IMG/VR virus record: IMGVR_UViG_3300044710_000137 | Location: 1-64,000 of that record | Direction: 5' to 3' (one strand) | Origin: a virus | Length of the DNA: 64,000 nucleotides | Shown: positions 1 through 64,000 of the stretch, one piece after another | Layout of the letters: each line of letters starts with the position of its first letter | How positions within the stretch are numbered: position 1 is the first letter of the stretch | Translations under genes and position numbers: made by a program | The notes under the pieces: model-generated | The model's input: only the letters and a program-made list of their open reading frames with translations | Databases searched by the model: none | What the model was told of the DNA's origin: nothing

Positions 1-2
1 TC

Positions 3-350
3 ACCGCCGCGCTCGGCTCCCTCGGCCCCTTAATCGCCAAAGCCGCTAGCGGACTCATCAACGTAGCCGAAGCCTACCTGCCCAAAGGAACCAAGCTCGA
101 CGCTGTTCTCGCCGGCGTGGAGGCGTTCCTCGCTCCGCTCGGGACCTCCGGCGCCATTCAACAGACGGTGCCCACCACGACACAGCTTTCCTCGACCATT
201 GAAGGCGTGCTCGCCAAGATGAAAGCCGACGGGACGTTGGTTCCAGCCCTCAGCGGGCTTTCGACCACTGCACCCTCCACGGCTTCGCCGGCAGCGATCG
301 GCACTGGGCAGACCGTCAATCTTCCAATCAAAATCAGCTTCGGCGTCTAA
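3..350 (+). CDS. Hypothetical protein, 5'-truncated (lysis region)
   Basis: Frame open from window start to TAA at 350; directly upstream of holin-like gene. Confidence 0.6.
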   Translation, partial: TAALGSLGPLIAKAASGLINVAEAYLPKGTKLDAVLAGVEAFLAPLGTSGAIQQTVPTTTQLSSTIEGVLAKMKADGTLVPALSGLSTTAPSTASPAAIGTGQTVNLPIKISFGV

Positions 351-359
351 GGAAACTCT

Positions 360-602
360 ATGCTACCGAACTTCAAAGTGCTTCTCGTCAAATCGTTTCT
401 CTCGCGGATCGTGAAAGATCCGAACGTGGCCAGCAACGTAGTGGGCACCGTTTTGGTTTTGGTCCTCGGGGCCAATCTGGACTTTTCCAAGATCTTCGCG
501 GGCGACCCCACCGAAATAGGGAAGGCCGTGGGAATAGCTTGTGGTGGTGTCCTATCGTACTACGTCGGTAAGGGAAAGCCCGAAGCTAAACCGGCGTCGT
601 GA
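360..602 (+). CDS. Putative holin
   Basis: 80 aa, two hydrophobic segments, basic C-terminus, AAGGA SD, adjacent to endolysin. Confidence 0.6.
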   Translation: MLPNFKVLLVKSFLSRIVKDPNVASNVVGTVLVLVLGANLDFSKIFAGDPTEIGKAVGIACGGVLSYYVGKGKPEAKPAS

Positions 603-664
603 CCCGCCGCTGGCTCCTGTTATTTCTTTCCTGGCTGGCAACGGCGGCCGCACATCGCCGCGTT

Positions 665-695
665 CCAGCCACCAGCCACGAACCACCAACCACCG
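665..695 (+). repeat. Heptamer tandem array (CCAGCCA-type)
   Basis: ccagcca ccagcca cgaacca ccaacca ccg, 5 nt before ATG 701. Confidence 0.85.
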
Positions 696-700
696 ATCTC

Positions 701-1180
701 ATGTCCTTCTATACCGAAGTCATCCAAAAAGACCCGCGATTTCATTGGACCCAGGAATGTCGCGACCTCGCGCTTCTGGAGCCCGTCACCAGGGCTGCCG
801 TAAAGTCCATTATCAGAGATGCCTTCGCCATGGGCATCGACCTCATTGCGACCGAAACCTACCGTTCATCGGAACGTCAGCAGCTTCTCTTTGCGCAGCG
901 TGCAACCACACTGCGCACAGTCGGATGCCACCACTACGGTTTGGCCTGCGATTTTTGCAAGATCATTGGCGGCGAAGCGAGCTGGGCGGGCGATTGGTCG
1001 TTCCTCGGACGTCTTGCGGAAAAGTACGGGATGATCGGTGGAATCGACTGGGGGTTGCCGGGCGTGAAACACGATTTCGTGGATCCGGATCACATCCAAA
1101 GATGCACAATTGCCCAGGAAGACGGTTTGTTCGCGGGCACGTTCTATCCGTCCGATCCGAGCGACAGTGTGAACGTTTAA
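701..1180 (+). CDS. Endolysin, M15 family L-Ala-D-Glu/D-Ala-D-Ala peptidase
   Basis: TYRSxERQ, HHYGLACDF and DWG...DPDHIQ Zn-peptidase motifs; start moved to ATG 701. Confidence 0.85.
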   Translation: MSFYTEVIQKDPRFHWTQECRDLALLEPVTRAAVKSIIRDAFAMGIDLIATETYRSSERQQLLFAQRATTLRTVGCHHYGLACDFCKIIGGEASWAGDWSFLGRLAEKYGMIGGIDWGLPGVKHDFVDPDHIQRCTIAQEDGLFAGTFYPSDPSDSVNV

Positions 1181-1200
1181 CTGTTCAGATGTTTAGTCTT

Positions 1201-1290
1201 TGGCGAGCTTCGAGCTATTAATGCCCGCGTTCACCGGGCCAATGGGTGAGCGCTTCTCTGCCGCGCACCTCCATCCGCATTCCCGGCTGG
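1201..1290 (-). repeat. Family B element
   Basis: TGGCGAGCTTCGAGC..GCCCGCG..CGGGCCAATGGGTGAGCG..GCCGCGCA..CCGCATTCCCGG on + strand. Confidence 0.9.
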
Positions 1291-1316
1291 GGTGAGTGCG
1301 GCGCTTCCGCCACGTC

Positions 1317-1347
1317 CCAGCCACCAGCCACCGACCACCAGCCACCG
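1317..1347 (+). repeat. Heptamer tandem array
   Basis: ccagcca ccagcca ccgacca ccagcca ccg, 5 nt before ATG 1353. Confidence 0.85.
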
Positions 1348-1352
1348 CTCTA

Positions 1353-1847
1353 ATGGCCACCGATTCTCCATTTGTCCAAGTCCCCGTCGGCACGCCCATG
1401 TTCAATGTGGGCGCGGCAGCCGAGCCAAATACCGCCAATCTCTGCCGTACGTGGATCTTATTTTTTCAGGCCTTAGCCGGCTTGCTTGCCGAGTTAGGGC
1501 CGCTCATCGGGTTCTCGATTGTTTCGGGCGTGGAAGCGGTTAACGCCAGCCTTTACTATCCGGCGAGGTTTACGGGGACGGCGGATGTCGTGGTAGTTGT
1601 GGTCACGGCTTCAGACCCAAGTATTCCCTTGACGTTCGACATCTTCCAAAACGGGGTTTCCATCTTTGCAGTTTTACCAACCATTCCAGCAGGAGCATTA
1701 CCAGGAACAGTTTTTGAATTCGACGACTTGGTAACCCAACCATTGGAAATTCAGTACAACGATGTTTTCAATATGGGAATAAGCAGTGGATCTTCCTCAT
1801 GGCAATTCGTTGCAGTAGTCGAAACGTCGGAAGACAACACTACTTAG
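1353..1847 (+). CDS. Putative virion structural protein
   Basis: Beta-rich ORF in structural operon; start at ATG 1353 because the upstream extension is repeat sequence. Confidence 0.6.
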   Translation: MATDSPFVQVPVGTPMFNVGAAAEPNTANLCRTWILFFQALAGLLAELGPLIGFSIVSGVEAVNASLYYPARFTGTADVVVVVVTASDPSIPLTFDIFQNGVSIFAVLPTIPAGALPGTVFEFDDLVTQPLEIQYNDVFNMGISSGSSSWQFVAVVETSEDNTT

Positions 1848-1851
1848 TCTC

Positions 1852-1937
1852 CGGCGAGCTTCGAGCGTTTGATGCCCGCGCACACCGGGCAAATGGGTAA
1901 GCGCTCCCCTGTTGCGCACCTCCTACCGCATGCCCGA
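1852..1937 (-). repeat. Family B element
   Basis: CGGCGAGCTTCGAGC..GCCCGCG..CGGGCAAATGGGTAAGCG..CCGCATGCCCG. Confidence 0.9.
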
Positions 1938-1967
1938 GCCGCCCTGATCGCAACGCTGTCGCCACGC

Positions 1968-2001
1968 CCACCGATCACCAGCCACCAACCACCAGCCACC
2001 G
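1968..2001 (+). repeat. Heptamer tandem array
   Basis: C-rich 7-nt period ending CCACCG, 5 nt before ATG 2007. Confidence 0.8.
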
Positions 2002-2006
2002 ATCTT

Positions 2007-2111
2007 ATGTGCAATTGCGCCAAATGCCACCGCTGCGGCGGACCCGCCAAGGCCACCATGAACGGACGGCCCGTGTGCCTGCCGTGCATGAAAAAGGCCC
2101 AGGGTAAGTGA
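2007..2111 (+). CDS. 34-aa Cys-rich (Zn-ribbon-like) peptide
   Basis: CxxC...CxxC; GTGA overlap with next gene. Confidence 0.5.
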   Translation: MCNCAKCHRCGGPAKATMNGRPVCLPCMKKAQGK

Positions 2112-3460
2112 GCGTCGATCTCTTCTCGCCGCTCCTCAACGGCTGGGATAACGGGACCATTTGCACGAACGGACCGTACAGCGCATACTCTCCGCAGCAG
2201 TCCACTTACTACGCCTCGGGGGCGTTCACTCAATCGCTCTCGACAGACGGCGCCGGGATAGGCAGCCTTCCGGGGCAACTGGAAGTGTGGGGCTGGACCG
2301 ACCCGCAACCGCTGTTTGGATATGCCTTTTCGTCTCCTCTTACCGGCGGGGGAACCAGCGGAATCGTCTCGTGGACGATAGAAGGGTCGAACGACCTTGG
2401 CGTCACTTGGACAGTGGTAGACAGCCAGAGCGGCGAGACGGCATTCACCGTGAACGCCGTTATCAATCAGATCTTCTATTACCCCCGCAATACGACGCCC
2501 TACGCGCGGTACCGGGCGAACATCAGCGCCAACGGCGGCAATGGCAGCCTCACCCAGGTCGGCCAATTGATCCTGTTCGCCAGCGGCGTTCAAATCCAGG
2601 TGTATTGCCAGAGTGGCGGAAATCCCGCTCCGGGTGGCGGCACGGCCTCGGTTTTCCCGCTCCAGGCTATCTCGCCCGGTTCGGGTTCCGTCCCGGTGGC
2701 CTTCGGCACATTCAGCCTCCCGGATAATTTCCCCAGCATCATCTCCGCGCAGTTCTCCTGCCAGATCGCCTGCCAGAACCTGACGGGCACTATAGGCGGC
2801 CATTCGGGCACTACCGAAGGCGAGTGCCAAGCGGCTGCGGCGGTGGGCTCGCCGCCCAACCAAATGTATTATTCCCTCGGGGCGTTTCGCGCCGCAATCG
2901 GCGTCGATGTCGTGGATCTCATCGCGGCCTCCACCCCAGCGTATAGCTCTACCAATCCCGCGCTGCAAATCCTGCAATGCTCGCTCTCTTACCCGGCCGG
3001 CAACTTCCCGTCGGACTGGTACCTCGATTGGCCCAGCCTCACTATTGGCGTTGCGTTCGATCCCACGTCTTCGGCGAGCCCGGTAACCACGGACGGCTCG
3101 ACGACCATCACCAACGCCTGCTGGACGCTGGTCCTGAACTTCGCGGCGGATTGCCCAAATCCCTGTTTCTCCGTGGGAGTCTTCTACTCCGGCGGATTCC
3201 AGATCGCGGGCGGTACAGCTCCGTACCAAGTAGAAATTCTCGACGGGGAACCTCCTCCAGGTCTATCGCTTGACGCCTCAACCGGAGACATCAGCGGCGT
3301 TCCTACCATGGCAGGCAGCTACGGGATGCTTCTCCAAATCACGGATTCGTCGGTCCCTCCAAACGAACTGACGCTGTGCTGCTGCATGGTCGGGGGAAAT
3401 CCCTGCGCGGGCGGTGGGGGCGGCAGCGGCGCTTCGGCGAACGCCGGCTTTACAGGTTAA
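2108..3460 (+). CDS. Virion/tail protein with discoidin-like and C-terminal Ig-like (He_PIG) domains
   Basis: SWTIEGSND..W and YRANIS discoidin-like motifs; GGTAPY..PPGLSLDASTGDISGVPT Ig repeat. Confidence 0.7.
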   Translation: MSVDLFSPLLNGWDNGTICTNGPYSAYSPQQSTYYASGAFTQSLSTDGAGIGSLPGQLEVWGWTDPQPLFGYAFSSPLTGGGTSGIVSWTIEGSNDLGVTWTVVDSQSGETAFTVNAVINQIFYYPRNTTPYARYRANISANGGNGSLTQVGQLILFASGVQIQVYCQSGGNPAPGGGTASVFPLQAISPGSGSVPVAFGTFSLPDNFPSIISAQFSCQIACQNLTGTIGGHSGTTEGECQAAAAVGSPPNQMYYSLGAFRAAIGVDVVDLIAASTPAYSSTNPALQILQCSLSYPAGNFPSDWYLDWPSLTIGVAFDPTSSASPVTTDGSTTITNACWTLVLNFAADCPNPCFSVGVFYSGGFQIAGGTAPYQVEILDGEPPPGLSLDASTGDISGVPTMAGSYGMLLQITDSSVPPNELTLCCCMVGGNPCAGGGGGSGASANAGFTG

Positions 3461-3463
3461 GGG

Positions 3464-4621
3464 ATGCCATCGATCAGGGGATTCGGACCGTCCAATCCGT
3501 TCGGCGGCTACACCCTTTCATGGCCTTCGGGCACGCTTGCGGCCGATCTGGCCATCATCTTCGTCTGCGCCAACTCCGGATCGGCGATTCCATTGCCGAG
3601 CGGCTGGACCAGCCGGTACGCCGTAAATAACGCAAACATCAGCGCCCTCTGTGCAACGAAGGTACTGAATTCCACGGATATCAGCGCGGGCAGCGTCTCC
3701 CTTTCGATCACCGCGGCTTGGGGCGGCGCTCAAATCGTCACCATCATTGGCGCTCCGGCGATCCGGGAGACGGACGGCGATTCGCAAAGTCCACCGGCCG
3801 GCGTTACCGCGGATTCCGTAACCACCTCGAGCGCGGTCCAAAACGGGGACGTGGCCATCAGCTTCGGCTTCGGCGGCGAAGGTGCGGGAAATTTCCCGTT
3901 TATCTATCCTCCGGGGTCTGTTCTCCAGTCCGCTGGCTACAATTACGCCTGCGCTTCCATGAGCGCCCAAACGATGTTTGGCGGCGTGGCCACTCTTAAC
4001 TGGACATTTCAGCCCAGCGTACCGGTTTACTCGGCTGTTGTAGCTGTGATTCTGGAAGCCTCGCTATCTCTCTCTCTGGCCGGTATGCCGACAGAGGGGT
4101 ATCTGGCTCCCTATACAGGCGTCATGGCGGGACTCGGCGGCACGGGTCCATACACGTACTCCGCCACCGGATTGCCGGCGGGTTTGACCCTGAATACCGC
4201 GACGGGGCAGGTCACGGGAACGCCCACTACAGTAGGCAGCGATCCCTACACCGCTACGGTGACCGACAGCCTGAGCAACACGGCTACGGCCACGGGCGCC
4301 ATCGTCATTTATGCGAGCCAGCTCACAGCCTCGCCCCCGACCCAATGCTTTACCGTGGACACTCCCTACACGAGCGGGTTCACGATATCGGGAGGCGCTT
4401 CGCCTTATTCGGTGACGATCCTGGATGGACAGTTGCCCCCCGGACTTTTGTTGGATGCGACGACAGGCGCCGTTACGGGAACGCCAACGTCGGGGGGGAT
4501 TTATTGCGCGTACATTCAAATTACAGACTCGTCCACGCCGCCGCAAACGCTTGACGATCTGCTCTGCATGATCGGCGGGAATCCATGCGGGGGATATATT
4601 AATACCGGGTGGACGGGATGA
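3464..4621 (+). CDS. Virion/tail protein with two Ig-like (He_PIG) repeats
   Basis: GLPAGLTLNTATGQVTGTPT and LPPGLLLDATTGAVTGTPT. Confidence 0.75.
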   Translation: MPSIRGFGPSNPFGGYTLSWPSGTLAADLAIIFVCANSGSAIPLPSGWTSRYAVNNANISALCATKVLNSTDISAGSVSLSITAAWGGAQIVTIIGAPAIRETDGDSQSPPAGVTADSVTTSSAVQNGDVAISFGFGGEGAGNFPFIYPPGSVLQSAGYNYACASMSAQTMFGGVATLNWTFQPSVPVYSAVVAVILEASLSLSLAGMPTEGYLAPYTGVMAGLGGTGPYTYSATGLPAGLTLNTATGQVTGTPTTVGSDPYTATVTDSLSNTATATGAIVIYASQLTASPPTQCFTVDTPYTSGFTISGGASPYSVTILDGQLPPGLLLDATTGAVTGTPTSGGIYCAYIQITDSSTPPQTLDDLLCMIGGNPCGGYINTGWTG

Positions 4622-5103
4622 CATTTGAGCGCACGCGGGATATGGATGTGGTCCGGGAGATCATTACCCACCCCCGAATCTGGCCAAATGTTATCGACGA
4701 CTTCTCCCCGCCGCGCGAAGAGTTTCAGCCCATCGCTTCGGAATCCATTCTGTACATTCTGCCGAAAGAAGACGAGCGGGTCCTTGGCGTAATCTGTTTC
4801 GCCATGCTGAGCCATATCGTTTTCGAGATCCATCCGGTGTTATTGCCGGAGACCTGGTGGGAGTTTGGAAAGGCTAAAGAAGCCACGCTGGGCGCGATGG
4901 ATTGGATCTGGAAGAACACGGATTGCCAGCGGATTGTGGGATATGTACCCCTGCTTAGGCATCGGACTAAATTAAGGTTTCCTCCTAAATTGGGGATGGT
5001 TCAGTACGGTGTTAATCCGAAGAGTTTCTTGAAGGGTGGGGTTCTTGTCGATCAGGTCATGTTTGGCTTAAGTAGACCGGAGAATATCAAAATCAGTGTT
5101 TGA
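4618..5103 (+). CDS. P22 gp14-like (DUF2824, GNAT-fold) head assembly protein
   Basis: MTFERTRDMDVVREIITHPRIW resembles gp14 N-terminus; syntenic upstream of ejection genes. Confidence 0.75.
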   Translation: MTFERTRDMDVVREIITHPRIWPNVIDDFSPPREEFQPIASESILYILPKEDERVLGVICFAMLSHIVFEIHPVLLPETWWEFGKAKEATLGAMDWIWKNTDCQRIVGYVPLLRHRTKLRFPPKLGMVQYGVNPKSFLKGGVLVDQVMFGLSRPENIKISV

Positions 5104-5137
5104 TGCCGCGCCGGTCAGTCCTGCCCGGCGCTGGTAG
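5097..5137 (-). repeat. Family A hairpin element
   Basis: CTACCA GC-GCCGG G CAG GA CTG A CCGGC-GC GGCATCAAAC. Confidence 0.9.
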
Positions 5138-5143
5138 AAGCCT

Positions 5144-5386
5144 TCACCACACATCTTCGCTAAAAAGGGAATGCTTTCGGGTCTTGGTCTGTCCCGCATC
5201 GAACGCAAGCGCACCAGCTTGGAACCTGTCGAGAAAGTCGCCGGCATCGGTAACAAAGCCCTGCTCCTCTTGCGGAATCTTTTCCGCGCGCCCAAGATGC
5301 TTCCACACATCGCGCATGATCGCGGCGTGGCTGCTGCCGGTATAAATCCTGCCCTTGTGGCGAATAGCCGCATGCGCTACGAACAC
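5144..5386 (-). CDS. Small conserved phage hypothetical (cargo between two A elements)
   Basis: QGFVT..F.DR..A..A...GQ...LFSEDVW pattern; antisense to the operon. Confidence 0.7.
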   Translation of the reverse strand: MFVAHAAIRHKGRIYTGSSHAAIMRDVWKHLGRAEKIPQEEQGFVTDAGDFLDRFQAGALAFDAGQTKTRKHSLFSEDVW

Positions 5387-5395
5387 ACCCAGATT

Positions 5396-5440
5396 CTACC
5401 AGCGCGGGACGCGGCTGCGGCACGCGCGGCAACAACAACT
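5396..5440 (+). repeat. Family A hairpin element
   Basis: CTACCA GC-GCGGG A CGC GGCT GCG G CACGC-GC GGCAACAAC. Confidence 0.9.
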
Positions 5441-5472
5441 GATTTTCTTCTTTCACTTCCAGGAATAATTCT

Positions 5473-6384
5473 ATGGCAGCAGGCGCACTCATCGGCGGAA
5501 TAGGCAGTTTAATCGGCGGAGCTATCGGTTCAAATGCCGCCTCAACCGCCGGTGGAATCCTCGGCAACGCAGGCAACACCGCTGCCACGAATATCACCGG
5601 CGCAGGACAGACAGCCATCGGTGGCTTAACAGCTCCTACTCAATCCGCCCAGCAAGGCGTTACGCCGTACACCCAAGCCGGAGCCCAGGGCATCAGCACG
5701 CTGGCCGCCGCGCTCGGTCCAAACGGATCGGCCACCAAAGCCCTAAGCACACCGTTCAGTTTCAATCCCAGCGATCTACAGAACACTCCCGGCTATCAAT
5801 TTCAATTGCAGCAAGGCCTTCAGGCTAACAAGAACGCCATGACCGCCGGGGGATTAGGTGGTTCGGGAGCAGCCGTCAAAGGCGCGAACAACTACGCCAC
5901 GGGTTTGGCGGGAACGTACTTCCAAAACGCCTACGCGAACGCAAACAACACCTACCAGGTGAACCGCCAGAACACGCTGTATCAACTTTCCGCCTTGCAA
6001 AACCTCGCGGGAACCGGCCTCCAGTCCTCGGAGTACTCCGGCAATGTCGGATTGCAATCGGCAACTCAAGCCGGAAACTGGGGCATCGGCTCGCAAGAAG
6101 CCGCCATGCAAGCTTACATGACAGGCCAGCAAGGCGTGGCCGCGGGCGTCATAGGCAGTGCGAATGCCTGGAACCAGGCTCTCGGCGGGGTAGCAAATAG
6201 CGCAAATAGCCTGTCCTCCTTGAACTCGATGTACGGAGGGGGCGGAGTATTCGGCGGTGGATCGGGAAGTATGGGCGGGGGATGGGGTAATGATATTGCT
6301 CCTGTGATGCCTGGAAGTGGAAGCTATTCTAGTTCAACTGGGATGGGGGGAAACCCTTGGAGCACGTATAGTGGGGCTTTCTAG
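5473..6384 (+). CDS. DNA ejection protein, P22 gp7-like
   Basis: Gly/Ala-rich N-terminus, TPGYQFQLQQG motif, position after gp14-like gene. Confidence 0.75.
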   Translation: MAAGALIGGIGSLIGGAIGSNAASTAGGILGNAGNTAATNITGAGQTAIGGLTAPTQSAQQGVTPYTQAGAQGISTLAAALGPNGSATKALSTPFSFNPSDLQNTPGYQFQLQQGLQANKNAMTAGGLGGSGAAVKGANNYATGLAGTYFQNAYANANNTYQVNRQNTLYQLSALQNLAGTGLQSSEYSGNVGLQSATQAGNWGIGSQEAAMQAYMTGQQGVAAGVIGSANAWNQALGGVANSANSLSSLNSMYGGGGVFGGGSGSMGGGWGNDIAPVMPGSGSYSSSTGMGGNPWSTYSGAF

Positions 6385-6716
6385 AAAAGCAAAATCATTA
6401 TAAGTTGGTGAGCCTCGGAAGCTAAGGCCGCCAGCCTCTCACTTGGCAAATGGGTGAGCGAGTCAGTGCCGCGCACCCTTGGCCGCAGGGTTCTGATGGA
6501 CACAGGTAGCCGCACCTTCTCCACGGCGACAGGCTCTCTGTGTTTGGCGATGAAGCGCGCGGACCGCAATTGTTCTTTGCATGCCCCTCTGGGCAGGTCC
6601 GTCAGCCACTCCATCAAATCGAGAAAGTTCTCGAAGTCGTGTCGCGAGAAGTCCCAACAATCGCGCAACTCCTGACGGGTGTAATCCCGCGTCAGATCGA
6701 CGGTCTTGATGGGCAC
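6381..6716 (-). CDS. Hypothetical cargo gene between two B elements (C-terminus runs through a B element)
   Basis: Antisense ORF between ejection genes. Confidence 0.5.
   Translation of the reverse strand: MPIKTVDLTRDYTRQELRDCWDFSRHDFENFLDLMEWLTDLPRGACKEQLRSARFIAKHREPVAVEKVRLPVSIRTLRPRVRGTDSLTHLPSERLAALASEAHQLIMILLF
6406..6490 (-). repeat. Family B element
   Basis: TGGTGAGCCTCGGAAGC..GGCAAATGGGTGAGCG..GCCGCGCACCCTTGGCCGCA. Confidence 0.85.
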
Positions 6717-6773
6717 AGCCCCACTTTACCATTCCTAGCCAAGTAGGAATCCAACTTTAGCGCTGATGTGACC

Positions 6774-6853
6774 ACCAGCGGAAGCGTCACGCCACCCAAG
6801 ACGCGCTCAGCTCCGAGAGTCACGCGCGATCACCAGCAATTCAAAGCTCACAA
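6774..6853 (+). repeat. Family B element (ACCAGCGGAA subtype)
   Basis: ACCAGCGGAA..GCTCAGCTCCG..AAAGCTCACAA; similar to 28761 copy. Confidence 0.7.
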
Positions 6854-6880
6854 GCTAAGCATCATTCAAAAGGACCCACA

Positions 6881-8902
6881 ATGGGCGGATACGCAACCAT
6901 CCCTCTATCAGGTATTGCTCCTCAAATTCAAACTCCAACTCAAGCTCTACAAGGAGCCGCAGGAGTAGGAAGCACAGTAGCGGATACCCGTCTGCGTCAG
7001 CAGCAGGCGGAACAAATCGCGTTACAGAACCAGCAATTGCAAATCCAGTTGCAAGGCCAGCAGGCCATGACGCAGGCCTGGAGAAACGTCAACGGCCTCG
7101 GTCCTGGAACATCCGATGGATCGCAGGCCCCCGTGACACCACAACAGACCCCGCCCGTTGCCGCGGCAGCACCCACAACTCCAGGGCAGCTATCCGGCGC
7201 GCCCGTGCCTTTATCCGCGGTACCGGGTCTCACCACGCCTGTACCGACCTCGATGGCGCCCTCCGGCGCAGCTCCGGCCGGCGCGATGCCGCTTTCCCAG
7301 GAAGCCTCGACCATGGGTCAAGGTGCTCCCGCTCCAGCCCTACAAGGCGCTCCCATGCAAGCCCCTCCTGGCCAGCCTCAGGGCGCTCAGGCCCCAGCAG
7401 CTCAACCCACAAAGCCCATCACCACGGGCGCTCCCATAATGGACCGCTGGTTCGCCGAAATGCAAAGGCTGGGCGTCCCTCCCCAGATGATTATGGCGGC
7501 CCAGACCAACACCGTCAACTACCTGAAGGACCGCGCCGCGCTCGACGCCGACACACTGAAAAATAGCGCCGCGCAACACGACATGGCCTCAGGTGCGTGG
7601 ACCTCGTTCGCACAGCAGCCCATCGACTATAAGGCGCAAAACGAACAGGATTTCGTGAACAACCAGGTGCGCCAGGGTAATATCACGGTGCAACAGGCGC
7701 GCAACTTGGGAAGCCTCTATTCTCCCAATATGACCCCGGAACAGGAAAAGGCGGCGGATCAAAAATTCAACGCGATCGCCAGCCTCTACCTAAGCGCAAG
7801 CCAATTGGACCAGCGTGCCGAGCGGATGGGCACCGCGGCCCGCGGCCAAGGTTATGCCGCCGAAGCCGCCCTCAAACAGAACCAGGCCGAAAACCAGCAG
7901 GCCGCGGCGACGTTCCCGAGCGATCCTACCCAATTACCGCAATACCTCAGCTCGCAACCCTCCCGGATTCAAACCATGCTGGCAGGCAAATCCTACGCGG
8001 ACGCCAACGCCATCATGCAGAGGATTGCCCTGCCGCCGGCGGATTACGCCAAGCAGGTTCAACAGCAGACCGCCGCCGATTGGGATCAAGCGCTGAAAGC
8101 CGCGAAGGCCGGTGAATCGCAATACAATACGGTTCTCCAAAAGCTCGCCATCACTAATCCCGACGTCCGCGCCAATCTCCCGGATACGTGGGATCCCAGT
8201 ACGCCCAAGAAGGTGCTCGATCTCGCATTGAATCCGGCGCAGAGTCAAGCGGCCGGCAATCAGGACGCCAACCGCGACCAGCGCGCCGATGCCGCTGCCG
8301 ATCGGGCGCAAGCCGCCGCAGAGCGTGCCGAACGCTCCGGCCAACCCACGCCGTACCAGATACAGCAGGAAACCCGCCAAGACCTCGCCGCTAAGAACAA
8401 AGCCGACGCCGCAGCACTGACGGCCCAGAACCTCAACCGGCAATACAGCATCGCGGCCGCCACGCCCTCCGGAGCCATCTACCGCGACCCTAAAAGCGGC
8501 GTTCAGCGGACCATGCCGCCAAACGACGACAAGGGAACCAATACAGTGAGAGAGGGATTACTGGATAGCGGCGAAACCGCACGTCAACAGGCCGAAGAAG
8601 CGCTGGCTACCTCTAATGAACTGCAAGCCAAGCATGGCTGGGGCAAGTACGGCGCGCCTCCGTCGCCCACTCCGCCTACTCCAACCACCCCTCCTACCCC
8701 TACTCCCACCCCAACAAAGCCGCCGCAGGGCAGCGCTGCTTCAGCAACAGGCACGCCAAGGCCTGGGGCGCAGCGCGGCGGTCCGCAAGGACAGAACGCC
8801 CCTCCAGCCAGCGTTATCGCCAAAGTAGCCGAGGGCCAAACTTTCTACGGCCCGGACGGTAAAGCCTGGAAGAAGGTCAACGGTAAAGCCGTCGCCCAAT
8901 AA
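6881..8902 (+). CDS. DNA ejection protein, P22 gp20-position
   Basis: 673 aa Gln/Ala/Pro-rich helical protein between gp7-like gene and giant gene; AAGGA SD. Confidence 0.65.
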   Translation: MGGYATIPLSGIAPQIQTPTQALQGAAGVGSTVADTRLRQQQAEQIALQNQQLQIQLQGQQAMTQAWRNVNGLGPGTSDGSQAPVTPQQTPPVAAAAPTTPGQLSGAPVPLSAVPGLTTPVPTSMAPSGAAPAGAMPLSQEASTMGQGAPAPALQGAPMQAPPGQPQGAQAPAAQPTKPITTGAPIMDRWFAEMQRLGVPPQMIMAAQTNTVNYLKDRAALDADTLKNSAAQHDMASGAWTSFAQQPIDYKAQNEQDFVNNQVRQGNITVQQARNLGSLYSPNMTPEQEKAADQKFNAIASLYLSASQLDQRAERMGTAARGQGYAAEAALKQNQAENQQAAATFPSDPTQLPQYLSSQPSRIQTMLAGKSYADANAIMQRIALPPADYAKQVQQQTAADWDQALKAAKAGESQYNTVLQKLAITNPDVRANLPDTWDPSTPKKVLDLALNPAQSQAAGNQDANRDQRADAAADRAQAAAERAERSGQPTPYQIQQETRQDLAAKNKADAAALTAQNLNRQYSIAAATPSGAIYRDPKSGVQRTMPPNDDKGTNTVREGLLDSGETARQQAEEALATSNELQAKHGWGKYGAPPSPTPPTPTTPPTPTPTPTKPPQGSAASATGTPRPGAQRGGPQGQNAPPASVIAKVAEGQTFYGPDGKAWKKVNGKAVAQ

Positions 8903-11900
8903 TGCCTGCCGAACTGGGCGAAGGCTGGACGCTCGACGATTCGGCGTCCACCCCTCCCGCCTCACCAACACCCCCAACGCGCGCCCCGTCTAAGCCCCCT
9001 GCCGATCTCGGCGGTGGCTGGACCTTGACGGCGCCAGCTGCCCGCGCATCGTCCGGAGATCTCGGCGGTGGGTGGAACCTCGCTCCTCCATGGCCCTCTA
9101 TTGACCAAGCCGTCAGGATGCCGAGCGCTGCGAGCATGCAAGCGTCGATGGAGCAGGCGGAGCGTGATGCGTCAGAGGAAGGGGGCGACCAGCCGGCCCC
9201 TCCAACACCTACAAATATCCCTGGTGGAATTGCTTCCATCCCTGGCGGAGCCTTGCCTGGAATGCCCTCGCCAGCGGTTCCAGGACTCACCACGCCATTT
9301 GTCGGACACGGCATCGGCGGCGACTATCCCATCCCCAGCGGGCAAATCGTACAGGAACCATTCGAAACTATTCCGGCGCTCGAAACTATTGGCCGTGGTG
9401 TCACCCGGATGGCGCAGGCCACCCCGACGCCGACACATGCCGCAAATCCGAAACAAACCGCATTGGGCTTGAGCGAAGTCCTGGGCGGCACGATGCAGGC
9501 AGTCGGCCCCCTGGCCATCCCTGCGGGACTCGTCGCAGCCCCCGCAGAAGCAGCCATCTCGCTGGGCGCCGGTATCGTCGCCCGAACTGCCACGCCTGCA
9601 TTGCTCAAGAAAGCCGGAGTAGCGCCCGAATATGCGGACCTGGCGGGCGACGTCGCCGGTCTCCTCGCGGGTTACGCCGCTGGGCATATCCGTCTATCGC
9701 CAGAGCAACAGAACCTCATTGAAGTCCTCCAGGGTAAGGATGCGCCAGGCGCGGGCATTGAAGATCCCCAGGTCAATCTTCTACGCAACATGGTGGACCG
9801 CGGCGGAACTGAAGGCGAACGAGCTGCAGCGCAAGGGGCTCTATTCCGCAAGTTCGGTATCAAGTACGGACCCGAGGATCTTTCCGGCACAGCTACGCCT
9901 GAACAATCCCCCACCCCACAAACTGCCCCTACCCAGGAACCAGCAACCGGCGCGGCCGCGACGGGTGCGGCACCAACATCTAATGTTTCTCCTGAAGTTT
10001 CAACATCTCCAGTAAAGTTTTCTAAAGGTGAAGTCTATACCAACACTCAAGGAGAAGCCGCCCATATTACCCAAGTTTCACCAGATGGAACAAAGATCAG
10101 TTTTGAATTAACAGTACCAGGAGTGATAAAACCCTTAAAGCTGGATTGGCCTGTTGGGAAATTTCAGATGAGGATGGGATTAACTCCTCGAGCTGAAGCC
10201 CAAGAAGAATCAGGTGTTAATGCCGCGCCGGCCGTCCCGTCCGTCGCTGGTACAACCGTTCCCCAGCCGGGCGCCGTTGCGGATTCCAACGCCGTACCGA
10301 CGCTGCAAACACCCCCGCCAACGCCCACACCTACCGCGAATTCCCAGCCGGTGCAGGCGCCCCCAGAAACCGCAGGCGCCATACCTCCAACTCAACAGAA
10401 TCGACAGGAAGCGCAGCCCCTACCGGCAATTACCGGGCAGGAAGGTGCCGCCCAGCTACCGCAAATTGCCACGGCGCCCGAGGGTCTACCAGCACCAGAC
10501 GCGGCTGCGGCTGGTGCGGCAGCAACACCTAAATTTGATTACGCCTCCACTCAAGTAAACCTTCCTTCTTCAATAGCTAACAGCGTCATCTACTTTGGCG
10601 AAACCATCCCTGCAAAGATCCTTGCACCTGAAGCTGGTCATTCTACTGCTGGAGAAACAGGTTCCACGGGTAGAGAAACAGAACCACACATCACCATCAA
10701 ATACGGCCTTCATGATGAAGATCCTTCCGCCGTTCAGGAAATTCTGAAGAACGAAGGCCCCATCACAGCCACCTTAGGCAAAGCCTCCATCTTCAACACC
10801 GACGACAGCGACGTTCTCAAAGTGGGCGTGGAATCCCCGGACCTCCAACGATTGAATGGCCTGGTTAGCCAACTGCCTCACACGGACACCCATCCGACTT
10901 ACGAACCCCACGTGACCATCGCTTACCTGAAAAAAGGCGAAGGGGCGAAGTACGACGGAAAGAGCATTCCAGGGGTCACCGGACAAACGGTATCATTTGA
11001 TGCTGTCCAGTTCTCGGACAAAAATGGGCAACATACTGCCATTCCGTTGGCAGGAAATGGACAAGAATCAGGTGTTGATGGCGCACCAGCCACAGCCGTG
11101 TCCGGTGCTGGTAGACCCTCCGGCGCAAGCCAGCAGTTGCCTCATAGCCTCACTGGAGCGAAGCCACGCTATAGCTACGGCGCACGCCAGTATGATTTGG
11201 AGTTCGCCGACGATCTCGACAAGGCAGCCTACATCACTGCGCAAGACAAGCGCTCGAAGCATGACGCCGACTACCTGAAATGGGCGATGGGCCAGACCGG
11301 CGGATCCGAAATGGACGTGCGCCAAGCTGGCGCGAACGTGCGCCATTTTATCAAGGACCTGGCCAAGGCGAATTCGGATGCCAGATCCGGCGAGACGCGC
11401 TTGGACATTCCGGCACTGGCGCGCAAGATCTTGTCGAAGCCCACCACGGCCGCTACGGTTGTACCAGCCGGGGGCGCGCAGCCGACACCGGCGGCAGCAA
11501 CATCAAATGCTTCGCCTGAGCTAACTCCATGGAGAGAGCTATTTGAAAGATACATTACCAATGGAGCCTCTGAAACTGAAGCAAAGATTCTCACCGAAAG
11601 AAGGCTAGGAAAAGAACCAGAAAGCCAGAAAGCACGAAAGCCAGAAATCGTTACCCCACCAGCCCCGTTGACTCCTCCCGTAAATGAGAGCATAGTAGAA
11701 CCGGGACTACCCAATGGAACCCCAAGTTCAGAAGCTCATCCAGAACTGGCAGCGCCAGAATCCGGAGGCGGTGAAGCGAATGCGCCAGAAGGGCAACCTG
11801 GAGAGCTTGGCCCTAGCAGCCTTGAACCGGCAGGCGGAAGTACTGTCGAGCCTACTCCAGAAGGGAACGCCCCATCTGGAAGCGCAGGAGCTGGCGAACG

Positions 11901-14900
11901 AGGAATTGCAGCTACCCCCCGGACCAGTGCAACCGGAGATAAACCCGCCGATTACCGCATAACCCCGGAAGACCACATCGGGGAAGGTTCGATCCGCCAA
12001 AAAGCCAACGACAACCTGGAAGCCATCCGCACCCTCAAGAAGATCGAGGCCGAAGGCCGCTACGCCACGCCCGAGGAGCAGAAAATCCTGGTCAAGTACG
12101 TAGGATGGGGCGGCATGCCGCAACCGTTCGCGGACTGGGGAATCCCTCGCGAGTGGCAGGGCGTACGCGCCGAAATGGATTCCTTAATGACAGCCGAGGA
12201 ATTCAAAAGTGCGCGCGCGTCTACCCCGAACGCCCACTACACATCGCCGCTGGTTATCTCGAAAATCTGGGATGCAGTTCGACGGCTGGGTCTCGGTGCG
12301 GAAGCGAGTTATCTCGAACCCGCCATGGGTGTCGGCCACTTCTACGGCCTGATGCCCGAGGACCTGTTGAACGGCGCGAGACGCACGGGCATCGAACTCG
12401 ATGCACTATCGGGCCGCATTTCGAAGCTACTTTACCCTGAAACCGATATCCACATCGCCGGGTTCGAAACCGTCCGGCTGCCGGGGAACTTCTTCGACGC
12501 CGCGGTGAGCAACGTCCCCTTCGGTAACTACGCGATCCACGATCCGGCATTCAAGCGCAATCCGGTGGCCACGCGCTCGATCCACGACTACTTCTTTGCC
12601 AAGGCCCTGGAGAAGGTGCGCCCGGGCGGCCTGGTGGCGTTCATCACTTCGAACTTCACGATGGACAAGCGCGATCCTTCGGTGCGGAAATACCTGGCGA
12701 GCCAGGCCGATCTGTTGGGAGCCATCCGCCTACCGAATTCCGCATTCAAGGGGAACGCCGGAACCGAAGTCACCACGGATGTGATTTTCCTCCGGAAGCG
12801 GGCGCCAGGGCAGAAGCCGGCGGCCGAACCGTGGACGGACCTGGCCGAGATCCAAGGCAACGTCGAGCGTCCGGACCGCTCCATGGGCAAGACTGCCATG
12901 GACGTGAACGAGTATTACGCCGCGCACCCGGAGATGATGCTGGGCGAAATGGGCCTACTGGGCACCATGTACGCCGATAAGAGCGCAGCCCTTACGGGCC
13001 AACTCACCCCCGAGAAGCTAGATGCGGCGATCGCCAGACTCCCGGAAGGCGCGATTCACCCTTGGGAAGCTCCGGTAGAACAGTCGGGGCCAGTGGCATT
13101 CGCCGACGCGAAGACTGTAAAGGACGGCGGCTACGCCATGAAGGACGGCCAATTGGTGGTCCGGCATGGCGACAGCCTTATTCCCGCGACCAACCCCGAC
13201 TGGCAGGTCAAACGCATCAAGGGCATGCTCGAAATCCGCAATGCCTTGCGCGAAGTGTTCCGGACCCAGATCGAAGACGCATCGGAGCCCGAGATCAAGA
13301 AAGCCATCCGCCACCTCAACACGGTCTACGACCATTTTGTGAAACAGAATGGCTATCTCTCGCAGACTCAGAATGTGCGCGCGTTTCACGGAGATCCGGA
13401 TGCGCCCGTCCTCCTGTCTCTCGAGAAGTGGGACCCGGAAGCCAAGAAGGCCGAGAAGACCCCTGTTTTCACCCAACGCACGGTAAGCGCAGCCAAGCGG
13501 ATCGACACGGCGGGATCGGCCAAGGAAGCCCTGGCGATTTCGCTCAACGAGAAAGGCCGTATCGATTGGGTCCGCATGCAGCAGTTGACCGGGCAGACGC
13601 CGGCGGAAATGCAGGCGGAGCTTGGACCGCTGATTTACCAGAACCCCAACGCGCGCCAGTGGCAGACCGCCGAAGAATACCTATCGGGCAACGTGCGCCA
13701 GAAGCTGGCCGAGGCCCGCGCCGCGGCGGGGCAAATCGGGATGCAGCCGCAATTCCAGCGCAACGTGGAAGCGCTCGAAGCGGTGCAGCCCAAGGATTTG
13801 CAGCCCGAAGATATCGAAGCCAAGATGGGCGCCAGTTGGATTCCGCGCCAGTACATCAGCCAGTTCGTCGGCGAGCTGCTGGGCGTCGATCCGCGCTACA
13901 TCCAGGTTTCGCATTCCGAAGCCCTGGCTACCTGGACCATGAAGGTGCAAGTTGGCAATTCGAATGTCGCCAACGTCAAGACCTACGGTACAGACCGGTT
14001 CCTCGCGTCCGATTTGATCGAGATGGCGCTGAACATGAGAAACCCCACCGCTTATGACGAAGTGGGCACCGGCGCCGACAAGAAGACCGTCATCAATGAA
14101 AAGGAAACCCTCGCCGCGCGCGAGATGCAGCAGCAGTTGAAAGACCGTTTCCGGGAGTGGGTTTGGCAGGATCCCGGCCGCGCCGAGACGCTGGGACGGC
14201 TCTATAACGACGAATTTAACTCTCTCAGGCTCCGAGAGTATGACGGTTCGCATTTGGAACTGCCAGGTATGTCCGCATCGATCAAGCTGCGGCCGCACCA
14301 GAAGAACGCCATCTGGCGCGTGGTGTCGAGCGGCGGCAACACATTACTCGCGCATGTGGTAGGAGCGGGAAAAACCTACGAAATGATTGGGGGCGCTATG
14401 GAATTGCGCCGGCTGGGCCTCGCCAAGAAGCCCGTGCTGGTCGTCCTCAAAAACCGTGTGGAACCCACGGGCGCGGAATTCCTGTCGATGTATCCCGGCG
14501 CGAACATCCTGGTGATGACGCCCGAGCAATTCACCGCGGCCAACCGCGCGAAGGTGATGGCGCGGATTGCCACGGGGAATTGGGACGCCGTGATCGTCTC
14601 CTACGAATCTTTTGAAAAGCTGCCCGTATCGGATGAGACTTTCAATTCCTACCTGAACGACCAGATCGACGACCTGGAGAATTACATCCGGGAGATGAAG
14701 GCGGACAACTCCGACGCCAAGCTCGTAAAACAGATGGAGAAGGCCAAGAAATCCCTTGAAGCGAAGCTACGCGGGAAGGCCGACCGCGAATCGAAGGATA
14801 CAGGCATCGGCTTCGAGGAGCTGGGCGTCGACTCGCTATTTGTGGACGAGGCCGATAACTTCAAAAACCTGTTCTTTCCCACGAAGATGACCCGAATCCG

Positions 14901-17900
14901 CGGGCTGCCCAACACCGAATCGAAGCGCGCCTTCGATATGTACATCAAGACCCAGACCATCGCCAAGCGCAATGGCGGCCGTGGAATCGTCTTCGCCACC
15001 GGAACTCCTATCGCCAACACCATGGCCGAAATGTGGACCATGCAGCGGTACCTGCAGCCGGATTATCTGCGGGAGCACGGGTTGCAGCACTTCGACGCTT
15101 GGGCGCAAACCTTCGGCGAAGTGGTGCCGACGCTCGAAGTCTCTCCGGACGCCTCAGGCTTCCGGCTAACCAACCGCTTTGCCAAGTTTGTGAACATCCC
15201 GGAACTGGTGTCCGGCTTCCGGTTGATGGCCGACGTGCAAACCGCGGACATGCTGAAGCTGCCCGTTCCCCGGCTCAAAGGTGGACAGCGCACCACGGTG
15301 CCCGCGCCGGCGAGCCCGGAGCAAACCGCATACCTGGCGAGCCTTGCGCAACGCGCCAAGGATATTCGCGAAGGAAGGGTAAAAGATCCGCGCATCGACA
15401 ACATGCTGAAGGTCTCGACGGATGGCCGAAAATCTGCCCTCGACATGCGCCTGGTGGACCGCGGGGCGGAAGACTTCCGCGATTCCAAGGTGAACAAGGT
15501 TGTGGACAAGGTGGTCGATATCTGGAAGGCTACCGCCAAGAACAACAGCGCGCAGCTCGTCTTCCTGGATTTCTCGAAGCCGGCCGAGCCGGGCGAAGGC
15601 CACAAGTTCAGCGTCTACGACGACATTAAGGCGAAACTGCTGGCCAGGGGTATTCCCGCCAAGCAAATCGCTTTCATCCACGATGCGGCGAGCACCGAGG
15701 AAGCCGCGCAATTATCCCACGACGTCAACGCCGGCCGTATCCGCGTGCTCATGGGCTCGACACAGAAGATGGGCGTCGGGCTTAACCTCCAGAAGCGCCT
15801 GATTGCATTGCATCACCTGGACGCGCCATGGCGCCCGCGCGATATCGAGCAGCGGGAAGGCCGCATTCTCAGACAGGGCAACGAGAACCCGGAAGTCCAG
15901 ATTTACCAATACGTCACCGAGCCCAGCTTCGACGCGAAGATGTGGGACACGCTGAAAACCAAGGCGCAGTTCATCGGCCAGGTCATGCGCGGCGAGGTCA
16001 CCGTGCGCACCGCCGACGACGTAGCGGACTCCGCCCTCACTTACGCGGAAGTCGCCGCCATCGCTTCCGGCAATCCGGCCATCCGGGAGAAGACCGTCAT
16101 CGACGCCGAGGTGCGCAAGCTGGACGCTATGCGATCCCGCCACGACAAGCAACAGGCCGATCTGAAGCGCGAAGCCGTCTCCCTTCCCCAGCGCATCCAG
16201 GCCCAAAGCCAGGCGGCCGCCAAATACCAGAAAGACATCGCGGTTCGCGACGCCTCTCCGAACCAGTTCACTGTGGGTAAACAGACGTTCACCGGAGACG
16301 ACGCGCGGAAGCGCGCCGCGGCAGCCATTGCCAAGGTCCTCGACACGGCCAAGGATTCCAGAGAGCCTATCAGCTTCGGTTCTTACCGCGGCTTCGCTCT
16401 CGAAACCCGCTATCGGCAACCGGGCATTACTACGAAAGGGATGGAGCCGCAACCCCTCCCGGACATCACCATCCGCGGCGCATCGAGCTATGGCGCGAAC
16501 ACTAACCCCGATGAACCACTGGGTACTCTCCAGAGCATCGAGATAGCCGTCCGCGGGATCGACGGCCACCTGAACGGCGCCGTCGCCAATATGACCGACG
16601 CGCAGCGCAAGCTGGCCGATACGAACGACCTTTTGGGGAAGCCGTTCGAACAGGAAGCCAAGCTCAAGACACTCCTCGATCGCCAGAGGGCTCTCGCTAA
16701 GGAATTGCAGACCGACGCCGCGGACCAGCAGGCAGCTTCGGCCAATTTGCCACAGCCCGAGGAAGAAGGAGAATCCGTAGCGGCAGCGGAAACCGACGCG
16801 GCATCAAAGAATACTTCCGAGGCCGGGTTTCTTAAATTTCACCGTCCAGGCCAAGCTCCTCCCATGCCGGAGAACCTCCGTAAATTCTCGGAAGATACCG
16901 GGGAAACACTTCACTGGGACGGCAGTAATTGGGTAGCCGACAGCCATGCCGAGACGGAGCAAGCCACAGCCGCTCAGAATCTCGCAGTTCAGGAAATGAG
17001 CCGGGCTTACCTGGATCCCTCCGATAAACGATTCGGCGAGCGCATCCGGACGTCCGTCACCGGCATGCGGGACGTATGGATCGCCCAAACCAATCAATTG
17101 CGCGGCCGTCTGCGCAAGCTGCTACCGAACTACGTGGACCGGGAAGCTTTGACCCTGATGCGGGAGTTCCGCAACCGGCCGGGCGAGATGCGCCAATTCC
17201 TGGAAGGCACGCACCCGTTCTACGGCGAGATGCGTGAGCTATCGCCCGAACTGGCGGCCGATGCCGCGGAGCGCATGGAAAAGCTGGAGCCCGTAGTGGA
17301 ACGTGCGGAAAATCCCACTCCGGAGATGATCGAAGCCGACCGGCAGTTGACGGAATACTTCACCGAGCACCTGGCCGAGGGCAAGGAATTGGGCTTCATC
17401 GACAGCGACATTCCAAACGAAGAGTACATCACCCATCTACTCCAACCGGACGAGAATGCTCCGAGCCGCATCAGCCGGACGGCCGCGCGCCTATTCCCCA
17501 CCCGGGCAGGTCTGGGCCCCAAGCGCTTCCAATTCGCCAAAGGGCGCATCTTCCCCACCGTGATGCACGGTATCGCGGCAGGTAAGGCGTACCACCTCGA
17601 TGCCACGGATGCCCTGACCATCTACGGTGAGAAGTGGGCCAATCAAGCCGCGCTGCGCACGTTTTTGAATGTGGCCAGGGATAACGCCATCGGCAAATGG
17701 GGCACGGACTCCGGTTTACGGAACGGAAAGATCCCGGCCAACTGGGTGGCCATGGCGCCGGAGAACCGTGCATTCCGTAATGAGGTCCCCTATATCAACG
17801 CCCAAGGCGAGGCTGACGTGGCGCATCAGAATTTCTATGTCGAGCCGAGCGTCAACGAGGCCATGCGGCCCATCTTCGATCCCGATTACACCAGCCGCAT

Positions 17901-19095
17901 TCCAGGCGCAAAAGAAGCCCGCTTGTACAACGCCTACATCAAAGCAGCCGAACTGGCCCTATCCCTCTTCCATCCAAAAGCTTTGACCCTGAGCGCGCTC
18001 GCGAGCGACGGCCCTTTCGATTTGATCGATTCCTGGGCATCCGATATGGACTCGCCCGAATTCGAACGCCTGGAGCGGGAGGCGATCCGCGCCGGCGCAC
18101 CCACTGCGATCCTGGGCAGGACTGTAGAGGCGTACAAAGCAGTACGGCCTAGCTCCCTGCCCACGAAAATGGATACTGTGCGGGGATTGCCGGGGATCAA
18201 GCAGGCGGAACAAGCCGCCGCGGCCATGTCGCATGCCACCTTCGACGTGCTGCAGCGCAAGTATAAAGTGCTGGGCTTCGCGCAGCATGATGCTGCCTGG
18301 ATGGCAAACCACCCGGACGCAACGCCCGAAGAGCACTTCGAGGCGCAGCGCCTGATTGCCAAATACATCAACGGCGTCTTCGGCGGCCTTCACTGGGAAA
18401 ATCTCGGCATACAGAGGATGGCCCTGACCATCGCCCGCCTGATCTTTCTGGCGCCGGACTGGACATTCTCGAACCTGGCCACTGGAAAATATACCTTTGA
18501 CGGAGGTCCGGGCGGCGATGCGGCGCGCAAGTTCTGGCTTGGGGCAATTTTCTGGTTCACGAGCCTTTCCCTCGCAACCAGTTTGCTGTTCAATTACAAC
18601 AAGAAATTCCGCGACGTGTTCAAGGAATGGGTCAAGGATCCGACACAGGTCTACGTTGGCGAGGACAATAAACGCCGGCCGCTGCACATGAATATGTTCT
18701 TTCCGGGAGCCACGGGCGATCTCGGGACCCTGTTGCACGCCGCATACAACTACGGCGTGCCGGTAGGAATGGCGCGCTACATCGCGAACAAGGAGAGCCC
18801 CCTGGCGAAAGCAGCCACGCACCAGATGGCCAACGAGGATGAATTGCGCCGCCCGATCGTGCGGAAGACCGGCACCATGGTTCACCACCAGCCGGTGACG
18901 TTCGCGCAAAATACCGCGGCAGGAGTCAAGCAGCTCGCCAGCGATGTAGTCCCGGTCCCATTCACCATCCCCACTATAGTCAGGATGCTGGAAGACAAAG
19001 ACCACAAATACACCGAAGCCCAGTATGCGGCCGTGGTGCTCAACGGACGGCCACCTCTACCATTGGAACCCGAAAAGAAACCACACCGGCGGTAA
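8902..19095 (+). CDS. Giant polyvalent ejection-position protein: 2H phosphoesterase + N6-adenine MTase + SNF2 helicase (DarB-like)
   Basis: PHIT/PHVT (10687, 10909); YLEPAMGVGHF and NVPF (12511); LRPHQ, AHVVGAGKT, VDEAD, WRPRDIEQREGRILRQGN. Confidence 0.9.
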   Translation: MPAELGEGWTLDDSASTPPASPTPPTRAPSKPPADLGGGWTLTAPAARASSGDLGGGWNLAPPWPSIDQAVRMPSAASMQASMEQAERDASEEGGDQPAPPTPTNIPGGIASIPGGALPGMPSPAVPGLTTPFVGHGIGGDYPIPSGQIVQEPFETIPALETIGRGVTRMAQATPTPTHAANPKQTALGLSEVLGGTMQAVGPLAIPAGLVAAPAEAAISLGAGIVARTATPALLKKAGVAPEYADLAGDVAGLLAGYAAGHIRLSPEQQNLIEVLQGKDAPGAGIEDPQVNLLRNMVDRGGTEGERAAAQGALFRKFGIKYGPEDLSGTATPEQSPTPQTAPTQEPATGAAATGAAPTSNVSPEVSTSPVKFSKGEVYTNTQGEAAHITQVSPDGTKISFELTVPGVIKPLKLDWPVGKFQMRMGLTPRAEAQEESGVNAAPAVPSVAGTTVPQPGAVADSNAVPTLQTPPPTPTPTANSQPVQAPPETAGAIPPTQQNRQEAQPLPAITGQEGAAQLPQIATAPEGLPAPDAAAAGAAATPKFDYASTQVNLPSSIANSVIYFGETIPAKILAPEAGHSTAGETGSTGRETEPHITIKYGLHDEDPSAVQEILKNEGPITATLGKASIFNTDDSDVLKVGVESPDLQRLNGLVSQLPHTDTHPTYEPHVTIAYLKKGEGAKYDGKSIPGVTGQTVSFDAVQFSDKNGQHTAIPLAGNGQESGVDGAPATAVSGAGRPSGASQQLPHSLTGAKPRYSYGARQYDLEFADDLDKAAYITAQDKRSKHDADYLKWAMGQTGGSEMDVRQAGANVRHFIKDLAKANSDARSGETRLDIPALARKILSKPTTAATVVPAGGAQPTPAAATSNASPELTPWRELFERYITNGASETEAKILTERRLGKEPESQKARKPEIVTPPAPLTPPVNESIVEPGLPNGTPSSEAHPELAAPESGGGEANAPEGQPGELGPSSLEPAGGSTVEPTPEGNAPSGSAGAGERGIAATPRTSATGDKPADYRITPEDHIGEGSIRQKANDNLEAIRTLKKIEAEGRYATPEEQKILVKYVGWGGMPQPFADWGIPREWQGVRAEMDSLMTAEEFKSARASTPNAHYTSPLVISKIWDAVRRLGLGAEASYLEPAMGVGHFYGLMPEDLLNGARRTGIELDALSGRISKLLYPETDIHIAGFETVRLPGNFFDAAVSNVPFGNYAIHDPAFKRNPVATRSIHDYFFAKALEKVRPGGLVAFITSNFTMDKRDPSVRKYLASQADLLGAIRLPNSAFKGNAGTEVTTDVIFLRKRAPGQKPAAEPWTDLAEIQGNVERPDRSMGKTAMDVNEYYAAHPEMMLGEMGLLGTMYADKSAALTGQLTPEKLDAAIARLPEGAIHPWEAPVEQSGPVAFADAKTVKDGGYAMKDGQLVVRHGDSLIPATNPDWQVKRIKGMLEIRNALREVFRTQIEDASEPEIKKAIRHLNTVYDHFVKQNGYLSQTQNVRAFHGDPDAPVLLSLEKWDPEAKKAEKTPVFTQRTVSAAKRIDTAGSAKEALAISLNEKGRIDWVRMQQLTGQTPAEMQAELGPLIYQNPNARQWQTAEEYLSGNVRQKLAEARAAAGQIGMQPQFQRNVEALEAVQPKDLQPEDIEAKMGASWIPRQYISQFVGELLGVDPRYIQVSHSEALATWTMKVQVGNSNVANVKTYGTDRFLASDLIEMALNMRNPTAYDEVGTGADKKTVINEKETLAAREMQQQLKDRFREWVWQDPGRAETLGRLYNDEFNSLRLREYDGSHLELPGMSASIKLRPHQKNAIWRVVSSGGNTLLAHVVGAGKTYEMIGGAMELRRLGLAKKPVLVVLKNRVEPTGAEFLSMYPGANILVMTPEQFTAANRAKVMARIATGNWDAVIVSYESFEKLPVSDETFNSYLNDQIDDLENYIREMKADNSDAKLVKQMEKAKKSLEAKLRGKADRESKDTGIGFEELGVDSLFVDEADNFKNLFFPTKMTRIRGLPNTESKRAFDMYIKTQTIAKRNGGRGIVFATGTPIANTMAEMWTMQRYLQPDYLREHGLQHFDAWAQTFGEVVPTLEVSPDASGFRLTNRFAKFVNIPELVSGFRLMADVQTADMLKLPVPRLKGGQRTTVPAPASPEQTAYLASLAQRAKDIREGRVKDPRIDNMLKVSTDGRKSALDMRLVDRGAEDFRDSKVNKVVDKVVDIWKATAKNNSAQLVFLDFSKPAEPGEGHKFSVYDDIKAKLLARGIPAKQIAFIHDAASTEEAAQLSHDVNAGRIRVLMGSTQKMGVGLNLQKRLIALHHLDAPWRPRDIEQREGRILRQGNENPEVQIYQYVTEPSFDAKMWDTLKTKAQFIGQVMRGEVTVRTADDVADSALTYAEVAAIASGNPAIREKTVIDAEVRKLDAMRSRHDKQQADLKREAVSLPQRIQAQSQAAAKYQKDIAVRDASPNQFTVGKQTFTGDDARKRAAAAIAKVLDTAKDSREPISFGSYRGFALETRYRQPGITTKGMEPQPLPDITIRGASSYGANTNPDEPLGTLQSIEIAVRGIDGHLNGAVANMTDAQRKLADTNDLLGKPFEQEAKLKTLLDRQRALAKELQTDAADQQAASANLPQPEEEGESVAAAETDAASKNTSEAGFLKFHRPGQAPPMPENLRKFSEDTGETLHWDGSNWVADSHAETEQATAAQNLAVQEMSRAYLDPSDKRFGERIRTSVTGMRDVWIAQTNQLRGRLRKLLPNYVDREALTLMREFRNRPGEMRQFLEGTHPFYGEMRELSPELAADAAERMEKLEPVVERAENPTPEMIEADRQLTEYFTEHLAEGKELGFIDSDIPNEEYITHLLQPDENAPSRISRTAARLFPTRAGLGPKRFQFAKGRIFPTVMHGIAAGKAYHLDATDALTIYGEKWANQAALRTFLNVARDNAIGKWGTDSGLRNGKIPANWVAMAPENRAFRNEVPYINAQGEADVAHQNFYVEPSVNEAMRPIFDPDYTSRIPGAKEARLYNAYIKAAELALSLFHPKALTLSALASDGPFDLIDSWASDMDSPEFERLEREAIRAGAPTAILGRTVEAYKAVRPSSLPTKMDTVRGLPGIKQAEQAAAAMSHATFDVLQRKYKVLGFAQHDAAWMANHPDATPEEHFEAQRLIAKYINGVFGGLHWENLGIQRMALTIARLIFLAPDWTFSNLATGKYTFDGGPGGDAARKFWLGAIFWFTSLSLATSLLFNYNKKFRDVFKEWVKDPTQVYVGEDNKRRPLHMNMFFPGATGDLGTLLHAAYNYGVPVGMARYIANKESPLAKAATHQMANEDELRRPIVRKTGTMVHHQPVTFAQNTAAGVKQLASDVVPVPFTIPTIVRMLEDKDHKYTEAQYAAVVLNGRPPLPLEPEKKPHRR
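9938..9978 (+). repeat. Family A hairpin element (in frame in giant gene)
   Basis: ACCA GC-AACCG G CGC GGCC GCG A CGGGT-GC GGCACCAAC. Confidence 0.9.
10214..10252 (-). repeat. Family A hairpin element (in giant gene)
   Basis: TACCA GC-GACGG A CG GGA CG G CCGGC-GC GGCATTAAC. Confidence 0.85.
10486..10528 (+). repeat. Family A hairpin element (in giant gene)
   Basis: CTACCA GC-ACCAG A CGC GGCT GCG G CTGGT-GC GGCAGCAAC. Confidence 0.9.
11071..11113 (-). repeat. Family A hairpin element (in giant gene)
   Basis: CTACCA GC-ACCGG A CAC GGCT GTG G CTGGT-GC GCCATCAAC. Confidence 0.9.
11461..11502 (+). repeat. Family A hairpin element (in giant gene)
   Basis: GTACCA GC-CGGGG GCGCGCAGCCGA CACCG-GC GGCAGCAAC. 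Confidence 0.85.
11714..11962 (+). CDS. Probable nested (+1 frame) gene, TnpV/DUF1896-like helical protein
   Basis: Amphipathic W..QNP....M...G.L...G...EA.E.A pattern overlapping a disordered linker just before the MTase. Confidence 0.55.
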   Translation: MEPQVQKLIQNWQRQNPEAVKRMRQKGNLESLALAALNRQAEVLSSLLQKGTPHLEAQELANEELQLPPGPVQPEINPPITA

Positions 19096-19208
19096 TTCAG
19101 CGCCGGCGCGTCTTTCGCAGATAGCCCAGCGAGTCTCCGCAAGCCATCCCCAGCAGGAACGCCAGAACGACAAGTGTGGCTATAGCGACTGGGGACATAG
19201 CATCCAGC

Positions 19209-19466
19209 TTACCATGCCCCGCGCGCCTTCAGCCCCAGCACCGTACGTATGTGGATGACACTTTCCGGCAGCACGTAGGCGCCGGCGCGGGCGCTCTCGA
19301 CCCAATGCGGCGGGAACTCTTCCAGCGCTTCCACGGGGACGCCCTCAAAGCCGTCGAGCACTTGGCGGGTCGGATTTGACTCGATTTTCCAAGCGCGCAG
19401 GTGCAGCAGCTTGCGCCAGAATACATGGTCGATGGCGCGGTCCACGTCTTGCGCTGTTATTTTCAC
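19209..19466 (-). CDS. Hypothetical protein
   Basis: GTG start with GGAGG SD. Confidence 0.55.
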   Translation of the reverse strand: MKITAQDVDRAIDHVFWRKLLHLRAWKIESNPTRQVLDGFEGVPVEALEEFPPHWVESARAGAYVLPESVIHIRTVLGLKARGAW

Positions 19467-19507
19467 GCCACCCTCCACCGGGCCGGAAATCCCGCAAAGA
19501 ACCCCAA

Positions 19508-19593
19508 CCGGGCATGCGGCCAAAGGTGCGCAGCACCGAACCGCTCACCCATTTGCCCATCGCGCGCGGGCGCTAAAAGCCCGAAGCTCACCA
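19508..19593 (+). repeat. Family B element
   Basis: CGGGCATGCGG..GGTGC GCA GCACC..CGCTCACCCATTTGCCC..GGGC..GCCCGAAGCTCACCA. Confidence 0.9.
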
Positions 19594-19601
19594 GCAACTC
19601 A

Positions 19602-20429
19602 TCAGTTTGGCGTCCCACCACCAGCTATTAAAGCTGCCTTTGCCGCTTCGTAATTAGCCTCAAGTACAGCCAATACTGCTTGTGCATCAACAACCATCCA
19701 TGTTGGTTTTCCAAATAAAGGATTAGCCGGCCATCCATTTGGAAATAACTGAAGAGATTCCCCCGCCTCCAAAGCTCTGATCGGCGCCGGCATGGTAACC
19801 GCTGAAGCTGGAGCCTGGGTTACCTGAGGAGAGACCGTCCACAGCAACGAGCCGTTCTGCAGCGACCAAGAGCCTCCAGATCCAACCCCGCCCGAATTCA
19901 TTATCGCTATCAGGTTTTGGCAGTTGCCGACTCCTGGAATAACCCACTCTCTCCGCTGTTCTCCTGCTGCGTATTGCCAGGGCCAGTATCCCATATCTGC
20001 TTCAATGGGCGTTAGGGTTTGCTTGTAAAGGGACTGAAGCAGTGACGCTAACGCTTGAGCCTGGGCTTGCGTGCAGACTTCAGAGGAAACGTCCCCGCCT
20101 GTGAATCCCAACAATCCTTCCACCGTGACCTCGCACGGTTCGACGCTGTATTTCGGGTAGACGTAGGCTCCCGGCAGATTGTAAAAGGGCGCCAGGTCAT
20201 CCGAGATGGGCATCGAGCTTTCAAATCCGTTCGCCTGATTGGCGGGATCCAGATAATTGAAGGTTCCAGTTCCAACTGGAAGAATCCATCCTTTGATCGG
20301 CAGGGAGGGATCATAAGGGCCTATCTGAGTATTGGTTATACCAGCAGCTAGAGCAGCTGCGCGGCTGACAAAATTAGGAACAGTTGCCAGTTTAGAAGCT
20401 GGGAAGGGGTATGCGGGAGAGGGTGTCAT
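19602..20429 (-). CDS. Hypothetical protein (275 aa)
   Basis: Clean ORF with AAGGT SD; both ends AT-shifted. Confidence 0.75.
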   Translation of the reverse strand: MTPSPAYPFPASKLATVPNFVSRAAALAAGITNTQIGPYDPSLPIKGWILPVGTGTFNYLDPANQANGFESSMPISDDLAPFYNLPGAYVYPKYSVEPCEVTVEGLLGFTGGDVSSEVCTQAQAQALASLLQSLYKQTLTPIEADMGYWPWQYAAGEQRREWVIPGVGNCQNLIAIMNSGGVGSGGSWSLQNGSLLWTVSPQVTQAPASAVTMPAPIRALEAGESLQLFPNGWPANPLFGKPTWMVVDAQAVLAVLEANYEAAKAALIAGGGTPN

Positions 20430-20459
20430 TTACCTTGGAGTATACCAAAGCCTATAAAT

Positions 20460-20545
20460 TGGTGAGCCTCGTAAGCTGAGGCCGCCAGCCGTTCACCGGT
20501 AAAACGGGTGGATATTTCTCTGCCGCGCATCCCCTCCCGCATCCT
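20460..20545 (-). repeat. Family B element
   Basis: TGGTGAGCCTCGTAAGCTGAGGCCGCCAGCCGTTCACC..TGCCGCGCA..CCGCAT. Confidence 0.85.
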
Positions 20546-20725
20546 CTACTTGCCGAACAGTTGCACTGACCTTACGCCGTAGCTGGAGTTTCCAATGGAC
20601 ATCAATAATCGCGAACTATCCGACTGGGACGATTGGGGAAGCGAAGACGACGCGCCCTGGTGGTTCGGCCCGTGTTTCAGTCCAGCCCACCGTGCGCCGT
20701 GGCAAAAGCGTTGCCCCTCGACGAC

Positions 20726-20812
20726 TCGGGCATGCGGTAGGAGTTGCCCGACACCCCAGCGTTCACCCATTGGCCTGACTTAACCCCGCAACAAACCGCC
20801 CGAAGCCCACCT
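20726..20812 (+). repeat. Family B element
   Basis: TCGGGCATGCGGTAGGAG..CGTTCACCCATTGGCC..GCCCGAAGCCCACC. Confidence 0.85.
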
Positions 20813-20860
20813 ATTTATAATTCCCTTCCCCTGTATTTCACTGTGTAAGTAGAACTGTGT

Positions 20861-21193
20861 CTATTGAGATTTCCGTCCGGACAAGAAGTGCGCGGTGGTC
20901 TCCTCTATTTGCTCGGGGGATGCCTGCGTCGGTCCAACTATAGTTCGCGGCGCACCCAGACCGAGCTTCGATTCAATATCCTCTTGAATGGCGCGCATTT
21001 CTTCCGGCGTCGGTCTTCTCTTCCACATTTGCATGAAGGCCATGCGGACCTCCGCTCCCACCGCCTTCATCGCTGGCGTGACGACGCACTTATTCCCCGT
21101 GTCCAGATGGAAGCAGGCTGGTTGTAATGTCTGATCTGCGCCTGAGACATCCGGGTGGTGTGGAATCGCATGGATACCGATTATCTTCGCCAT
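20861..21193 (-). CDS. Hypothetical protein
   Basis: 110 aa ORF between facing B elements. Confidence 0.65.
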   Translation of the reverse strand: MAKIIGIHAIPHHPDVSGADQTLQPACFHLDTGNKCVVTPAMKAVGAEVRMAFMQMWKRRPTPEEMRAIQEDIESKLGLGAPRTIVGPTQASPEQIEETTAHFLSGRKSQ

Positions 21194-21205
21194 CTATCAG
21201 CCTTT

Positions 21206-21292
21206 TGTGAGCCTCGATTTACTTGTCCTCTCACGTTGCCATCGGGGAACTGTAGCGCGCTTATCAGTCATGCGAAATCTCCCGCATGCCCG
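21206..21292 (-). repeat. Family B element (degenerate)
   Basis: TGTGAGCCTCGA..ATCGGGGAACTG..GCGCTT..CCGCATGCCCG. Confidence 0.7.
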
Positions 21293-21525
21293 CCTGGGGG
21301 ATTGAGCGGCAGTTCAGCGACGTCCGGCAGCTCATACCGCGTGAAGTGGGAATTGCCGCTATTCAGCCGGTTCATAAAATCCAGGTGGCGCCTGAAGTCC
21401 ACCGACCGCGATCCGACTTCGCGGAGGATGGCGCCCCCGGCTAGACCCAACTGCCAGATCAGTCGCTGGTAATCCGCGCGGGTCATCTGGAGGATGACTT
21501 CATCGCCGTTTTCGGTGTAGGTCAT
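21268..21525 (-). CDS. Hypothetical protein
   Basis: ATGA-coupled to upstream gene. Confidence 0.55.
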   Translation of the reverse strand: MTYTENGDEVILQMTRADYQRLIWQLGLAGGAILREVGSRSVDFRRHLDFMNRLNSGNSHFTRYELPDVAELPLNPPGGHAGDFA

Positions 21526-22160
21526 CCCGCCGCCTTCGCTTTGTCGCCAGCTTCCAGGATCGCCATCGCTTCTTGTAGCAGGTGAAATTGCTCCACGTTG
21601 GCCGTAGGTGCGTCCGGATGCCATTTCGCGGCCACCGCCCGGTAGGTCCGCTTACGCACCTCGATATCGTACAGCAGGGCGTCCTTACTGGCTAATCCGT
21701 GAACCGACAGAAACTGGGCAGCCGCATCCGCGCTCTCGAAATGCGTGCCCGCGCCCGGCGCCGCGATCTGCCGCCAGCCCTGGTACTGCTCGGCCCGTTT
21801 CGTGACTCCGTACCGATCTACCGCGCGCAGCGCTTGGAGAGATAGCCCGATGGCCCTAACGTTCGCCTGCCAGTCGGCATAGCGGTCGCACGGAAAGGAA
21901 AGTGGGCCATTGGCGCTCTCGAAGGTGAGGATCACGCCGGCGTCGGTGAACCTGGCGTTCGATTTCGGCCAGCCGTCGTTGCGGATATCCTGCCAGCCGA
22001 TAGATGCTTGCAATACTACGTCTTTGGCGCGTAGCTTGGCCAGTTCGTATTCGAGGAGGTCGAGGGTTTTGATGTATGTAGAATTGAATGGGCTGGGCTT
22101 GCGCCCTCTGGTGCGCTCGCCCGGCCATTTCTCGATAGGCACAAACCGGAGTTGAATCAT
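21522..22160 (-). CDS. Phage protein with C-terminal J-domain
   Basis: RKRTYRAVAAKWHPD...F..LQEA J-domain HPD motif. Confidence 0.75.
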   Translation of the reverse strand: MIQLRFVPIEKWPGERTRGRKPSPFNSTYIKTLDLLEYELAKLRAKDVVLQASIGWQDIRNDGWPKSNARFTDAGVILTFESANGPLSFPCDRYADWQANVRAIGLSLQALRAVDRYGVTKRAEQYQGWRQIAAPGAGTHFESADAAAQFLSVHGLASKDALLYDIEVRKRTYRAVAAKWHPDAPTANVEQFHLLQEAMAILEAGDKAKAAG

Positions 22161-22438
22161 CCCACCACCTGAATCAACGGCTCCTCGGCCAACGATTCAG
22201 CCTTCAACCTGGCGGACGCTTCCCGCAGCATGACGTTTATAGCCTTGGTGAAGCGCGTGTTATTTTCCGTCGCCGACGTCGCCATGGTGAATTCCGCCAT
22301 CACGAATGCGAAGGCGTCGATAGATCCGTCGCAGACCGAACATAGGTCAGGCTCTACCCAGTAGCATCCCAAGGCGCAGCCGTTTTCCACCGTACACCCG
22401 CAGCTGCGGCAGACGCCGACAATAGTCTGCTCGCTCAT
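22157..22438 (-). CDS. Cys-rich protein (CRxCGCT..C..WV..DLCxxC)
   Basis: Same motif as 36654-36983. Confidence 0.65.
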   Translation of the reverse strand: MSEQTIVGVCRSCGCTVENGCALGCYWVEPDLCSVCDGSIDAFAFVMAEFTMATSATENNTRFTKAINVMLREASARLKAESLAEEPLIQVVG

Positions 22439-22986
22439 ACCTGGCTAGCCCCGCTTTTAGCTCCCGTCCCTTTCCCCCGCTGTTGAAACCTTGCATTCCA
22501 CGCGCCCATCATAGCTGCGTAAAATTGTTCTGTCCCGTGGCCCTCCGCTCCAATCAACTCGCCGTCTTTCCCTGGGTTGTCGTGTTTGAATCTCCCTAGC
22601 GCTATCGAGCGACCCTTGTTCCGTGAGAATTGGTCATCCACGGAGGATGTGGCCTTGTGTATCATGCGCTCGTTCCATTTGCCGGTTACCAGGTCCAACT
22701 GCATTAACCGGCAGACCGTTTCCCATGTGGTTTTCGTGCGGGTGATCGAGATCTGTTCGTTGGGACCCCGGCGAAGCTGCGCTAATCTTTCACCTCCCCG
22801 AGGCTGGTCGATTTCAATTCCCAGGATAACGGGACCTTCGGCATTCAGCGCGGTCACCTTCGTTGCACCGGTTGCAAGCCAGACTTCACCCTTGCGTCCG
22901 ATCTCTATTTCTCGGGTGACTTCTTTCTTTTGGTACCTAAAACCGAATCTATACTTCTGGCCGTTGAAGTCAAATTGCATATTCAC
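22435..22986 (-). CDS. Hypothetical protein
   Basis: Coupled in leftward operon. Confidence 0.65.
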   Translation of the reverse strand: MNMQFDFNGQKYRFGFRYQKKEVTREIEIGRKGEVWLATGATKVTALNAEGPVILGIEIDQPRGGERLAQLRRGPNEQISITRTKTTWETVCRLMQLDLVTGKWNERMIHKATSSVDDQFSRNKGRSIALGRFKHDNPGKDGELIGAEGHGTEQFYAAMMGAWNARFQQRGKGTGAKSGASQV

Positions 22987-23288
22987 ACCCTCTTGTCTTT
23001 AGTGAGCCTCGTTGCTTTGGTTGCCCGGGTGGCATCCAGGCCAATGGTGGATGATTGTTTGTTGCGCGCCTTTGGCCGCATGCCCGGCTGGGGGTTGGGT
23101 GGCATAGTAATCACGGCGTAAACCGTGGTCCGCTCTATTCTGCCGACTACGTATGGGCGCCCTTGCTTGGTGACCGTTGTCAGGACCGCCGGCACATCGC
23201 CTTGCATTATTACCGTGATTGTGCGCCCTCCGTGGAGCGGCGAGAGCGTGACGCGGTATCCCTCTCCGGGTTCTATCCTCATCCTCAC
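22983..23288 (-). CDS. Hypothetical protein (C-terminus encoded by a B element)
   Basis: Coupled overlaps on both sides. Confidence 0.5.
   Translation of the reverse strand: MRMRIEPGEGYRVTLSPLHGGRTITVIMQGDVPAVLTTVTKQGRPYVVGRIERTTVYAVITMPPNPQPGMRPKARNKQSSTIGLDATRATKATRLTKDKRV
23001..23090 (-). repeat. Family B element
   Basis: AGTGAGCCTCG..AGGCCAATGG..GCGCGCCTTTGGCCGCATGCCCGG. Confidence 0.85.
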
Positions 23289-23461
23289 GCGATGACTCTC
23301 TTTTTAGGCGTTCGCTTTGTCTTCTTGTCCGCCGCGGCCTTCTTGGGCCAGCGGGCAGCAGCACCCTTGCGCCCGATGGCGCTCAACTCTTCAGTGCTGA
23401 GGTTGTGGGCGCGCGCCTTCCCGCCCAGCTTGCCGATCTTCGCGGTGTCGATCAAGGCCAT
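23285..23461 (-). CDS. Small basic protein (GGKARA..L..EE.S.I.RK.A.ARW type), candidate DNA-binding regulator
   Basis: 58 aa MALIDTAKIGKLGGKARAHNLSTEELSAIGRKGAAARW; below the ORF-track cutoff. Confidence 0.7.
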   Translation of the reverse strand: MALIDTAKIGKLGGKARAHNLSTEELSAIGRKGAAARWPKKAAADKKTKRTPKKRVIA

Positions 23462-23478
23462 AGTCTTTCAATTTGACA

Positions 23479-23593
23479 GACGGCGGGCGGGAGTCGAACC
23501 CGCGCTGGCCGCGAAGGAGCTTCCGGCTGCCCCCGCACGGCCTTGACCTTGGTTCGTAGCCAAGCGCTCTGAAATCCACTGAGCTACCGCCGC
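23479..23593 (-). tRNA. tRNA-Arg(ACG) with an abnormally long variable arm
   Basis: GCGGCGG/CCGCCGT acceptor, GCTC/GAGC D-stem, CTTGG CT ACG AA CCAAG, GCGGG TTCGACT CCCGC; ~44-nt variable region; no encoded CCA. Confidence 0.85.
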
Positions 23594-23601
23594 TATTCCG
23601 A

Positions 23602-23631
23602 ATTGTATGCCTAGTCGGCATGCAACGTCAA
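23602..23631 (-). promoter_or_regulatory. Sigma70-type leftward promoter
   Basis: TTGACG-18-TACAAT, 8 nt upstream of the tRNA 5' end. Confidence 0.75.
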
Positions 23632-23672
23632 GCCTAGCCGCTACGCTATTGAAAACGCACAGTAAACAACTA

Positions 23673-23702
23673 TTGACACTACCTAGCCGCTAGGCATATA
23701 CT
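23673..23702 (+). promoter_or_regulatory. Sigma70-type rightward promoter with palindromic operator
   Basis: TTGACA-18-TATACT; spacer contains CCTAG CCG CTAGG. Confidence 0.8.
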
Positions 23703-23725
23703 TGTGTCTGGAGGTACACATAACG

Positions 23726-23998
23726 ATGACCGATAACGCGAAACGGCGAGGGGGCGACGGGGTGAACCGGCGAAGCCTTACCGAAAAGCGGTACACCAAC
23801 ATCCTCGATGCCATGGCGATCACGCACAGGATGGTCGAGATTCTGGACAGCCGCGTGAAGATTCTTGAGTCTCTAGTCCCGCGCATGGAATGGCTCGACG
23901 ATCAAATAACCACCTACCTCTCTAAGCAGGATCCAGCGATCCGGCGCGGAGCGACGGGCGCGGCATCAAACCCAAAAGACTTGAAAGGTGGAAATTAA
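23726..23998 (+). CDS. Hypothetical protein
   Basis: GGAGGT SD, first gene after the promoter. Confidence 0.65.
   Translation: MTDNAKRRGGDGVNRRSLTEKRYTNILDAMAITHRMVEILDSRVKILESLVPRMEWLDDQITTYLSKQDPAIRRGATGAASNPKDLKGGN
23931..23972 (+). repeat. Family A hairpin element
   Basis: ATCCA GC-GATCCG G CGC GGA GCG A CGGGC-GC GGCATCAAAC. Confidence 0.85.
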
Positions 23999-24472
23999 AT
24001 GACTCATCAACAACCCCTCGCCTTACCATCCGCCCCCCTTCAGTGCATGCACTGTGGCGGCACTCGCTCCTCAGTAGAACTGGAACGCCAAACCATCGAC
24101 ACCCGTTTCACGCGCTACTCCAAAGGACTGCCCTGGAGTAAAGCACCCTGCTGTGAACCACCGGATATCGAAGCCCCTTTGCTCGACGACGAAGCCACCG
24201 TTCTGCGCTGCCCGGAATGCGCCGGCGAGGACTTCGATATCCGCTCCTACGATTTCGGCACCGACAACCAAACCGGCTACCACGACGCCGGCGAACGCTA
24301 TGAATGCTCATGCGGCGCAACCGGCGACGCGGCGGACCTGGAGCGGGTAACCATCGTCCTCAATCACGAGCTGGCTCCGGAGTGGCCCGAGATCCCCGTG
24401 TTGAAGCCCATCGGCGTGAAGGTGCATAAGTTCACGGCGCCGGAATTCACCAAGCTGCCGGAGGTGGCGTGA
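23999..24472 (+). CDS. Zn-finger hypothetical protein
   Basis: CxxC motifs, coupled operon. Confidence 0.65.
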   Translation: MTHQQPLALPSAPLQCMHCGGTRSSVELERQTIDTRFTRYSKGLPWSKAPCCEPPDIEAPLLDDEATVLRCPECAGEDFDIRSYDFGTDNQTGYHDAGERYECSCGATGDAADLERVTIVLNHELAPEWPEIPVLKPIGVKVHKFTAPEFTKLPEVA

Positions 24473-24686
24473 TGCGCCCAAAACGCCCCAACCGTTTCGG
24501 AGTAGGCCAAGCGGGCCCAGGCTTCAAGATGGACGCGCCAGGGCCGGGTAGGGTGATAGTTGATCGCCCGCAAGTCATCGCGCCCTATCTATCCCGATGC
24601 TGCGGTGTTGCTACCAAGTTCGTCGCCCGGCGCGGAGAGCGGGACCTTCGCAGGTGCGGCCAGTGCGGCCAGGAGGATATTTACTG

Positions 24687-25040
24687 ATGACCATCGTTAT
24701 CCGAGGCTTCATAGGCCAGAAGTGCGTATTCGAAGACACCCTGGACCTGGACACCCAAAAGGAATTAGAAGCCATCATCCCGCAAATCGCCACCAAACAC
24801 GCGGAGCTGCTCATGGACTCACCGCACATGATCGAAATGGAATTCCTGGACGATCCCGACCCCGCCTCCCGATTCTTCCGCTTCGGCACCGATCCACGCG
24901 GGATGGTGTTGCCTGTCGAACTAAACCTGCCGCCCTCGCCCGAGGGTCTACCAGCAACCGGCGCGGATGCGACGGGTGCGGCAGCAACGACTGAAGATTT
25001 TAATGGTGGTGAAGACGACACCGAACGAGGGAGGCGCTGA
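24687..25040 (+). CDS. Hypothetical protein
   Basis: AGGAGG SD; HMIEMEFLD...RFFRFGTDP. Confidence 0.65.
   Translation: MTIVIRGFIGQKCVFEDTLDLDTQKELEAIIPQIATKHAELLMDSPHMIEMEFLDDPDPASRFFRFGTDPRGMVLPVELNLPPSPEGLPATGADATGAAATTEDFNGGEDDTERGRR
24948..24989 (+). repeat. Family A hairpin element
   Basis: CTACCA GC-AACCG G CGC GGAT GCG A CGGGT-GC GGCAGCAAC. Confidence 0.9.
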
Positions 25041-25394
25041 ATGCCCCTCGTTCCCAGCTTCGACGATCTACTCCGGAAAATAGACGGGCGCATCGACAAA
25101 TTTCTGGAGCCGCCTTACGACAAATACCTCCAACCCGCCGAAGGGCACCTGGAAGTGGGTCTGCTGCGGCAGGATCTATTGGCCTCAATAGGCGACGATA
25201 TCGACGAGTACAACGCCGGTGCGTTCGTGGATATCGAACTAGAAGCCGAACCCCGCGCCGACGGATGGGATTTGAGATGCAGATTTCATAAAAACTGGGC
25301 ACCGCGCCACCTGGAAAAGAAGGACGGCTGGACACAGGCTCTCATAAACCAACTGGAACGGATCATCAACGAACTGCCTGGGGAGGGTCAATAA
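25041..25394 (+). CDS. Hypothetical protein
   Basis: GGAGG SD, acidic ORF. Confidence 0.6.
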   Translation: MPLVPSFDDLLRKIDGRIDKFLEPPYDKYLQPAEGHLEVGLLRQDLLASIGDDIDEYNAGAFVDIELEAEPRADGWDLRCRFHKNWAPRHLEKKDGWTQALINQLERIINELPGEGQ

Positions 25395-25425
25395 ATGTCG
25401 GTAGATCTACCCCGCGACAAATGGG

Positions 25426-25466
25426 ACCCAGCGCGGGACGCGGCGGCGGCACGCGCGGCATCAACC
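25426..25466 (+). repeat. Family A hairpin element
   Basis: ACCCA GC-GCGGG A CGC GGCG GCG G CACGC-GC GGCATCAAC. Confidence 0.9.
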
Positions 25467-25493
25467 CCTAAAGATTTTCAGGATGGTGAATAA

Positions 25494-25709
25494 ATGTACT
25501 TCACCCTTGAACTGAATGGAAAAAGAGAAATGGTAAAAGCCAGGAAAGGAATCTCTATCGGTCAAGTAACTCAACAAGCCTTCGGACCAACGGATAAAGA
25601 CGCGCGAGTAGTCATCGCCACAAATCATCGGGATACGGCCCTCGGTGCTCTGTGTAAATGCTGGCCGCTATTCGATGAGCATAAGGAGGCTCATTATGGA
25701 AGTGCTTAA
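25494..25709 (+). CDS. Hypothetical protein
   Basis: 71 aa ORF in rightward operon. Confidence 0.55.
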   Translation: MYFTLELNGKREMVKARKGISIGQVTQQAFGPTDKDARVVIATNHRDTALGALCKCWPLFDEHKEAHYGSA

Positions 25710-26262
25710 ATTGCAAACGAACGTGCCGGTTCAGGTGGCATTCAAATACCCCACCGGCAAGCCCTGCGACGGCCTGAGCGGCCCGCAAAAGATGTTCACC
25801 CTCATAGACGGCCGCATTCTCTTTTTATCGGTGCCGGCGGCTGAGCGGATCGAGCAGCAGCTCGGGGCGTTGGGGGTAGGAATCGGCGATGTGGATATAT
25901 GCAAAGCGGAAGTCAGGAACGGCAACCGCAAAGGGATCGAGTATCAGGTCAAGCGGGTAAATCCACCCGCTCCACAAGACAACGGCGCGAACGGAGTCAA
26001 GCCGCCCGCGCCGCCTACGCCAGTTTCGCAACCGGCGCCTCGCTCAGATGGACAATCCAATGGTAACGCAACCAACGGGCATGCGGCCAATGGGAATGGC
26101 GCGAAAAGCAAATTAGGTACGGTTCTCTGCGAGGTCATCGACGCCTGCCACCAGGGAAGGCAGCACGCCAAGGATATCGGCTACGAAATGCCGGTATTCA
26201 ACGGCGACGAGATCGTACGGATGGTCAATACGGTCATGATCCAGAATGGAGGCTCCCGATGA
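25696..26262 (+). CDS. Hypothetical protein, possible ssDNA-binding/annealing partner of the exonuclease
   Basis: AAGGAGG SD; beta-rich N-domain plus linker; adjacent to PD-(D/E)XK gene. Confidence 0.6.
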   Translation: MEVLKLQTNVPVQVAFKYPTGKPCDGLSGPQKMFTLIDGRILFLSVPAAERIEQQLGALGVGIGDVDICKAEVRNGNRKGIEYQVKRVNPPAPQDNGANGVKPPAPPTPVSQPAPRSDGQSNGNATNGHAANGNGAKSKLGTVLCEVIDACHQGRQHAKDIGYEMPVFNGDEIVRMVNTVMIQNGGSR

Positions 26263-27062
26263 GCGCCGCGGCCGTTATCCCCATTACTACCGGCGTGGCC
26301 GATATTCTCTCGCCATCCCAGGTGAGCACCTTCCGCGACTGTGAGGCCCGCTGGGCGTACAAGTACCTCATAGGCCTCCCGGACCAGTCGAGCCCCGCCT
26401 TGGCCCTGGGAACCGCCGTAGACACGGCTATAAAAGCGACGTGGCATCACAAACTGGACACCGGCATCGACCTACCCGTCGACGAGCTCGTGGAAATCTT
26501 TGCGGCCAAGTGGCTGGAAGAATCCGCGGAAGTGGAATTCACCCCCAAACAGGACAAAACCGAAATGGCCGCTCAGGGTGCCACCATGATCGATATCTAC
26601 ATGCGGGAAGCCGAACCAGCCATCCACCCCCGCGATGTAGACCTGGAGGTCCGGGGCAAGATCGCCGGCGTCCAGGTGCGCGGCTTCGTGGACCTGATCG
26701 ACATTTCCGGCCGGGTAATTGAATTGAAGACTGCCGGCCGGACGCCATCGAATATCAGCCCCAACCACGCCTTCCAGTTGGCCACCTATGCACAACTGGC
26801 TCCGGATGTTAGCCCGCAAATGCGGGTGGATACTCTGGTCAAGCTGAAGAAACCCAAACTGGTGCAGATCGAGCACGAAATCACGCTGCCCGATTACCAC
26901 TACCTAAGGTCCAGCTACCCCCTCGTGCAAGAAAAAATGCGCGAGGGTTTATTTGATTGCAACCGGAATAGTTGGCTTTGCCGTAGGGGTTCCTGCAGTT
27001 ACTGGCAACGTTGCGAAGCCGAGTACGGCGGAATTGTGCCCGGCGGGGATGGTGACGAATGA
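26259..27062 (+). CDS. PD-(D/E)XK RecB/Cas4-like exonuclease
   Basis: LSPSQ..C, RGFVDLID..VIELKT, QLATY, C-terminal C..C..C. Confidence 0.85.
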   Translation: MSAAAVIPITTGVADILSPSQVSTFRDCEARWAYKYLIGLPDQSSPALALGTAVDTAIKATWHHKLDTGIDLPVDELVEIFAAKWLEESAEVEFTPKQDKTEMAAQGATMIDIYMREAEPAIHPRDVDLEVRGKIAGVQVRGFVDLIDISGRVIELKTAGRTPSNISPNHAFQLATYAQLAPDVSPQMRVDTLVKLKKPKLVQIEHEITLPDYHYLRSSYPLVQEKMREGLFDCNRNSWLCRRGSCSYWQRCEAEYGGIVPGGDGDE

Positions 27063-27198
27063 GCGCCAAACCATCCGTTCTTCTCGATGAGCCCAGGGTT
27101 GAGTCGCGCACGTCCACTCCCCTATTGCTCTGGTGGACTCTTTTGATTGGCGTAGTCCTTGGGTGTGGATGTACATTGTTAGCTGTTTGGAGCCTTCA

Positions 27199-27561
27199 AT
27201 GAAAGCAAAAAGCAAATCAGGCAAATCAGTTGTTGATGCCGCCGGGGTCACGCCAGTGCCCCCGGCTGGTAGAACCGCACCGTCGCTTAAAGAGGCACCA
27301 CCCTTTACTAGGGCGCAGAAAGACGAGGTGCTGCTCCTTGTATTCAGTATTTTATCCGCGGCTCACGGAATTGTGGAGGCGGCTATCGAAGACCGGGCTA
27401 TTTCGGCACATGACGTCGAGTCTTACTACGGCACTTGGACCGAACTACTCTGCACGGTGGACGGCGGCTATTATCAGGGTAGTTTGCTACGCGGCGATCT
27501 CTTCGACGACATCGAAGCCCGCTGCTTTCCTGGTGTGAAAATCAAAGGCGGCCCAGAATGA
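27199..27561 (+). CDS. Hypothetical protein starting with A-element-encoded peptide
   Basis: MKAKSKSGKSVVDAAGVTPVPPAG shared with 27908 gene. Confidence 0.6.
   Translation: MKAKSKSGKSVVDAAGVTPVPPAGRTAPSLKEAPPFTRAQKDEVLLLVFSILSAAHGIVEAAIEDRAISAHDVESYYGTWTELLCTVDGGYYQGSLLRGDLFDDIEARCFPGVKIKGGPE
27231..27272 (-). repeat. Family A hairpin element
   Basis: CTACCA GC-CGGGG G CAC TGGC GTG A CCCCG-GC GGCATCAAC. Confidence 0.9.
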
Positions 27562-27911
27562 CGCGTCTCACCAAGCCCGTCAAGCGCGAGGCTGCCACCG
27601 GGAGCCACGGCGGCAAGAAGTACAACCCGGAGGCCTACTTCCTTGAGCAATGTGGCTGGCGCATCGCTGCGAACGGCCAGTGGCTGAAACAAGGCTGGTA
27701 CTTCACCGCAGATGAAGCTATGACCGTGCAGGTCGCGCTGGATGGCGGTGTGCTGAAATACCTGCCTCTGAAGCGTGATGCCACGCCGATCATGCAGCAC
27801 AAGATTCGGGCCATCACCGAAGCCTGCCGAAAGCCGGAACCAGCGGCGGACACGGCCGTGGCCGACGCAGCTCCAAACAATAATCTTCCTGAGAAGCGAG
27901 GCCCAGAATGA
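27558..27911 (+). CDS. Hypothetical protein
   Basis: MTRLTKPVKRE N-terminus shared with 28221 gene. Confidence 0.6.
   Translation: MTRLTKPVKREAATGSHGGKKYNPEAYFLEQCGWRIAANGQWLKQGWYFTADEAMTVQVALDGGVLKYLPLKRDATPIMQHKIRAITEACRKPEPAADTAVADAAPNNNLPEKRGPE
27838..27878 (+). repeat. Family A hairpin element
   Basis: ACCA GC-GGCGG A CAC GGCC GTG G CCGAC-GC AGCTCCAAAC. Confidence 0.75.
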
Positions 27912-27940
27912 AAGAAAAAAGTAAATCAGGCAAATCATTT

Positions 27941-27980
27941 GTTGATGCCGCCGGGGTCACGCCAGTGCCCCCGGCTGGTA
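27941..27980 (-). repeat. Family A hairpin element
   Basis: Identical core to 27231 copy. Confidence 0.9.
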
Positions 27981-28220
27981 AACCTGACAAGACTAACCTT
28001 CCGCCTATGAGTAGCCGAATACACCTCGCCCGCAGGTCGCCCTCCGGAAGACCGCAAGGACCTCTCCGGCTGGTTGCTCAGCACTTAGGTGGTTCCGGCA
28101 CTGTAATTCTGGAATGCGGGCATCGGATTTATCGCGACACCACCCACGATAAGCGGCGCCGATGCCCGGTCTGCCCGACGCAGCACCAAACAAAAAGCCT
28201 CTTACAAAACGGAGCAAGAA

Positions 28221-28437
28221 ATGACGCGCCTCACCCGCCTCACCAAGCCGGTTAAGCGCGAAACTGCCACGGTCGTGCGCCACCGCGCCCTCATGGCCGA
28301 ATTGCACGCCGGTTACCTGACGCTCCGCGAGAAAAGGGCGCCGCGCCGGCGTATCGGTCGATTACCGCGCCATCTACGACCTGGGATGGAAGATGCTGGC
28401 GCGCCAGAAGGCGGCGGAAAGGAAGGCTGCGCGATGA
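28221..28437 (+). pseudogene. Small basic protein with apparent +1 frameshift at A-run 28332-28335
   Basis: Removing one A gives LREKGRRAGVSVDYRAIYDLGWK..., ending in ATGA overlap with 28434. Confidence 0.5.
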
Positions 28438-28859
28438 ATGCTATCAAACTTATCTTGGACCTTCACAAGCACGACGGCGCCGATCCAGTATCAAAGCTCC
28501 CCGGCCTCTGGGAACGCAAACTCGACGACCGGTGGACGTTCTGGGTAAACGGCCACATGGAACCGCTACCCGTTCCGCACGATGCGGGCGCCCCGGAAAT
28601 GCGCGTGCTGCCCGGTGAATGCTACGTCGAATACAACGGCTGGCCGGCTGCCACATTTTCGATAATCTGCCCCGGAGATGGTATTTTCGCCGCTGGCTCA
28701 GCCGCCAACTACCACACGTTCTGTGCGGCACTCGAAGCAGCCCTATTGTCACCCATCTGTACCAGCGGAACTCCCCCGACAGCCAAGCCGGGCTCAGCTC
28801 CGGGTCTAACTGGCGATTTCCAACGCCGCAAAGCTCACAAGCAAAAAGGAGTGGATTGA
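28434..28859 (+). CDS. Hypothetical protein
   Basis: WTFWVNGH...VEYNGWPA; ATG 28434. Confidence 0.65.
   Translation: MNAIKLILDLHKHDGADPVSKLPGLWERKLDDRWTFWVNGHMEPLPVPHDAGAPEMRVLPGECYVEYNGWPAATFSIICPGDGIFAAGSAANYHTFCAALEAALLSPICTSGTPPTAKPGSAPGLTGDFQRRKAHKQKGVD
28761..28840 (+). repeat. Family B element (ACCAGCGGAA subtype)
   Basis: ACCAGCGGAA..GCTCAGCTCCG..CAAAGCTCACAA. Confidence 0.7.
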
Positions 28860-28860
28860 A

Positions 28861-29220
28861 ATGCTAAACCTCAGCACCCTTGTATATCTAATAACAGGTA
28901 GTATCCAACCCAGAAGGAAGAAGCGTAAGAAATTCCGTTCCCACCCAAACCGCTCAAAACCATACTTGGCCTGGATACGGACGCTCGATTGCCTCGTCCC
29001 CTTCTGCGAGTTCAAACCGATTCAAGCAGCCCACACTGGATCGGACGGAGGAACCGGTATTAAGGCATCCGACTGGAGCGCGGTCCCATTGTGCCTGATT
29101 CATCACGCCCTCTATCACCAGATTGGCAAGCGGGCATTCGCAAAACGGTATCGCCTCAATTTCCAGGCTATCGTAGAACGGCTGAACGCGATCTTTAAGA
29201 GTGGGGAGCGTGCGGCATGA
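28861..29220 (+). CDS. DUF968-like putative Zn/HNH-type nuclease
   Basis: YLAWIRTLDC..C...AAH..G.G.K.SD...VPLC..HH..YH. Confidence 0.75.
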   Translation: MLNLSTLVYLITGSIQPRRKKRKKFRSHPNRSKPYLAWIRTLDCLVPFCEFKPIQAAHTGSDGGTGIKASDWSAVPLCLIHHALYHQIGKRAFAKRYRLNFQAIVERLNAIFKSGERAA

Positions 29221-29945
29221 AAACGCGTAAACCGTGCCCCGGATGCGGACAAGTCATCCATGGCAGGGAGGCTGAGAAGGTTTGCGTCGATTGCCGCCGC
29301 GCGATCGATAGTTGGAACAAACATATCGCGACCATTAAGGCTGCGCCGGATCAGTGCATGGTCTTACTGAAAGGCGTCTATCACTGGTATCCGATGTTTT
29401 ACTTCGGCGGACCGCGATGCAGCATTTTTGAACTGGACGAGATGCGCGGGGAACTTGCCGAGTTTTTCGAGGAGTTAGCGACGCGGCTATGCTCCCATAT
29501 TGTGGAGTGGCAGGACGCGAGAGGCGAGAAACCTGAAGAACTATTTCCGGTGCCCGACGTGCGGAAGCCGCTAAAAACCGGCCAAAACTACGCGGAGCCA
29601 GTCGGATATCCAGCCACGCATGGGGAAAGTAGCTACCACGATAAAACGGGCCTGATCGACCGCCGCAACCTGGAGCTACTGCGCGGACTCTGGGACAGGA
29701 CCGCCCGCTTTACGGATCTCGCCTACATCGCAGGATTGACCGACGGGCGCAATCTATTGCTGCAACTTTCAAGCGGTGCGCTGTCCGTGGACGATCTCCA
29801 GGAACACGACGTCAAGGTGGCGAGAGACCGCCAGAACGCCGCGTACCTGCACCGGAAGCTCAAGGGGACGCCCAAGCGCACTCGGCAGAAACCAGCGGCC
29901 AACACGGATGTGGTGGACGCGGCATCGACATCAAAAGATTTGTAA
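29217..29945 (+). CDS. Hypothetical protein with N-terminal Zn ribbon
   Basis: CPGC...CVDC; coupled start. Confidence 0.7.
   Translation: MKTRKPCPGCGQVIHGREAEKVCVDCRRAIDSWNKHIATIKAAPDQCMVLLKGVYHWYPMFYFGGPRCSIFELDEMRGELAEFFEELATRLCSHIVEWQDARGEKPEELFPVPDVRKPLKTGQNYAEPVGYPATHGESSYHDKTGLIDRRNLELLRGLWDRTARFTDLAYIAGLTDGRNLLLQLSSGALSVDDLQEHDVKVARDRQNAAYLHRKLKGTPKRTRQKPAANTDVVDAASTSKDL
29891..29930 (+). repeat. Family A hairpin element
   Basis: ACCA GC-GGCCA A CAC GGAT GTG G TGGAC-GC GGCATCGAC. Confidence 0.85.
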
Positions 29946-30049
29946 ATGACCACCACCCACCCCACCCTCTTAGACTGGATCTGCTGGAAGCTCTTTATCT
30001 TCTTCCATCGCTCCCGTTGGAGCTGGCTCTGGCATAGACGGAGAATTCG

Positions 30050-30346
30050 ATGAAGAAGGTCCGCATCGTTCAATGTCTCTGCCCTAAACGTCACTGCATG
30101 GCCGCCATGGCGTATCAGACGGAGGATGGCCAGGAGAACCCCGAGATCCGAAAATTACTCCAGAAAAAATTTGAGCAGTTGATCGAGGCGCACCTTTGCA
30201 ACCCTTGGTGCGGGTTGTGTAAAGCCCCCTATTCCACCTTCTTCTACGAGGACATGCCCACCATCTTCGCCACCATGGAGGAGGCTCGCGTTTTTCATGG
30301 GAATGGTATTTGGGTCTCTCGGTACACTGGTAGTTATATGGAGTAG
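30050..30346 (+). CDS. Cys-rich hypothetical protein
   Basis: QCLCP.RHC...NPWCGLC. Confidence 0.65.
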   Translation: MKKVRIVQCLCPKRHCMAAMAYQTEDGQENPEIRKLLQKKFEQLIEAHLCNPWCGLCKAPYSTFFYEDMPTIFATMEEARVFHGNGIWVSRYTGSYME

Positions 30347-30349
30347 AAC

Positions 30350-30703
30350 GTGAAAGAAGAAAAATCAGTTGTCGATGCCGCCGCGGTCGCCTCCACGCCC
30401 GCGGCTGGTAAAGGCGAACGCTGGTCGGGATCTGTGCAGGTTTGTCTTTTTCGCACGCATGACGATTCCGGCATCCGTATTGAGGTGTGGCTGAAAACCG
30501 AGGGCAACTGGAAGTTATCCTCGGACACCGACCACACCTGGCAGTCCCTGCATTGCCTGATCCACGAAGAACAACGCGAGGCGGGGCAATCCTCTGCCGC
30601 ATCGCCGACGGCCTATTGGAAGCTGAACGCCATGGAACCAGCGGCCAACACGGATGTGGTGGACGCGGCACCAACACCTAAACATTTGAAAGATGAACCA
30701 TGA
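30350..30703 (+). CDS. Hypothetical protein beginning and ending in A elements
   Basis: SVVDAAAVASTPAAG ... PAANTDVVDAAPT. Confidence 0.55.
   Translation: MKEEKSVVDAAAVASTPAAGKGERWSGSVQVCLFRTHDDSGIRIEVWLKTEGNWKLSSDTDHTWQSLHCLIHEEQREAGQSSAASPTAYWKLNAMEPAANTDVVDAAPTPKHLKDEP
30371..30410 (-). repeat. Family A hairpin element
   Basis: TACCA GC-CGCGG G CG TGGAGG CG A CCGCG-GC GGCATCGAC. Confidence 0.85.
30637..30676 (+). repeat. Family A hairpin element
   Basis: Near-identical to 29891 copy. Confidence 0.85.
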
Positions 30704-30927
30704 ACATCCGTACAGGCGCTGGTATTGCCGCGCTATTCGAGGAGCCAGAGATTGAGCACAAATGCAAGCGCTGCGGTGCCGCATTTTTCTCCCGATGTCG
30801 TAGTGTTAAACGATGCCCACCATGCCGAGCTGCGGTGAAGGACGAGCGCCAGAAGCGGCGGGATGCGGCGCGGCCAAAGCCCTAAGCCCAGATCGGCAAT
30901 CCAAGCGATCCCTGGCACCCAAAGGTT

Positions 30928-30970
30928 CTACCAGCGCGGGACACGGATTGTGGCCCGCGCGGCAGCAACA
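30928..30970 (+). repeat. Family A hairpin element
   Basis: CTACCA GC-GCGGG A CAC GGATT GTG G CCCGC-GC GGCAGCAAC. Confidence 0.9.
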
Positions 30971-31010
30971 TCAAATTTGACGTTTACGGCATCCTCCAAT
31001 CCCGTAAGAA

Positions 31011-31337
31011 TCACCCACCCGCGGTCATGGTCTTCACTTGGCGCTTGGCAGCCTTGGCCCGTTTCTGCGCGGCCGCGCGGAGCTTCTCTTTGTGCGCTTC
31101 GGTTAGCGGGGCCCTCACACGGGTTACGTGGACCGTCGGCACGGAAGCTGTCCCGCCCAGCACCTGGTGATCGACTGCATTCCATGTGTTTGCGATCCCC
31201 ACGATAATCGCACCGGCGAGCATAGCCCGCTGGCTGTCGGATAACTGGCGCTGGCAGGTCAAGTAGATTGCCTCGGTGGTTGGATCCAAGCGAGGGGTAT
31301 TGATTGATAGAGCTGGCTTCTTTGGTTTGTTTGGCAC
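31011..31337 (-). CDS. Hypothetical protein
   Basis: GGGAG SD; basic C-terminus. Confidence 0.6.
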   Translation of the reverse strand: MPNKPKKPALSINTPRLDPTTEAIYLTCQRQLSDSQRAMLAGAIIVGIANTWNAVDHQVLGGTASVPTVHVTRVRAPLTEAHKEKLRAAAQKRAKAAKRQVKTMTAGG

Positions 31338-31380
31338 TTGATTCTCCCTGAGGGACAGGGTAACGCAAAATCATTATAGG

Positions 31381-31468
31381 CTGGCGAGCTTCGGGCTTTT
31401 GGCGCCCACGCGCGATGGGCAAATGGGTGAGCGAATGGCTGTCGCGCATCACCTACCGCAGGCCCGGT
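31381..31468 (-). repeat. Family B element
   Basis: TGGCGAGCTTCGGGCTTTTGGCGCCC..GGGCAAATGGGTGAGCG..CCGCAGGCCCGG. Confidence 0.9.
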
Positions 31469-31509
31469 TCGTACTGATTTCGGCACTTACCTCACGGCCC
31501 AAATCTACC

Positions 31510-32007
31510 TCAAATAAATCTTCCGATTGGCAGAATAGGAAATGGAACGCGCTCGCCATTTCGAAAGCGCTGGGAGAACCTGAAAAGGCTGAAGCGCGCA
31601 TTCTCCCACTGCTGCATGGCGGGAACCGGGTGCCGTCGCGACCTATCGAGTTCAGTCCGGCTCTCCCATAGTTCCGCATTGCCGCAGGGCGGAGCATCGT
31701 CGGGCACACAGAACAGCACTCGCAGTTCCGGCATATCACGATAGAGGAGCGGCCGGTCGCGTCCGGACTCAAAGAACAGCAGCGATGCAAGCCACGCCTG
31801 CGATGTTTGGCTGAAACCCGCGGTGCAACGTTTGACGTGCGTGGCCGCGCAGTGAATCAGGGTGCTGCCGCCTTCGACCGCTACGATTTCGACAGATTTC
31901 GGAGGGGGTAGCATTATAAGCAGCATCGTGGATTTACCCTTGGGCCTAGCCATTTTGTTCAATATATCCCAGCGCCCCTGTGACCACCAGCGGAATCCGC
32001 CCGACAC
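31510..32007 (-). CDS. Hypothetical cargo gene between back-to-back B elements
   Basis: ORF; true start probably MARPKGK (~31953). Confidence 0.55.
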   Translation of the reverse strand: MSGGFRWWSQGRWDILNKMARPKGKSTMLLIMLPPPKSVEIVAVEGGSTLIHCAATHVKRCTAGFSQTSQAWLASLLFFESGRDRPLLYRDMPELRVLFCVPDDAPPCGNAELWESRTELDRSRRHPVPAMQQWENARFSLFRFSQRFRNGERVPFPILPIGRFI

Positions 32008-32063
32008 AAAACCGGTCTCCAGTTCCCCGATGGCATCGCGCGATTTCCATAGATCGAAGCCAG
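31986..32063 (+). repeat. Family B element (ACCAGCGGAA subtype)
   Basis: CCAGCGGAATCCGC..CGGTCTCCAGTTCCCCGAT..CATCGCGCGATT..ATCGAAGCCA; matches 43662. Confidence 0.85.
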
Positions 32064-32347
32064 AAAAGGCTCAATGCTGTTTTGGGTTACTTTTTACAGG
32101 TATGTTTGGTGGAACAGAATTGACCCCTGGTGCGTTCGCAAGCTTCATCCAGGCTTCGTAGTCCCAGTGAAGGATAGCGAGCTGTTCTAGGCTAATATGG
32201 CCGTGCTGGTAAAGATATTCCAGGAAGGTCATCGAGATCCATACTTCCTCTCCCACCGCTCACAGGATTTACGGTTCTCAGCTCGCATGCGTTCCTGTTC
32301 TCTCAACCGGCGCCAGTGGATTAGGTTATAGAGGCGTCTTAACCAGG

Positions 32348-32605
32348 TCAATTGAACCCCTCGATCCATTTTCTAACCTCATTCGGGTCATTGTGACCAC
32401 CATAGAACATTGGGGCGATCATCTTGCCAGGGTGATCTTTCAACTCTGGATGTTTGCTCAGGTCTGAGAGCATCGAGGTCATCGCATTTACCGGATCGCC
32501 GGGAAGATACTCAAGGGCTCGGCGCTTGGCCCACTCCAGGTGTTCAGCGCGATTGCGAATGGTTGATTGTGGAAGACCGGCATAGTCTTCAGCATCATCG
32601 TTCAT
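32348..32605 (-). CDS. Conserved phage hypothetical
   Basis: RAEHLEWAKRRALEYL..SDLSKHPE..RKWIEGFN. Confidence 0.7.
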   Translation of the reverse strand: MNDDAEDYAGLPQSTIRNRAEHLEWAKRRALEYLPGDPVNAMTSMLSDLSKHPELKDHPGKMIAPMFYGGHNDPNEVRKWIEGFN

Positions 32606-32907
32606 TTCAGTCCACCTTCAGAAGTATTCGGTGTTGATGCCGCTTCCGTCGCCGCGGCGCCGGAAGCTGGTAGAACCAGTTCGGGTTCGCCTCCGACGCC
32701 CCTGAGTGCTTCGAGTACCGCTGCAGCTATGCCTATAGCGGGGGAACGGTCGGTATTGTTGATGGCCGGCTTGAATTCCGCCTGGACATCCACACCGCCC
32801 CCTTCTACGTCGCTGATGGTGAGGGTGAAGGTGATGCGTCGACCAGCCGCAGGCACGGCGGTGACTGCGGCGGCATCAACAACTGATTTGCCTTTTAATT
32901 TTCGCAT
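32602..32907 (-). CDS. Hypothetical protein beginning and ending in A elements
   Basis: KSVVDAAAVTAVPAAG ... LPASGAAATEAAST. Confidence 0.6.
   Translation of the reverse strand: MRKLKGKSVVDAAAVTAVPAAGRRITFTLTISDVEGGGVDVQAEFKPAINNTDRSPAIGIAAAVLEALRGVGGEPELVLPASGAAATEAASTPNTSEGGLK
32633..32672 (-). repeat. Family A hairpin element
   Basis: CTACCA GC-TTCCG G CGC CGCG GCG A CGGAA-GC GGCATCAAC. Confidence 0.9.
32842..32880 (+). repeat. Family A hairpin element
   Basis: ACCA GC-CGCAG G CAC GGCG GTG A CTGCG-GC GGCATCAAC. Confidence 0.9.
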
Positions 32908-33230
32908 TATACTATTGCCTCTAATAATGGCCGTGCTTTATCCTTCCGGATAATCCTGGTTTTCCGCGCCTTCCGCTTCCACACCCGGTAGTCGTGCTTC
33001 TTATGACACGGCTCGCACCAGGCCGCCAGGTTGTCGTCGGTATCATGCCCCGGTGTTCGATCGATATGCGCGATCGATAAACGTAAACCCTCCCGCTTGC
33101 ACTTCTCGCACCTGCCGCCGGCGCGCGCCAGTATCCGCGGGCGGATGACATACCGCCAGTGATAGCCGTAGAATTTTCGGAGTTCCGGGCGCACGGGCAC
33201 GGCTATCTCAATCTCCTCGACGCGGCCCAA
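32907..33230 (-). CDS. HNH endonuclease
   Basis: RAGGRCEKC...IAHID....DDNLAAWCEPCH..HD. Confidence 0.8.
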   Translation of the reverse strand: MGRVEEIEIAVPVRPELRKFYGYHWRYVIRPRILARAGGRCEKCKREGLRLSIAHIDRTPGHDTDDNLAAWCEPCHKKHDYRVWKRKARKTRIIRKDKARPLLEAIV

Positions 33231-33922
33231 TCGCTGAACTCCTTATCCGCGACGGCGGCCGCCAAGCGTGCACCTTCGGGATCCGCCTCCAGACAGCGCA
33301 GCCATGCTTGGTGGTTAATGTTGGCCTGAACGCGGTTTGGCGGCTTGCGCGGACGCGGCGCGTGGTCCGGTTGATTTACGACTATACGGCGGATCCTCAG
33401 TATTTCGCGGACATCTTCCAGGCGGGCGACCCCGTACCGGATGACCTCCTCGGCTAGGCCGAGCTGGCGGGGTGTCCAGCCATGCCGCAACAGTATCGCG
33501 GCACTCACCGATAGTGGGTGGGCGCCCATTTCACCTACCCCTCGCCTTAGCGTTGAGGATGTGCCGCGAAAGCTCGGTACATTTGCGGCAGTTCACGCGC
33601 TTCTGGGTGGGCGATAGGGCGGCGAGCTTCCGGATGAGGTGGTGGCCGCATTCCAGGCTAAGGTCCACGCGCGGGCCGCCGATGGAGTTTTGGGGCGGGC
33701 TGAGGAAGAGTATTCGCCTTAGGGTCACGGCTTTACTCTCCTGGTGTAGGTTTTGGCGAGGCGTGGGGGAATTACTTTACGGCGAGGTGGATGGCCATCG
33801 AGGATATCCTGGGCTTCTATTTCCTTGGTGAGCTCGTCCAGGATCTTGGCGCCCTCGCGGACTTCTTTATCGTGGGCCCGCATCATTCTTTTGGTGGTTA
33901 GGCTTTCTAACTGATTAGCCAT
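33203..33922 (-). CDS. Three small hypothetical genes (33203-33529, 33531-33728, 33725-33922)
   Basis: Tightly coupled leftward ORFs. Confidence 0.55.
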
Positions 33923-33954
33923 AATTACCCTCCAAGTTCAAAATCAAAATCAGT

Positions 33955-33991
33955 GTTTGATGCCGCGCCGGTCAGCCTGCCCGGCGCTGGT
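33955..33991 (-). repeat. Family A hairpin element
   Basis: ACCA GC-GCCGG G CA GGC TG A CCGGC-GC GGCATCAAAC. Confidence 0.9.
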
Positions 33992-34121
33992 GCCTGCATC
34001 TTCTTTTTCTGCCGCTTCTGTCTGCGTGCCGCCAGGCGCAAAGGCAAACCCGCCAGGCGCTCATTGACGAATTCCTTCTTGGTCTTCGGCTCGATCTCCA
34101 GCAGCCGCATTTGACGGACGG

Positions 34122-35771
34122 TCACGCCCCGGCTCCTTTCTCGGCCTTCTTCTGTCTCCACTCATCGAAGGTGGGGAGCTGTTTGGCGAGGTCGGCCCGG
34201 ATCATTTGCTCGATCCTGCCGGCCCGGTTCTCCGCGGTTGCGCAGTCCCACCATATGACGGATGAACCGTGCATTGTGGTGATCTTCTCAGCTTTAAGAA
34301 CGTGGCGCTTCTCGGCCTGGAGCCGTTTGAGTTCGTCTATTGACAGCGCTTGGTAGCACATATCGATCGCCGCATTATTCTCGGCGGTGTATTCGTGCAA
34401 GAGAAGCTGCTGGGCGTTGTAGGCTTCGTCAGCCTTACGCTGGCGCTCTTCGTCGGCCTTGAATTCAGCGCGAGCCTTCGCGCCACGTTTCCACTCGATC
34501 GCGAACTCTGCCACCTGGTCGACCAGCGCGCCAACTCCCTTGGTGCGGTCCATCCTGGCTTGGCCTTTTGGCCTCAACAGAAAGTTTTCGAAGTCTTCGA
34601 GTCCGGCATCTGCCGGCCATAACTTCCAAGCTGCGGCGAGTAGGGTGACGCTGGCGACTCCCTTTTTGTGCGTGCGGTAGAGTTCCGTGACGTGCTTGTA
34701 GAACTCGCCGTCAGCCACGAGCGTCTTGTCCGGGGCTGTGTAGGTACTTGTGCCCGCGCCTGTCCGTCCGTCTTTGGATCCGGATGGTGGCAAGACGGCC
34801 GGATTAGCGGGACGGACAGAGTAGGACGAAGGGGTTTCTGGCCTCTGCAGGTGGTCAATAAGGTGGCGGGCTCGGGTACCGATGTTTCCGTAGGTTTTTC
34901 GCTCGGAGTACCTGAGGTTTTTGAGGCTCGATAAAAACGCAGTACGGGCGTCGAACAGATTCTCCCAGACAAGAGTACGGTAGTCTTTGACCAGCATCTC
35001 CTGGGGGGCTTCGGCCTCCTCGCCGTCCTGGCGCGCCTCCGGGGGCACCAGGATAGTATCGGTATCGTCGCCTAACTTATTGAGAAGATTGGAAAAAGTA
35101 CGTAACACGGCAGGCTCTAACCGGGGTCCTTCGAGCCCCGTTCTGACAACAGTACTGTTGACAGAAGCTCGCTCCTCGGCGGTCAGGAAGGGTCTCGGCT
35201 CGGGGTACACCGCGTAGCCATTCCGGCGCCCCCGCGGAATCTCCACGCGGATGCGCTTCTCGGCCAGCAGACTGGCGGTGATGGCTGACACCCGCTGCTT
35301 ACTCATGGCCAACAGGTCGGCCACGGCCTGCATGGAGAACAGCAGGTAGTGGCGGTTGCTATCCTCACGCAAGATCTCATGGCGCCCCGCATCTAACACT
35401 ACGGCGTAGGGCATACAAGCCGGCCAACACCAGGATTGCCAGATGTACGCGGCCAGCACGCGGTCCTGCGCGTGGCCGGGGAGCGGCTTCCAATTGGCGC
35501 GCTCGATCTCGTTCTTGGGGGGGAGGTCCATCTGTGCTTCGATGAGGTTGTTGGGGAATTTGGCCCAGAGCCAGGAGGATGCCTGTCGACCGCCAAGACC
35601 CATCTGCTCCCCCAGTTCTTTGGTCAGGGCAATCTGCCGGCGTTTCGCAGCCGTGTCGTCTACCCGGTCCGGCGGTGCTTCGTCGGCTAATGGCGCGTCG
35701 GCGTCGATCTGCTCGTACTCGCGTTGGCGCTCGTCCGGCGGCCTCTTTCGATCTGGCGGGCGGTTGCTCAA
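34122..35771 (-). CDS. Putative replication initiator (wHTH-containing)
   Basis: SMQAVADLLAMSKQRVSAITASL HTH; ~550 aa; TTG start overlapping upstream stop; function inferred. Confidence 0.55.
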   Translation of the reverse strand: MSNRPPDRKRPPDERQREYEQIDADAPLADEAPPDRVDDTAAKRRQIALTKELGEQMGLGGRQASSWLWAKFPNNLIEAQMDLPPKNEIERANWKPLPGHAQDRVLAAYIWQSWCWPACMPYAVVLDAGRHEILREDSNRHYLLFSMQAVADLLAMSKQRVSAITASLLAEKRIRVEIPRGRRNGYAVYPEPRPFLTAEERASVNSTVVRTGLEGPRLEPAVLRTFSNLLNKLGDDTDTILVPPEARQDGEEAEAPQEMLVKDYRTLVWENLFDARTAFLSSLKNLRYSERKTYGNIGTRARHLIDHLQRPETPSSYSVRPANPAVLPPSGSKDGRTGAGTSTYTAPDKTLVADGEFYKHVTELYRTHKKGVASVTLLAAAWKLWPADAGLEDFENFLLRPKGQARMDRTKGVGALVDQVAEFAIEWKRGAKARAEFKADEERQRKADEAYNAQQLLLHEYTAENNAAIDMCYQALSIDELKRLQAEKRHVLKAEKITTMHGSSVIWWDCATAENRAGRIEQMIRADLAKQLPTFDEWRQKKAEKGAGA

Positions 35772-35980
35772 CGGGCGCCTTTCGCCGGCATCTTTGCCAC
35801 GTCCTCGTGTTTGCGTTCTTTTATTAGTTTTTCGTATTCGGTGCCAGGAAGCCCGAGTGCCCATCGGAGCACGTCTCTTAGCGCGATGTGCTCGCCCTGT
35901 TCCCTGCCCTGCTGCTTAGCGAGGATCTCTCCGTCTTCAAACTGAATAGCTCTACGGATCTCAGAAGATGATCTCCTCAT
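35768..35980 (-). CDS. Hypothetical protein
   Basis: Coupled leftward ORF. Confidence 0.55.
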   Translation of the reverse strand: MRRSSSEIRRAIQFEDGEILAKQQGREQGEHIALRDVLRWALGLPGTEYEKLIKERKHEDVAKMPAKGAR

Positions 35981-35983
35981 TTC

Positions 35984-36268
35984 TTAAATTTCTCCTGGAG
36001 TGCCTGAGGGATTTGGTGTTGCTGCCGCGCGTGCCGCAGCCGCGTCCCGCGCTGGTTCCTGCCATCGGACAGTGGGCGGATTAGTTCTGATGTCCAGCAC
36101 CCACCAGTAACCGCAGGTTTGGCACGTAGCCCGCAGCGACATACCGTACCTAAGTACTGGACCGCAACCATTTGGACAGTTGCGGGCATCCCAGACGATA
36201 TCGCTTTTACCAGCCGGGGGCGCGGCGGCGACACCGGCGGCATCAACAACTGATTTTTCTTGGCTCAT
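35984..36268 (-). CDS. Zn-ribbon protein beginning and ending in A elements
   Basis: KSVVDAAG..CPNGC..CQTC..PARDAAAARAA. Confidence 0.55.
   Translation of the reverse strand: MSQEKSVVDAAGVAAAPPAGKSDIVWDARNCPNGCGPVLRYGMSLRATCQTCGYWWVLDIRTNPPTVRWQEPARDAAAARAAATPNPSGTPGEI
36018..36056 (-). repeat. Family A hairpin element
   Basis: ACCA GC-GCGGG A CGC GGCT GCG G CACGC-GC GGCAGCAAC. Confidence 0.9.
36208..36247 (+). repeat. Family A hairpin element
   Basis: TACCA GC-CGGGG G CGC GGCG GCG A CACCG-GC GGCATCAAC. Confidence 0.9.
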
Positions 36269-36657
36269 GATCCTCCTCCTGCAGCCATACTTCGTTCCCC
36301 TTTCCACTTCAGCCTTAGAGCTTGGGCTGCTTTCTCTACTTCCACTGCACTTGGTCTCAATCCACGCTCTGACGTCTTCACTACCGCTGCATTGAGAACC
36401 GCCGGCAATCTCATGATTTGAGCTGCTGCCACCAGGTTGTCCAACTCCGATACGAACGTCGCTCCGAACTTCCCCGCTATTGATCTCTGTTGGTCACTGG
36501 CGTGTCTCCAAGCGGTTAGCCATACTCCAGGCCCATATTTTCGCTGGCTATAAACCCGGGCGTCCCGCAGCTCGCAATCCTCGATCCGGGCGATGGGGCG
36601 CTGGCTCTCGGTTTCGATGGCGATCCAGCAGAGTTTCTTGTGTTTGTGGTGCATCAA
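36265..36657 (-). CDS. Hypothetical protein
   Basis: Coupled leftward ORF. Confidence 0.6.
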   Translation of the reverse strand: MMHHKHKKLCWIAIETESQRPIARIEDCELRDARVYSQRKYGPGVWLTAWRHASDQQRSIAGKFGATFVSELDNLVAAAQIMRLPAVLNAAVVKTSERGLRPSAVEVEKAAQALRLKWKGERSMAAGGGS

Positions 36658-36983
36658 GACGCCGCCTTTCGAGCCCTCACCGTGCCTGCACGCTCCAGCC
36701 GCTTCATCTCACGCGTGAGAACCTTCACCACGCTCACCTTCCCCCTCGCCGTGCCTGCACGATCGAGCCGCTCCATCTCACCCACTTCCGCCAGCAGGCG
36801 CGTCATCATCGGGCGGCGGGCAGTCTCACGCCATTCCCTAATGGCAGCAGCAGCGTCCCTGCAGGTAGTACAGAGATCCTGGCCGTCCACCCAGGCGCAC
36901 GAATTGGCGCAGGCGTCCAGATCGGTGCAGCCGCACACACGGCACCTTACAAGTCCGTTTCGATCAAACTTTGGTTTATGCAC
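36654..36983 (-). CDS. Cys-rich protein (CRVCGCT..C..WV..DLCxxC) with internal repeat
   Basis: Shares motif with 22157 gene; EMxRLxRAGT occurs twice. Confidence 0.65.
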   Translation of the reverse strand: MHKPKFDRNGLVRCRVCGCTDLDACANSCAWVDGQDLCTTCRDAAAAIREWRETARRPMMTRLLAEVGEMERLDRAGTARGKVSVVKVLTREMKRLERAGTVRARKAAS

Positions 36984-37574
36984 GAACGCGCTCCCTTCAA
37001 AAATGCGCGGTGAAATTCACGCCGCGCGGTTGCGCGATGGGGGAAGGACTCGATAAAATAGGCAGTGAGTCGCAGCCCTCCAACGCTTGTGTTGAGGCTT
37101 GTTTGCCGCGCTCTGACCGGCCAAAAGTTAAAGAGCGGCGAATAAGAAAACTACAGTGTCAAATGGGGGTGACCTTCCGCGACTCACGGAACGGTGGTCC
37201 GGTGGTGCAATTCTGAATGTTTCGGATTGTGGACCAGAGTTTTTCATACCACTCCCATCAAAGAGTGATCGAGGTCCGGGCGGGGTGATGTCCACTGGGT
37301 GGCACCCGCCCGGCTCGAAGAAAAATCGTACAACGACTGCACACCCGGTTGCAACTTTCCGCGAAAGTTTGTATGCTCGTTGGTGAACGCGCTAGACAAA
37401 AGTAAATACTAGGAGGCTGGGTTGTTCCAGCCTCCGTCCTTTCCCGAAACTGCTAGAGTAGCACCCCCTCAGATCGCTGCCGTACACTTCAGTGGTCAAT
37501 ATTGAACAGGTTCACCGAAACTTCGCCTGATTCCTCACGCCCAGACAACTTGTCGGACTGTCCATGAACTCAAC

Positions 37575-38045
37575 TTACGTCAGGCGTTCGAGCGATACCC
37601 GGTTGATCCGGAGCCAGCGCGTGCGCCGGATGACCATCAACCGACCCTCCTGGATAGCGTCCCGCAGATAGGACGCGGGCAGGCCCCAGTACTCCTCAGC
37701 CTCTTCAATCGTGAGCCATCCCTTGATCTGCGGGGGCGTGGCCGTCGACGGGGGCGCCGGCTTGATAGCATCCAGGAACGCACCCAGGGCTGCGGGATTT
37801 GGAGACTTCCCCGGCTCCGGAAGGAGCACGGCCCGCACTTCGGTTTCGGCACGCTGCCGTTCGACGTGCTCCGGATTGTACACGCCCAGCGAACGGCGGC
37901 CGTCCTCGGACTCCCGAAAGCGCTGTTCTAATTTGCCGCGGGATACCAAACGCTCCACGGTCTTTTCCGCGCAATTGAGGATGCGCGCCACCTCTGGCTT
38001 GGTAGGCCAATTAGAAATATCGGTTTTGGTTTGAGGGGACATCAT
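37575..38045 (-). CDS. Excisionase-like protein with two MerR-type wHTH domains
   Basis: TKPEVARILNCAEKTVERLV..GKL and WLTIEEA..YWGL...L..AIQEGRL. Confidence 0.75.
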   Translation of the reverse strand: MMSPQTKTDISNWPTKPEVARILNCAEKTVERLVSRGKLEQRFRESEDGRRSLGVYNPEHVERQRAETEVRAVLLPEPGKSPNPAALGAFLDAIKPAPPSTATPPQIKGWLTIEEAEEYWGLPASYLRDAIQEGRLMVIRRTRWLRINRVSLERLT

Positions 38046-38133
38046 GTCCGACAGTCTAGCAGAGGGCTAAGGACATAGGGTGTCCGACTGTCGAAAAATA
38101 GCTTGATGGGATATATGCAGAATTGCATTTTAT

Positions 38134-38170
38134 GTTGCTGCCGCGCCGGTCAGCCTGCCCGGCGCTGGTA
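38134..38170 (-). repeat. Family A hairpin element
   Basis: TACCA GC-GCCGG G CA GGC TG A CCGGC-GC GGCAGCAAC. Confidence 0.9.
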
Positions 38171-38511
38171 GAACCTTTAGTCGACTCACGCGGCGCTGGC
38201 GGGCACTTGCGTCCCTCATGTCGCGCGCCGCACTTCTGGCACGCCCCGCAGCACCAACAGAACCGGCGCTCTCCTATTCCCGCTCCGCACCATTGGCACT
38301 TCGTTCCAGGCATATTTCGCATCCGCGCACAATCGTGTGGGTTTCGGGCAGAGCTAAATATTAACACTTGTGGTTGCGTTGCGTGGCCCTAGCCACGGTC
38401 ATCAACCCACAGGGGCACCGCGGCCCTTTGCGCCAGCCCACAGGTCGCCCGGAGCCCGCGCCGTGGGTTTTACGCAGCGCAGCCATCGCTCGCGCTTGAC
38501 GGCTGGTGAGT

Positions 38512-38877
38512 TTACGCATCGGCGCCAAGCAGTGTAGCCGTATCTCTCAGCGGATCGGCAACCGGGGGTTGCACGGCTATCCAGGCGTCAATGCGCGCCA
38601 CGAGTGCAATCTCTCGCGCGGTGTAGTTGCCTATCCGCGCCTCATCCGCCCGCCGTATCGACAGGCCACGCAACTCAGCCCGAGCGTTGGCAATGCAAGC
38701 GTCGAGGGATAGCATACCTCTGCATTCCGGACAGCCTTCGTGGTCCCGCTCAAGTTCCGTCTTGGCTAGGATCTGCTGCGCTTCTTCGATATTCTCGATT
38801 CCGTACACAGTGCCGTAGGCTGTTCTGACGTTCATTGTTTCGCTCCTGCCGTGGTAGCGGCTTTTGATCGATCTCAT
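38512..38877 (-). CDS. Hypothetical protein
   Basis: Downstream of promoter 38896-38924; likely start MNVRTAY after AGGAG. Confidence 0.6.
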   Translation of the reverse strand: MRSIKSRYHGRSETMNVRTAYGTVYGIENIEEAQQILAKTELERDHEGCPECRGMLSLDACIANARAELRGLSIRRADEARIGNYTAREIALVARIDAWIAVQPPVADPLRDTATLLGADA

Positions 38878-38895
38878 ATCCTCGATCTGATAATC

Positions 38896-38924
38896 AGTGT
38901 ACTCCAGAGCTGTTTATGTGTCAA
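38896..38924 (-). promoter_or_regulatory. Sigma70-type promoter
   Basis: TTGACA-17-TACACT. Confidence 0.7.
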
Positions 38925-38952
38925 GCACTATTTCGAACTATTTTTGGCGGGC

Positions 38953-39633
38953 TCACCAATTCACCAATTTTTCGGCGGCCGCATCCAATCGGATATTCGC
39001 CACTCTCAAGTAGATCATGGTGTTTTGGATGTTTCGATGTCCGAGCCAATCCTTCACCTGGTCGACGCCCAGGCCCTGCAGGAGCAAGTGGACGCCGCAG
39101 GAGTGCTTCAGCGCATGGAAGTGCCGCAGCTCCGGAGGAAGGGCAGCCAGCTCTCCGTACCATTTCATCAGCGCATCCAGCCGCTTCCTGGATATTGGCC
39201 GCCTTCTCGAGCTAGGGAATATCGGGCCATCGTAATCCCCGCGGACCCTGAGCCAGGCGCGGAGTTCCTTGTTCTCGGGCTTGGTGAGCTGGTAGATCTT
39301 CGAATCGCTGTCCTTGAGCCGGCGCACGTAGAGTTTGCCGGTGCGCTCGTTGATCGTGGGAGGGGTGTAATCCCTCATCTGCAGCAACCCCACCTCGGAG
39401 GCACGCAAGCCACGATGGTAGGCGACCGACCAGATAGCCCGGTCCCGCGGCGCCACAATAACCGCCATGAGCGATTTGATTTCACTCATACTCAGCCAGG
39501 CCAGCGGCTTCGAGCCACGCTTTGCTTGCTTGGCGTCGATCGCGGCGGCTTTATCGACATGGGACAAAATAGGTATTCTGTCCCGTATGGGGTCAATTTG
39601 AGCTTCTATCTCGTTGATTCCAGGCTCGGCCAT
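38953..39633 (-). CDS. Tyrosine recombinase, FimB/FimE-like (catalytic domain only)
   Basis: GLRASE, RRLK, HALKHSCG, WLGHRNIQNTMIY; 226 aa, no arm/core-binding N-domain. Confidence 0.9.
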   Translation of the reverse strand: MAEPGINEIEAQIDPIRDRIPILSHVDKAAAIDAKQAKRGSKPLAWLSMSEIKSLMAVIVAPRDRAIWSVAYHRGLRASEVGLLQMRDYTPPTINERTGKLYVRRLKDSDSKIYQLTKPENKELRAWLRVRGDYDGPIFPSSRRRPISRKRLDALMKWYGELAALPPELRHFHALKHSCGVHLLLQGLGVDQVKDWLGHRNIQNTMIYLRVANIRLDAAAEKLVNW

Positions 39634-40009
39634 GGCTTCGCTTCCCGTCTGTACTGTCCCATCCGACGCGTTTTAGGCGCATTTTCAGTGGTTTACGGCT
39701 CACCTACCATAGTCGTGCCTGGGGGAGGTCCTCGCCAAGACATCGCGCGATGACTACTGGCCTGTTTTTCCCCTGGTTTTCCCCTGATTTCCCCGGATTT
39801 TCCCGCCGGGACTGTCGGATTAGCCGTAATTCCGACGACGCACCGGTGTGGACATCCCTTTGTTTTGTTCGCAGCGCCCGCGCCGGCCGCCCCCAATCCG
39901 ACACTTCCGACAGCTAAACGCTGTTTTTGCGAAAAAACGCACGTCGAGGGCCAAACGAGCGGGGCTGGGTGATAGGCGTTGGGGCGTTGGCGAGCGGTCA
40001 ACCGCGCGT

Positions 40010-40050
40010 CTACCAGCGCGGGACGCGGCGGCGGCACGCGCGGCATCAAC
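40010..40050 (+). repeat. Family A hairpin element
   Basis: CTACCA GC-GCGGG A CGC GGCG GCG G CACGC-GC GGCATCAAC. Confidence 0.9.
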
Positions 40051-40121
40051 AACAAATCCTTCTGGTATGTATCGCACGATGTCTATACAGGGAACGTCCG
40101 AACGAACAACAATAGGTAAGC

Positions 40122-40553
40122 ATGCCGAAATCGGTTACCCCAATCGAAGGAATCCTGGCCGAGCTGGTCGACGACTTCGCCCCGCTGCGCATCGCCGTAG
40201 ACCACTTCCGCACTACATCCAACCTCCACGACCGCCTGTGGGAGAAAATCAAAGTCCACCTGGCCAAGCACCCGGGCGACAAAACAGTAACCCTCTGCGG
40301 TAACAAGTACGTGATCGAGGTGGACGCCTGCCAGCCGAAGCGCGTGGTAAAACCGTTGGCCGCGGTATATGAGCGGTTGAAGAAGCTGTTCGGCGCCAAG
40401 CGATTCTGGGAGCTGGTGACATTTCCGGTGACGCCCATCGACGCGATGTTCTCGGACGACGAGCAAAAGAAAAACTTCATCGATACGAGCCAGACCGGCG
40501 CGCGCAAGATCATCAGCGTGGAGTTGATTGACGGCGTGGCTAAGGCAGCTTGA
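40122..40553 (+). CDS. Hypothetical protein
   Basis: AGGT SD, clean ORF. Confidence 0.7.
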   Translation: MPKSVTPIEGILAELVDDFAPLRIAVDHFRTTSNLHDRLWEKIKVHLAKHPGDKTVTLCGNKYVIEVDACQPKRVVKPLAAVYERLKKLFGAKRFWELVTFPVTPIDAMFSDDEQKKNFIDTSQTGARKIISVELIDGVAKAA

Positions 40554-40556
40554 AAT

Positions 40557-40588
40557 CGGTGGTTGGTGGCTGGTGGTTGGTGGCTGGC
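40557..40588 (-). repeat. Heptamer tandem array
   Basis: cggtggt tggtggc tggtggt tggtggc tgg directly after a stop codon. Confidence 0.8.
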
Positions 40589-40708
40589 AAAGATGCCGGT
40601 TTAGCGGAGTGGCCGCCCTGCCAGAGGCTTGTCCGTTGAGACGAGAAGGGGCTGCGGATATCAGCGGGAAGAGGCCAGAAGGCCCCCGTGGCGCGGCCTC
40701 AGATTTAT

Positions 40709-40783
40709 GCCCTTGGGTAGAGAAATGGTAACTCGCCGGGAATAGACTCCTGGAGGTGTGGGTTCGAATCCCACCCCGTTGGC
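40709..40783 (+). tRNA. tRNA-like element / pseudo-tRNA with non-canonical anticodon loop
   Basis: GAG/CTC D-stem with TGG, CCGGG AATAGACT CCTGG, GTGGG TTCGAAT CCCAC; mismatched acceptor stem. Confidence 0.6.
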
Positions 40784-41295
40784 TTTCCTTTATGAGCAGA
40801 TTCCGCCAAGGCGAATCGTCCCGGCAGCCGGCTGCACGCCGTCCCGATATTTCTGGCTCGCGCTTGTGCCCCGGTAGCGTGCATGGCCCGGACCCGAAGT
40901 TGATCTCGGCGAATAAGCGCTGGTGTGCGGCGTGTTGCGAAACGGAATGGAAGAAGCTGCTGGAGCAGGTTCGGGCATCGAAGATGCTGCAAGGGACTAC
41001 GCCGGAAGTCCAGAAGGTTCTTGCCGCGTGTGCGGAAGGCTCCTTGGATCTCACTGGCGGGGTCGAGGATGCCTCGGCATGAAGAGCTTGGGCCGTATCG
41101 CATACGAAGCGCGCCACCCTCCGGTCTACCGAGCCTCCGAACCCTGGCCGACCATGACGCCGAGCGCTCAGAATAAGTGGGACGCGGTTGGCCGTGCGGT
41201 GCAGGATGAAGTATTGCGCCGGCTGAAACAGGAAGACATGCGCCGCGGCATCAACTTCACCGAAGCAGTCTACAGCGTATTGGCAGGGGCATAGC

Positions 41296-41865
41296 GTGAT
41301 CCTGGAGTTTCCGACCCCCGACCCCCGATCCCCGACCCCGGCAGCGGGCCGGCCGCTGCCCTGGTATGCCCTGCGCGTCAAAGCCCTCCACGAATTCCAC
41401 GTCGAGCGCGAGTTGTGCCGGTACGGTATCGAACCCTACCTGCCGACACGTAAAAGGAAACACTGGCGCAACACCGAAGTGGACGTACCCCTGATCCCTG
41501 GCTACGTCTTCGCGCGCGCGGAAGCTTGTGATATATATGCCACACTGCGTTGGACCAACTGGCTCACCAATATCTTGGGAGACCGGCATGGCCCTACCGA
41601 AATCCCCGCCGATCAAATCGAAACGCTCCGCCTGATGGTCGCCAATTCGAAAATCGAAGTAATCCCGCTGGCCGATATCTGGAAGGGCGGGGAAGAGGTC
41701 GAGGTCGTGAGCGGCCCGCTGCAGGGCGCCAAGGGGCGCGTGGCCAGAGTCAAGAACAAGACGCAGCTCGTCATCTTCATCGAGATGCTGGGATCCGCGA
41801 TCTGCACGGAACTGGACGCCGCCAGCGTGCGCGTCATTCCCGTGGATCTACCGCTCGCGGCGTAG
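41296..41865 (+). CDS. NusG/UpxY-type transcription antiterminator
   Basis: WYALRV..E, YLP, PLIPGYVF, KOW motif GEEVEVVSGPLQGAKG. Confidence 0.9.
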   Translation: MILEFPTPDPRSPTPAAGRPLPWYALRVKALHEFHVERELCRYGIEPYLPTRKRKHWRNTEVDVPLIPGYVFARAEACDIYATLRWTNWLTNILGDRHGPTEIPADQIETLRLMVANSKIEVIPLADIWKGGEEVEVVSGPLQGAKGRVARVKNKTQLVIFIEMLGSAICTELDAASVRVIPVDLPLAA

Positions 41866-41905
41866 CCCCAACACCCAGCACCCAGCACCCAGAACCCAGA
41901 ACCCG
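41866..41905 (+). repeat. Heptamer tandem array (CCCAGCA/CCCAGAA)
   Basis: Five units upstream of ATG 41911. Confidence 0.8.
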
Positions 41906-41910
41906 CCACC

Positions 41911-42123
41911 ATGAACCCCGCCTGGATTCCCGCCTTCGTCACCGTCACCGGACTCATCGCTAACGCAGCGTGGGGGCTATACAACATGGGCGAACGCGCA
42001 GCCATTCAGGTGGCCATCCAGAAGCAGGAAGCGGCCATCCTGTCGATCAAGGAGTGGGCGCTTGAGGAATTCGTGACCAAGGAAACGCTGAAACTCCGCA
42101 TGGCCGCCCAGCAACACGCATAA
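41911..42123 (+). CDS. Small membrane protein
   Basis: N-terminal TM plus coiled coil. Confidence 0.6.
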   Translation: MNPAWIPAFVTVTGLIANAAWGLYNMGERAAIQVAIQKQEAAILSIKEWALEEFVTKETLKLRMAAQQHA

Positions 42124-42130
42124 AGGAATA

Positions 42131-42544
42131 ATGGAACCTGCAACGGCCCGCCGTCCGATCAAGCTGCTGTCCGACATCATCCTGGTCCACGTGGACCAAG
42201 AGGAACTCCTGGAGTGCGGGCTTTACGCGCCGGCCGAAGCGCAGCCCGGCAACGTGGACATCGCGGAAAAGCACGCGCTGATGCGTAGTGGCACGGTCGT
42301 GCATTCCGATCCCGATCACGTGTTCGAAGTCTATTCCGGCACAGGTCCGGGCCTGAAATCGAGAAAATGCGCGCGGCTGACCATGAGCATCGCGGTCGGC
42401 GATCGCGTGGTCTTCTCGGCGTGGGTGGGGACGAACCAGGCGATTCAGTACGGATGGGGCCCGGAGTATTTACTGATGCGGGAATCCGAGGTCCTGGGGA
42501 AGTTGGAATCAAAGACGGAACGCAAGCGTAAAGTGAAAGCATGA
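42131..42544 (+). CDS. groES: GroES/Cpn10-like co-chaperonin
   Basis: IKLLSDIILV, SGTVV, VGDRVVFS.W.GT, YLLMRESEVLG. Confidence 0.8.
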   Translation: MEPATARRPIKLLSDIILVHVDQEELLECGLYAPAEAQPGNVDIAEKHALMRSGTVVHSDPDHVFEVYSGTGPGLKSRKCARLTMSIAVGDRVVFSAWVGTNQAIQYGWGPEYLLMRESEVLGKLESKTERKRKVKA

Positions 42545-43029
42545 AGATCCTGCGAGCACTCCTGGCGGCCCTGGGCCTGTGCGCCCTCGCGGCCGCGCAA
42601 ACGCCGTCCACGACAACGACCCTGGCGATGGTGCGCGAGATTCAGCCGTTGCTGGCGAGTCCCGTGCCGTGCTTGGTCTACATCGCGGCCGGTAAAACGA
42701 TGTGCGCGTCCCTCGGCGCGAATATCGTCGTAACGGCAAATCCGAACGGCGTAACGCTCAGCGTCTCCAACCCCAGCCTCACCATGGTGTTTCCGTCACC
42801 GGTCTATTTTCCGGTGACCACCGCGGGCACACAGACGTTCACCACCACGCAGCCGTCCACCGCGAGCGGTAACGCCGCGAACAGCAACCCTCACTACTGG
42901 GTATTCCGCGATGGCGTGCTCCTGAACTACGGCACAGATTACACGCAGTCGGGGAACATCGCGGGGTCAACGGTCACTCTTGGGGGGGCCCAAACCACCG
43001 TCCCTGGCGACGTCATTCAAATCTGGTAA
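42541..43029 (+). CDS. Signal-peptide protein with beta-rich domain
   Basis: MKILRALLAALGLCALAAAQ; VFRDGVLL..GTDYT. Confidence 0.65.
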   Translation: MKILRALLAALGLCALAAAQTPSTTTTLAMVREIQPLLASPVPCLVYIAAGKTMCASLGANIVVTANPNGVTLSVSNPSLTMVFPSPVYFPVTTAGTQTFTTTQPSTASGNAANSNPHYWVFRDGVLLNYGTDYTQSGNIAGSTVTLGGAQTTVPGDVIQIW

Positions 43030-43032
43030 CTG

Positions 43033-43647
43033 ATGGATTTTACCCCGTTCCACATGCAGCCTGGCGACGTAATCGCCTTCGCCGGTAAAGAGCCGCTTTC
43101 GTTCCTCATCGACGCCTATACCGGTTCGAAGCTGTCGCACCTGGCGATGGTCAAGTCCAACACCTCGGGTGAGGTCTGGGTCACCGAAAGCACGATCTTC
43201 ACCGATCCCCTGACCAAGAAAAAGATCAGCGGGCCGCAGACGCATCCCCTCGAACAGGTCCTGACCGTGGATTACGCGGCGCCCGGCTCTTGCGCATGGC
43301 ACCTGGCGCTCTCGGACGACGTGCGGGCGCAGATCGATTGGACACAATTCTCCGCATTTATCGCGCATTGCGAGAACGGCTCCGTGGCCTACGATATCCC
43401 CGGCTATATAGCGTTCCTGCTGCGATCAATCCCATTCCTGGGCGCGCGGGTGTGCCAGTCGGAAAACTATCGCAGGATGTTCTGTTCGGCTTACGATACG
43501 GCCATCTTCGAGAACTGCGGCGTGCCCTTACACCGCGACTTTTCGGCGACGTCGCCGGCGGACCTGGTGCGCATGCGGATTTACAAGTCGTGCACGCAGA
43601 TTCTGGGACTGACGACGGTGATCGATCCAGCCTTCAACACGCTGTAA
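43033..43647 (+). CDS. Permuted papain-like NlpC/P60 amidase (YiiX/YebB-like)
   Basis: QPGDVIAF, SHLAM, AYD, MFCS (His before Cys). Confidence 0.8.
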   Translation: MDFTPFHMQPGDVIAFAGKEPLSFLIDAYTGSKLSHLAMVKSNTSGEVWVTESTIFTDPLTKKKISGPQTHPLEQVLTVDYAAPGSCAWHLALSDDVRAQIDWTQFSAFIAHCENGSVAYDIPGYIAFLLRSIPFLGARVCQSENYRRMFCSAYDTAIFENCGVPLHRDFSATSPADLVRMRIYKSCTQILGLTTVIDPAFNTL

Positions 43648-43661
43648 TCTTTCCCTTTTCT

Positions 43662-43744
43662 GCCAGCGGAATCCGCACGGCAAACAAGCGGTCTCCAGTT
43701 CCCCGATAACATCGCGCGATTGACAGCGCATCGAAGCCACAAGC
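43662..43744 (+). repeat. Family B element (ACCAGCGGAA subtype)
   Basis: Matches 31986 copy; GGCAAACAAGCG segment shared with 53253 copy. Confidence 0.85.
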
Positions 43745-43878
43745 TTATAACAAGATTACCGGCACATCCGGTAAAGGCGCTCCTTACAGTAAGGAATCCA
43801 GCGCCGGGCACAGGGCTCCAACAACAACGGTCCACTCCTACCGTTGGGAGTCCTGTCGCCTTCCAATAATTCTCACTT

Positions 43879-44505
43879 GTGAAAGACAAAACTCCACCGA
43901 CGGACACAACAAAAGAGCAGCTCGACGAGTCCTTGATAAACCCCGCTCTCATGGCCCGCATCCAGGCTATGGGATCTCCCATCGTTCCAGGACCGGCCCA
44001 AATAGAATTGGACAAGCGCGCATCGAAGAAACAGCGCATGCTGATAGCCTTCGTGGTGACCGCGGGAAACGTCACGAGGGCAGCTAAAGCCGCCGGCATC
44101 GACCGCGACACCCACTACGCCTGGCTCAAGGACGATTCCGAATACGCCGCGTCGTATCGTGATCGTGTACCCAACGCCGCCGGCGTCCTCGAGGACGAAG
44201 CCCGCAGACGGGCAGTCGAAGGTACACTCAAGGGCGTATACCACAAAGGCACGCTCGTAGACATGGAAGTGGAGTACTCGGATCGGCTCCTGATCCAGCT
44301 TCTGAAAGCCCACCACCCAGCGCATAAGCCCACCCTGACCATCGACGGCCGGGGTAAGAACGGCGCCATCGCGATAGAACAAACCACCGCCGAAGACCTC
44401 GCCAAGCTGCCGGAAGAAACACTCCTGGAGCAAATCAAAGTGGCCCGCGAAACCCTCGAATGGCTAAAAGCGAGCACCCATGCAACAATCGAGCGGGCTC
44501 CCTAA
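43879..44505 (+). CDS. terS: Terminase small subunit
   Basis: GNVTRAAKAAGIDR.THY.W HTH, LEDEARRRAVEG, YSDRLLIQLLKA. Confidence 0.85.
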   Translation: MKDKTPPTDTTKEQLDESLINPALMARIQAMGSPIVPGPAQIELDKRASKKQRMLIAFVVTAGNVTRAAKAAGIDRDTHYAWLKDDSEYAASYRDRVPNAAGVLEDEARRRAVEGTLKGVYHKGTLVDMEVEYSDRLLIQLLKAHHPAHKPTLTIDGRGKNGAIAIEQTTAEDLAKLPEETLLEQIKVARETLEWLKASTHATIERAP

Positions 44506-45242
44506 AGGAGCTCTTGGAACTCAGGGCGGAATTGGAAGCTCAACTCGAGAAGCGCAATACCACCATCCGCGAGATCCGGACCAATAGGATTCAAGACCAG
44601 TTTCCTTTCACCGGTCCGTTCCGCCGCGAGCTCTACCCCAAGCACATGGAGTTCTTCGCCGCGGGCGCGGAACACACGGAGCGCTGCTTTATGGCGGGAA
44701 ACCGCGTGGGCAAGACCCGGGCGGGCGCCTGCGAAGCGACGTACCACCTCACGGGAAGCTACCCCGATTGGTGGGTGGGGAAGCGCTTCGATCATCCTGT
44801 CGAGGGCTGGGCGGCCGGCTCTACAAACCAAACGGTACGGGATATCATTCAGGCTGAATTGCTGGGCAAACTGGCGCCGGACAAGGAATCGCGGCCCGAG
44901 GATCCCATCGGGCTCGGTACCGGCATGATCCCGGCTGATGCGATCCGCGCCATCAACCGGCGATCCGGCGGCGTCAAGGACTCGATCGAATCGGCGTATA
45001 TCCGGCATGTCTCCGGAGGGACGTCGCTTCTCGGATTCAAAACTTACGACCAGGGGCGGCGTAGCTTCGAGGGCACCGGCAAGCATTTCGTATGGGTGGA
45101 CGAGGAATGCCCGTTCGACGTCTATATCGAAGCGCTGACGCGTACGATGACCACGAAGGGGATCATCTACCTGACGTTCACGCCGTTGAGGGGAATGTCA
45201 GAAGTGGTCCTGCACTTTCTTCCCAGCACGACGCTGGATTGA
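44460..45242 (+). CDS. terL: Terminase large subunit, N-terminal ATPase half (P22 gp2-like)
   Basis: FMAGNRVGKT Walker A, WVDEE Walker B, LTFTP coupling motif, then stop. Confidence 0.9.
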   Translation: MAKSEHPCNNRAGSLKELLELRAELEAQLEKRNTTIREIRTNRIQDQFPFTGPFRRELYPKHMEFFAAGAEHTERCFMAGNRVGKTRAGACEATYHLTGSYPDWWVGKRFDHPVEGWAAGSTNQTVRDIIQAELLGKLAPDKESRPEDPIGLGTGMIPADAIRAINRRSGGVKDSIESAYIRHVSGGTSLLGFKTYDQGRRSFEGTGKHFVWVDEECPFDVYIEALTRTMTTKGIIYLTFTPLRGMSEVVLHFLPSTTLD

Positions 45243-45574
45243 AAAACTATGAGCGTGCCGCACATTTTCACCCAGCGATTCACGGGATCGGTCGTTGTTT
45301 GCTACTCGGTCTCGCATACTGAGCTCGACTTCGCGCGGGACATACCAGCGCTGCTTTTGAATGTTTTCGATCTGCTGGATGCTCTTACCAGACATTTTAT
45401 CTATCCACCGCCGACGCGCGAGCAAAGGAATGCGTATTACGACGCGGTAATGAATCAACGGCCGTGTCATCCACCGCTAAAGGCTCCCTGGCCGGATCGC
45501 TCCGAACAAATCCTTCCGGAGCCCATTTGGACGAACATCCACGCCGAGGACTACGAAACCATATTCGAGCGCTG

Positions 45575-45979
45575 CTACGGTGGAACGCTGGTACGACCGC
45601 CTGTTGAACCCGGCTTAGGCACGACCAGCACCACCGGCGGATCCACGGGCAGCACCGCGATCGGCTTACCCACACGCTGCCCATAGCGGACGCCCCAACA
45701 AAAGGGCGCACCGCATTTGCAGTCATCCGGATGCAGGCCCGGGGAGACTGCGAAGCCGGCAAGGCACTCCGGGTGCGTCAAGATAAAGCGCACCAGCTCC
45801 ACGATGGAAGTGAGCCGCAACGGTCCCGCCACGTGCGCTATGTGAGTCTTTAGGGTCTCCGGCGCGATCTGCAGCCGCTCTGCAATTTCCTTACGCGGTA
45901 CTCCTAAAACCAGCAGGTACGCTATTTCCTGTTCTCTTTGCGACAGCGAAACCTGGTGGATTAACGTATCGATCTTCAC
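45575..45979 (-). CDS. LuxR-type HTH protein
   Basis: LSQREQEIAYLLVLG...KEIAERLQIAPETLKTHI. Confidence 0.8.
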   Translation of the reverse strand: MKIDTLIHQVSLSQREQEIAYLLVLGVPRKEIAERLQIAPETLKTHIAHVAGPLRLTSIVELVRFILTHPECLAGFAVSPGLHPDDCKCGAPFCWGVRYGQRVGKPIAVLPVDPPVVLVVPKPGSTGGRTSVPP

Positions 45980-46100
45980 AAGTGAGTGGCTATCGTCCCC
46001 CCGTCAGGGGATGGTCCGCGATGGCCTTTACCGGCGGTATCCTACCCCGATTATAGGACTTCCGCGCACGAATCAAATTCTGGGATCATCGGTACGCCAC

Positions 46101-46400
46101 ATGGAAAAACCCACGTTGACGAGCCTTCCCCCACGGCAGTTGGCGATCGCGCGCCTGGTGCATCAGGGTCTGAGCAACGAGCAGATTGGGATTGATCTGC
46201 AGATCCAGCGTTGCACGGTCACCACCCAGCTGCACAGGATCTACGAGACGCTGGGTTTGGTCTGCCGGCAATATCCGAGGATGCGGTTGGCTCTCATCAT
46301 CCAGGAACACGAAAATGCGACGGCTAAAAACTCTGATCTTCAACTGCCTGCTGCTGCTTTGACTGGTGGCGGCATGAGCATCCCGATGGAGCGAGTGTGA
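46101..46400 (+). CDS. LuxR-type HTH protein
   Basis: LPPRQLAIARLVHQGLSNEQIG..L.I...TV.TQL..IY..LG. Confidence 0.8.
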   Translation: MEKPTLTSLPPRQLAIARLVHQGLSNEQIGIDLQIQRCTVTTQLHRIYETLGLVCRQYPRMRLALIIQEHENATAKNSDLQLPAAALTGGGMSIPMERV

Positions 46401-46404
46401 CCGC

Positions 46405-46893
46405 TTGAGGGAGACAATTTCGTTTTTGGCTAATCTGGCGCTCTGCAAGCTGCAGAACGACATTGGCGGCCACCTCGTATTAGCGGAGTTTCCCGATCCG
46501 CCGGCGCCCCCGCGGTACGACCTCAGTCCACTCGGCCGGTATCTGGGCCAGTGCATGATAACCACGGAGCTCAAGGCTTTGTGGCAACTGCCGGCGAGAC
46601 GCGAGAACCTGGAGTCCTCCTGCAGGACCGCGCTGTCGGATATAGTGCGGGACCTCCGCTCGATCACCGAGGCGGACCCCGGCTGTCCCGAAGAAGGGTG
46701 GGACGACAAACCGAACTTGCCTCAGATGCAAATCGTCTTCGCCCGACCGGCGATGACGGGCGAAGTGGAGCAGGCTATCTGTTCGGACCGCCAGGCAGGC
46801 ATCGCGCTGCGCGCCACTCGCATGAATGAAGACACCATCGCCATAGCCGTGAATTTCGGCGTGCGACGGCTTCTCCAATGCCGATTCGAGTAG
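46405..46893 (+). CDS. Hypothetical protein
   Basis: Fills gap between LuxR genes. Confidence 0.5.
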   Translation: MRETISFLANLALCKLQNDIGGHLVLAEFPDPPAPPRYDLSPLGRYLGQCMITTELKALWQLPARRENLESSCRTALSDIVRDLRSITEADPGCPEEGWDDKPNLPQMQIVFARPAMTGEVEQAICSDRQAGIALRATRMNEDTIAIAVNFGVRRLLQCRFE

Positions 46894-46897
46894 AACC

Positions 46898-47320
46898 ATG
46901 CAATACCTGACCACGCGCCAGCTTGCGGTTGCCGAATGCCTCGGGCGCGGTTTACGCAATAAGGAAGTGGCTAGTGAGCTAGGCTTGACCGAAGGCACGG
47001 TGAAGGTCTACATCTCGTACATCTTCACTAAACTGCAGATCGATTCGCGGCTGAAACTCGGCCTATTATTTAACGCCGGCGAATTAGGAGTCTGGCCGGC
47101 ATCCGAACCGAAGCCGAAGCGGGCATACGCGACCCGCGCGCAAGTGGCCATCACAGCGAATGAAACAGGCGCACTTCGGCCGTTGCGGCTTACTGTTCGC
47201 GGTCCGTTGACGGAAGTCGATAAAAAGTGGGATCGCATCTTCGACGAGAAGTTTGCGGACCCAGCTTACTACGTCCAACCACCTACGGTATCCGTCGGCT
47301 CGACCCTAGGCCGCGCATAA
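46898..47320 (+). CDS. LuxR-type HTH protein
   Basis: LTTRQLAVAECLGRGLRNKEVASELGLTEGTVKVYIS.IF.KL. Confidence 0.85.
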   Translation: MQYLTTRQLAVAECLGRGLRNKEVASELGLTEGTVKVYISYIFTKLQIDSRLKLGLLFNAGELGVWPASEPKPKRAYATRAQVAITANETGALRPLRLTVRGPLTEVDKKWDRIFDEKFADPAYYVQPPTVSVGSTLGRA

Positions 47321-47425
47321 TACGTCGGAGCCCGAGGAGACGGAACCCTGCGGTTCCTTCCCCTCGAACCCCTTCTTCCCCTATAACCCAACACCGAGCA
47401 CCCAGCACCCTCAAAGGATTTCCTC

Positions 47426-49343
47426 ATGTCCAACGCAGTCCGCGGCCGCAAGAAAACCGGCCTCAAACCCGTGCCGAAAGGCAAGATGACCCACATGCAC
47501 GTGCGCCGCATGGATAACGGAGGCTTCACCGTCGATAGCGACCACGAGCTGCCGGAGAAGAAAAGCATGACCAGCAAGAAGGCCATGGGCAGCGCCATGG
47601 GTTTCGGGCCGTCCACGGAGTCGCATTCCGCGAGCTTCACGGGCCCCGACGATGCCCTGGCGCACGTGGGCCAGTTGATGGCGTCCGGACCGCCCAGCCC
47701 CGAGGCTCCCCCAGCTCCGGCCGGCGGCGCGCCCGCGCCTGGCGCGACCGACAGCACCATGCCGGAAGGCGAGTAAAACGGTGAGCCCCGAAGCCAACGA
47801 GATCGTCGCGGCGCTTCGTGCGGCCGGGCAGCGGGCACGCCAGGATGTCACCACTATCCCGGCGTATCGGATCACTCCGGACCGCTTGCGCTCGATGCGG
47901 CAGCAGTATGAAGTCGCGGAAGTATTGCTGGAAGACGATACCGAAGCCTTTCTTATTACAGCGTGGGACGTGCAGCGCGCCAGACCGCTCGCGCGGATCT
48001 TCGTGCTGAAGCCTGAAAATGCCTGAAACTATACCAGCCACCAGCCACCAGCCACCAGCCACCGCCTCACTGGCGAAGGCCGTGGCCGACCACATCGACG
48101 AACGCCTGGAGGGTCAGCCCGCGCGCTTCAGCGACAAGCCGCTGCCCGGGCGGAAGATCCGGCAGATCTATCGGCTGGAGAAGATGGGCTGGCCCGCGGC
48201 CCCGCTCGACGCCGAGTCCGCCGCCTTCGCGCTGAAGGTAGCCGACGACCTCGCCGGGCAACTACTCACCGCGATTAATCGCAACCCCGGCTGTGAATTG
48301 GTTTCGTGGGCGGGAGAGATCCCGCGCAGTATCGCGGAAGCGGACTTTCACAACGGCAAGACCACCTCCGTGCGCGTCTTGGGCAATCACGATATTCACG
48401 AGAACTGCTTTCTGGTGCGCTTCGACGTGATCTACCGGATGGTGAAACTGCCTCCGAAGAAGGTATAGAAATGGCCATTAAAATCAAGCCCAGCCATAAG
48501 GGCATGCTTCACGCCGAACTTGGAATCGCCTCGGATAAACCGATCCCCCTTTCCCGCATCGCCGGCGCTATGAAGAACGCCGGTCCCAAGGAAAAGAAGC
48601 GCCTCGTCTTCGCGGAGAACGCACGCAAATGGAAGCACTAACGGCGAATGGATTTACAGTGCCACTGACTGGCGCTGCGGGCGGCGTCGCGGGCGCTAAC
48701 GGCAGTGGCGGCTGCACCTGCGGCTTGACGACGAACATCTCATGCCCAGTCCACGGCATCCGCTACGACTCTTGGACATACACCCAACAAGTTCCATACT
48801 CGACCGAGAAGTGGGGTTTTTGTCCCTCCGACGGGCACAAGCTCGATACGAACTGGAAGTATTGTCCGTCCTGCGGGAGGGCTATAGGCACGATGCAAAC
48901 CACTTGGCCGCAGATCGTCCTCTACAACGGGACGCACAACCAAGGCGCGGATTAGGCTCCGCACCCAACATCACAAAAAAGGAAGAATGACGAAACAACA
49001 GGCAACGAAAGAACTGGGCGCGCAGACGCATCGCGTGGCCTATCTGGAGCAATTACTCGAGGAGGCTTTCGCGGACCGCGAGAAGTTGAGCGACGGCGTG
49101 GAGTCTTACAGCCGCCGCGCGGCCTACGCCGAGTCGTGCTTTAAGAAAGCTGAATGGCAGAATGGGGCACTCAGGGAGCAGGTAAACCAATTGAACGCCC
49201 AGAATCAGCAGCTCGCCAAGGACAACCTCCAGATGAAGAACAACCTGGACGTGTTCCGCAACCGCTTCGTCTCGCGCCAGATGGACATGAAGAGCGAAGC
49301 GCTCTTCTGGAACATCGACATCCAGTCCCTAATCAAGAGCTAG
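47426..49343 (+). CDS. Run of small hypothetical genes (47426-47776, 47781-48026, 48019-48468, 48471-48641, 48629-48955, 48987-49343)
   Basis: Contiguous co-oriented ORFs; includes a basic IKPSHKG..FAENARKWKH protein and a Zn-ribbon protein. Confidence 0.65.
48033..48064 (+). repeat. Heptamer tandem array
   Basis: (ccagcca)x4 ccg. Confidence 0.85.
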
Positions 49344-49906
49344 GGCGCGGTCTTCTCCGCGGTCTTCTCCGCTGGCTTCTCCTCCGCGATTTCCTTGATT
49401 TCCACACACAAAGGCGTGACTGCGGCCATAAATTCTCTTGGTTTCGCCTTGGCGACCCGAATCCAATGCTCCGCGCCAATCAACCCGTTCGCCTGGTCAA
49501 AGTTGCGGAATCCATGCTCGGCTCCCTTCTGTTGCTCTTCCGTCATTGAATTACCTCGCTTTGAACGGGCGCGGCGGGTGTGGTCTCACCGCGCCCATTG
49601 GTTAGGGCTCAGTTAAACGCCGGTACCGGCGCCGCCGGCGCGCTGCGTTTGCGGCCAGACTTCGTTGACCAGATCCACCAGGATGCTGGGATTCTCGCTC
49701 TGGTTCACGTAGATCGACGCGGCCATGACTGGCGTAAGGTCCAGCGTGCCGACGCAGAAGTCGATCAAGTTGCCCGTGGGTGGGGTGGTGCGGAGCACTT
49801 TACGGAAGGCGTCGATGTTCGAGCCGATCCGTCCATACACGGATTGCGCTGCATCCGTTGTCAAATGCAGGGTTCCAGTGCAGTACTGGATGAATTTTTC
49901 TTTCAA
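49340..49906 (-). CDS. Two small antisense genes (49340-49546, 49613-49906)
   Basis: GAGGT / AGGAGGT SD sequences. Confidence 0.6.
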
Positions 49907-49957
49907 GTTGATTTGGTACCTCCTGACTTGAACTATAGCGCTTCCAAAGATTTATAT

Positions 49958-49995
49958 GTTGATGCCGCGCCGGTCAGGCCTGCCCGGCGCTGGTA
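49958..49995 (-). repeat. Family A hairpin element
   Basis: TACCA GC-GCCGG G CAG GC CTG A CCGGC-GC GGCATCAAC. Confidence 0.9.
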
Positions 49996-50339
49996 GAACC
50001 GTCCCAATGAAAATTCTGTCAGGGTCCGCTACAGTATGTGGAAATAGGGTATACCGCGATAGCGGCGATCTCTTCGCCCTGGACTTGCCCATCCGCCTCT
50101 CGATCAATAACGACGCCTGCACACTACCGCCAAAGACCACCACGGCTTCGGAGCATCGCATCGTCTGGGAGGACCACGGGGTTGTCACGGTGTCCAGGAT
50201 CCCCCCGGCCGGCGCGCCGATTTACTGGTGCCAGATGCGTCCCTCCAGATGGCGCGATATCGCCTCGGGCCTGGTCCGCGCGGTCTTCTCCGGACTAGGC
50301 GCTTTTCAGGGAAATTGACGCCCGCCACCCGAATGCTGG

Positions 50340-50381
50340 AACCAGCGCGGGACACGGCTTGTGGCCCGCGCGGCATCAACA
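50340..50381 (+). repeat. Family A hairpin element
   Basis: ACCA GC-GCGGG A CAC GGCTT GTG G CCCGC-GC GGCATCAAC. Confidence 0.9.
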
Positions 50382-50396
50382 TATAAGCCTTTGCAA

Positions 50397-50537
50397 ATGC
50401 CATTCGTCAGCCAAGCACAAGAGAAGAAATTCCGAGAACTCGTAGCAACCAAGCAGATGAAGCAATCAGTCTACGACGAATGGTTGAAAGCCACCCCCGA
50501 CCTGAAGAAGCTTCCCATCCGTTTAAAGAAGAAGTAA
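50397..50537 (+). CDS. 46-aa basic phage protein (MPFxSxAQ type)
   Basis: MPFVSQAQEKKF...EW...TPDLKKLP; below ORF-track cutoff. Confidence 0.65.
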   Translation: MPFVSQAQEKKFRELVATKQMKQSVYDEWLKATPDLKKLPIRLKKK

Positions 50538-51358
50538 TCAATGCCATTCCAGCAAATCCTATGGAACTCGGAGACGTTCACGTGGACAAGATATCCAGCT
50601 TTGCTCGCCGAACTCGGGTTTCGAACCAACGCGGCCGGATTTCTGTTAGCCCAGGAAGCAAAAACACATCGGGACAGGATTTACAAAATCCTGGAGTAGC
50701 CGGCATGACCGTTTCACTGCCGCGCATCCCAGATCCGGCAGCCGAAGCGGACGTGCTGTGGGAAGGCTTGGAATTCCTTCTGACGCATAAATGCTGCGGA
50801 TTCACTTGCTCCGAGTGCGACCGCTTGAATGCCGTGCGGAGTATTTTACTCGCCCGGTGGACGTGAGCCGCTCGCTCGCTGTTTTGACCACTGCATCAGG
50901 TATCGAATCGGCGAATCAATAGAGCGCCGGCTGACGTCCGGATGCGGATCGCTGGCGACCCAATTAACGAATAGCCTCTGAAGGGCGGCATGCTGGATCT
51001 CAGGCTCGCGGCGCAGTAAATGACGCCGGGCAAGAAACGCGGAAAGAAACGCGGAAGCAAAGATGGCGGCGATACAGGGCCACGCGTGGACCACCTTTAC
51101 GGTGCTCCAGACGCCTTCGGCATCGCATCGCCCCACACCCACCCGCTGATTTTCGATAGGGCGAAGAACCCGACGATCTCACCGGCGAGACCACGCAGTT
51201 CAAAGTGAACGTCCGTACCGTCGCCGCTGGCTTTCTCCTCGACCGATACAGCCTGTAGCTTCACAATCCCCGCGGCGCTGAAGACGTAGAAGTCGCGCAT
51301 CTTCGGCTTCGGACTCGCCACACTTGCCGCTTTAGGCATACCCCCAGGATACCGCTTT

Positions 51359-51745
51359 ATGTCCGCACTCCCCATTTCCGCCCAAGCCGTGCTCGCTTAT
51401 AACAACGGCGCCGGCATCAACATCCAGCTCCCCGAGACATCCAGCGCCACAGCCGTAGCGATCGCGGGCGTGAACTTTAACGGCAGCTCCATGGTTGTGC
51501 CCACGACTTCCGGCGGTACCGCAATCCCTCTCGGCGCATTACAGAACCTCGGGCTTGCCTGCTTCCAGAATCTCGACCCCACCAATTATTGCGAAATCCT
51601 GACCGCTGTCAGCGGCACCGCCATCATAAAGCTGAACGCCGGCGATCCGCCGTTCCTATTCCGCTTCGGGCCTGGAATTACCGCGCCTGCGCTTATTGCA
51701 CATACGGCCACGACGCTCGTCCAGTGGCTCATTTTGGAAAATTGA
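51359..51745 (+). CDS. Putative virion structural protein
   Basis: Beta-rich, NLDPTNY motif. Confidence 0.65.
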   Translation: MSALPISAQAVLAYNNGAGINIQLPETSSATAVAIAGVNFNGSSMVVPTTSGGTAIPLGALQNLGLACFQNLDPTNYCEILTAVSGTAIIKLNAGDPPFLFRFGPGITAPALIAHTATTLVQWLILEN

Positions 51746-51914
51746 TGACGGACTTCCGCGCCTGGCGCGAAGACCTCGACCATCGCGAGTACGAATATCT
51801 GCTGGCGCGCGAAGAACCCCCGCGGGTCGATCCGCAGCGGCGTTTCGGGCTGACCGCGGACGATGGCGCGTTTCTCGGCGCGATTGAGAAGGCTTTCCGG
51901 GACGAGGTGCGGTA

Positions 51915-52703
51915 GTGCCGTTTTTGTGCACCTGCACTTGGGAAGAGGTGCCCCATCTCGGTGGAAAAGAGAAAACCGAACTCCTCCTCACCTATCCTCC
52001 CCACCAGCGCGATGCCCGAACCAAAGGGGTACCGCAGTTAGGCGCGGGCGCGGTCTATCCGATGCTCGAAGAGGAAATCCTCTACGATTATTTCGACATT
52101 CCACCATACTGGCCGCGAATGTTTGCGTTAGACGTAGGTTGGAATCGTTCGGCAGCACTGTGGGGCGCGCTGGACCGGGACAGCGACCGGCTGTTCATCT
52201 ATAGTGAACACTACCAGGGCAGGCTGACGCCACACGAGCACGCGCGCATCATCAAGGCGCGTGGGTCCTGGATACCCGGCGTAATCGATCCAGCCTCGCG
52301 CGGATCGAGCCAAGCGGACGGCGAAAAGATTGTCGAACTCTACCGCGCGGAAGGGTTGGATCTCACCTACGCGGACAATAACGTCGAAGCCGGCATCTAT
52401 GACGTTTGGCAGCGGCTACAGAACAACCGGCTGAAGATTTGCAAGACGCTCATCAATCTGCGCCAGGAATACCGGCTCTACCGGCGCAACCCGAAAGACG
52501 GGCATGTCGTCAAGCCGAGATTGCCCCAGGAATTGCCTGAAGGGCGAACGGCCGCGGAGTACGGCGATCATTTGCTCGACTGCCTCCGCTATATGTGCCG
52601 TGGATTGCAAGTTATGAAACAGGCGCCCGTGGTGCCGAAGCGCGGTCCCGGATCGCAAGCCGAATGGAAGCAGCCAACCGGGCCCCTCGGTTGGATGGCG
52701 TAA
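51915..52703 (+). CDS. terL: Terminase large subunit, C-terminal lid + nuclease half
   Basis: TWEEVPHL..YPPHQRDARTKGVPQLGAGAVY, ALDVGW, IDPASRG, DHLLDCLRY. Confidence 0.9.
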   Translation: MPFLCTCTWEEVPHLGGKEKTELLLTYPPHQRDARTKGVPQLGAGAVYPMLEEEILYDYFDIPPYWPRMFALDVGWNRSAALWGALDRDSDRLFIYSEHYQGRLTPHEHARIIKARGSWIPGVIDPASRGSSQADGEKIVELYRAEGLDLTYADNNVEAGIYDVWQRLQNNRLKICKTLINLRQEYRLYRRNPKDGHVVKPRLPQELPEGRTAAEYGDHLLDCLRYMCRGLQVMKQAPVVPKRGPGSQAEWKQPTGPLGWMA

Positions 52704-53043
52704 ACGCCTACCGCTTTACTGCCGTATTCAGGGTGAACACCATGCGCGCAGTACCCCCGCTCGGCCGCCATCCCAAGCTTTGAAGCCTTTCGAGGCTGAT
52801 GCGGCGGCGCTCCATGGCCTCTGCTATCTCGGCTTCCAATGCACGGCGGTTATGGATCAAGCGCACTTTGAGCCATACATTGACGCCCACCAGCACGGAT
52901 TCCAAGACAAACCACCAAACCTTCCGGTAATATCCTGTCGGAATGCCGACCCCCAGAACAATCGCGACCAGCAAAAGCACGATCCACCACTCGCGCAAGA
53001 AACGCCGCATTGGCTCAGTTTAACCCCAAAAAAGGAAAAAGCA

Positions 53044-53244
53044 ATGACCACCGATAAAACAGTGAACACGGGCATCAACTATAAGGAAGTGCCCATGGGA
53101 ACCGGATCGTATGGAACTCCCAAAGGAACGCCGGATGTAAAGAAAGCAGGGACAGTAGCGGACCTGAAATCGAAGACGTCGGATGATTCCAGTGGTAAGG
53201 CGGAAAATCTGGGAGCCATGGGCGACTATTGTTGCAAAAAGTAA
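53044..53244 (+). CDS. Small hypothetical protein
   Basis: AAGGA SD. Confidence 0.55.
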   Translation: MTTDKTVNTGINYKEVPMGTGSYGTPKGTPDVKKAGTVADLKSKTSDDSSGKAENLGAMGDYCCKK

Positions 53245-53252
53245 TTATGGGT

Positions 53253-53338
53253 TGGTGAGCCTCGGAAGCTGAGGCCGCCAGCCGTTCACCCAGGCCAATG
53301 GTGAGCGCTTGTTTGCCGCGTGTCACTTACCGCATGCT
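53253..53338 (-). repeat. Family B element
   Basis: TGGTGAGCCTCGGAAGCTGAGGCCGCCAGCCGTTCACC..GGCCAATGGTGAGCGCTTGTTTGCCGCG..CCGCATGC. Confidence 0.9.
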
Positions 53339-53373
53339 TGCCTGGTGATGGTGCCGCATCCCCGCCACGCCGA

Positions 53374-53853
53374 TCATCGCGGCTGGCCAATCAAAATAAT
53401 CCGCTTCCCAACCATGGGCAGCTCCGTTCGCTCGACAGTGTGCGTCCGGCTCGCCAGCTTGCATAGATGCTCCAGCCAGGGGCGCTCACTGTAAGTCTCC
53501 CAGAACGGGACCGCATCCGGTTTAATGCAGCACGGGCAAATCACGAACGGGACGCCATGACGCGCTGCGTACAACACGATATGGTCCGTAGCTTCATCCG
53601 GGTGCATGCCCAGCACCAGGCGATAGTCTTCAGGCCCGTCGTATCGGAAGTACGCGTACTTTTGCCCGGGGCGCCCTTTGGCTAACCGGTGCCGTTTGTC
53701 GATGGTTATGACGCGCCGGAACCCGCGCTCGCGCAACGCCGCCTGGAGATAACCCTTACCGCCAGCCACGTCTGCGACCAGGGAATTGTGGAAGCGCGAA
53801 AATCTGGACTCCACAAGAGTGGCGAACAGATCGAACCTCCGCGCATCGCCCAT
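53374..53853 (-). CDS. Small SAM-dependent methyltransferase-fold protein
   Basis: VADVAGGKGYL motif I, ITID, GMHPDEAT, ICPCC. Confidence 0.75.
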   Translation of the reverse strand: MGDARRFDLFATLVESRFSRFHNSLVADVAGGKGYLQAALRERGFRRVITIDKRHRLAKGRPGQKYAYFRYDGPEDYRLVLGMHPDEATDHIVLYAARHGVPFVICPCCIKPDAVPFWETYSERPWLEHLCKLASRTHTVERTELPMVGKRIILIGQPR

Positions 53854-53914
53854 TGGCTACAGTCTACAGTGCCCGGCTACCAAATGCCAGGACAGTGCCG
53901 CTACCCAAGACCGG

Positions 53915-54003
53915 TCGGGCCATAGCCTAAAGCCGCGTGGCACACCAGCACTGACGAGGTACAACTCAAGCGCGCGGGATGACCACAGCCGCGTAGCTCC
54001 CAA
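53915..54003 (+). repeat. Family B element (degenerate)
   Basis: TCGGGCCATAGCC..GCGTGGCA..GCGCGGG..GCCGCGTAGCTCCCAA. Confidence 0.6.
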
Positions 54004-54011
54004 AAGACTGC

Positions 54012-54923
54012 ATGCGCATATCCCCTCCCGATTGGGTAGCTAAACTCTCGAGTGAACTTCATCGCCTTCGTGACGCTGAAGACACTTCCATTGAAGCTGT
54101 AAACCTTCGCGCCAGGGAAGTAAGAGACCATGGCCCCGCGGTATTCAAGCTCCTCGTGGAACAAGCCCGTAGCGCTTCCGCCATGCTTGGGCTCCTCTGT
54201 GATTCAAGAGCCAACTGGTTGATGATCAAGAATACCGGCGCACCCTTCAGGATGCTCCAGGCCACCTTGGATATCGAAGGCATGGGGATCGCCGTGAACT
54301 ACACCTTGGGCTCGTTGATCGGCGGAAGGAACCCGGCCATCACCAAGGATTTCGTGGACATCCGCTTGTCGCCGCCCGAGAACTATCTGGTATTGGTTCA
54401 CGCCGGCACGCAGTTGAAAGCGGCGGATGTGCTGGAAGTGCTATTCAGGAACGCGTTTCTCCCGAACTAGGGCGCAATGATTCAAATCACGCAAGACGAG
54501 AACGGGGCCTTACTTTCGGACGACCGCGCCATCCTGCCGGCCGGAATGCTCGATCCGATCTTCGAATGGCTCCAGGATCTCAACAGCGACCGTCCGGACC
54601 AGCACCGGCGCTTCCGGCTGCCGATGGAACTCCCCGTCTGGCCGATGGATGGTGAGTCTCCGGACTTCTCCGCGACGATAACCGAGAGGGTCCTCCTCTT
54701 CGAAAAGACGCAATGGGCGGCAACCAGCGATAACGTGACACGGTTGTTTATGGCCGCGAGATCGCTGAATTCCGACGAGCCAAAATATGAGATTCTGGGC
54801 CCGGAAGTTGCGCGGCGTCCCACCGTGGGCGGCTATCGGCTAATCTGTCGCGATCCGATCAGTGCGCAGTTAAAGTACCAAGCCTATCGCTTGGGATTAC
54901 CACGCCCAGCCACCAGCCACTAG
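54012..54923 (+). CDS. Two hypothetical genes (54012-54470, 54477-54923)
   Basis: Co-oriented ORFs. Confidence 0.6.
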
Positions 54924-54929
54924 CCACCG
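54905..54929 (+). repeat. Heptamer tandem array
   Basis: ccagcca ccagcca ctagcca ccg between convergent genes. Confidence 0.75.
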
Positions 54930-54934
54930 CTTTT

Positions 54935-55876
54935 TCAGCCACGGTACTTAGGCTCGTCCCACCGCTCGATGACGTGCATCTTGAACACGCCCGCGGGCGT
55001 CTTCGCGCCTACCCCCGCGAACGGATCGCGGATACGCTCCACTTCGGTGACGCAGATCCGCACATCGTCGCCAAAGCGCTCCGCGATGGTCTTCACCGTT
55101 TCGAGGACGGGGAAGGGAACTGGGGTCTTACCCTCCGCGTTGTAGAGCCGTTTTCCAAGGCCGAAGTTGGACATGCCCACACCTTCGAGATCCTGCTTGC
55201 GCAGCGGGTACCAGTTCCACTTCGCATAACCGCCGATGCCATCCCAGTTCTGCGATGGCTTACATAGGCCGTCCAAGTAGGCTTTCACGGATTCGATGGG
55301 ATACACCTCGATGAAGTTCTCCGCGAGGAACGCTTCCAATTCCGCATTGATTGCCGCCGGATCGTAAATCCCCAGCGAACGCGCCAGAGTGCGGTATTCT
55401 TCGTCGCAGCCGGGATCGAGCGTGGAAACGGCCACGGCGGATTTCGTGGGCGCGATTGGTGGTGTTGGCTTTGATGGCTCGGTGTGTTGCCTAATCCGCG
55501 GGAAGTCTATCGTCCACCAGTCGAGAGAGCCAGTCAGCCTCGACGGCGGATCGAACCTTATCGGCGGACGCATCGACGCACTCCAATCATCCGGCTGGCG
55601 CATGTACCGATCCTCATGGCCGGGATTAGCCATATCCATAGCCAAACGCTCCGCGTAGCCGGGCGGCAGAATCCGGGTGTCCACGATATCGCGGATAGCG
55701 TGCTGGATGGCCTCCATTCGAAGTATTGGATCGGCCGAGGCGACCCGCTCGCGCAAAATGTGCCGCGCAATAACTTCGGCACCCTGGCCGCTGCGAATCA
55801 TCCTTTCCTCGAAGCTGCGTACTTCGATCTCGTGGGCCAGCGCCTCCGTTTCCATCACCGCTGTTTGAGTAGGCAT
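54935..55876 (-). CDS. Hypothetical protein (DP...IERWDEP C-terminus)
   Basis: Start MPTQTA at 55876; upstream extension overlaps portal. Confidence 0.7.
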   Translation of the reverse strand: MPTQTAVMETEALAHEIEVRSFEERMIRSGQGAEVIARHILRERVASADPILRMEAIQHAIRDIVDTRILPPGYAERLAMDMANPGHEDRYMRQPDDWSASMRPPIRFDPPSRLTGSLDWWTIDFPRIRQHTEPSKPTPPIAPTKSAVAVSTLDPGCDEEYRTLARSLGIYDPAAINAELEAFLAENFIEVYPIESVKAYLDGLCKPSQNWDGIGGYAKWNWYPLRKQDLEGVGMSNFGLGKRLYNAEGKTPVPFPVLETVKTIAERFGDDVRICVTEVERIRDPFAGVGAKTPAGVFKMHVIERWDEPKYRG

Positions 55877-55900
55877 ACCTGAAGCATAGCGCTTTCGCGC

Positions 55901-55938
55901 ACCCAACACCCAGCACCTAGAACCCAGCACCCACCCCC
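55901..55938 (+). repeat. Heptamer tandem array (CCCAGCA type)
   Basis: Upstream of portal start. Confidence 0.75.
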
Positions 55939-55940
55939 AA

Positions 55941-58322
55941 TTGACCAAAAAGCAGCAGCCGTCCTTCTCGATGCCCGCGCCGACGCCAAAAGGCCGAAGG
56001 CCGCGCAACCTCCGGACGACCGTTTCAAGCGGCCCCGAGCCGAACAAGGATTTGACGGCGGTATCGGCCATCGATCCCGTTCCCGGTATTGACGGCGATC
56101 CCGAGAAGATCCGGCACGGCGAAATACTGATGCGCGCCAAAGCGCGATTTCGCAAGGCCAACGATGCCGACCAAAACGATAGGGCCGAAGCCTTATTGGA
56201 TCTCAGGTTCTACGTGGGCCAGCAGTGGGACGACGGCGTATACAACGAAAGATTTACGTCTGGCCGGCCGGCCGAGACGTTCAACCGCATCCAGCCCATC
56301 TGCCGCATGGTGGCGAACGAGTTTCGCCAACAGCGTCCCTCCGTCCAGGTGCGGCCCGTGGGATCGGGCGCCGACATTAGTGTTGCCGAACTATACGAGG
56401 GAATCGTCCGGCACATCGAAACGCAATCCGACGCGGAAACGGCGTACGACTTCGCGGACGAAATGATGGTGGTCTGCGGGCGGGGCTCGTTCCGCTTCGT
56501 GTGCGAGTGGGTGGACGAACTGGACGAGACGGGCCACCCGCTGTGGATCCAGGAAATCAAAGTTCAGAAAATCCTGAATCCCTTCGCCGTCTATTGGGAT
56601 CCCTCCGCGGTCCAGCCCGACAAATCGGACGCGCTCTACTGCTTCATCACCGAGGACGTGGATCGCGACGAGTTCAAGGCGCAGTACCCGAATGCCTCGT
56701 TAACCTCGCTCTCCAATTTCCGTGGAACGGGCGACGAGCAGCTCTGGTTCCCGGAAGGCAATCGCATCCGGGTAGCCGAGTACTTCGAGATAACGAGTAC
56801 GGAACGCAACGCCTGCATCATGCAGGATGGCACCGTGCGCTGGGAAGACGAACTCGCCGGTGAGAAACCGTTAGCCACGCGCGCCGTCAGCACGCAAAAG
56901 TGCGACTGGTACAAAATCTCGGGCGTTGAAGTCGTCGAGGAAGCCGTTATCCCCGGCGAATTCATCCCCGTGGTGACCATGCAGGGGCACGAGTACATCG
57001 TGCAGGACAAGCGCATGTCTATGGGCCTCGCCAGAACTATGCGGGGCGCGCAGCGCATGTACAACGTAGCCAGGAATGGGGCTATCGAGTGCGTCCTATT
57101 GGCTCCCAGGGCTCCCTGGATCGTGTGGGAAGGCCAGACCGAGAACCACGAGCAGGAATGGAAACAGGCCAACATCCGCAACATGCCGTACCTGACCGTG
57201 CGGCCCGTCGCCGGTCCCGATGGCACGCTGTTACCCGCGCCAACCCGGAACACGTGGGAAGCGCCCATCCAGTCCATGACGCAGCTCATGGGCCAGGCGG
57301 ATAACGATGTCAAGGCCACCAGTGGGATTTATGACGCAAGTCTGGGTAATAAAGATTCGCAGGACCGCAGCGGAAAAGCGATCCAGGCTCTCCAGACGCA
57401 AGGCGCCACCGCGACCTTCAGCTACTCGGACAACGCCGCACGGGGAATAAGGCAAGCGGGCGCCATTATGACGTCCATGATTCCGCACATCTACGACACG
57501 GCGCGGGTTCAGCGCATAGTCAAGCCGGACGGCTCGGCCGAGATGATCCCGATCAACCAGCACTTCCAGTTGGTACCGGGCGAAGACGGACGCATTGAAA
57601 ACAAACTGCTGGACGCCGCTATCCCCGGCATGTCCAAATTCCACGACTTGACCATCGGCAAATACGATGTCGTGGTGGCGATGGGTCCTTCCTTCCAGAC
57701 CAAGCGGCAGGAAGCATTTTCGTTATTGGTCGATCTCGCCAAGGCGTTCCCGCAAATTATGCAGGTTGCGGGCGACATCATCACCGCCAACTGGGACGCG
57801 CCGTTCGCGCAGGAATTGTCGAAGCGCCTCAAATTCCTGTTGCCTCCGGCCATTCAACAGGCCGAAGCGCAAACCGCCGGCCAGCAGGCTATCAGCCCCG
57901 CCGCCTTCGCCCAACAACAGCAGATTATCCAGGGGTTACAGGCACAATTGCAACAACTGGTTCAGGTATTGCGCGAGAAGAAGATAGAGGCGGACGGCAA
58001 GACCAGGATCGCGCTGATGAACAATATCGCGGGCATCATCGAGGCGGAGGTCAAGGCCGGAAGCGTTTCGGCTGGCGGACTGGCCCAGATGAACATGGAC
58101 GCCGTAGGGCGCATGGTGGATATGATGATGGCCTCCGCGCAAGCAGACCAGGCGGACGCCGCGGCTACGCAGGAGCAAACGCATCAGGCAGGATTGGCGC
58201 AAGCTCAACAGGGCCACGAAGCGGACCTCGCGGCTCAACAGCAACAGCACGAGAAAGATTTAGCCGCTATGCCGCCGGCAGCCGCGCCCCAGGGTAGCGG
58301 TTCAATGCCTCTTGCCGCGTGA
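55941..58322 (+). CDS. Portal protein, P22 gp1-like
   Basis: DLRFYVGQQW, RP.TFNRI, VYWDP...D.SDA, SGKAI, GKYDV...GPSF.TKRQEA, C-terminal Gln-rich barrel. Confidence 0.92.
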   Translation: MTKKQQPSFSMPAPTPKGRRPRNLRTTVSSGPEPNKDLTAVSAIDPVPGIDGDPEKIRHGEILMRAKARFRKANDADQNDRAEALLDLRFYVGQQWDDGVYNERFTSGRPAETFNRIQPICRMVANEFRQQRPSVQVRPVGSGADISVAELYEGIVRHIETQSDAETAYDFADEMMVVCGRGSFRFVCEWVDELDETGHPLWIQEIKVQKILNPFAVYWDPSAVQPDKSDALYCFITEDVDRDEFKAQYPNASLTSLSNFRGTGDEQLWFPEGNRIRVAEYFEITSTERNACIMQDGTVRWEDELAGEKPLATRAVSTQKCDWYKISGVEVVEEAVIPGEFIPVVTMQGHEYIVQDKRMSMGLARTMRGAQRMYNVARNGAIECVLLAPRAPWIVWEGQTENHEQEWKQANIRNMPYLTVRPVAGPDGTLLPAPTRNTWEAPIQSMTQLMGQADNDVKATSGIYDASLGNKDSQDRSGKAIQALQTQGATATFSYSDNAARGIRQAGAIMTSMIPHIYDTARVQRIVKPDGSAEMIPINQHFQLVPGEDGRIENKLLDAAIPGMSKFHDLTIGKYDVVVAMGPSFQTKRQEAFSLLVDLAKAFPQIMQVAGDIITANWDAPFAQELSKRLKFLLPPAIQQAEAQTAGQQAISPAAFAQQQQIIQGLQAQLQQLVQVLREKKIEADGKTRIALMNNIAGIIEAEVKAGSVSAGGLAQMNMDAVGRMVDMMMASAQADQADAAATQEQTHQAGLAQAQQGHEADLAAQQQQHEKDLAAMPPAAAPQGSGSMPLAA

Positions 58323-58838
58323 GGGTTTCGTTAATGATGACGCCGCTGTAGAATTGCAGGTCGCGGCAACGCTCCTCCTCCAATTTCTCCCAGTGTGCCT
58401 GTATTCGCGCCCACGCGGGTCGCATGTAGCACCTGTCGAATTCTTCTAAGCTGAGGTAATACGGCCAGGGAAAAGCCGCCTTCGGTATTGAGATGAGCCT
58501 CGCCCCCGGACGCCATAGCAGCTTCTCCGGGTCCAGCGCGGCTCCAGCCAGGATAGCGAACAGGGCGCGGCGGGTTAAGGCAGCGTTCGGCATCACAGCC
58601 CCTCCGACTCGTCTGCATCGGTAATCCGTACCGGGTCCATACCCCGTTCCTTCATGGCCTGCTCTTTCAAGAGCACGTTCAGGTGCGGGCGTATTTCAGC
58701 CTCTTTCTCGGATGGACAAGGCAACGCAAGAATCTCGAAATGCGAATTAGCGTCGTAGTCAATCTCGAAACAGTATGTACCCACATGCCGTTGGCCTTCG
58801 GGTTTATGCTTGTCCACGATTGAGACGCCGATAATCAT
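58267..58838 (-). CDS. Two small antisense genes (58267-58596, 58593-58838)
   Basis: Coupled ORFs; the 58267-58596 product has a twin-Arg-like N-terminus. Confidence 0.55.
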
Positions 58839-58884
58839 AGGCTCACGACTCCGATCTTACCAGCCCCTACCCCTTTTTAGGTAT

Positions 58885-58970
58885 TGGCGAGCTTCGAGCT
58901 TTTGGCGCCCGCGAACATCGGGCCAATGGGTGAGCGCTTCACTGCCGCGCACCTTTCGCCGCATGCCCGA
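58885..58970 (-). repeat. Family B element
   Basis: TGGCGAGCTTCGAGCTTTTGGCGCCCGCG..CGGGCCAATGGGTGAGCG..GCCGCGCACCTTTCGCCGCATGCCCG. Confidence 0.9.
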
Positions 58971-58999
58971 CTGATGACGGCGCTGCATTTCCCCCACGT

Positions 59000-59030
59000 C
59001 CAGCCACCAGCCACCGACCACCAGCCACCG
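59000..59030 (+). repeat. Heptamer tandem array
   Basis: ccagcca ccagcca ccgacca ccagcca ccg, 5 nt before ATG 59036. Confidence 0.85.
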
Positions 59031-59233
59031 CCTTTATGACGCGCGCCCAATCCAAAAAACACGGCAAGATCCCCTCGGACCTGGTGCCGTCGATCCTGCG
59101 CGGCCGCGGAAACAACCCGCCAGTGCCCGCCAGCCAATTGCGTAAATGGTCCCGCATGCGCCTCGAAACCTTCCTGCGTAACGGCCAGCCTCCAACCCCG
59201 GTAAACAAGCGTTTCTAAAAAGGATTTCTCTCC

Positions 59234-59686
59234 ATGTACACTCCCGCGTTCATCTCGAAGCAAGGCTCGTTCGATAGCGATATCAACGGCCAATTGAATC
59301 TGAATTTCCTCCTGGCCACCCTCTCCATGGGTCTTGGCGCGCCCTCCGCGATCGCCGCGTCCGGCGCCGTGAATCCGAACGTCTCGGGTTGCTACGTCAT
59401 CACCAAATCGACTGCCTTAGCGGCTCTGACTTTGGCCGCTCCGATTGCCGGCGCGCCGCAGTTCAATGCGCAAGGCGTCAACGTGGGCGGCAACGACGGA
59501 ACGATTATCTTCTTCACCTCGAATTCGGCGTATGCGCACACCGTCACGGCGACGGGACTCTACCAGGACGGCGCGGGCGATGTGAACCTGGCGACGTTTG
59601 CGGCGCATGCCGGGGCGTCGTTCGCCATCTGGGCGTACAACGGCAAGTGGAATACGCTGTTTTTGCAAAACGTCACGATGAGCTAG
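59234..59686 (+). CDS. Putative head decoration protein
   Basis: Beta-rich ALTLAAP...AHTVTATG protein in head module; AAGGA SD. Confidence 0.6.
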   Translation: MYTPAFISKQGSFDSDINGQLNLNFLLATLSMGLGAPSAIAASGAVNPNVSGCYVITKSTALAALTLAAPIAGAPQFNAQGVNVGGNDGTIIFFTSNSAYAHTVTATGLYQDGAGDVNLATFAAHAGASFAIWAYNGKWNTLFLQNVTMS

Positions 59687-59919
59687 TCTCTGGCCGTATT
59701 CGCTCGACGTGGAATGAACCGATAACTTTATCGCATGCGGCGCAAGTCACCACGAGTGTCCGGGTAGCTTTGTCGTAGGCGACTTTAGCCAGCGGGCTCC
59801 GGTGACACTTCGAATACAGGATCAACTGGCAGTCGTCATGGTTGCACCCAGGCGTAGCGCAATGCGCGTTCTGCAGGTCCTCGCTGTACAGCGCCATGGG
59901 CCAATCGTAACCCATCTCT

Positions 59920-60000
59920 ACCAGCGGAAGGTGCGCGGCAGACAGCCATAGCAAAGGTCACCACAAGCCCGCGCGCCACTGAACACATCGAAGCTCCCAA
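59920..60000 (+). repeat. Family B element (ACCAGCGGAA subtype)
   Basis: ACCAGCGGAAGGTGCGCGGCA..GCGCGCC..ATCGAAGCTCCCAA. Confidence 0.75.
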
Positions 60001-60111
60001 CCTATAAAGATTTTCCAACCTCGACCCTAGCGGCTGGGTCAGGGAATACCAACCTTCCCAGAATTAAAACCGTGACAAAAATATCATCCCCCAAAGGACG
60101 AAAGAACAATA

Positions 60112-61170
60112 ATGGAAATAGTCAGCACTACTGACAGCTACGAGCAATCAGCCGCAGCGCTCGCAGCTCACGGTTACGAGGCAGAGCCCAAACCGACCGC
60201 GGCGCCACCCTCCGCCGATTCCCCGGTTGAACAAGTAACACCCCCTACCGAGGAAATCAAAACCGATCCGGACCCGGACGCCGGACTTTTGGAACAGGTA
60301 CAGCCGGGAGTAAAACCAGCTCCCAAGAAGAAGCAGAGCGCCCAGGAGCGCATCGACGAGATAACCGCCCAGCGTTATGAAGAACGCGGACGCTTACAGG
60401 CTGAAATCGACCGCCTGAAAGCCTCCATCGAGGGAAAGCCCGCGGATAAGCCCATCCCGCCTCCCGTGGTGGAACCAATGAAGCCGGAACGGCCCAAGCG
60501 TCCCAAGCAGTCGGAATTCGACACCACTGAAGAATTCGAGACAGCCGATGGCGTTTACGACACCGCCATGGAGAAGTACGAAACGGACCTGGCCACCTAC
60601 ACCGAGGACCGCGCCGTAGCCAAATTCCAACAGCAGCAGGCCCAAGAAGCCTCCGTTGCCAGAGTTACGGCTATCCACGCCGCCGGGCTCGATAAATATT
60701 CGGACTACGAGGACGTCGTGCAGAAAAACGACGCCATCACCATCTCGACAGCCATGTTGGATGCTATCGGCGAGTACGAAAACGCCGAGGACTTCCTCCA
60801 CTTCATCGGGACTCATCCCGCCGAAGCCGCCGAGTATGTCGCGGATACCTTCACTCCAGGGACAACGATGTATAGCCCCCGTGAGGCGCGCGCCGCCGGC
60901 CGCATCGTGGCCAACCTCGCGGCGCAGTTCGCCGCCGCACCCGTCGCTCCCTTAGCTCCTCTTGCAGCTCCTGCAACCGATTCACCCGCCGCGCCCCCCG
61001 CGGTTCCTCCCGTCGCTGCACCTGTTCCAACCCGCAGAATAACCGCGGCACCCGCTCCCATAGCCCCGCTCCGCCCCTCCGCCGCAGCCGGTCAACCCGA
61101 TCCCAAAAGGGAAATCGGCAAGAACGGCTGGACGGTCGCCAAAGAGCGCGAGCTGATGAAGCGCCGCTAA
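60112..61170 (+). CDS. Capsid scaffolding protein
   Basis: Acidic helical, QERIDEITAQR, P..SEF.T.EE, ITAAPAPIAPL; between portal and capsid. Confidence 0.8.
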   Translation: MEIVSTTDSYEQSAAALAAHGYEAEPKPTAAPPSADSPVEQVTPPTEEIKTDPDPDAGLLEQVQPGVKPAPKKKQSAQERIDEITAQRYEERGRLQAEIDRLKASIEGKPADKPIPPPVVEPMKPERPKRPKQSEFDTTEEFETADGVYDTAMEKYETDLATYTEDRAVAKFQQQQAQEASVARVTAIHAAGLDKYSDYEDVVQKNDAITISTAMLDAIGEYENAEDFLHFIGTHPAEAAEYVADTFTPGTTMYSPREARAAGRIVANLAAQFAAAPVAPLAPLAAPATDSPAAPPAVPPVAAPVPTRRITAAPAPIAPLRPSAAAGQPDPKREIGKNGWTVAKERELMKRR

Positions 61171-61177
61171 CCCGAGA

Positions 61178-61256
61178 ACGGTGATTGGTGGCTGGTGGCT
61201 GGTGGCTGGTGGATTAGTTTTCCACCGGCCACTGACCACTGCCCACTGACCACTGC
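61178..61256. repeat. Heptamer arrays forming a long imperfect hairpin; 5' part repeated at 62528-62578
   Basis: (GGTGGCT)n GGTGGA TTAGTTT TCCACC ..(CCACTGA)n. Confidence 0.8.
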
Positions 61257-61274
61257 TTTCTTCTAAGGATTTCC

Positions 61275-62522
61275 ATGTTTCCTCCCAACCAAGAGCTGAC
61301 GATCAGCATGATTACCAATCGTGCCTTGATCGTCCTCGAAAACGACCTCAGTTTCTCAAACACCGTCGATAAGTCGTATAACGACTCGTTCGGCGTCGAT
61401 GGCGCCAAAATCGGCGCAGTCATCAACATCCGCAAGCCGGCGCAGTACGTTGTGAACGTCGGACCGGCCATGCAGCCCCAGAGCTTCGTCGAGACCTATG
61501 TCCCGCTGACGCTCACCACGCAGGCGCAAGTCAGCGTGAACTTCACCACCACGGAACTTCTGTTGAACGTCGACGAGTTCCAGGACCGCGTTCTGAAACC
61601 GGCTATCGCGGCGATCGCTAACAAGATCGACTCCGATGGAACGGCTCTCGCACAGCTCGTTCCCAACTTCGTCGGCATCCCCGGCGTGACGCCCAACCAG
61701 ATCCTGACCTACCTTCTGGCAGGCGTGCAATTGGATAACAACAGCACCCCGGACGATGGGGAGCGCTCCGTCACGGTTTATCCGCTGGCGCAAGCCACCA
61801 TCGTAGACGCCTTGAAGGGCCTCTATAACCCCCAGAAAATGATTGGCGACCAAAACATCAAGGGCGCCATGGGCTCGGGGTTCATCGGCGAATGGTACAA
61901 GGACCAGAACGTTTGGACTCAAACCATCGGCGCGCTCGGCGGGACTCCCGTCGTGAATCTCGGCGCCCAGACCGGCAGCTCCATCAACATCACCGGTTGC
62001 ACCGCGAACATCGTCAATTGGCTGAACCAGGGCGACAAGGTGCAATTCACGGGCGTTTATGCCGTGAACACGCAGTCCAAGGCCCAGATCAACACCCTCC
62101 AGGGCTTCACCCTAACGGCGCCGGCTTCGACCACCGCAGGCGGCACGGCAGTCCTGCAAATCTCCCCGGCCATCGTGACCACGGGAGCTCAGCAGAACGT
62201 CTCCAATTCGCCCATCAACGGCGCGTCTGTTCTGCCTTACGGCCTCTCCACCACTTCGACGCCCACCGAAAGCACCATCGCCGGCGTCAACACCCCGCAG
62301 TCGATGCTCTATCACAAGGACGCCTTCACGGTGGCCTCGGTCGATATGTTCGTTCCCAAGAATGTCGAAATGGGAGCGCGGGCTTCGGACAAACAGGTCG
62401 GTTTCTCACTCCGCATTCTGAGAAATTACGACATCTATCAGGATGGTCTACCGTGCCGCGTGGACGTGCTCTACGGCTGGCAGGCGATCCGTCCGCAGAC
62501 GGCCTGCATCATCACCGGCTAA
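61275..62522 (+). CDS. Major capsid protein, P22 gp5 coat family
   Basis: LTI.MIT..AL..LEN.L.F, GAKIG..INIRKP, LKPAIA.IANKID, YHKDAFT, CRVDVLYGW..IRP. Confidence 0.92.
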   Translation: MFPPNQELTISMITNRALIVLENDLSFSNTVDKSYNDSFGVDGAKIGAVINIRKPAQYVVNVGPAMQPQSFVETYVPLTLTTQAQVSVNFTTTELLLNVDEFQDRVLKPAIAAIANKIDSDGTALAQLVPNFVGIPGVTPNQILTYLLAGVQLDNNSTPDDGERSVTVYPLAQATIVDALKGLYNPQKMIGDQNIKGAMGSGFIGEWYKDQNVWTQTIGALGGTPVVNLGAQTGSSINITGCTANIVNWLNQGDKVQFTGVYAVNTQSKAQINTLQGFTLTAPASTTAGGTAVLQISPAIVTTGAQQNVSNSPINGASVLPYGLSTTSTPTESTIAGVNTPQSMLYHKDAFTVASVDMFVPKNVEMGARASDKQVGFSLRILRNYDIYQDGLPCRVDVLYGWQAIRPQTACIITG

Positions 62523-62527
62523 TTGAA

Positions 62528-62578
62528 AACGGTGGCTGGTGGTTGGTGGCTGGTGGCTGGTGGATTAGTTTTCCACCA
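62528..62578. repeat. Direct repeat of 61178-61226 after the capsid gene
   Basis: AACGGTG..TGGTGG.TGGTGGCTGGTGGCTGGTGGATTAGTTTTCCACC. Confidence 0.85.
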
Positions 62579-62633
62579 GTTGCCAGTCCATAGGCCCTAG
62601 CCACTCTCTCTTCAACAAGGAAAAACCACTACC

Positions 62634-63677
62634 ATGAAAAACCTCACTCGCAACTTCTTCGCCGGCCTCGCACTCGTCGCCGCGCTTCCCTTTTTGGGCC
62701 TGGCGCAGCTCGCCACCCAATCGACTACCACCACCGCGGCTATTTCCGCGCCCAACGCGGCCACCCCGTCCACCCTGTACGACACGTTCTACGTGACGTC
62801 CACCACGGGCATGCTGGCGCAAACCTCCCTCGGCACCATTCAGACCTGGCTGTATCTCGACAAAGAGGCGGCTCCCGTCATCGCGGTCCCCAGCACCACC
62901 TCTGTGACCGTGGCTCGCGGCAGCGGCAGCTATAACCTGGCGACTTCGCCCGGCGCGCACGTCTCGGGCGTCACCGTATTATTCGGCCCGTTCAACAACT
63001 TTGTCGGCTCCGATCCGTCCGGATCTTGCGTCTCGACGAACTACCAATACCTCCCGCTCGTCGCTACGGCCACCGGCCACCTGATTAACTGCGACTCGAT
63101 CTCCTCGACTGCGCAGATCTTCGCCCGGACCGGCCCCTCGTATTTCGTCAGCCCTGCCGGCTGCGGTATCTTGGCCACCACGACCGCGACTACCGACGAT
63201 GGCATGGTGACCCTGGCCGCGGGTAATGCCGTTCGCAAGCTGGTGACCAACACCACGGCGGGAACGACCAACTTCACCTGTCCCATCAATCCGCCCAGCG
63301 ACGCGCTGGCTAATGGGAAGGGCATTATCATCACCTCGGTCTCGGAAATGTACGGCGTGCAAGGTACGGGTGGTCTTTACACCTCTACCACGTCGCCCAT
63401 TATCGACTCCGTGACCTATGCCGCGGCTGGCGGAACCGCCAAGGGCACCGTGACTACCACGGCATGCGGAACCCTTACGCAAACGCCGGCGTCTCTGGTA
63501 ACGGCCGTAACCACGTCGGGGGTGTACAACACCGTCAATATGGCTTGCGGAACTCCGTTCTATGCCAATAGCGCAAGTCCGGTTTCACTGGTGTTCGACT
63601 TCCTGTTGGGAAACACCACTACAGCATTGACCTATCAATTGCCTGGGTTGGTTGTTTACTACGATCAACCTCTCTAA
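62634..63677 (+). CDS. Thr-rich protein with N-terminal signal peptide
   Basis: MKNLTRNFFAGLALVAALPFLGLAQ; VTVARG...A.AH motif. Confidence 0.7.
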   Translation: MKNLTRNFFAGLALVAALPFLGLAQLATQSTTTTAAISAPNAATPSTLYDTFYVTSTTGMLAQTSLGTIQTWLYLDKEAAPVIAVPSTTSVTVARGSGSYNLATSPGAHVSGVTVLFGPFNNFVGSDPSGSCVSTNYQYLPLVATATGHLINCDSISSTAQIFARTGPSYFVSPAGCGILATTTATTDDGMVTLAAGNAVRKLVTNTTAGTTNFTCPINPPSDALANGKGIIITSVSEMYGVQGTGGLYTSTTSPIIDSVTYAAAGGTAKGTVTTTACGTLTQTPASLVTAVTTSGVYNTVNMACGTPFYANSASPVSLVFDFLLGNTTTALTYQLPGLVVYYDQPL

Positions 63678-63710
63678 GACTGAAGTTCTTGGATGAAACT
63701 GCTCAGGGTT

Positions 63711-63800
63711 TGGTGAGCTTCGCGGCTTCCAAATCCTGAGCGGCATCCAGGCCAATCGTCGATGGTTGTGTGGCGCGCACCTTTGGCCGCATGCCCGGCT
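63711..63800 (-). repeat. Family B element
   Basis: TGGTGAGCTTCGCGGC..CATCCAGGCCAATCG..GCGCGCACCTTTGGCCGCATGCCCGG. Confidence 0.85.
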
Positions 63801-64000
63801 GGACAAAAGCGCTGTATCATCGCCACGGATTCAATCGCTCTCGAACTCGAAGTAGCGTGCTCCGGGCCTAGCGAGGTAAGCCTCAGGCGGAAGACAGTGC
63901 GCCAGAAACTCTTCGCGCGTGGCCTCGCGAATGGCGCGCACAGGTTGCATAACGGCACCGCCGGCGAAACCGAAAGCTACAGCGCTCCGCCCGACGGCTC

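Follow-up and report, generated by a model that had tools for sequence, protein, structure and literature searches.

The 64,000-nt stretch analysed here (the window) belongs to the 84.5-kb genome of an uncultured P22-like phage from soil. It carries the gene for a giant DarB-like methylase-helicase (Table 1). DarB of phage P1 is packaged and injected, and by analogy the giant protein probably is as well. The phage also encodes a short tyrosine recombinase with an adjoining excisionase-type gene, a NusG-like protein (41296-41865) and a LuxR/sigma-region-4 protein. A search of 87 ORFs gave no member of a transposase, RAYT or HUH family.

Many of the gene and protein-domain borders are marked by three related families of small oriented repeats, here termed junction repeats. 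An automated scan of the window found 44 of them, comprising 26 A, 12 B and 6 C elements. At about 125 nt for B and 105 nt for C, these two families are longer relatives of the 62-nt A element with similar end motifs, and C is a subtype related to B; the AT-rich outer side and the end motifs are common to all three. The B elements of the window are strong nhmmer matches (69-105 bits), and four further copies of each of B and C lie beyond it. The initial annotation had counted 26 family-A and 18 family-B elements, the latter number being matched by B and C together. It had also seen no clear copies in the methylase-helicase core, portal and capsid, and the window scan likewise found none in the core (11.6-19 kb), the portal gene or the coat gene. 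The elements have no Rfam match, and neither an Rfam family nor a terminator pattern accounts for them.

Table 1. Junction repeats and associated genes of the window. Scores are in bits, from covariance model R1 for A and from nhmmer for B and C; the strand of C is given in the B-like orientation.
Feature	Position	Strand	Score or match	Context
DarB-like ORF, 3397 aa	8902..19095	+	PHROG 10089 and Pfam matches	methylase-helicase
Tyrosine recombinase, 226 aa	38953..39633	-	Pfam Phage_integrase 1.1e-22	candidate enzyme; inside A pair 38120/40064
A	5085..5144	+	65.2	short-core type; core identical to G001 copy L133:6472
A	5389..5450	-	72.8	95.6% identical over 45 nt to 40003 copy
A	9930..9991	-	69.9	within giant ORF, aa 343-364, in frame
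A	10202..10260	+	66.2	within giant ORF, aa 434-453, in frame
A	10479..10540	-	72	giant ORF aa 526-547; left border of 2H-phosphoesterase module; 89% complementary over 57 nt to 11060 copy
A	11060..11121	+	67.2	giant ORF aa 720-740; right border of 2H-phosphoesterase module
A	11454..11515	-	63.1	within giant ORF, aa 851-872; relative orientation as in G001 copy L132:6995, ahead of core
A	23923..23984	-	46.3	C-terminus of ORF 23726-23998, then ATG 23999
A	24941..25002	-	68.5	C-terminus of ORF 24687-25040, then ATG 25041
A	25418..25479	-	64.1	crossed by no open frame of at least 80 codons
A	27218..27279	+	69.2	N-terminus of ORF 27199-27561
A	27830..27891	-	58.4	divergent arm GAGCTGC; C-terminus of ORF 27558-27911
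A	27927..27988	+	61.4	N-terminus of ORF 27908-28255
A	29882..29943	-	61.9	end of ORF 29217-29945
A	30357..30418	+	69.3	N-terminus of ORFan 30350-30703
A	30628..30689	-	61.4	C-terminus of ORFan 30350-30703
A	30921..30983	-	69.6	
A	32619..32680	+	68.4	end of minus-strand ORF 32602-32907
A	32833..32894	-	71.3	N-terminus of minus-strand ORF 32602-32907
A	33942..34000	+	63.2	short-core type; crossed by no long frame
A	36004..36065	+	66.8	end of minus-strand ORF 35984-36307; 98% complementary over 40 nt to 5389 copy
A	36200..36261	-	76.1	N-terminus of minus-strand ORF 35984-36307
A	38120..38178	+	64.6	short-core type; left border of recombinase-bearing unit
A	40003..40064	-	75.3	right border of recombinase-bearing unit
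A	49944..50003	+	66.8	short-core type; 97.5% identical over 40 nt to 5085 copy
A	50332..50394	-	67.7	crossed by no long frame
B	1192..1317	+	98.9	then CCAGCCA heptamers, then ATG 1353
B	1842..1969	+	87.4	then heptamers
B	6396..6528	+	84.5	12 nt past stop of gene 5473-6384
B	19479..19602	-	81.8	directly past stop of minus-strand gene 19602-20429
B	20452..20579	+	81.6	nearly empty pair with 20695-20822
B	20695..20822	-	78.7	partner of 20452-20579
B	21196..21325	+	68.9	divergent
B	22995..23118	+	74.1	
B	31372..31499	+	97.5	left border of unit with gene 31510-32007
B	53243..53372	+	91.7	left border of unit with minus-strand ORF 53374-53853
B	58876..59001	+	104.6	then heptamers, ATG 59036; left border of unit 58876-60018
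B	63702..63828	+	79.5	25 nt past stop of gene 62634-63677
C	6764..6874	-	76.8	+ strand is ACCAGCGGAA...AAG; ends 6 nt before ATG 6881
C	28753..28860	-	72.6	ends at ATG 28861
C	31976..32087	-	77.3	right border of unit 31372-32087
C	43655..43762	-	84.9	
C	53913..54016	-	48.0	runs into ATG 54012; right border of unit 53243-54016
C	59913..60018	-	66.9	right border of unit 58876-60018

The A element consists of fixed arms, ..TGTTGATGCCGC on one side and GCTGGTAGAAC.. on the other, around a 10-bp interrupted hairpin with two fixed unpaired features, a T-C mismatch at columns 31/43 and a bulged T. Covariance model R1, which was built from the 26 window copies and matches them by construction, scored all 26 at 46-76 bits, with the next best window site at 13 bits. 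The non-seed copies, scoring 47-72 bits, comprise two in the rest of the genome, nine full and two partial in the related phage record G001, seven in a second record (G002) and one on each of two small metagenome contigs; A is absent from the third related record, G003. In the seed stems, 91.5% of 260 cells were paired and 54 cells were changed on both sides, whereas 0 of 500 shuffles reached this pairing and slid controls gave 31-48%. In the non-seed copies, whose alignment was fitted to the model, 95.7% of 210 cells were paired (0 of 500 shuffles). The A hairpin is real and is held by compensatory changes. For B, RNAalifold returned no consensus fold (only three pairs, -0.28 kcal/mol), so that the initial description of the elements as structured was not confirmed for B.

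G-U pairs occur in none of the 260 seed cells and in two of the 210 non-seed cells, and the stem mismatches are pyrimidine-pyrimidine, so that both strands would fold equally. Together with the presence of both orientations within one ORF, these features point to DNA rather than RNA, and A looks like a DNA-level, REP-like palindrome. The 48 A cores fall into 25 types, four of which are common to different genomes, whose proteins are 36-82% identical or without detectable relation. Identical or near-identical cores lie beside unrelated cargo, the two ends of a pair can match at 93-98% identity although the cargo is unrelated, and near-identical copies are present at distant loci. The cores of the two copies of one pair mostly differ, which means that an A pair is not just the terminal inverted repeats of a single insertion.

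The direction of each element was set by its AT-rich, CpG-poor side, which has the lower G+C content in 27 of 28 A, 15 of 16 B and 8 of 10 C copies. This outer side abuts the neighbouring gene or domain and the inner side carries GCTGGT(A/G)G; therefore, inverted pairs enclose gene- or domain-sized modules. The direction alternates in 32 of 43 adjacent pairs (strand shuffle, p = 0.0016). In 16 back-to-back pairs, the inner sides face each other across gaps of 115-1824 bp (median 330), and 14 of these pairs are of the same family (label shuffle, p = 0.002). Nearly empty pairs occur, with B74459/C74589 (beyond the window) adjacent and B20452/B20695 115 nt apart. The CpG-poor orientation, the 32 alternations (by hand count) and the 16 pairs with 14 same-family members had all been claimed in the initial annotation; the automated scan returned the same figures, and both permutation tests were significant.

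The A copies lie mostly within open frames, and either orientation reads as a flexible Ala/Pro/Gly linker. Two sense frames (23 and 21 of 26 copies) and one antisense frame (25 of 26) are largely stop-free, the other three being stop-free in 3, 15 and 7 of 26. In the DarB-like protein, five A elements of alternating orientation divide the N-terminal 870 residues. The homology of the 2H-phosphoesterase module in G001 and G003 spans residues 547-716/719 of this protein (p0), between the A peptides at 526-547 and 720-740; the G003 homology begins at residue 547 and the G001 homology stops at residues 718-719. Opposite the A at residues 526-547, G001 has a shorter, non-A linker. In G003, the module lies about 60 residues ahead of the core with no A, whereas here an A(+)...A(-) unit (residues 720-872), which has no counterpart in G003, separates the two.

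Relatives also differ elsewhere. In G002, three paralogous adaptor-like genes are each preceded by A, whereas their relatives here are preceded by C, so that the same place is taken by different families. Best matches suggest that two of the three genes are swapped in order between G002 and the present genome. In addition, one A keeps its position before the 79940 gene across genomes. Conservation in G001 is no lower for ORFs within pairs (3 of 15) than for the rest (23 of 92; p = 1). The relatives are too diverged for nucleotide-level breakpoint mapping. No excision, circle or inversion was seen in the assembled contigs, which themselves break at the repeats.

These results lead us to favour, tentatively and with somewhat less than even confidence, the view that the elements are DNA-level recombination joints, that is, short repeats serving as sites for the joining, swapping or inversion of modules. 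The reality of the families and of the A hairpin, its DNA-like character, the alternation, the same-family pairing, the open frames and the module borders at A all fit such joints, as do the A(+)...A(-) unit missing from G003, the shorter non-A linker of G001, the closely matching pair ends, the common cores, the use of A in G002 where C stands here, the nearly empty pairs and the recombination genes. Conversely, the contigs show no rearrangement, the 87 ORFs include no recognised transposase, the recombinase lies away from A in G001, the cores differ within pairs, the ORFs inside pairs are not less conserved, and the AT-rich outer side is left unexplained by recombination joints. The proposal that the elements are cassette ends is thus partly supported, in so far as they lie at module junctions where relatives differ; the contigs, the transposase search, the place of the recombinase in G001 and the conservation of the enclosed ORFs lend it no support. 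We therefore regard cassette exchange at the elements as no more than plausible.

One rival still to be taken seriously, above all where B and C are concerned, though on balance unlikely, is that the elements punctuate gene expression, with C as promoter or leader, B as a signal behind genes and A as a boundary hairpin. The back-to-back pairs would then arise only from the 5' and 3' ends of genes, with morons inserted between the signals. C carries a TTGACA box and in seven of ten copies extends to the start codon (ATG) of an ORF 119-673 codons long, B sits just behind neighbouring genes (at most 40 nt behind a co-directional stop codon in 9 of 16 copies, read off by hand), and start and stop codons lie on the AT-rich side. 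These positions suit expression signals, and therefore part of the bracketing may simply reflect gene-end signals. The phage also encodes its own NusG-like and LuxR/sigma-region-4 proteins, and the PeSLs of T4-type phages are described as combining a promoter with a stem-loop at variable genes. However, five A copies alternate in direction within one ORF, G-U pairs are nearly absent from the A stem, none of the 17 A hairpins between 22 and 41 kb resembles a terminator, and sites of terminator type are no commoner than in shuffles (18 versus 18.5). Nor do the lack of an Rfam match and of a consensus fold for B favour punctuation, and in C the TTGACA and TA-rich boxes lie 20-21 nt apart (hand count), too far for a sigma-70 site.

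It is unlikely that the elements belong to a dedicated attC-like or dif-like system, in which the phage's own small tyrosine recombinase would bind A, either folded into a hairpin or at its core, the choice of partner sites would depend on the variable palindromic core, and modules would be inverted, excised or captured. The fixed arms, variable complementary centre and fixed unpaired positions of A suit such a site, as do the discrete core types recurring within and between genomes. The recombinase lies inside an A pair, its homologue in G001 is kept short (236 aa), and its best sub-threshold NCBIfam matches are models of the XerA/integron type and of tyrosine invertases. Yet it is below the cut-offs of the XerA, invertase and XerD models and reaches only 37.6 bits against a cut-off of 265 with the integron-integrase model; in G001 it adjoins no A, the nearest lying about 26 kb away, and the excisionase-type gene suits an ordinary integration module. 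The A elements also lack what we take to be the attC end consensus, and the sites are inverted, not direct. In favour of such a system, orientation alternates as is described for dif modules (PMC13141974).

Purely selfish REP/MITE-like elements, moved by a host enzyme such as RAYT, serving no phage role and tolerated only at junctions and linkers, are a doubtful alternative. The REP-like build of A resembles tagged REPs, for which sub-families differing by complementary changes in the stem, neighbours that are often inverted and copies within genes are likewise described (PMC3733652), and in-frame palindromic insertions have a precedent in the Rickettsia RPEs (PMC10969869). Near-identical copies at distant loci would also fit. 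On the other hand, no A was found in 100 of 120 pattern-matching bacterial loci, only 12 of 28 copies carry GTAG after the stem, and the conservation of the arms across very diverged genomes, together with the A held in place before the 79940 gene, suggests constraint.

It is highly improbable that the elements are where a directional enzyme loads or recognises its DNA, with the shared GCTGGT(A/G)G as signal, whether in the manner of Chi and a RecBCD-type nuclease of the host or of ops and the NusG paralogue of the phage. The octamer GCTGGTGG, which we take to be E. coli Chi (that of this phage's host may differ), ranks second in frequency, and most of its 35 copies in the 84.5 kb belong to tandem heptamers adjoining B or between genes. 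The ends of A and C are GCTGGTAG or GCTGGTGG, ops contains GGTAG and a NusG-like gene is present. However, the motif stands on either strand relative to transcription (about 10 A sense, 17-18 antisense, by hand tally), and by itself it leaves the covarying hairpin unaccounted for.

If the elements are instead recombination joints, the short repeats would be copied or converted from junction to junction, and modules would be joined, swapped or inverted at them during replication or co-infection. Candidate enzymes encoded by the phage are a PD-(D/E)XK exonuclease, an endonuclease VII-like protein and the tyrosine recombinase of 226 aa, which is Xer/invertase-like. A could survive inside genes because one frame per orientation reads as an Ala/Pro/Gly linker, which would allow the giant DarB-like protein to take up new domains in frame. 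The alternating orientation would follow because joints in direct repeat delete the intervening DNA and inverted joints do not, the same direct-versus-inverted logic as has been described for dif modules.

Repeat finding and a pattern scan of the window recovered 26 copies of family A, a 62-nt element in which fixed arms (..GTTGATGCCGC and GCTGGTAGAAC.. in the alignment) flank a covarying centre of 24–27 nt with a 10-bp interrupted stem and a 4–5-nt loop. The stems were paired in 91.5% of 260 cells, with both sides changed in 54 cells; none of 500 shuffles reached this level, and slid controls gave 31–48%. The covariance model built from these copies separated them cleanly in the window, where the 26 seeds scored 46–76 bits and everything else 13 bits or less. 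Copies outside the seed set were found in the same genome beyond the window (two), in G001, the complete 87.7-kb record of a related phage (nine full and two partial), in G002, a related 15.5-kb fragment (seven), and on two small metagenome contigs of 1.1–1.3 kb (one each), and were 95.7% paired when aligned to the model. No A was present in G003, a third relative known from a 40-kb fragment, in which the DarB-like core shows 65% identity.

Across viral contigs, two patterns for A matched 16 and 8 stretches, and true A occurred only in the G001 and G002 records; a looser pattern gave, among the matches listed, mostly single chance matches. The metagenome scan returned at least 120 stretches, 100 of which were screened with the model to yield two true copies and one weak match, and the scan of bacterial genomes also returned at least 120 stretches, with no A among the 100 screened. 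A known Rfam family or terminator, which the initial annotation had considered as a possible explanation, was looked for as well. At gathering score, Rfam gave two tRNA matches only over the 64 kb and no family for A, B or C. None of the 17 A hairpins in 22–41 kb had the GC-rich stem and T run of an intrinsic terminator, and none had promoter-like features; terminator-like sites numbered 18, with 18.5 expected.

G-U pairs were absent from the 260 stem cells of the seeds and occupied 2 of the 210 cells of the non-seed copies, and the recurrent stem mismatches were pyrimidine–pyrimidine, so that either strand would fold equally well. In addition, copies of A point either way with respect to the genes around them, and inside one ORF five of them alternate. 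From the equal folding of the strands and the use of both orientations, we infer that A acts as a DNA-level structure rather than as RNA.

Most copies of A are readable as protein. One antisense frame was free of stops in 25 of the 26 copies. Two sense frames lacked stops in 23 and 21, compared with 3, 15 and 7 for the remaining three frames. The largely stop-free frames encode Ala/Pro/Gly-rich peptides, which start or finish small ORFs and, within the N-terminal 870 residues of the 3397-aa DarB-like methylase-helicase protein, lie between domains. A stop-free frame of at least 80 codons crosses 24 of the 28 copies in the genome, five of them inside the ORF of this giant protein; the other four have no long open frame across them. 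Since the compensatory stem changes alter the encoded residues, A is conserved at the nucleotide level, and a peptide motif was ruled out. The small ORF at 30350–30703 has no homologue beyond itself.

The outer (5') side of each element was defined as the AT-rich, CpG-poor side. For A, the last 60 nt on this side have a G+C content of 0.44–0.47 and contain 0.8–1.1 CpG per 30 nt, where the genome averages 2.96; the outer side was the one lower in G+C for 27/28 A, 15/16 B and 8/10 C. The AT-rich, CpG-poor outer zone extends into coding sequence that belongs to the adjacent domain or gene: over roughly 210 nt, the coding stretch 9991–10202 has a G+C content of 0.35–0.45 and contains 2–4 CpG, and beyond the window the gene at 71536–71943 ends in 100 nt with a G+C content of 0.39 and no CpG. 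The initial annotation had counted by hand 44 elements, 32 alternating neighbour pairs among 43, and 16 back-to-back pairs, 14 of them of one family. The automated scan returned the same counts, and both the alternation (p=0.0016, all 44 window elements) and the same-family pairing (p=0.002) were significant. Inner-facing pairs had a median gap of 330 bp, compared with 897 bp in the other kind of pair. Taken separately, A alternated in 19 of 25 neighbour pairs (p=0.006), and B and C together in 16 of 25 (p=0.15). The inverted pairs include nearly empty ones of the B/B and B/C type.

Of family B, 12 strong copies fall in the window and four beyond; its subtype C, about 105 nt long, has six and four, all in the same genomic orientation. 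The C profile weakly matches several B on the opposite strand, so that in part each is the inverse of the other. By eye, all three kinds of element share two motifs, TTAG-G-TGTTG-nTG-C on the 5' side and, on the 3' side, GCTGGT with A or G and then G after it. Outside this genome, a B pattern search of viral contigs matched only in G002, which has one B; G001 has no B or C. For B, neither the conserved antisense frames nor the sense frames were consistently open, with stops in several copies, and RNAalifold found no consensus fold; a coding or structured element was therefore dropped. B is found immediately after or next to an adjacent gene, and 7 of the 10 C copies extend to the ATG of a plus-strand ORF. 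A role as gene-end expression signals, to which the lack of terminator and promoter features in the A hairpins is unfavourable, is strongest for B and C and rather unlikely for the elements as a whole. If it holds, the elements still define a regulatory grammar of an uncharacterised phage group.

When the cores of 48 A copies were grouped at two edits or fewer, 25 types were obtained, of which 11 had at least two members and four were common to several genomes. The ends of the pairs at 5085/5389, 38120/40003 and 49944/50332 are 93–98% identical and their cargo is unrelated, so that such pairs are not deletion derivatives of the recombinase-bearing unit. For comparison, only 26 of the 107 predicted ORFs of this genome have a tblastn match in G001. 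The shared cores leave two readings: copies of the element spread among loci and phages, or strong constraint acts on particular cores.

In the giant protein, A flanks a 2H-phosphoesterase module that scores 35.3 bits on Pfam 2_5_RNA_ligase2 and below the cut-off of the Acb1 model. The A-encoded peptides occupy residues 526–547 and 720–740, and each of the two A copies resembles the other more closely than any further copy (89% over 57 nt). The module itself (residues 547–716/719) has homologues in G001 (57% identity) and G003 (46%), and may be a counter-defence activity borne by the DarB-like protein. In G003 some 60 residues separate it from the core that follows; in this phage an A(+)..A(-) unit of residues 720–872 stands in between. 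Opposite the A at residues 526–547, G001 has a shorter linker without A, and it carries an A of its own upstream of the module in the opposite orientation.

Elsewhere in this genome, the genes at 74690–75456, 75650–76398 and 77274–78067 are three tandem paralogues that match the SU10 adaptor family, each preceded by C. In G002, A precedes each of the three adaptor-like paralogues whose relatives here have C, and their best matches (55% vs 46% and 63% vs 52% identity) suggest that two of them are swapped in order between the genomes. Upstream of the relatives of gene 79940, A lies at 12 nt here, about 55 nt in G002 and about 700 nt in G001. The expectation of the initial annotation that relatives would differ at the elements was borne out in part: the unit difference and the probable order difference fall at A and C. 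ORFs inside pairs are no less conserved in G001 than those outside, a comparison that is uninformative.

Contigs of two soil runs, compared with 22500–42499, break at A copies, and the sides of the joints, 20–59 letters long, are the repeats themselves. An enzyme for the elements was sought among the proteins of the phage. The genome encodes a 226-aa tyrosine recombinase (38953–39633), and the association of this recombinase with A has no counterpart in G001; matches to IntI-type integrase models reached 37.6 bits for TIGR02249 (cut-off 265) and 22.9 for PRK15417 (cut-off 435). A dedicated recombinase system of the attC or dif kind is, on these data, unlikely. No transposase family, including Y1/RAYT, was found among the 87 ORFs of this phage (E<=0.001), and no target-site duplication of the MITE type was seen by eye in the element flanks; the 16 inverted pairs of the window do resemble terminal inverted repeats. 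Purely selfish elements, for which the cores shared between loci and phages might speak, are doubtful. Three further candidates were dropped: IS200/IS605 ends, as there is no HUH protein and the copies are inverted; N4-type hairpin promoters, as the giant protein is DarB-like and not an RNA polymerase; and telomere palindromes.

The phage record is 84,545 bp long, with an estimated completeness of 97%, and encodes a portal and a coat protein of the P22 type, the DarB-like protein, a PD-(D/E)XK exonuclease and an endonuclease VII-like protein. No near match was found among deposited phages (portal identity 38% or less), and a coat-protein scan of viral contigs gave no match. The sequence is present in two soil metagenome runs, one of them its likely source; the second, from another study, contains identical short contigs over 22500–42499 at a low depth of 2–4, so that the phage is not limited to one sample. 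The large terminase is split over two ORFs 6.7 kb apart. Some 20 small ORFs lie between them, as does the A pair 49944/50332; neither terminase break carries A, B or C. The longer tRNA may contain an intron or a long insertion. The NusG-like and LuxR/sigma-70-region-4 proteins suggest that the phage has transcription control of its own. Several genes behind C elements or heptamers start, by eye, without an obvious Shine-Dalgarno sequence.

Coordinates of domains, genes and repeat arrays in the window
Feature	Position	Strand	Evidence or remark
2H-phosphoesterase domain (2'-5' RNA ligase superfamily)	10540-11060 (aa 548-719)		weak Acb1 match
tRNA, 115 nt	23479-23593	-	Rfam 50.5 bits; not reported by ARAGORN
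Second tRNA	40711-40783	+	ARAGORN: two-letter anticodon, undetermined
NusG-like (NGN domain) protein	41296-41865		
Terminase N-terminal ATPase domain	44460-45242		Terminase_6N, 2.8e-18
LuxR/sigma-70-region-4 protein	46898-47320		
Terminase C-terminal nuclease domain	51915-52703		Terminase_6C, 4.7e-05
CCAGCCA/GCTGGTG arrays	647-708, 1299-1360, 1953-2014, 40552-40604, 48016-48077, 54906-54942, 58982-59043, 61174-61226, 62525-62577		
CACCCAG/AACCCAG arrays (second heptamer family)	41858-41925, 47378-47417, 55900-55939		

Tandem heptamers CCAGCCA (GCTGGTG on the other strand) are intergenic and three times stand directly behind a B element, just before an ATG. In the second heptamer family, one array directly follows the NusG-like gene and another just precedes the portal gene. 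The CCAGCCA/GCTGGTG heptamers make GCTGGTGG the second commonest octamer of the genome (35 copies); this octamer is the Chi sequence of E. coli. That the elements themselves are loading sites like Chi or ops is highly improbable.

We tentatively favour, at somewhat short of an even chance, the reading that the elements would be REP-like recombination joints acting at the DNA level. A bolder version, which we hold to be improbable at present, is phage-encoded, structure-guided module exchange, in which hairpin joints with discrete core 'addresses' would move whole genes. Because both orientations of A translate as linkers, protein domains could also move in frame. A minimal tyrosine recombinase, or a nuclease that cuts cruciforms, would recognise the joints, and domains would enter or leave, in frame, a giant anti-defence protein that is injected. 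Such a system would be integron-like or dif-like, with protein domains among its units. Phage genomes are mosaics in which the joints of gene exchange are seldom visible; here they appear explicit, oriented and countable, 44 in 64 kb, and one family, A, is built to sit in protein as a linker in either direction. If exchange is real, it would provide a concrete mechanism by which accessory and counter-defence modules are swapped, such as the 2H-phosphoesterase domain of the DarB-like protein, and would act on protein domains as well as genes. The covariance model, with its 10 covarying pairs, is a search handle for the same system elsewhere.

The closest known systems are integron attC sites, tagged REPs, dif modules, PeSLs and Rickettsia palindromic elements, and each has at least one defining feature in which A departs from it. 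The end boxes of attC are RYYYAAC ... GTTRRRY. The A elements share with attC an imperfectly palindromic build in which the ends are conserved, the paired centre varies and certain unpaired bases are fixed; both border small genes that look promoterless, and this genome encodes a tyrosine recombinase. In contrast, the end consensus and polarity of A do not fit the attC boxes, and A is dispersed, mostly in inverted pairs, rather than in direct arrays beside attI, has no attI or common promoter, and is translated.

Di Nocera et al. (2013; PMC3733652) describe GTAG-tagged REPs and their inverted clusters: multicopy, small and GC-rich imperfect palindromes, with sub-families set by complementary stem changes, stems broken by fixed mismatches or bulges, many closely spaced opposite units and some intragenic copies. 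A has the same palindromic build, double stem changes and core types (25 among 48). Tagged REPs carry an unpaired GTAG at one end; after the A stem, GTAG stands in only 12 of 28 copies, as GCTGGTAG and polarity aside, the rest having GGTAC, GGTAA, GGTTC and similar. Unlike the REPs of that account, A is phage-borne, with longer, conserved arms, and its pairs enclose genes at 130–1800 bp instead of forming compact clusters. REPs are mostly extragenic, downstream of genes, and have an associated RAYT gene; A lies mostly in open frames, as a linker, and the phage ORFs include no RAYT.

In the dif modules of Acinetobacter Rep_3/OrfX plasmids, asymmetric sites bound discrete gene modules whose content varies among related replicons, and two module kinds, set by the inward-facing side, must alternate, with fused modules as exceptions; the enzyme implicated is a tyrosine recombinase of the Xer type (Ambrose et al., 2026; PMC13141974). 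The alternation of the phage elements (32/43) parallels this. The pdif site is a 28-bp duplex in which a 6-bp spacer parts two fixed arms, and the host XerC/XerD read it; A is 62 nt long, has a covarying-hairpin centre and also lies inside coding sequence.

The promoter-early stem-loops (PeSLs) of T4-type phages are, according to PMC2839356 and PMC4122927, short repeats that border accessory phage genes and are held to drive modular shuffling by recombination, with mini-circles shown experimentally. They are intergenic units of a sigma-70-like promoter and a terminator stem-loop, co-oriented with transcription, whereas A is not terminator-like and lies in both orientations and within ORFs. Finally, Rickettsia palindromic elements (RPEs), as summarised in a review (PMC10969869), likewise sit in frame in coding genes and add a tolerated peptide; they are bacterial and about 150 bp long, with no inverted pairs around modules in that summary, whereas A is 62 nt long and readable in either orientation.

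Follow-up and report, generated by a model that had tools for sequence, protein, structure and literature searches.

The question raised by this locus is what kind of signal is formed by family B, an oriented repeat that recurs along a soil phage genome. The window (the whole stretch of DNA analysed, 64,000 nt) covers the initial 64 kb of a phage record of 84.5 kb (84,545 nt) that is ~97% complete and has P22-type head genes. The initial annotation had listed 18 copies there. An iterated nhmmer search over the whole contig gave 16 canonical copies, 12 in the window and four beyond it (66586, 71944, 74460 and 82722, all on the minus strand), and the same window total of 18 was reached with five copies of a subtype, here called B', and one weak copy. 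The rest of the contig holds two more B' copies, at 74593 (74589 in the pair described below) and 75564 (75555 in the pair count below), both on the plus strand. B' copies were recovered by nhmmer as weaker matches (43666+, 59924+, 31991+, 74593+ and 75564+; very weak at 6802+), except that at 28761, which was found by the repeat search alone (family D18). The core motif quoted in the annotation occurs seven times at three mismatches or fewer, against 0.48 expected, and none of 100 shuffles reached seven. Family B is confirmed as real, a signal of 90-140 bases with about two dozen oriented copies at gene boundaries that are old and diverged. Fourteen of the 16 canonical copies share one strand; with B' included, there are 14 minus and 10 plus copies.

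The copies do align as one family, as had been proposed. The ~85-bp core given for the element is present, but conservation runs ~45 nt further in the 5' direction, into a CGTG box and a AGTGCCGC-like box, and the unit measures ~135-140 nt. Each copy is a GC-rich block of ~135 bp with five conserved boxes (CGTG; CCGGGCATGCGG; GTGCGCGGCA; GCTCACCCATTGGCC; CGARGCTCRCCA), and in many copies a short GC-rich stem of variable sequence is located just ahead of the last box. Twelve columns are invariant across the 24 aligned copies (alignment A4). The box GCTCACC is present twice in direct orientation, ~47 bp apart, and TGCGG is invariant, the next letters being TAG in 4/16 contig copies and TAA in 1/16, with free variation at the positions that follow TGCGG. 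The five subtype copies named in the annotation all lie on the plus strand and share the first letters CCAGCGGAA; identity between B' and the canonical form is 42%, and B' is a diverged, strand-specific relative of canonical B. Pairwise identity within the set of 16 canonical copies averages 0.59, and nearest neighbours share at most 0.80. Identity to the copies of a distant relative, whose portal fragments are 29-44% identical (tblastx), is 0.57. Since identity within the genome is about the same as that between distant phages, the family is old and conserved, with no recent burst, and long purifying selection is indicated.

Gene contexts rest on the calls of our own crude codon-usage gene caller, under which the reported location of the copies, mostly at gene boundaries, holds. 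The 3' end of canonical copies falls -5 to +38 nt from a gene end in 15 of 16 cases; nine copies adjoin the stop of a convergent gene and are antisense to this gene or to both flanking genes, and six are located upstream of a co-directional gene start (sense). Each canonical copy in the window was identified by nhmmer and by its context. At gene ends, the minus-strand copy 1183..1325 (core 1193-1288; E 1e-23, alignment A4) has its 3' end 12 nt from the stop of gene 599-1180(+), to which it is therefore antisense, and is followed on the plus strand by a heptamer array. Copy 1834..1974(-) (core 1844-1937; repeat families D3 and D12) overlaps the TAG stop of gene 1296-1847(+) and shares with the preceding copy a ~652-nt tandem unit. 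Copy 6387..6525(-) (core 6397-6488; repeat family D7), of the GGCTGGCGGCC subgroup, lies 12 nt past the stop of gene 5473-6384(+). Copy 63693..63837(-) (core 63703-63800) lies 25 nt past the stop of gene 62634-63677(+); to its right are a possible ORF on the minus strand (63831-64079) and, at 64131+, a copy of family A. The plus-strand copy 19469..19611 (core 19506-19601) adjoins with its 3' end the TGA stop of gene 19602-20429(-) and is hence antisense, and copy 53234..53380(-) (core 53244-53343) fills the space that separates gene 52780-53244(+) from the convergent gene 53374-53853(-), the latter with GC1/2/3 of 0.63/0.45/0.72.

Other canonical copies precede genes. Copy 20443..20587(-) (core 20453-20550) precedes gene 19602-20429(-) by 23 nt, is hence sense, and stands back-to-back with its right partner 20687..20831(+) (core 20724-20821). 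The diverged copy 21187..21332(-) (core 21197-21295) has an SD-like sequence and an ATG immediately past its conserved 3' box. Copies 22987..23126(-) (core 22997-23089), 31363..31506(-) (core 31373-31469) and 58867..59009(-) (core 58877-58972) lie 10, 35 and 38 nt upstream of genes 22435-22986(-), 31011-31337(-) and the small gene 58593-58838(-), respectively, the last with a heptamer array on its 5' side. For two lone minus-strand genes of the late region, 73690-74424 and 58593-58838, the 3' end of B is the sole upstream non-coding DNA. Six of the seven B' copies precede the start of a plus-strand gene by 14-128 nt. Gene 6881-8902(+) begins 22 nt after B' 6774..6858 (repeat family D18, weak nhmmer match, context), gene 43879-44505(+) 128 nt after B' 43662..43750 (E 4.5e-8, context, alignment) and the scaffold gene 60112-61170(+) 104 nt after B' 59920..60007 (nhmmer, context, alignment). 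The most diverged B' copy, 28761..28845 (repeat families D18 and D19, alignment), is immediately followed by an SD (AAGGAG) and an ATG at 28861; B' 31986..32070 was identified by nhmmer (E 1.6e-4) and alignment. A possible degenerate B' at 53925..54010(+), aligned with the others, is a marginal nhmmer match only (53929+, E 0.78). Several late genes have no SD.

The suggestion that three of the subtype copies are right-hand partners of canonical copies could also be upheld. Canonical copies 6387, 31363, 53234 and 58867 were assigned by pairing as well, and 6387, 31363 and 58867 are the left partners of B' 6774, 31986 and 59920, respectively. Of the 10 plus copies, seven have their start no more than 1 kb rightward of a minus copy, where random placement gives a mean of 1.67 (P=0.00015); this count takes in the weak copy 53925 and that at 75555, which is 952 nt away. 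The divergent gap 74425-74688 (264 nt) is filled by B(-) 74460 and B'(+) 74589, placed back-to-back.

A one-sided CpG shadow had been described beside the copies, and such a polar neighbourhood is indeed present: the 3' side is A+T-rich and CpG-poor, whereas the 5' side has normal composition. Over the 100 nt beyond the 3' end of the element, GC falls to 0.48 (0.59 in the contig) and CpG to 4.2 per 100 nt (9.8 in the contig), a level as low being found in none of 5000 random samples; gene ends without a nearby element have a GC of 0.606 (n=49). This A+T-rich, G-poor zone of 100-200 nt follows the 3' end of the element, which adjoins a gene start or stop. The shift is mainly at third codon positions (GC3 0.41 versus 0.63), and the most depleted base is G of the element's sense strand, in antisense and sense contexts alike. 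The zone is repeated at 10 copies of relatives (GC 0.473), and the same shadow reported beside family A was found as well (GC 0.477). The oriented copies and their one-sided A+T-rich neighbourhood suggest an undescribed kind of transcription-unit boundary signal.

Outside this genome, B was found in three viral contigs that are distant relatives, and a single copy is present in a Bryobacteraceae MAG; no close relative was found. In one relative (G002) seven copies are ordered -,+,-,+,-,+,+, and B lies between convergent genes there (G002:1050-1182) and in another (L007:5714-5851). Eight of 121 Bryobacteraceae genomes had any match in a search in which part of the first-look candidates were scored: one was strong (80.5 bits), and the other seven reached 21-27 bits, the two best checked among them falling within long ORFs. 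The strong copy has a DUF5681 gene beside it, precedes a gene for an aldo-keto reductase, and is absent from nine orthologous loci. It may be a prophage remnant, because the adjoining DUF5681 gene is of phage type. The host of this phage lineage probably belongs to the Acidobacteriota.

The signals around the copies were compared with those of known promoters and terminators. The phage shows no excess of canonical intrinsic terminators (10 versus 8.7 expected; 14 versus 14.3), so that other stop signals are required. No U-tract follows any B stem in the stretches scanned and therefore B is not a canonical intrinsic terminator, a candidate that we rejected on the missing T-run and on these counts at shuffle expectation; one copy contains a terminator-like match (19525-19502, minus strand), and the other scanned copies contain none. 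A sigma-70-type -35/-10 pair is absent at the B copies in the scanned regions 1-8000 and 19000-33000, and the same consensus scan picks good promoters elsewhere (TTGACA-18-TATACT and TTGACG-18-TACAAT at 23602-23702). A good -10-like hexamer was seen by eye in ~6-7 of 24 copies in alignment A4, and its T-N-A core alone is widely kept. Copies 21197 and 28761 must be inside transcripts, since their SD and start codon leave no room for a start site. The phage encodes three LuxR-type proteins and, at 41296-41865, ahead of the late block, a NusG-family protein (phrog 'transcription antiterminator').

On the basis of these data, we tentatively favor, with somewhat less than even confidence, the reading of B as a polar transcription-unit boundary cassette that would act at the DNA level. 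Family B with B', and probably the shorter family A, would form a cis-acting signal read as DNA sequence and not as folded RNA. For RNA polymerase we infer every step: the GC-rich block would stop or insulate transcription coming from the 5' side, and at the 3' box, joined in the better copies by a TAnAAT-like motif, polymerase would start or restart outward into an easily melted, unstructured zone, probably assisted by a phage factor, for which the three LuxR-type proteins or the NusG-like protein are candidates. The action of canonical copies would be directed leftward, whether onto minus-strand genes, between convergent units or, in antisense, at late gene ends; B' and A copies would act rightward into late genes, and back-to-back pairs would be divergent control regions. 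This reading draws on position and polarity, the lone minus-strand genes and convergent gaps, the polar zone, conservation of sequence without that of structure, the deep identity, the lack of enrichment in intrinsic terminators and the precedent of PeSL cassettes (see below). The absent -35/-10 pairs, the infrequent -10-like hexamer, the two copies that must be inside transcripts and the missing U-tracts count against it, and a separate rationale is required for the 9-10 copies that would start or stop transcription antisense to late genes where no minus-strand gene is close by. A wider proposal, which we regard as rather doubtful, is that A, B and B' are one 'punctuation' system of a soil-phage lineage, whose oriented signals, read by a phage NusG-like or LuxR-like factor, would launch or license one-way transcription. 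About ten of them would be antisense promoters at late-gene 3' ends, and the system would have reshaped the synonymous sites of the adjoining 100-200 nt of coding sequence toward a G-poor transcribed strand. We know of no such footprint of a regulatory element on the synonymous sites of adjoining genes in phages.

If the signal were instead read on the non-template DNA or nascent RNA, B might be a loading or pause site for a phage NusG-like factor, as ops/JUMPstart is for RfaH, and the downstream G-poor zone a Rho-sensitive stretch that the modified polymerase alone would pass. The position of the NusG-family gene, the location of most A, B' and sense B copies immediately upstream of genes in sense orientation, the two copies within transcripts, a possible resemblance of TGCGG-TAG/TAA to an ops core, the rut-like (G-poor, C-retaining) downstream sense strand and the late genes without SD are consistent with this idea. 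However, we consider it unlikely, given the free variation right after TGCGG, the nine antisense canonical copies, and the back-to-back pair 74460/74589, which leaves no room for upstream promoters. Less likely still is a structured RNA, that is, an mRNA processing or stability signal like the T7 RNase III sites, a small RNA or a ribozyme. Roughly half of the copies have, ahead of the last box, a local stem whose loop is 7 nt long; some of the changes in this stem are two-sided (for example, GGCCTC/GAGGCT versus GGCTTC/GAAGCT), and several G.U pairs suit the sense strand only (UG in 8/24 at pair 112-131). A nested 3' hairpin has 62.1% of its cells paired, versus 58.5% in shuffles, a level reached by 3/500 shuffles, and its covariation score is reached by 10/500. 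On the other hand, the multi-hairpin character ascribed to the element was not supported: RNAalifold gave a consensus of four pairs with none compensated and covariation was marginal, the best helix model leaves 38% of cells unpaired, a pseudoknot alternative does not exceed shuffles (185/500), and folding energy equals that of shuffles (mean z -0.26 and -0.19 on the two strands; z <= -2 in 1/16 sense and 2/16 antisense copies). No Rfam family matched B; the whole window had no match at the gathering score, and at E<=10 none was found at 19400-23200 (five copies) or L002:1-1500 (three copies). The multi-hairpin RNA reading is not supported by these results. The orientation of B does not simply track transcription, and neither strand is consistently co-transcribed with neighbour genes. 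The sequence of B is conserved, and RNA structure is not.

It is also improbable, in our view to about the degree of the NusG-site idea, that B is a mobile or recombination element whose minus and plus copies end small minus-gene cassettes, or which provides homology 'linkers' for module exchange, with regulation secondary. Such a role would fit the significant pairing, the strict alternation of orientation in G002, the minus-strand ORFs between pairs (53374-53853, L007:5858-6163, G002:1411-2058), the single Bryobacteraceae copy, the presence of B in phages of differing gene order and a small tyrosine recombinase (Pfam Phage_integrase in 1/105 proteins; the Pfam scan also gave one Endonuclease_7 and HTH proteins). 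Yet copies ~59% identical exclude a recent burst, neither a terminal inverted repeat within a unit nor a target duplication was seen by eye in two pairs. No transposase family is among the best 25 of 26 Pfam families for the 105 proteins. A second soil run gave identical short contigs only, with no presence/absence difference among these contigs, and the invariant boxes with the flanking synonymous-site zone favor a selected function. Thus, the distinct left and right ends once suggested could not be sustained in a transposon sense. Finally, the polar layout of a GC-rich recognition block beside an A+T-rich zone, the GCTCACC direct repeat and the bias of canonical copies to one strand might recall an origin-like module, a site of strong gyrase action or one bound by a nucleoid or partition protein. 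This is very improbable: two dozen origins per 84 kb are implausible, the strand bias is gone once B' is counted, a G-poor sense strand would disfavor R-loop priming, and the tight coupling to start and stop codons indicates gene expression.

The boundary-cassette reading can be compared with several known systems. Like REP/BIME and MITE sequences, B is a dispersed, partly palindromic intergenic repeat of similar size. Unlike REP/BIME, it is essentially absent from chromosomes of the putative host family, with one strong copy in the 121 genomes searched, and a host repeat was rejected on this count; unlike MITEs, its copies are old and diverged, and a MITE or transposon end was rejected on their identities and the lack of a transposase family among those listed. 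The ops/JUMPstart element is a 12-nt recruitment site of RfaH-type NusG paralogues, present once per operon, with the core GGCGGTAGnnTG. It resembles B in being conserved, upstream of operons and linked to a specialised NusG-family factor, one of which the phage encodes; the match to this core is partial (GCGGTAG in 4/16 copies, by eye), and many B copies are antisense. The stoperators of mycobacteriophage L5-type phages are 13-14-bp repressor sites in one orientation relative to transcription. As with B, their many asymmetric, oriented copies are dispersed in a temperate phage, occupy short intergenic spaces and have been proposed to affect passing transcription, whereas B has ~135 bp, several boxes and both orientations relative to genes.

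The closest parallel is the PeSL (promoter-early stem-loop), a ~100-bp composite promoter/stem-loop cassette at gene junctions of T4-type phages, which has also been proposed as a recombination linker (Arbiol et al., 2010, PMC2839356; Comeau et al., 2014, PMC4122927). PeSLs and B are alike in being conserved, composite and ~100 bp long and in recurring tens of times where phage genes adjoin, with the stop codon of a neighbour gene in an A+T-rich stretch, a variably placed GC-rich stem-loop, several subclasses and adjoining small ORFs of unknown function. The two have no sequence similarity; B would be PeSL-like but not homologous, and this phage has P22-type rather than T4-type head genes. Membership of B in the PeSL family was rejected, as no sigma-70 promoter was found at the copies scanned and 9/16 canonical copies are antisense to their neighbours. 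Also characteristic of PeSLs are indels and replacements located at the cassettes when close relatives are compared, and the formation of mini-circles. PeSLs carry a clear sigma-70 -35/-10 in the direction of the gene, whereas B has no -35, a weak -10-like motif and often an antisense orientation; peculiar to B are a longer, multi-box GC-rich body, orientation-specific subtypes and the A+T shift at synonymous sites over 100-200 nt.

The polar repeat at gene boundaries of this soil phage, family B, was characterized over the whole contig, a single linear virus record of 84,545 nt whose first 64 kb form the window (CheckV completeness 97%; GC ∼59%) and which is present in two soil metagenome runs, with no RNA run among those listed for it. 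The core motif given in the initial annotation was strongly over-represented (7 matches against 0.48 expected), and a repeat search recovered the element as families D3, D6, D7, D15, D17-D19 and I1-I6. An iterated nhmmer profile identified 16 canonical copies on the contig, 12 of them within the window (E 1e-23 to 5e-9), which are named here by core start. Copies of the diverged plus-strand subtype, B', were matched at 43666, 74593, 59924 and 31991 (nhmmer, E 4.5e-8 to 1.6e-4) and at 75564 (E 0.008); matches at 6802 and 53929 were marginal, and the copy at 28761 was detected solely as a repeat pair with 6774. The 18 copies claimed for the window by the initial annotation were reproduced, and the unit, put there at ∼85 bp, turned out to be longer: the conserved stretch spans ∼135-140 nt, with a CGTG box and a AGTGCCGC-like box conserved 5' of the start first assigned. 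Twelve columns are invariant across 24 aligned copies (TGCGG, two C and GA-GC-C). Mean pairwise identity was 0.59 among the 16 canonical copies, which share 0.57 with the antisense-type and 0.56 with the sense-type copies of related contigs, and B' copies share 0.63 with each other and 0.42 with canonical copies. The copies did not arise in a recent burst, and selection must be what maintains the invariant boxes. Because the region 599-2110 of the window consists of three tandem units of ∼652 nt (repeat families D3, D9 and D12), each combining a gene for ∼180 aa with a copy of B and an array of heptamers, copies 1193 and 1844 represent a tandem duplication and not independent placements.

The position of B relative to genes was analyzed in its sense orientation, whose 3' end is the end abutting gene starts or stops; gene positions are those of a crude codon-usage caller and an ORF listing, not of a validated annotation. 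Nine of the 16 canonical copies (1193, 1844, 6397, 19506, 53244, 63703, 66586, 71944 and 82722) were antisense to a gene end, with the sense 3' end -5 to +25 nt from the stop, six (20453, 21197, 22997, 31373, 58877 and 74460) were in sense 3-38 nt upstream of a same-strand gene start, and one (20724) was assigned to neither context. Six of seven B' copies were located 14-128 nt upstream of a plus-strand gene, and the relatives' copies fell into five antisense and five sense contexts. Two copies (21197 and 28761) are directly followed by a Shine-Dalgarno (SD) sequence and a start codon, and therefore both must be transcribed through.

The suggested pairing of minus and plus copies was also supported: for 7 of the 10 plus copies, a minus copy is present less than 1 kb to the left of the start (P=0.00015), a count that takes in one weak copy and one copy at 952 nt. 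The pair 74460/74589 touches and the pair 20453/20724 is separated by 174 nt with no gene between; other pairs enclose small ORFs, many of them minus-strand (53374-53853, whose GC3 signal is good; 5858-6163 of the IMG/VR locus L007; 1411-2058 of the relative contig G002). Mapping of all A, B and B' copies, where family A is a shorter separate element, revealed an arrangement that recurs within the late region: minus B, a small minus gene, plus A or B', a block of plus genes and again minus B. Each small minus-strand ORF in the plus-strand late block (5144-5386, 53374-53853 and 58593-58838 of the window; 63831-64079 and 79353-79850 of the contig) has a plus-strand A or B' copy 13-72 nt from its start, or a minus-strand B copy just upstream; Pfam gave no match among those scanned. 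Upstream of the lone minus-strand genes of this block there is nothing but a B copy; back-to-back copies take up divergent gaps entirely, and a single copy does so in convergent gaps.

The most solid and most unusual result is the one-sided compositional shadow, an A+T-rich and CpG-poor zone beyond the sense 3' end. The one-sided CpG depletion reported for B held: the first 100 nt past the 3' end had a GC content of 0.48 (contig, 0.59) and 4.2 CpG (contig, 9.8), values as low as which were seen in 0 of 5000 random samples, and GC was still down in the second 100 nt (0.527, P=0.0018). The 5' side was normal (GC 0.60), and B' showed a like pattern. Gene ends without a nearby element had a GC of 0.606 (n=49), compared with 0.42-0.55 for the seven ends facing a B 3' end. 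In the last 40 codons of nine B-flanked genes, GC3 was 0.41 versus 0.63 in the rest of these genes, with GC1 of 0.53 versus 0.57 and GC2 of 0.47 versus 0.50; nine genes located downstream of sense copies had a GC3 of 0.48 in their first 40 codons, versus 0.69. The shift is mainly synonymous. The most depleted base is G on the sense strand of the element: where copies are antisense, C3 of the coding strand decreased from 0.42 to 0.20 while G3 was nearly constant, and where they are sense, G3 decreased from 0.30 to 0.22. Since sense-strand G is lost in both contexts, the asymmetry follows the element, not the gene, and the replacement of C3 by T and also by A suggests a process other than simple deamination. 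The shadow recurred at the relatives' ten copies, where GC was 0.473, 0.568 and 0.639 in successive 100-nt steps and 0.56-0.59 on the 5' side. That family A casts the same shadow was likewise borne out (GC 0.477 versus 0.582 beside 28 regex-defined copies, including ∼4 apparently false matches at 25054, 60316, 62890 and 75583, the last inside a B' copy, which were kept in the flank statistics). Such a footprint, which is strand-specific and affects which codons adjacent genes use, provides a computational handle for similar signals in uncultured phages.

Family A itself, an element of the form ACCAGC-variable stem-loop-GGCAnCAAC, has at least 24 sites in the window (for example, 5399-5436 +, 23933-23970 +, 40013-40050 + and 49958-49993 -), mostly sense-oriented and 20-40 nt ahead of a gene start, and its 3' flank is G-poor and A+T-rich. 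Five copies (9940 +, 10215 -, 10489 +, 11073 - and 11464 +) are inside a 3397-aa ORF (8902-19095, plus strand). This ORF had prompted the idea of an N4-type giant virion RNA polymerase, which was rejected: the protein is DarB-like with methyltransferase and helicase parts, residues 920-2699 matching DarB-like antirestriction/methyltransferase/helicase families and residues 592-680 a 2'-5' RNA ligase/Acb1-like (2H phosphoesterase) domain. Arrays of 4-5 heptamer units (CCAGCCA/GGCTGGT) have the C-rich strand at 647-695, 1299-1347, 1953-2001, 48016-48064 and 58982-59030, where they stop a few bases ahead of SD-less ATG codons, and the G-rich strand at 40552-40604, 61174-61226 and 62525-62577, where they come after the stop codons of the scaffold and coat genes and terminate with a small hairpin. 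Within the repeat is GCTGGTGG, the Chi sequence of E. coli. The arrays coincide with breaks in the Logan contigs of the source run (two soil runs, 44001-64000). Other phage genes include a P22-type portal (55941-58322), a P22-type coat protein (61275-62522), a scaffold protein, tail and ejection proteins and a tyrosine recombinase. A 115-nt tRNA (23479-23593, minus strand; Rfam 50.5 bits) was absent from the ARAGORN output, which gave a second one at 40711-40783 (plus strand, anticodon undetermined).

No close relatives were found by megablast of the giant gene in the GenBank phage collection or by capsid peptides in IMG/VR. Genuine B copies were identified in three contigs by a 16-mer scan of IMG/VR and a gapped motif scan. 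One motif scan gave a single locus (nhmmer positions 2-34 of ∼100, 21.8 bits), which was left uncounted, a second gave 12 loci, two with genuine copies (L007 and L012), and the gapped scan gave 13 loci, two with genuine copies (L007 and L016) and two with weak matches. With a sequence-only covariance model, the relative contigs contained seven copies in the order -,+,-,+,-,+,+ (G002, full 17-kb contig), one copy and a fragment (G003) and one copy (G004). The phage of G002 is distant (29-44% tblastx identity of portal and coat fragments); B is better conserved than the proteins of its carrier phages and marks nearly every module boundary. A scan of genomic contigs gave at least 120 loci, and among the matches listed the sole chromosomal copy was in a Bryobacteraceae MAG (L118, contig DATGGM010000106.1, region 4511-5959). 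This strong copy (80.5 bits) is situated between DUF5681 and aldo-keto reductase genes, at a distance of 135 nt from the reductase gene, which is downstream and in the same direction, and just upstream of the copy are a CCAGCGGAA motif, the start of B', and a TTAGCGTTA...TAACGCTAA palindrome; a prophage remnant may end here. The reductase gene was found in 133 of 201 genomes of the family with no match reaching into the B region, and B was absent from nine orthologous reductase loci. A host-chromosome repeat was rejected: only one of 121 Bryobacteraceae genomes had a strong match, so B is an element of the phage lineage. Seven other matches scored 21-27 bits, and the best two of the weak genomic matches checked were inside long ORFs. 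Contigs of two soil DNA runs compared with 44001-64000 showed no variant at B copies; one aligned to 58884-59029 with 24 differences and is probably another B copy.

Several readings of B may be weighed. The initial annotation described a multi-hairpin element, and good evidence for an RNA structure was not found across Rfam, RNAalifold, shuffle and folding-energy tests. Rfam gave no match at B, and RNAalifold on 16 copies predicted four pairs with zero compensated pairs. Single-sequence folds suggested two candidates, a nested 3' hairpin (GGTG..CGGGC-loop-GCCCG..CACC) and a pseudoknot of the H type. The hairpin was paired in 62.1% of cells (shuffles 58.5 ± 1.4%, reached by 3 of 500) with a covariation score of 0.167 versus 0.125 (reached by 10 of 500), values that kinship of the sequences alone can push above shuffles; the pseudoknot (TCACC/GGTGA with GCCC/GGGC) was at chance (185 of 500 shuffles) and was rejected. 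Folding-energy z-scores against dinucleotide shuffles averaged -0.26 on the sense strand, where 1 of 16 copies reached -2 or lower, and -0.19 for the opposite strand (2 of 16). In about half of the copies, a short stem rich in GC and closed by a 7-nt loop directly precedes the last box, in a register that differs between B subgroups. A structured RNA seems quite improbable. A coding role was rejected as well: the frame ending at the conserved T-N-A (reading '...SKLA..*' for some of the copies) is open in ∼9-10 of 24 copies, variable columns have no 3-periodicity, and no consistent small antisense ORF was found downstream of the nine antisense copies.

That B is primarily a mobile element or linker is unlikely; the sequences point to no recent burst of copies. 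We tentatively favour, at somewhat less than an even chance, a polar boundary cassette for the stop and/or start of transcription. Several properties agree with a signal that would be recognized in the DNA itself or in its non-template strand and would act one-directionally on gene expression: the sequence is strongly conserved without conserved structure, polarity is fixed, one end is closely tied to start or stop codons, and the downstream zone melts easily and yields G-poor unstructured RNA. A role at transcription-unit boundaries is suggested because lone minus genes, divergent gaps and convergent gaps are each placed with B. No sigma-70 promoters were found at the scanned B copies, though a good near-consensus pair is present back to back at 23602-23702 (TTGACA-18-TATACT, plus; TTGACG-18-TACAAT, minus), where it separates the leftward from the rightward early block; a good TATAAT-like hexamer is limited to ∼6-7 of 24 copies, and canonical terminators are not in excess in the phage. 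B would therefore need another factor. Sigma-54, ECF-sigma and T7/T3-type promoters did not fit in spacing or conserved positions (by eye, against consensus sequences), and a Pfam scan of 105 predicted proteins gave no single-subunit RNA polymerase family. The obvious candidates are three GerE/LuxR-type HTH proteins encoded between two terminase parts (45575-45979 -, 46101-46400 + and 46898-47320 +) and a NusG-like protein (PF02357, 56.8 bits; 41296-41865, plus strand) encoded ahead of the terminase/late block. The latter gene also invites the reading of B as a loading site for a NusG paralogue, which we consider doubtful, and some other DNA function is very improbable.

For the favoured boundary cassette, the nine antisense copies would call for a role in antisense RNA or, alternatively, as pure stop signals or insulators. 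If they are promoters, late genes would be controlled through an antisense-RNA network; if they are stop signals, they would be a type of terminator without a U-tract. The question posed by B is what reads a 135-bp polar box array. Soil Acidobacteriota phages are almost unstudied, and to our knowledge nothing is known of their gene-control signals; no description of such elements was found in a full-text literature search and the Tunturi-virus paper. The nearest described counterpart is the PeSL cassette of T4-type phages. PeSL is a composite of promoter and stem-loop of ∼100 bp, with subclasses, located at junctions beside small ORFs and also serving as a recombination linker (PMC2839356, PMC4122927). 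B differs in having neither the sigma-70 promoter nor the co-orientation with genes that define PeSL, and is an analogue of PeSL, not a member.

Follow-up and report, generated by a model that had tools for sequence, protein, structure and literature searches.

What is the short, hairpin-forming repeat that recurs along the 84.5-kb genome of an uncultured soil phage, and is it DNA or messenger RNA that folds? In the window (the whole stretch of 64,000 nucleotides analysed), the first-pass annotation had counted 26 copies of this repeat, here called family A. The observation is confirmed as real, since the six copies it cited are all present and a covariance model built from 54 distinct copies recovers the same number. 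There is a clean gap between family A and the background in model scores, as the window copies score 46.9-73.9 bits and the next match only 14.5 bits. Two further copies lie in the last 20 kb, giving 28 in the genome (17 plus, 11 minus), 19 of which fall within the accessory-gene region at 23.9-40.1 kb. Beyond this genome, three contigs of related phages contain 17 copies found by the model, and short contigs another 19. A strict pattern, ACCAGC-N15-35-GCGGCANCAAC, gives 17 matches versus none in 100 shuffles, while a pattern with a shorter right flank gives 23 (shuffles: mean 0.41, maximum 2); its match at 18887-18921 is absent from the covariance model results.

The unit is about 60 nt long, with a core of 36-40 nt. 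It comprises a short 5′ flank, (GGTTCT or ..GGA)ACCA, an 11-bp hairpin with a 4-5-nt loop and arms that are free in sequence but paired, and a 3′ flank, GGCA-N-CAAC-A-N-C-T-R-A, which gives way to a tail rich in T and poor in G. A CTAC tag (GTAG on the other strand) was seen by eye in the flanks of 21 of 42 copies. As annotated, the flanks are invariant and mostly unpaired, and in 54 rows the apical stems are again CGC/GCG, CAC/GTG or CAG/CTG, with loops that mostly begin with G.

Covariation supports selection of the hairpin as a structure. In an alignment (A1) of 54 rows and 11 pairs, 92.9% of the cells are paired, versus 73.1% after shuffling and 25-50% when partners are slid, and both sides change in 7 of the 11 pairs (115 cells), which none of 500 shuffles equals; relatedness among copies of the same genome means that the shuffle statistics treat them as more independent than they are, a bias from which the slid-partner control is free. 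The N5 and N5′ arms form 28 distinct pairs in these rows, RNAalifold predicts the same hairpin, and fold z-scores range from -2.8 to -4.5. As the annotation had described, the arms vary while keeping their pairing.

The mismatches support the ACCAGC...CAAC strand as the one that is selected to fold. An internal purine-purine mismatch, described earlier as swapping between G.A and A.G, is indeed G.A in 35 of the 54 rows and A.G in the other 19, with nothing else observed, and a second A.G mismatch at the base of the stem is kept in 53 of 54. Such conservation indicates that one strand folds. Among the 48 rows in register, in-stem mismatches comprise 28 G.A/A.G, 2 G.T, 2 A.C and 2 C.C. On this strand, purine-purine mismatches account for every conserved mismatch and almost every sporadic one. 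G.T pairs, which had also been taken to mark the folding strand, are too rare for that, and the choice of strand depends on the purine-purine pairs. With DNA parameters, this strand folds better than its complement in 54 of 54 copies (mean 3.3 kcal/mol), and with RNA parameters in 30 of 54, with 21 ties, although the energy models handle G.A pairs only roughly.

Family A copies are found at gene and domain junctions and, as the annotation had remarked, on both the sense and antisense strands of genes (Table 1).

Table 1. Family A cores in the window, with covariance model scores and gene context
Coordinates	Strand	Length (nt)	Score (bits)	Gene context	Remarks
5099..5135	-	37	63.6	antisense to ORFs 4609-5103 and 5171-5503	between the stop of ORF 4609-5103 and ORF 5171-5503; pairs inward with 5398 (+)
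5398..5436	+	39	70.9	sense, in frame near C-terminus of ORF 5171-5503	ATG of gene 5473-6384 36 nt downstream
9939..9977	+	39	69.4	sense, in frame in 3397-aa ORF, aa 346-359	
10216..10251	-	36	59.9	antisense, in frame in 3397-aa ORF, aa 439-450	
10488..10526	+	39	71.6	sense, in frame in 3397-aa ORF, aa 529-542	immediately precedes 2H/Acb1-like domain
11074..11112	-	39	63.6	antisense, in frame in 3397-aa ORF, aa 725-737	immediately follows 2H domain
11463..11501	+	39	61.0	sense, in frame in 3397-aa ORF, aa 854-867	similar copy at comparable place in G001
23932..23970	+	39	46.9	sense, C-terminus of ORF 23726-23998	bulged-A subtype; ATG at 23999, 28 nt downstream
24950..24988	+	39	69.2	sense, first repeat of E-gene-E insert	C-terminal tail of gene 24687-25040; L199 homologue lacks the tail
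25427..25465	+	39	63.9	sense, second repeat of E-gene-E insert	ATG at 25494, 28 nt downstream
27232..27270	-	39	65.6	antisense, in frame, 33 nt past ATG of gene 27199-27561	
27839..27877	+	39	58.2	sense, C-terminus of gene 27558-27911	degenerate; right flank GCAGCT; ATG at 27908, 30 nt downstream
27941..27979	-	39	60.5	antisense, 33 nt past ATG of ORF 27908-28255	shares 74 nt with 27232 copy, 96% identity
29891..29929	+	39	56.3	sense, C-terminus of gene 29217-29945	
30371..30409	-	39	65.9	antisense, 21 nt past GTG of gene 30350-30703	inward-facing pair with 30637 (+)
30637..30675	+	39	59.5	sense, C-terminus of gene 30350-30703	ATG at 30700, 24 nt downstream
30930..30969	+	40	64.9	convergent junction	TAG in its CTAC end is the stop of minus-strand ORF 30928-31452
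32633..32671	-	39	66.5	sense, C-terminus of minus-strand gene 32602-32907	next minus-strand ATG 27 nt downstream
32842..32880	+	39	70.0	antisense, 27 nt past ATG of minus-strand gene 32602-32907	
33956..33991	-	36	60.7	sense, 33 nt before ATG of minus-strand gene 33725-33922	
36018..36056	-	39	65.0	sense, C-terminus of small minus-strand ORF	next ATG 37 nt downstream
36209..36247	+	39	73.9	antisense, 21 nt past ATG of same small ORF as 36018	
38134..38169	-	36	64.5	sense, 88 nt before ATG of Xis-like gene 37575-38045	brackets small tyrosine recombinase gene with 40012 (+)
40012..40050	+	39	72.0	upstream of gene 40122-40553	
49958..49994	-	37	66.8	about 52 nt before called minus-strand gene 49613-49906	also provides the TAG stop of plus-strand ORF 49580-49996
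50341..50380	+	40	67.3	sense, 16 nt before ATG at 50397	

Outside the giant 3397-aa ORF, there are 23 copies, and a called start codon lies within 100 nt on the CAAC side of 14 of them and on the other side of one (random expectation, 3.2 ± 1.7). In sense orientation, 14 of the 23 by script, or 16 with two added by eye, lie 16-88 nt before the next same-strand start. Another five, all antisense, begin 21-33 nt past a start codon. An AT-rich, CpG-poor, G-poor stretch is confined to the start-codon side of the element. In addition, B/C, which are longer sister elements with ends like those of family A, directly precede plus-strand gene starts in the structural region, and by eye several structural genes right after A or B/C elements show no Shine-Dalgarno motif. 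The start-facing polarity could equally reflect a role in gene expression, and the sense copies at these positions may have an mRNA role.

The main rival to the DNA-based reading developed below is, in effect, an mRNA junction element, which we regard as rather unlikely. Here, the sense hairpin and its unstructured A/U-rich, G-poor tail would form an intercistronic module upstream of the start codon. This module could insulate or enhance initiation, stabilise or process polycistronic RNA, or be a landing site for a UpxY-type NusG paralog; a UpxY-family antiterminator (103.9 bits, cut-off 100) is kept in this phage (G000) and in G001 and G003. Antisense copies would then be by-products of cassette exchange, or clamps downstream of the initiation region. 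Nevertheless, eight copies are antisense to their own or the adjacent gene (the ambiguous 30930 copy left out) and are equally conserved, and in antisense RNA the purine-purine mismatches become pyrimidine-pyrimidine. Moreover, five copies with their AT-rich halo lie deep inside the 3397-aa ORF, at sites that call for no start codon. The 19 copies at 23-41 kb include none that looks like an intrinsic terminator or a sigma-70 promoter, and the Rfam search proposed earlier returned no match at E ≤ 5. That antisense copies are as intact as sense copies (mean scores 65.4 and 64.0 bits) fits a signal independent of the direction of transcription. The earlier preference for a single-stranded DNA or cruciform signal over an mRNA structure is partly supported, by the selected fold, the single folding strand and the intact antisense copies, and the sense copies placed before starts count against a purely DNA reading.

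Copies within ORFs are read in one fixed frame per orientation and yield Ala/Pro/Gly linkers. In two giant ORFs, all eight copies are 36 or 39 nt long and in frame, whereas the 12 copies of 37 or 40 nt all lie outside giant ORFs. Three copies (5099, 30930 and 49958) supply a TAG stop. Protein ends and domain borders repeatedly show the same peptides, and the repeat might thus be a terminal peptide or linker selected as protein, an idea that is hardly credible and already contradicted. A single DNA element, read on its two strands, gives both peptide types; several copies (64130, 79875 and 5099) are non-coding, paired columns covary, and the swap between G.A and A.G has no protein logic.

Relatives of this phage differ by gene cassettes flanked by elements, and family A marks points of gene swapping. 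For instance, positions 24937-25493 hold an element-gene-element unit (E-gene-E) that L199 lacks; there, the genes on either side meet directly as TGATG, and the empty junction carries no element. In G003, a repeat of the right arm of the element delimits an in-frame Zn-ribbon insert, and the orthologous counterpart of the 10488 site in G001 lacks a copy. The order of homologous genes is permuted between G002 and G000, each gene being preceded by an A or B/C element, and one orthologous gene start has A in G002 and B/C in G000. Of 22 informative copies, 4 keep both flanks collinear in a relative, as against 134 of 310 control sites, although these controls are random sites and not gene junctions, and phage mosaic breakpoints fall at gene boundaries anyway. 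The cargo of 11 inward-facing pairs is unrelated. No target-site duplication or clean empty site was seen, and where a copy is absent the adjoining linker also differs. The length of the unit, its polarity to gene starts, its in-frame translation and its overlap with cassette indels between relatives are points beyond the first-pass annotation.

Such cassettes recall integrons, and the element could be a folded single-strand site, analogous to attC, on which the phage's small tyrosine recombinase moves cassettes. A structure that is kept while the arms vary in sequence, together with constant ends and invariant bases that are unpaired or mismatched, would suit this, as would the E-gene-E units present or absent between relatives and a recombinase (226-239 aa) that is kept in G000, G001 and G003 and, in G000, is bracketed by inverted copies. 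We nevertheless consider it improbable. Against the integron-integrase models (cut-off 265), the recombinase reaches only 37 bits, and, like the one in an ordinary lysogeny module, it is accompanied by an Xis-like gene. In G001 the recombinase is far from any copy, its gene lying near 8 kb and the closest element near 35 kb. Furthermore, cassette orientations are mixed, the L199 junction lacks an element, and the polarity of attC boxes is opposite to that of the family A terminal triplets. The attC sites share with family A a strand-specific fold, unpaired or extrahelical bases and conservation of the ends over the arm sequence, and they flank promoterless gene cassettes. In contrast, family A comes without an integron-type integrase, and its copies are translated inside genes.

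Small repeated stem-loops known as PeSLs also lie between phage genes, in plastic regions with indels and replacements; in T4-type phages, they combine sigma-70-like promoters with effective terminators and serve homologous recombination (PMC2839356, PMC4122927, in excerpt). Family A might be a linker of this type, whose conserved sequence merely gives recombination homology and whose hairpin is a terminator. Its concentration in the accessory-gene region and the element-bounded indels and replacements between relatives would fit such a linker. We give this little credence, as there is neither a sigma-70-like promoter nor a T-run next to the stem, the differing arms lower homology, copies occur within ORFs and in both orientations, and, to judge from the constant G.A pairs and the covariation, the fold itself is recognised and does more than offer homology.

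A host REP/RAYT element, or another host repeat, might instead have invaded the phage, as the CTAC/GTAG tag could suggest. However, the REP tag is on the side of the hairpin opposite to that of family A. Across 185,579 species genomes, the strict pattern matched 42 stretches, never more than once in each, and inspection by eye left a single genuine copy, which lies on a 2.6-kb contig of a 3.9-Mb MAG; in that MAG, the model finds one copy. In 150 further genomes of its class, a single match was obtained, which is false (36-150 candidates scored per genome). Among the bacterial genomes searched, none showed family A in multiple copies, and it had no match in the deposited phage genomes searched. 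Four phage records contain no Y1/HUH transposase gene and no RAYT gene, and a Pfam census of 124 ORFs and nine further proteins yielded, among possible enzymes for it, only the small tyrosine recombinase, HNH, PD-(D/E)XK and endonuclease VII proteins, none tied to the element. Invasion from the host therefore seems very improbable, even though REPs, which lie at gene ends and sometimes within ORFs, can supply a TAG stop (PMC3733652, in excerpt), as do three copies here.

Even so, family A seems to be a hitherto undescribed equivalent, in phages, of the REP repeats of bacteria. REPs and REPINs are likewise short (20-40 bp), GC-rich, imperfect palindromes with many copies in both orientations, often in inverted pairs, with arms that vary while pairing is kept and a conserved unpaired tag at one end. 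Family A differs in being carried by phages, with no host family among the genomes searched and no RAYT gene, in its partly conserved tag, long conserved 3′ flank and one-sided AT-rich halo, and in inverted pairs with genes between them and a spacing of 150-570 nt. Rickettsia palindromic elements (RPEs), which are about 100-150 bp long and reside in a bacterial genome, are inserted in frame in protein-coding genes and translated. The in-frame translation of a palindromic repeat is common to both, whereas family A has a shorter core, is phage-borne and lies at junctions with fixed polarity. Published work mentions both in-frame repeats in ORFs and an RPE tag, CGTC (PMC3733652, in excerpt). The subterminal hairpins of IS200/IS605 elements are similar in that an imperfect hairpin stands by short conserved single-stranded motifs, and they are recognised on one strand of single-stranded DNA (PMC6006769, in excerpt). 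Unlike these, family A has a single hairpin, not distinct left and right ends, and no accompanying Y1 transposase gene.

Our preferred reading, held tentatively and with slightly less than even confidence, is that family A is a REP-like repeat with a strand-specific structure, mobile or recombinogenic where modules meet. We infer that the folded molecule is DNA and that a putative protein recognises it. Mismatch chemistry and energies show that the hairpin forms only on the ACCAGC...CAAC strand; the protein would most likely read it as a fold that is extruded or single-stranded, next to single-stranded flanks of specific sequence. Copies may have been spread or exchanged within and between related phages, by a presumed mode of movement, and would persist only at harmless sites, namely between genes, at protein ends and at domain borders of giant proteins. 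Because many junctions carry A, or the longer B/C with similar ends, the elements may act as joints where genes or domains are inserted, lost or reordered as cassettes. A 34-nt core is identical at 5398, 36018 and 64130, where the surrounding flanks are unrelated, and it recurs in G001, G003, L158 and L181 with flanks that are poorly conserved or unalignable.

The repeat family picked out by the first-pass annotation is real: the copy positions that it cited are all correct, a strict pattern gives 17 matches against 0 in shuffles, and a covariance model (R1) recovers 26 copies within the window, the number that had been counted by reading. The stem also covaries as proposed. In an alignment (A1) of 54 distinct copies from the phage (G000) and its relatives, 92.9% of 594 cells pair, compared with 73.1% in shuffles and 25-50% when partners are slid, and double changes occur at 7 of 11 pairs (115 cells), which is matched by none of 500 shuffles. 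RNAalifold independently predicts the same hairpin, and eight copies folded singly returned it each time (-13 to -15.7 kcal/mol as DNA; z of -2.8 to -4.5). There are 28 distinct arm pairs. The model counts 28 copies in G000, the single 84,545-bp virus record whose first 64 kb make up the window, 9 (plus two weak) in G001, an 87.7-kb complete phage, and 7 and 1 in G002 and G003, which are fragments; a further 19 were recovered from 13 short contigs, and four of these 19 come from contigs duplicating sequence of G002 or G003. Scores are bimodal, being either at least 42.9 or at most 32.6 bits. These three relatives were found in IMG/VR with a stricter pattern; a loose one gave at least 117 stretches, and a fuzzy rescan of those listed found a real cluster only in one of them (L027).

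Selection maintains the fold on one strand. The purine-purine mismatch that had been read within the stem is G.A in 35 of the 54 rows and A.G in 19, never A.A or G.G, and these anticorrelated positions, 12 nt apart, must therefore be in contact. At the stem base, 53 of 54 rows retain a further A.G, and sporadic arm mismatches in the 48 in-register rows comprise 28 purine-purine, 2 C.C, 2 A.C and 2 G.T. On the complement, the purine-purine mismatches all become pyrimidine-pyrimidine. Folding energies computed with DNA parameters favour the ACCAGC...CAAC strand in 54 of 54 copies (mean -12.2 versus -8.9 kcal/mol); with RNA parameters, this holds for 30 of 54, with 21 ties. Of the two grounds on which this strand had been named as the folding one, the G.A pairs are strong, and the G.T pairs, only two in number, are weak.

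Conservation spans about -8 to about +13 around the core in a profile of 42 copies. The left flank reads (GGTTCT or ..GGA)ACCAGC; the right flank is GCGGCA-N-CAAC-A-N-C-T-R-A and leads into a T-rich stretch. Of the 42 copies, 41 have the A at +6, and G is rare past the core. These invariant flanks are mostly unpaired. Pairing of the left-flank GTT with the terminal AAC is possible only in the GGTTCT class and was rejected as a general feature. Past about +13, no sequence consensus is seen and a compositional halo follows, on the CAAC side only. Its GC content starts at 0.40 over the first 25 nt, is 0.48-0.49 as far as 75 nt and is back at about 0.57 by 125 nt; CpG drops to 0.5 per 25 nt from 2.5 genome-wide, with the opposite side flat, and the G content of the element's strand is 0.18-0.21 versus 0.28. 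The halo, about 100 nt long, can be seen for instance at 9978-10215, 10527-10630 and 11502-11600. Within the giant ORF, GC is 0.39-0.48 versus 0.60 and CpG 1-4 versus 10.6 per 100 nt, and at one site (n = 1) that carries a copy in G000 and none in G001, the first 99 homologous bases have a GC3 of 0.42 versus 0.58. The halo could have arisen through target preference, through local mutation bias or because an unpaired flank is selected for.

Family A is likewise polarized with respect to genes. Outside the giant ORF, 14 of 23 copies have a gene start no more than 100 nt away on their CAAC side, and 1 has one on the opposite side, compared with 3.2 ± 1.7 (maximum 10) in 2000 trials of random placement; since ORF calls cover only 77% of the genome, with small genes uncertain, these counts are conservative. 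Such strong polarity towards start codons speaks for an mRNA junction element, as do the A/U-rich tail and the presence of a UpxY-type antiterminator. This reading is possible, and we regard it as rather unlikely. Both sense and antisense copies occur, as previously described, and in G000 17 are on the plus and 11 on the minus strand. The antisense copies are as intact as the sense copies (mean 65.4 versus 64.0 bits), and family A orientation is indifferent to transcription. Together, the one-strand fold, the unpaired flanks and the intact antisense copies are the signature of a structure-plus-flank signal that is read on a single strand, as in REP/RAYT systems, IS200/IS605 ends and attC sites.

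The 28 copies of G000 fall into four groups (see table). About one junction per 3 kb carries this same folded, strand-specific signal. The majority of the copies upstream of starts overlap the final codons of the preceding gene, and genes with an antisense copy near their start have a Lys/Glu/Ser-rich opening followed by the element read backwards. Same-strand ATGs were also scripted after four other copies, and those calls are uncertain. Within ORFs, sense copies are read in the frame xxA-CCA-GCN, giving (L)PA...AA(S/T)T(P)K, and antisense copies in the frame GTT-GAT-GCC, giving VDAA...PxAG(K/R). Translated copies all have one fixed phase per orientation and code for a flexible Ala/Pro linker. 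The giant ORFs of G000 and G001 together contain eight copies, each 36 or 39 nt long and each keeping the frame open; with 73% of all copies having a length divisible by three, this is only suggestive. The copies of 37 or 40 nt are all (12 of 12) outside these ORFs, and in G000 three of four such copies supply a TAG stop from their CTAC end.

Family A groups, related repeats and selected genes (positions in G000 unless stated)
Feature	Position	Strand or orientation	Remarks
Family A, group 1	N-terminal quarter of giant ORF	alternating	five copies; all in frame
Family A, group 2	16-88 nt upstream of next start	sense	fourteen copies by script, two by eye
Family A, group 3	begin 21-33 nt past a start codon	antisense	five copies
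Family A, group 4	5099, 30930		two copies, at other junctions
B/C copies	6775-6875, 28762-28860, 31987-32080, 43663-43760, 59921-60020		within the window
B/C copies	72525, 74590, 75551, 77178		8525, 10590, 11551 and 13178 of the compared stretch L258
B/C variants	6391-6492, 20445-20546, 22998-23091, 53238-53339, 63709-63802	reverse
Heptamer-like runs	647-695, 1299-1347, 1953-2001, 48016-48064, 58982-59030
Heptamer-like runs	40552-40604, 61174-61226, 62525-62577	reverse
Heptamer-like runs	41867-41912, 47387-47418, 55902-55933
NusG-like protein (UpxY-family NusG paralog)	41296-41865	+	UpxY cut-off passed, 103.9 versus 100 bits
Short tyrosine recombinase (226-239 aa)	38953-39633	-	Xis-like gene nearby
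Xis/MerR-like gene	37575-38045	-	near tyrosine recombinase and UpxY paralog
Rfam tRNA call	23479-23593	-	115 nt for a 71-position model; not called by ARAGORN
Rfam tRNA call	40711-40783	+	ARAGORN gives tRNA-??? with a two-base anticodon

Inward-facing pairs of copies, with the ACCAGC ends inside, recur. Seven such pairs, 150-570 nt apart, are found in G000, and others on three short contigs; an eighth, 38134-/40012+, also in G000, is more widely spaced (about 1.8 kb) and has the recombinase gene between its copies. The pairs enclose unrelated small ORFs or domains, and among the cargoes of 11 pairs no homology was detected at E <= 1e-3. Inversion of the enclosed segment was rejected for the two giant-ORF segments examined (10252-10487 and 11113-11462), as the post-inversion frame contains stops.

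Comparison with relatives indicates that the cores are much better conserved than their surroundings. For instance, one 34-nt core is identical in G001, G003 and two further stretches (L158 and L181), with flanks that are poorly conserved or unalignable, and three G000 copies share a common core with different flanks. Relatives also differ by family A-bounded cassettes, and the same signal joins domains within giant proteins. Relative to the stretch L199, G000 has an extra 557 bp, in which two elements enclose a 117-aa gene, exactly where two L199 genes overlap as TGATG; the upstream G000 protein (gene 24687-25040) has gained an element-coded tail compared with its L199 homologue. G001 has no family A copy before its 2H domain, and in G003 an in-frame insert (L153, ~4985-5182) follows a copy and encodes a CxC...CxxC zinc-ribbon; at its far end, 19 nt of the copy's right arm are repeated, together with the usual 3′ tail. 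Homologous structural genes differ in order between G002 and G000, with an element directly upstream of each. At one orthologous junction, G002 carries family A and G000 an element of about 100 nt from the longer sister family B/C, which starts with the same CTACCAGCG and has, by eye, a similar end, ..CACAAC-TCCTAAAAGA. In raw counts, 4 of 22 informative copies have flanks that stay collinear in a relative, compared with 134 of 310 random positions, which are a lenient control. No target-site duplications were seen by eye in the printed copy flanks, and no empty site with clean borders in the comparisons with relatives. Contigs of two DNA runs compared with 23,001-43,000 break at repeat copies; the sides of the joints listed are 20-59 nt long and lie within repeats. 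These contigs are uninformative on rearrangement.

This distribution is consistent with a spreading or recombining repeat whose copies persist only at joints that tolerate them. The junction sites, translated linkers, identical cores at unrelated loci and cassette differences favour a REP-like mobile or recombinogenic junction element, a tentative assignment whose chance we place slightly below even. REPs and PeSLs show that this reading and the mRNA role do not exclude each other. As to the REP tag, 21 of 42 copies have CTAC (complement GTAG) directly before CAGC, judged by eye in the printed flanks; the profile has C at -2 in 21 of 42 and T at -1 in 26 of 42. REPs carry their GTAG tag 5′ of the hairpin; on the GTAG strand of family A, the tag is 3′ of it. 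Passages of a published account place the REP tetranucleotide only "at one end" of the palindrome (PMC3733652). REP/REPIN systems have a cognate RAYT (Y1) gene, unlike G000-G003, where the Y1/HUH transposase profile PF01797 has no match at E <= 1; the same profile matches in 10 of 14 control genomes. Such an enzyme might instead be encoded by a host. Moreover, REPs reach high copy number in bacterial chromosomes, in contrast to family A in the genomes searched: the strict pattern gave only 42 single matches in 185,579 species genomes, 41 of them hairpinless by eye, and with strict filters the model found 1 copy in one MAG known to carry it and one match, a false one, in 150 further genomes of its class. 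The single model match in G022 falls in an Ala-rich coding stretch that lacks the ACCAGC flank, and was discarded as false. Among 50,697 deposited phage records, blastn of one copy returned nothing but partial GC-rich matches, none of them spanning more than 49% of the query.

The earlier report's suggestion of an Rfam check yields no family match at gathering thresholds over the whole window, in which only two tRNAs are called, and at E <= 5 the region 27,000-33,000, with nine copies, gives two unrelated weak matches only. An integron was rejected: against TIGR02249, which has a cut-off of 265 bits, the recombinase at 38953-39633 reaches 37.3 bits and aligns only through its final 42 residues. 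Furthermore, integron cassettes have one orientation, whereas family A is mixed, and the attC R/L box consensus, compared by eye only, differs from family A. In a consensus scan of 23,000-41,000, none of 19 copies is among the 10 promoter-like or 17 terminator-like sites, so a sigma-70 promoter or intrinsic terminator was set aside. PeSLs combine a sigma-70-like early promoter with a stem-loop terminator, and family A has neither; the likeness lies in indels and replacements between relatives that are bounded by the elements. In behaviour only, family A resembles Rickettsia palindromic elements in being inserted in frame and translated. N4-type systems have a giant virion RNA polymerase gene. 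The giant ORF of G000 (8902-19095) is not such a gene: it contains a 2H/Acb1-like phosphoesterase domain and SNF2/helicase domains and belongs to no polymerase family, so hairpin promoters of the N4 type were ruled out.

Phage genomes are mosaics in which module-exchange sequences are seldom visible, and in exon shuffling, phase-matched introns fuse modules in frame. Given the fixed phase and linker coding of family A, exchange at the elements would likewise fuse modules in frame. A bolder view, which we consider improbable, is that A and B/C are the recognition ends of a folded-single-strand cassette-exchange system of phages, integron-like and acting on genes and domains. The virion proteins of 3397 and 4854 aa would then have been assembled by in-frame module fusion, and an enzyme of phage or host origin would grip the hairpin with its fixed G.A pairs; possible candidates include the small tyrosine recombinase and endonuclease VII, the latter working on the extruded form. 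If family A is mobile or recombinogenic, it would offer a tractable model of modular exchange in phages, extend REP- and attC-like biology to viruses and suggest a natural route to in-frame domain fusions. If it is instead an RNA junction module, it would represent a very frequent, so far uncatalogued type of phage cis-regulator, possibly tied to the phage NusG paralog. On either reading, it is an annotation marker, as ORF callers will misplace starts and stops at its sites.

The phage itself has a P22-like portal and coat, and the DNA runs containing its sequence are labelled "soil metagenome". By megablast, its giant gene has no close relative among deposited phages; the portal protein has only distant P22-like matches there (at most 38% identity), and the coat protein has no match in IMG/VR. 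A Pfam census of 124 further ORFs found a PD-(D/E)XK nuclease, HNH, DUF968, DnaJ, VanY, three GerE and two sigma-70 region-4 proteins, GroES, a tyrosine recombinase, a NusG-like protein, split terminase domains and endonuclease VII. The UpxY-family NusG paralog, which has matches in only 4 of the 50,697 deposited phage records, and the short tyrosine recombinase are kept, close together, in G001 and G003. Compared with the 4853-4854 aa of its G001 counterpart (37126-51687), the giant ORF has 3397 aa; their helicase cores are 82% and their 2H/Acb1-like domains 55% identical, and the surrounding modules differ, with family A copies between them. The large terminase consists of two ORFs, 44514-45242 and 51915-52703 (Terminase_6N and Terminase_6C), which lie 6.7 kb apart and match one 524-aa open frame of G001 (2385-3956); the block of small ORFs between them contains the family A copies 49958 and 50341.

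B/C elements are about 85-100 nt long, start with the same (CT/CA)CCAGCGGAA as family A and have 3′ ends of the type ..AAGC(T/C)CACAA(G/C)C-CTAAAAGA-like tails. Seven of the nine listed copies (the exceptions being 31987 and 43663) lie a few tens of nt before a plus-strand start codon, and several of the genes that follow have, by eye, no Shine-Dalgarno motif. Finally, the genome carries heptamer-like runs of the CCAGCCA/CCACCAG type (repeat families D10, D13, D14 and D16), several of which stop a few bases 5′ of an ATG or are found directly after the scaffold-region ORF 60112-61170 and the coat gene.
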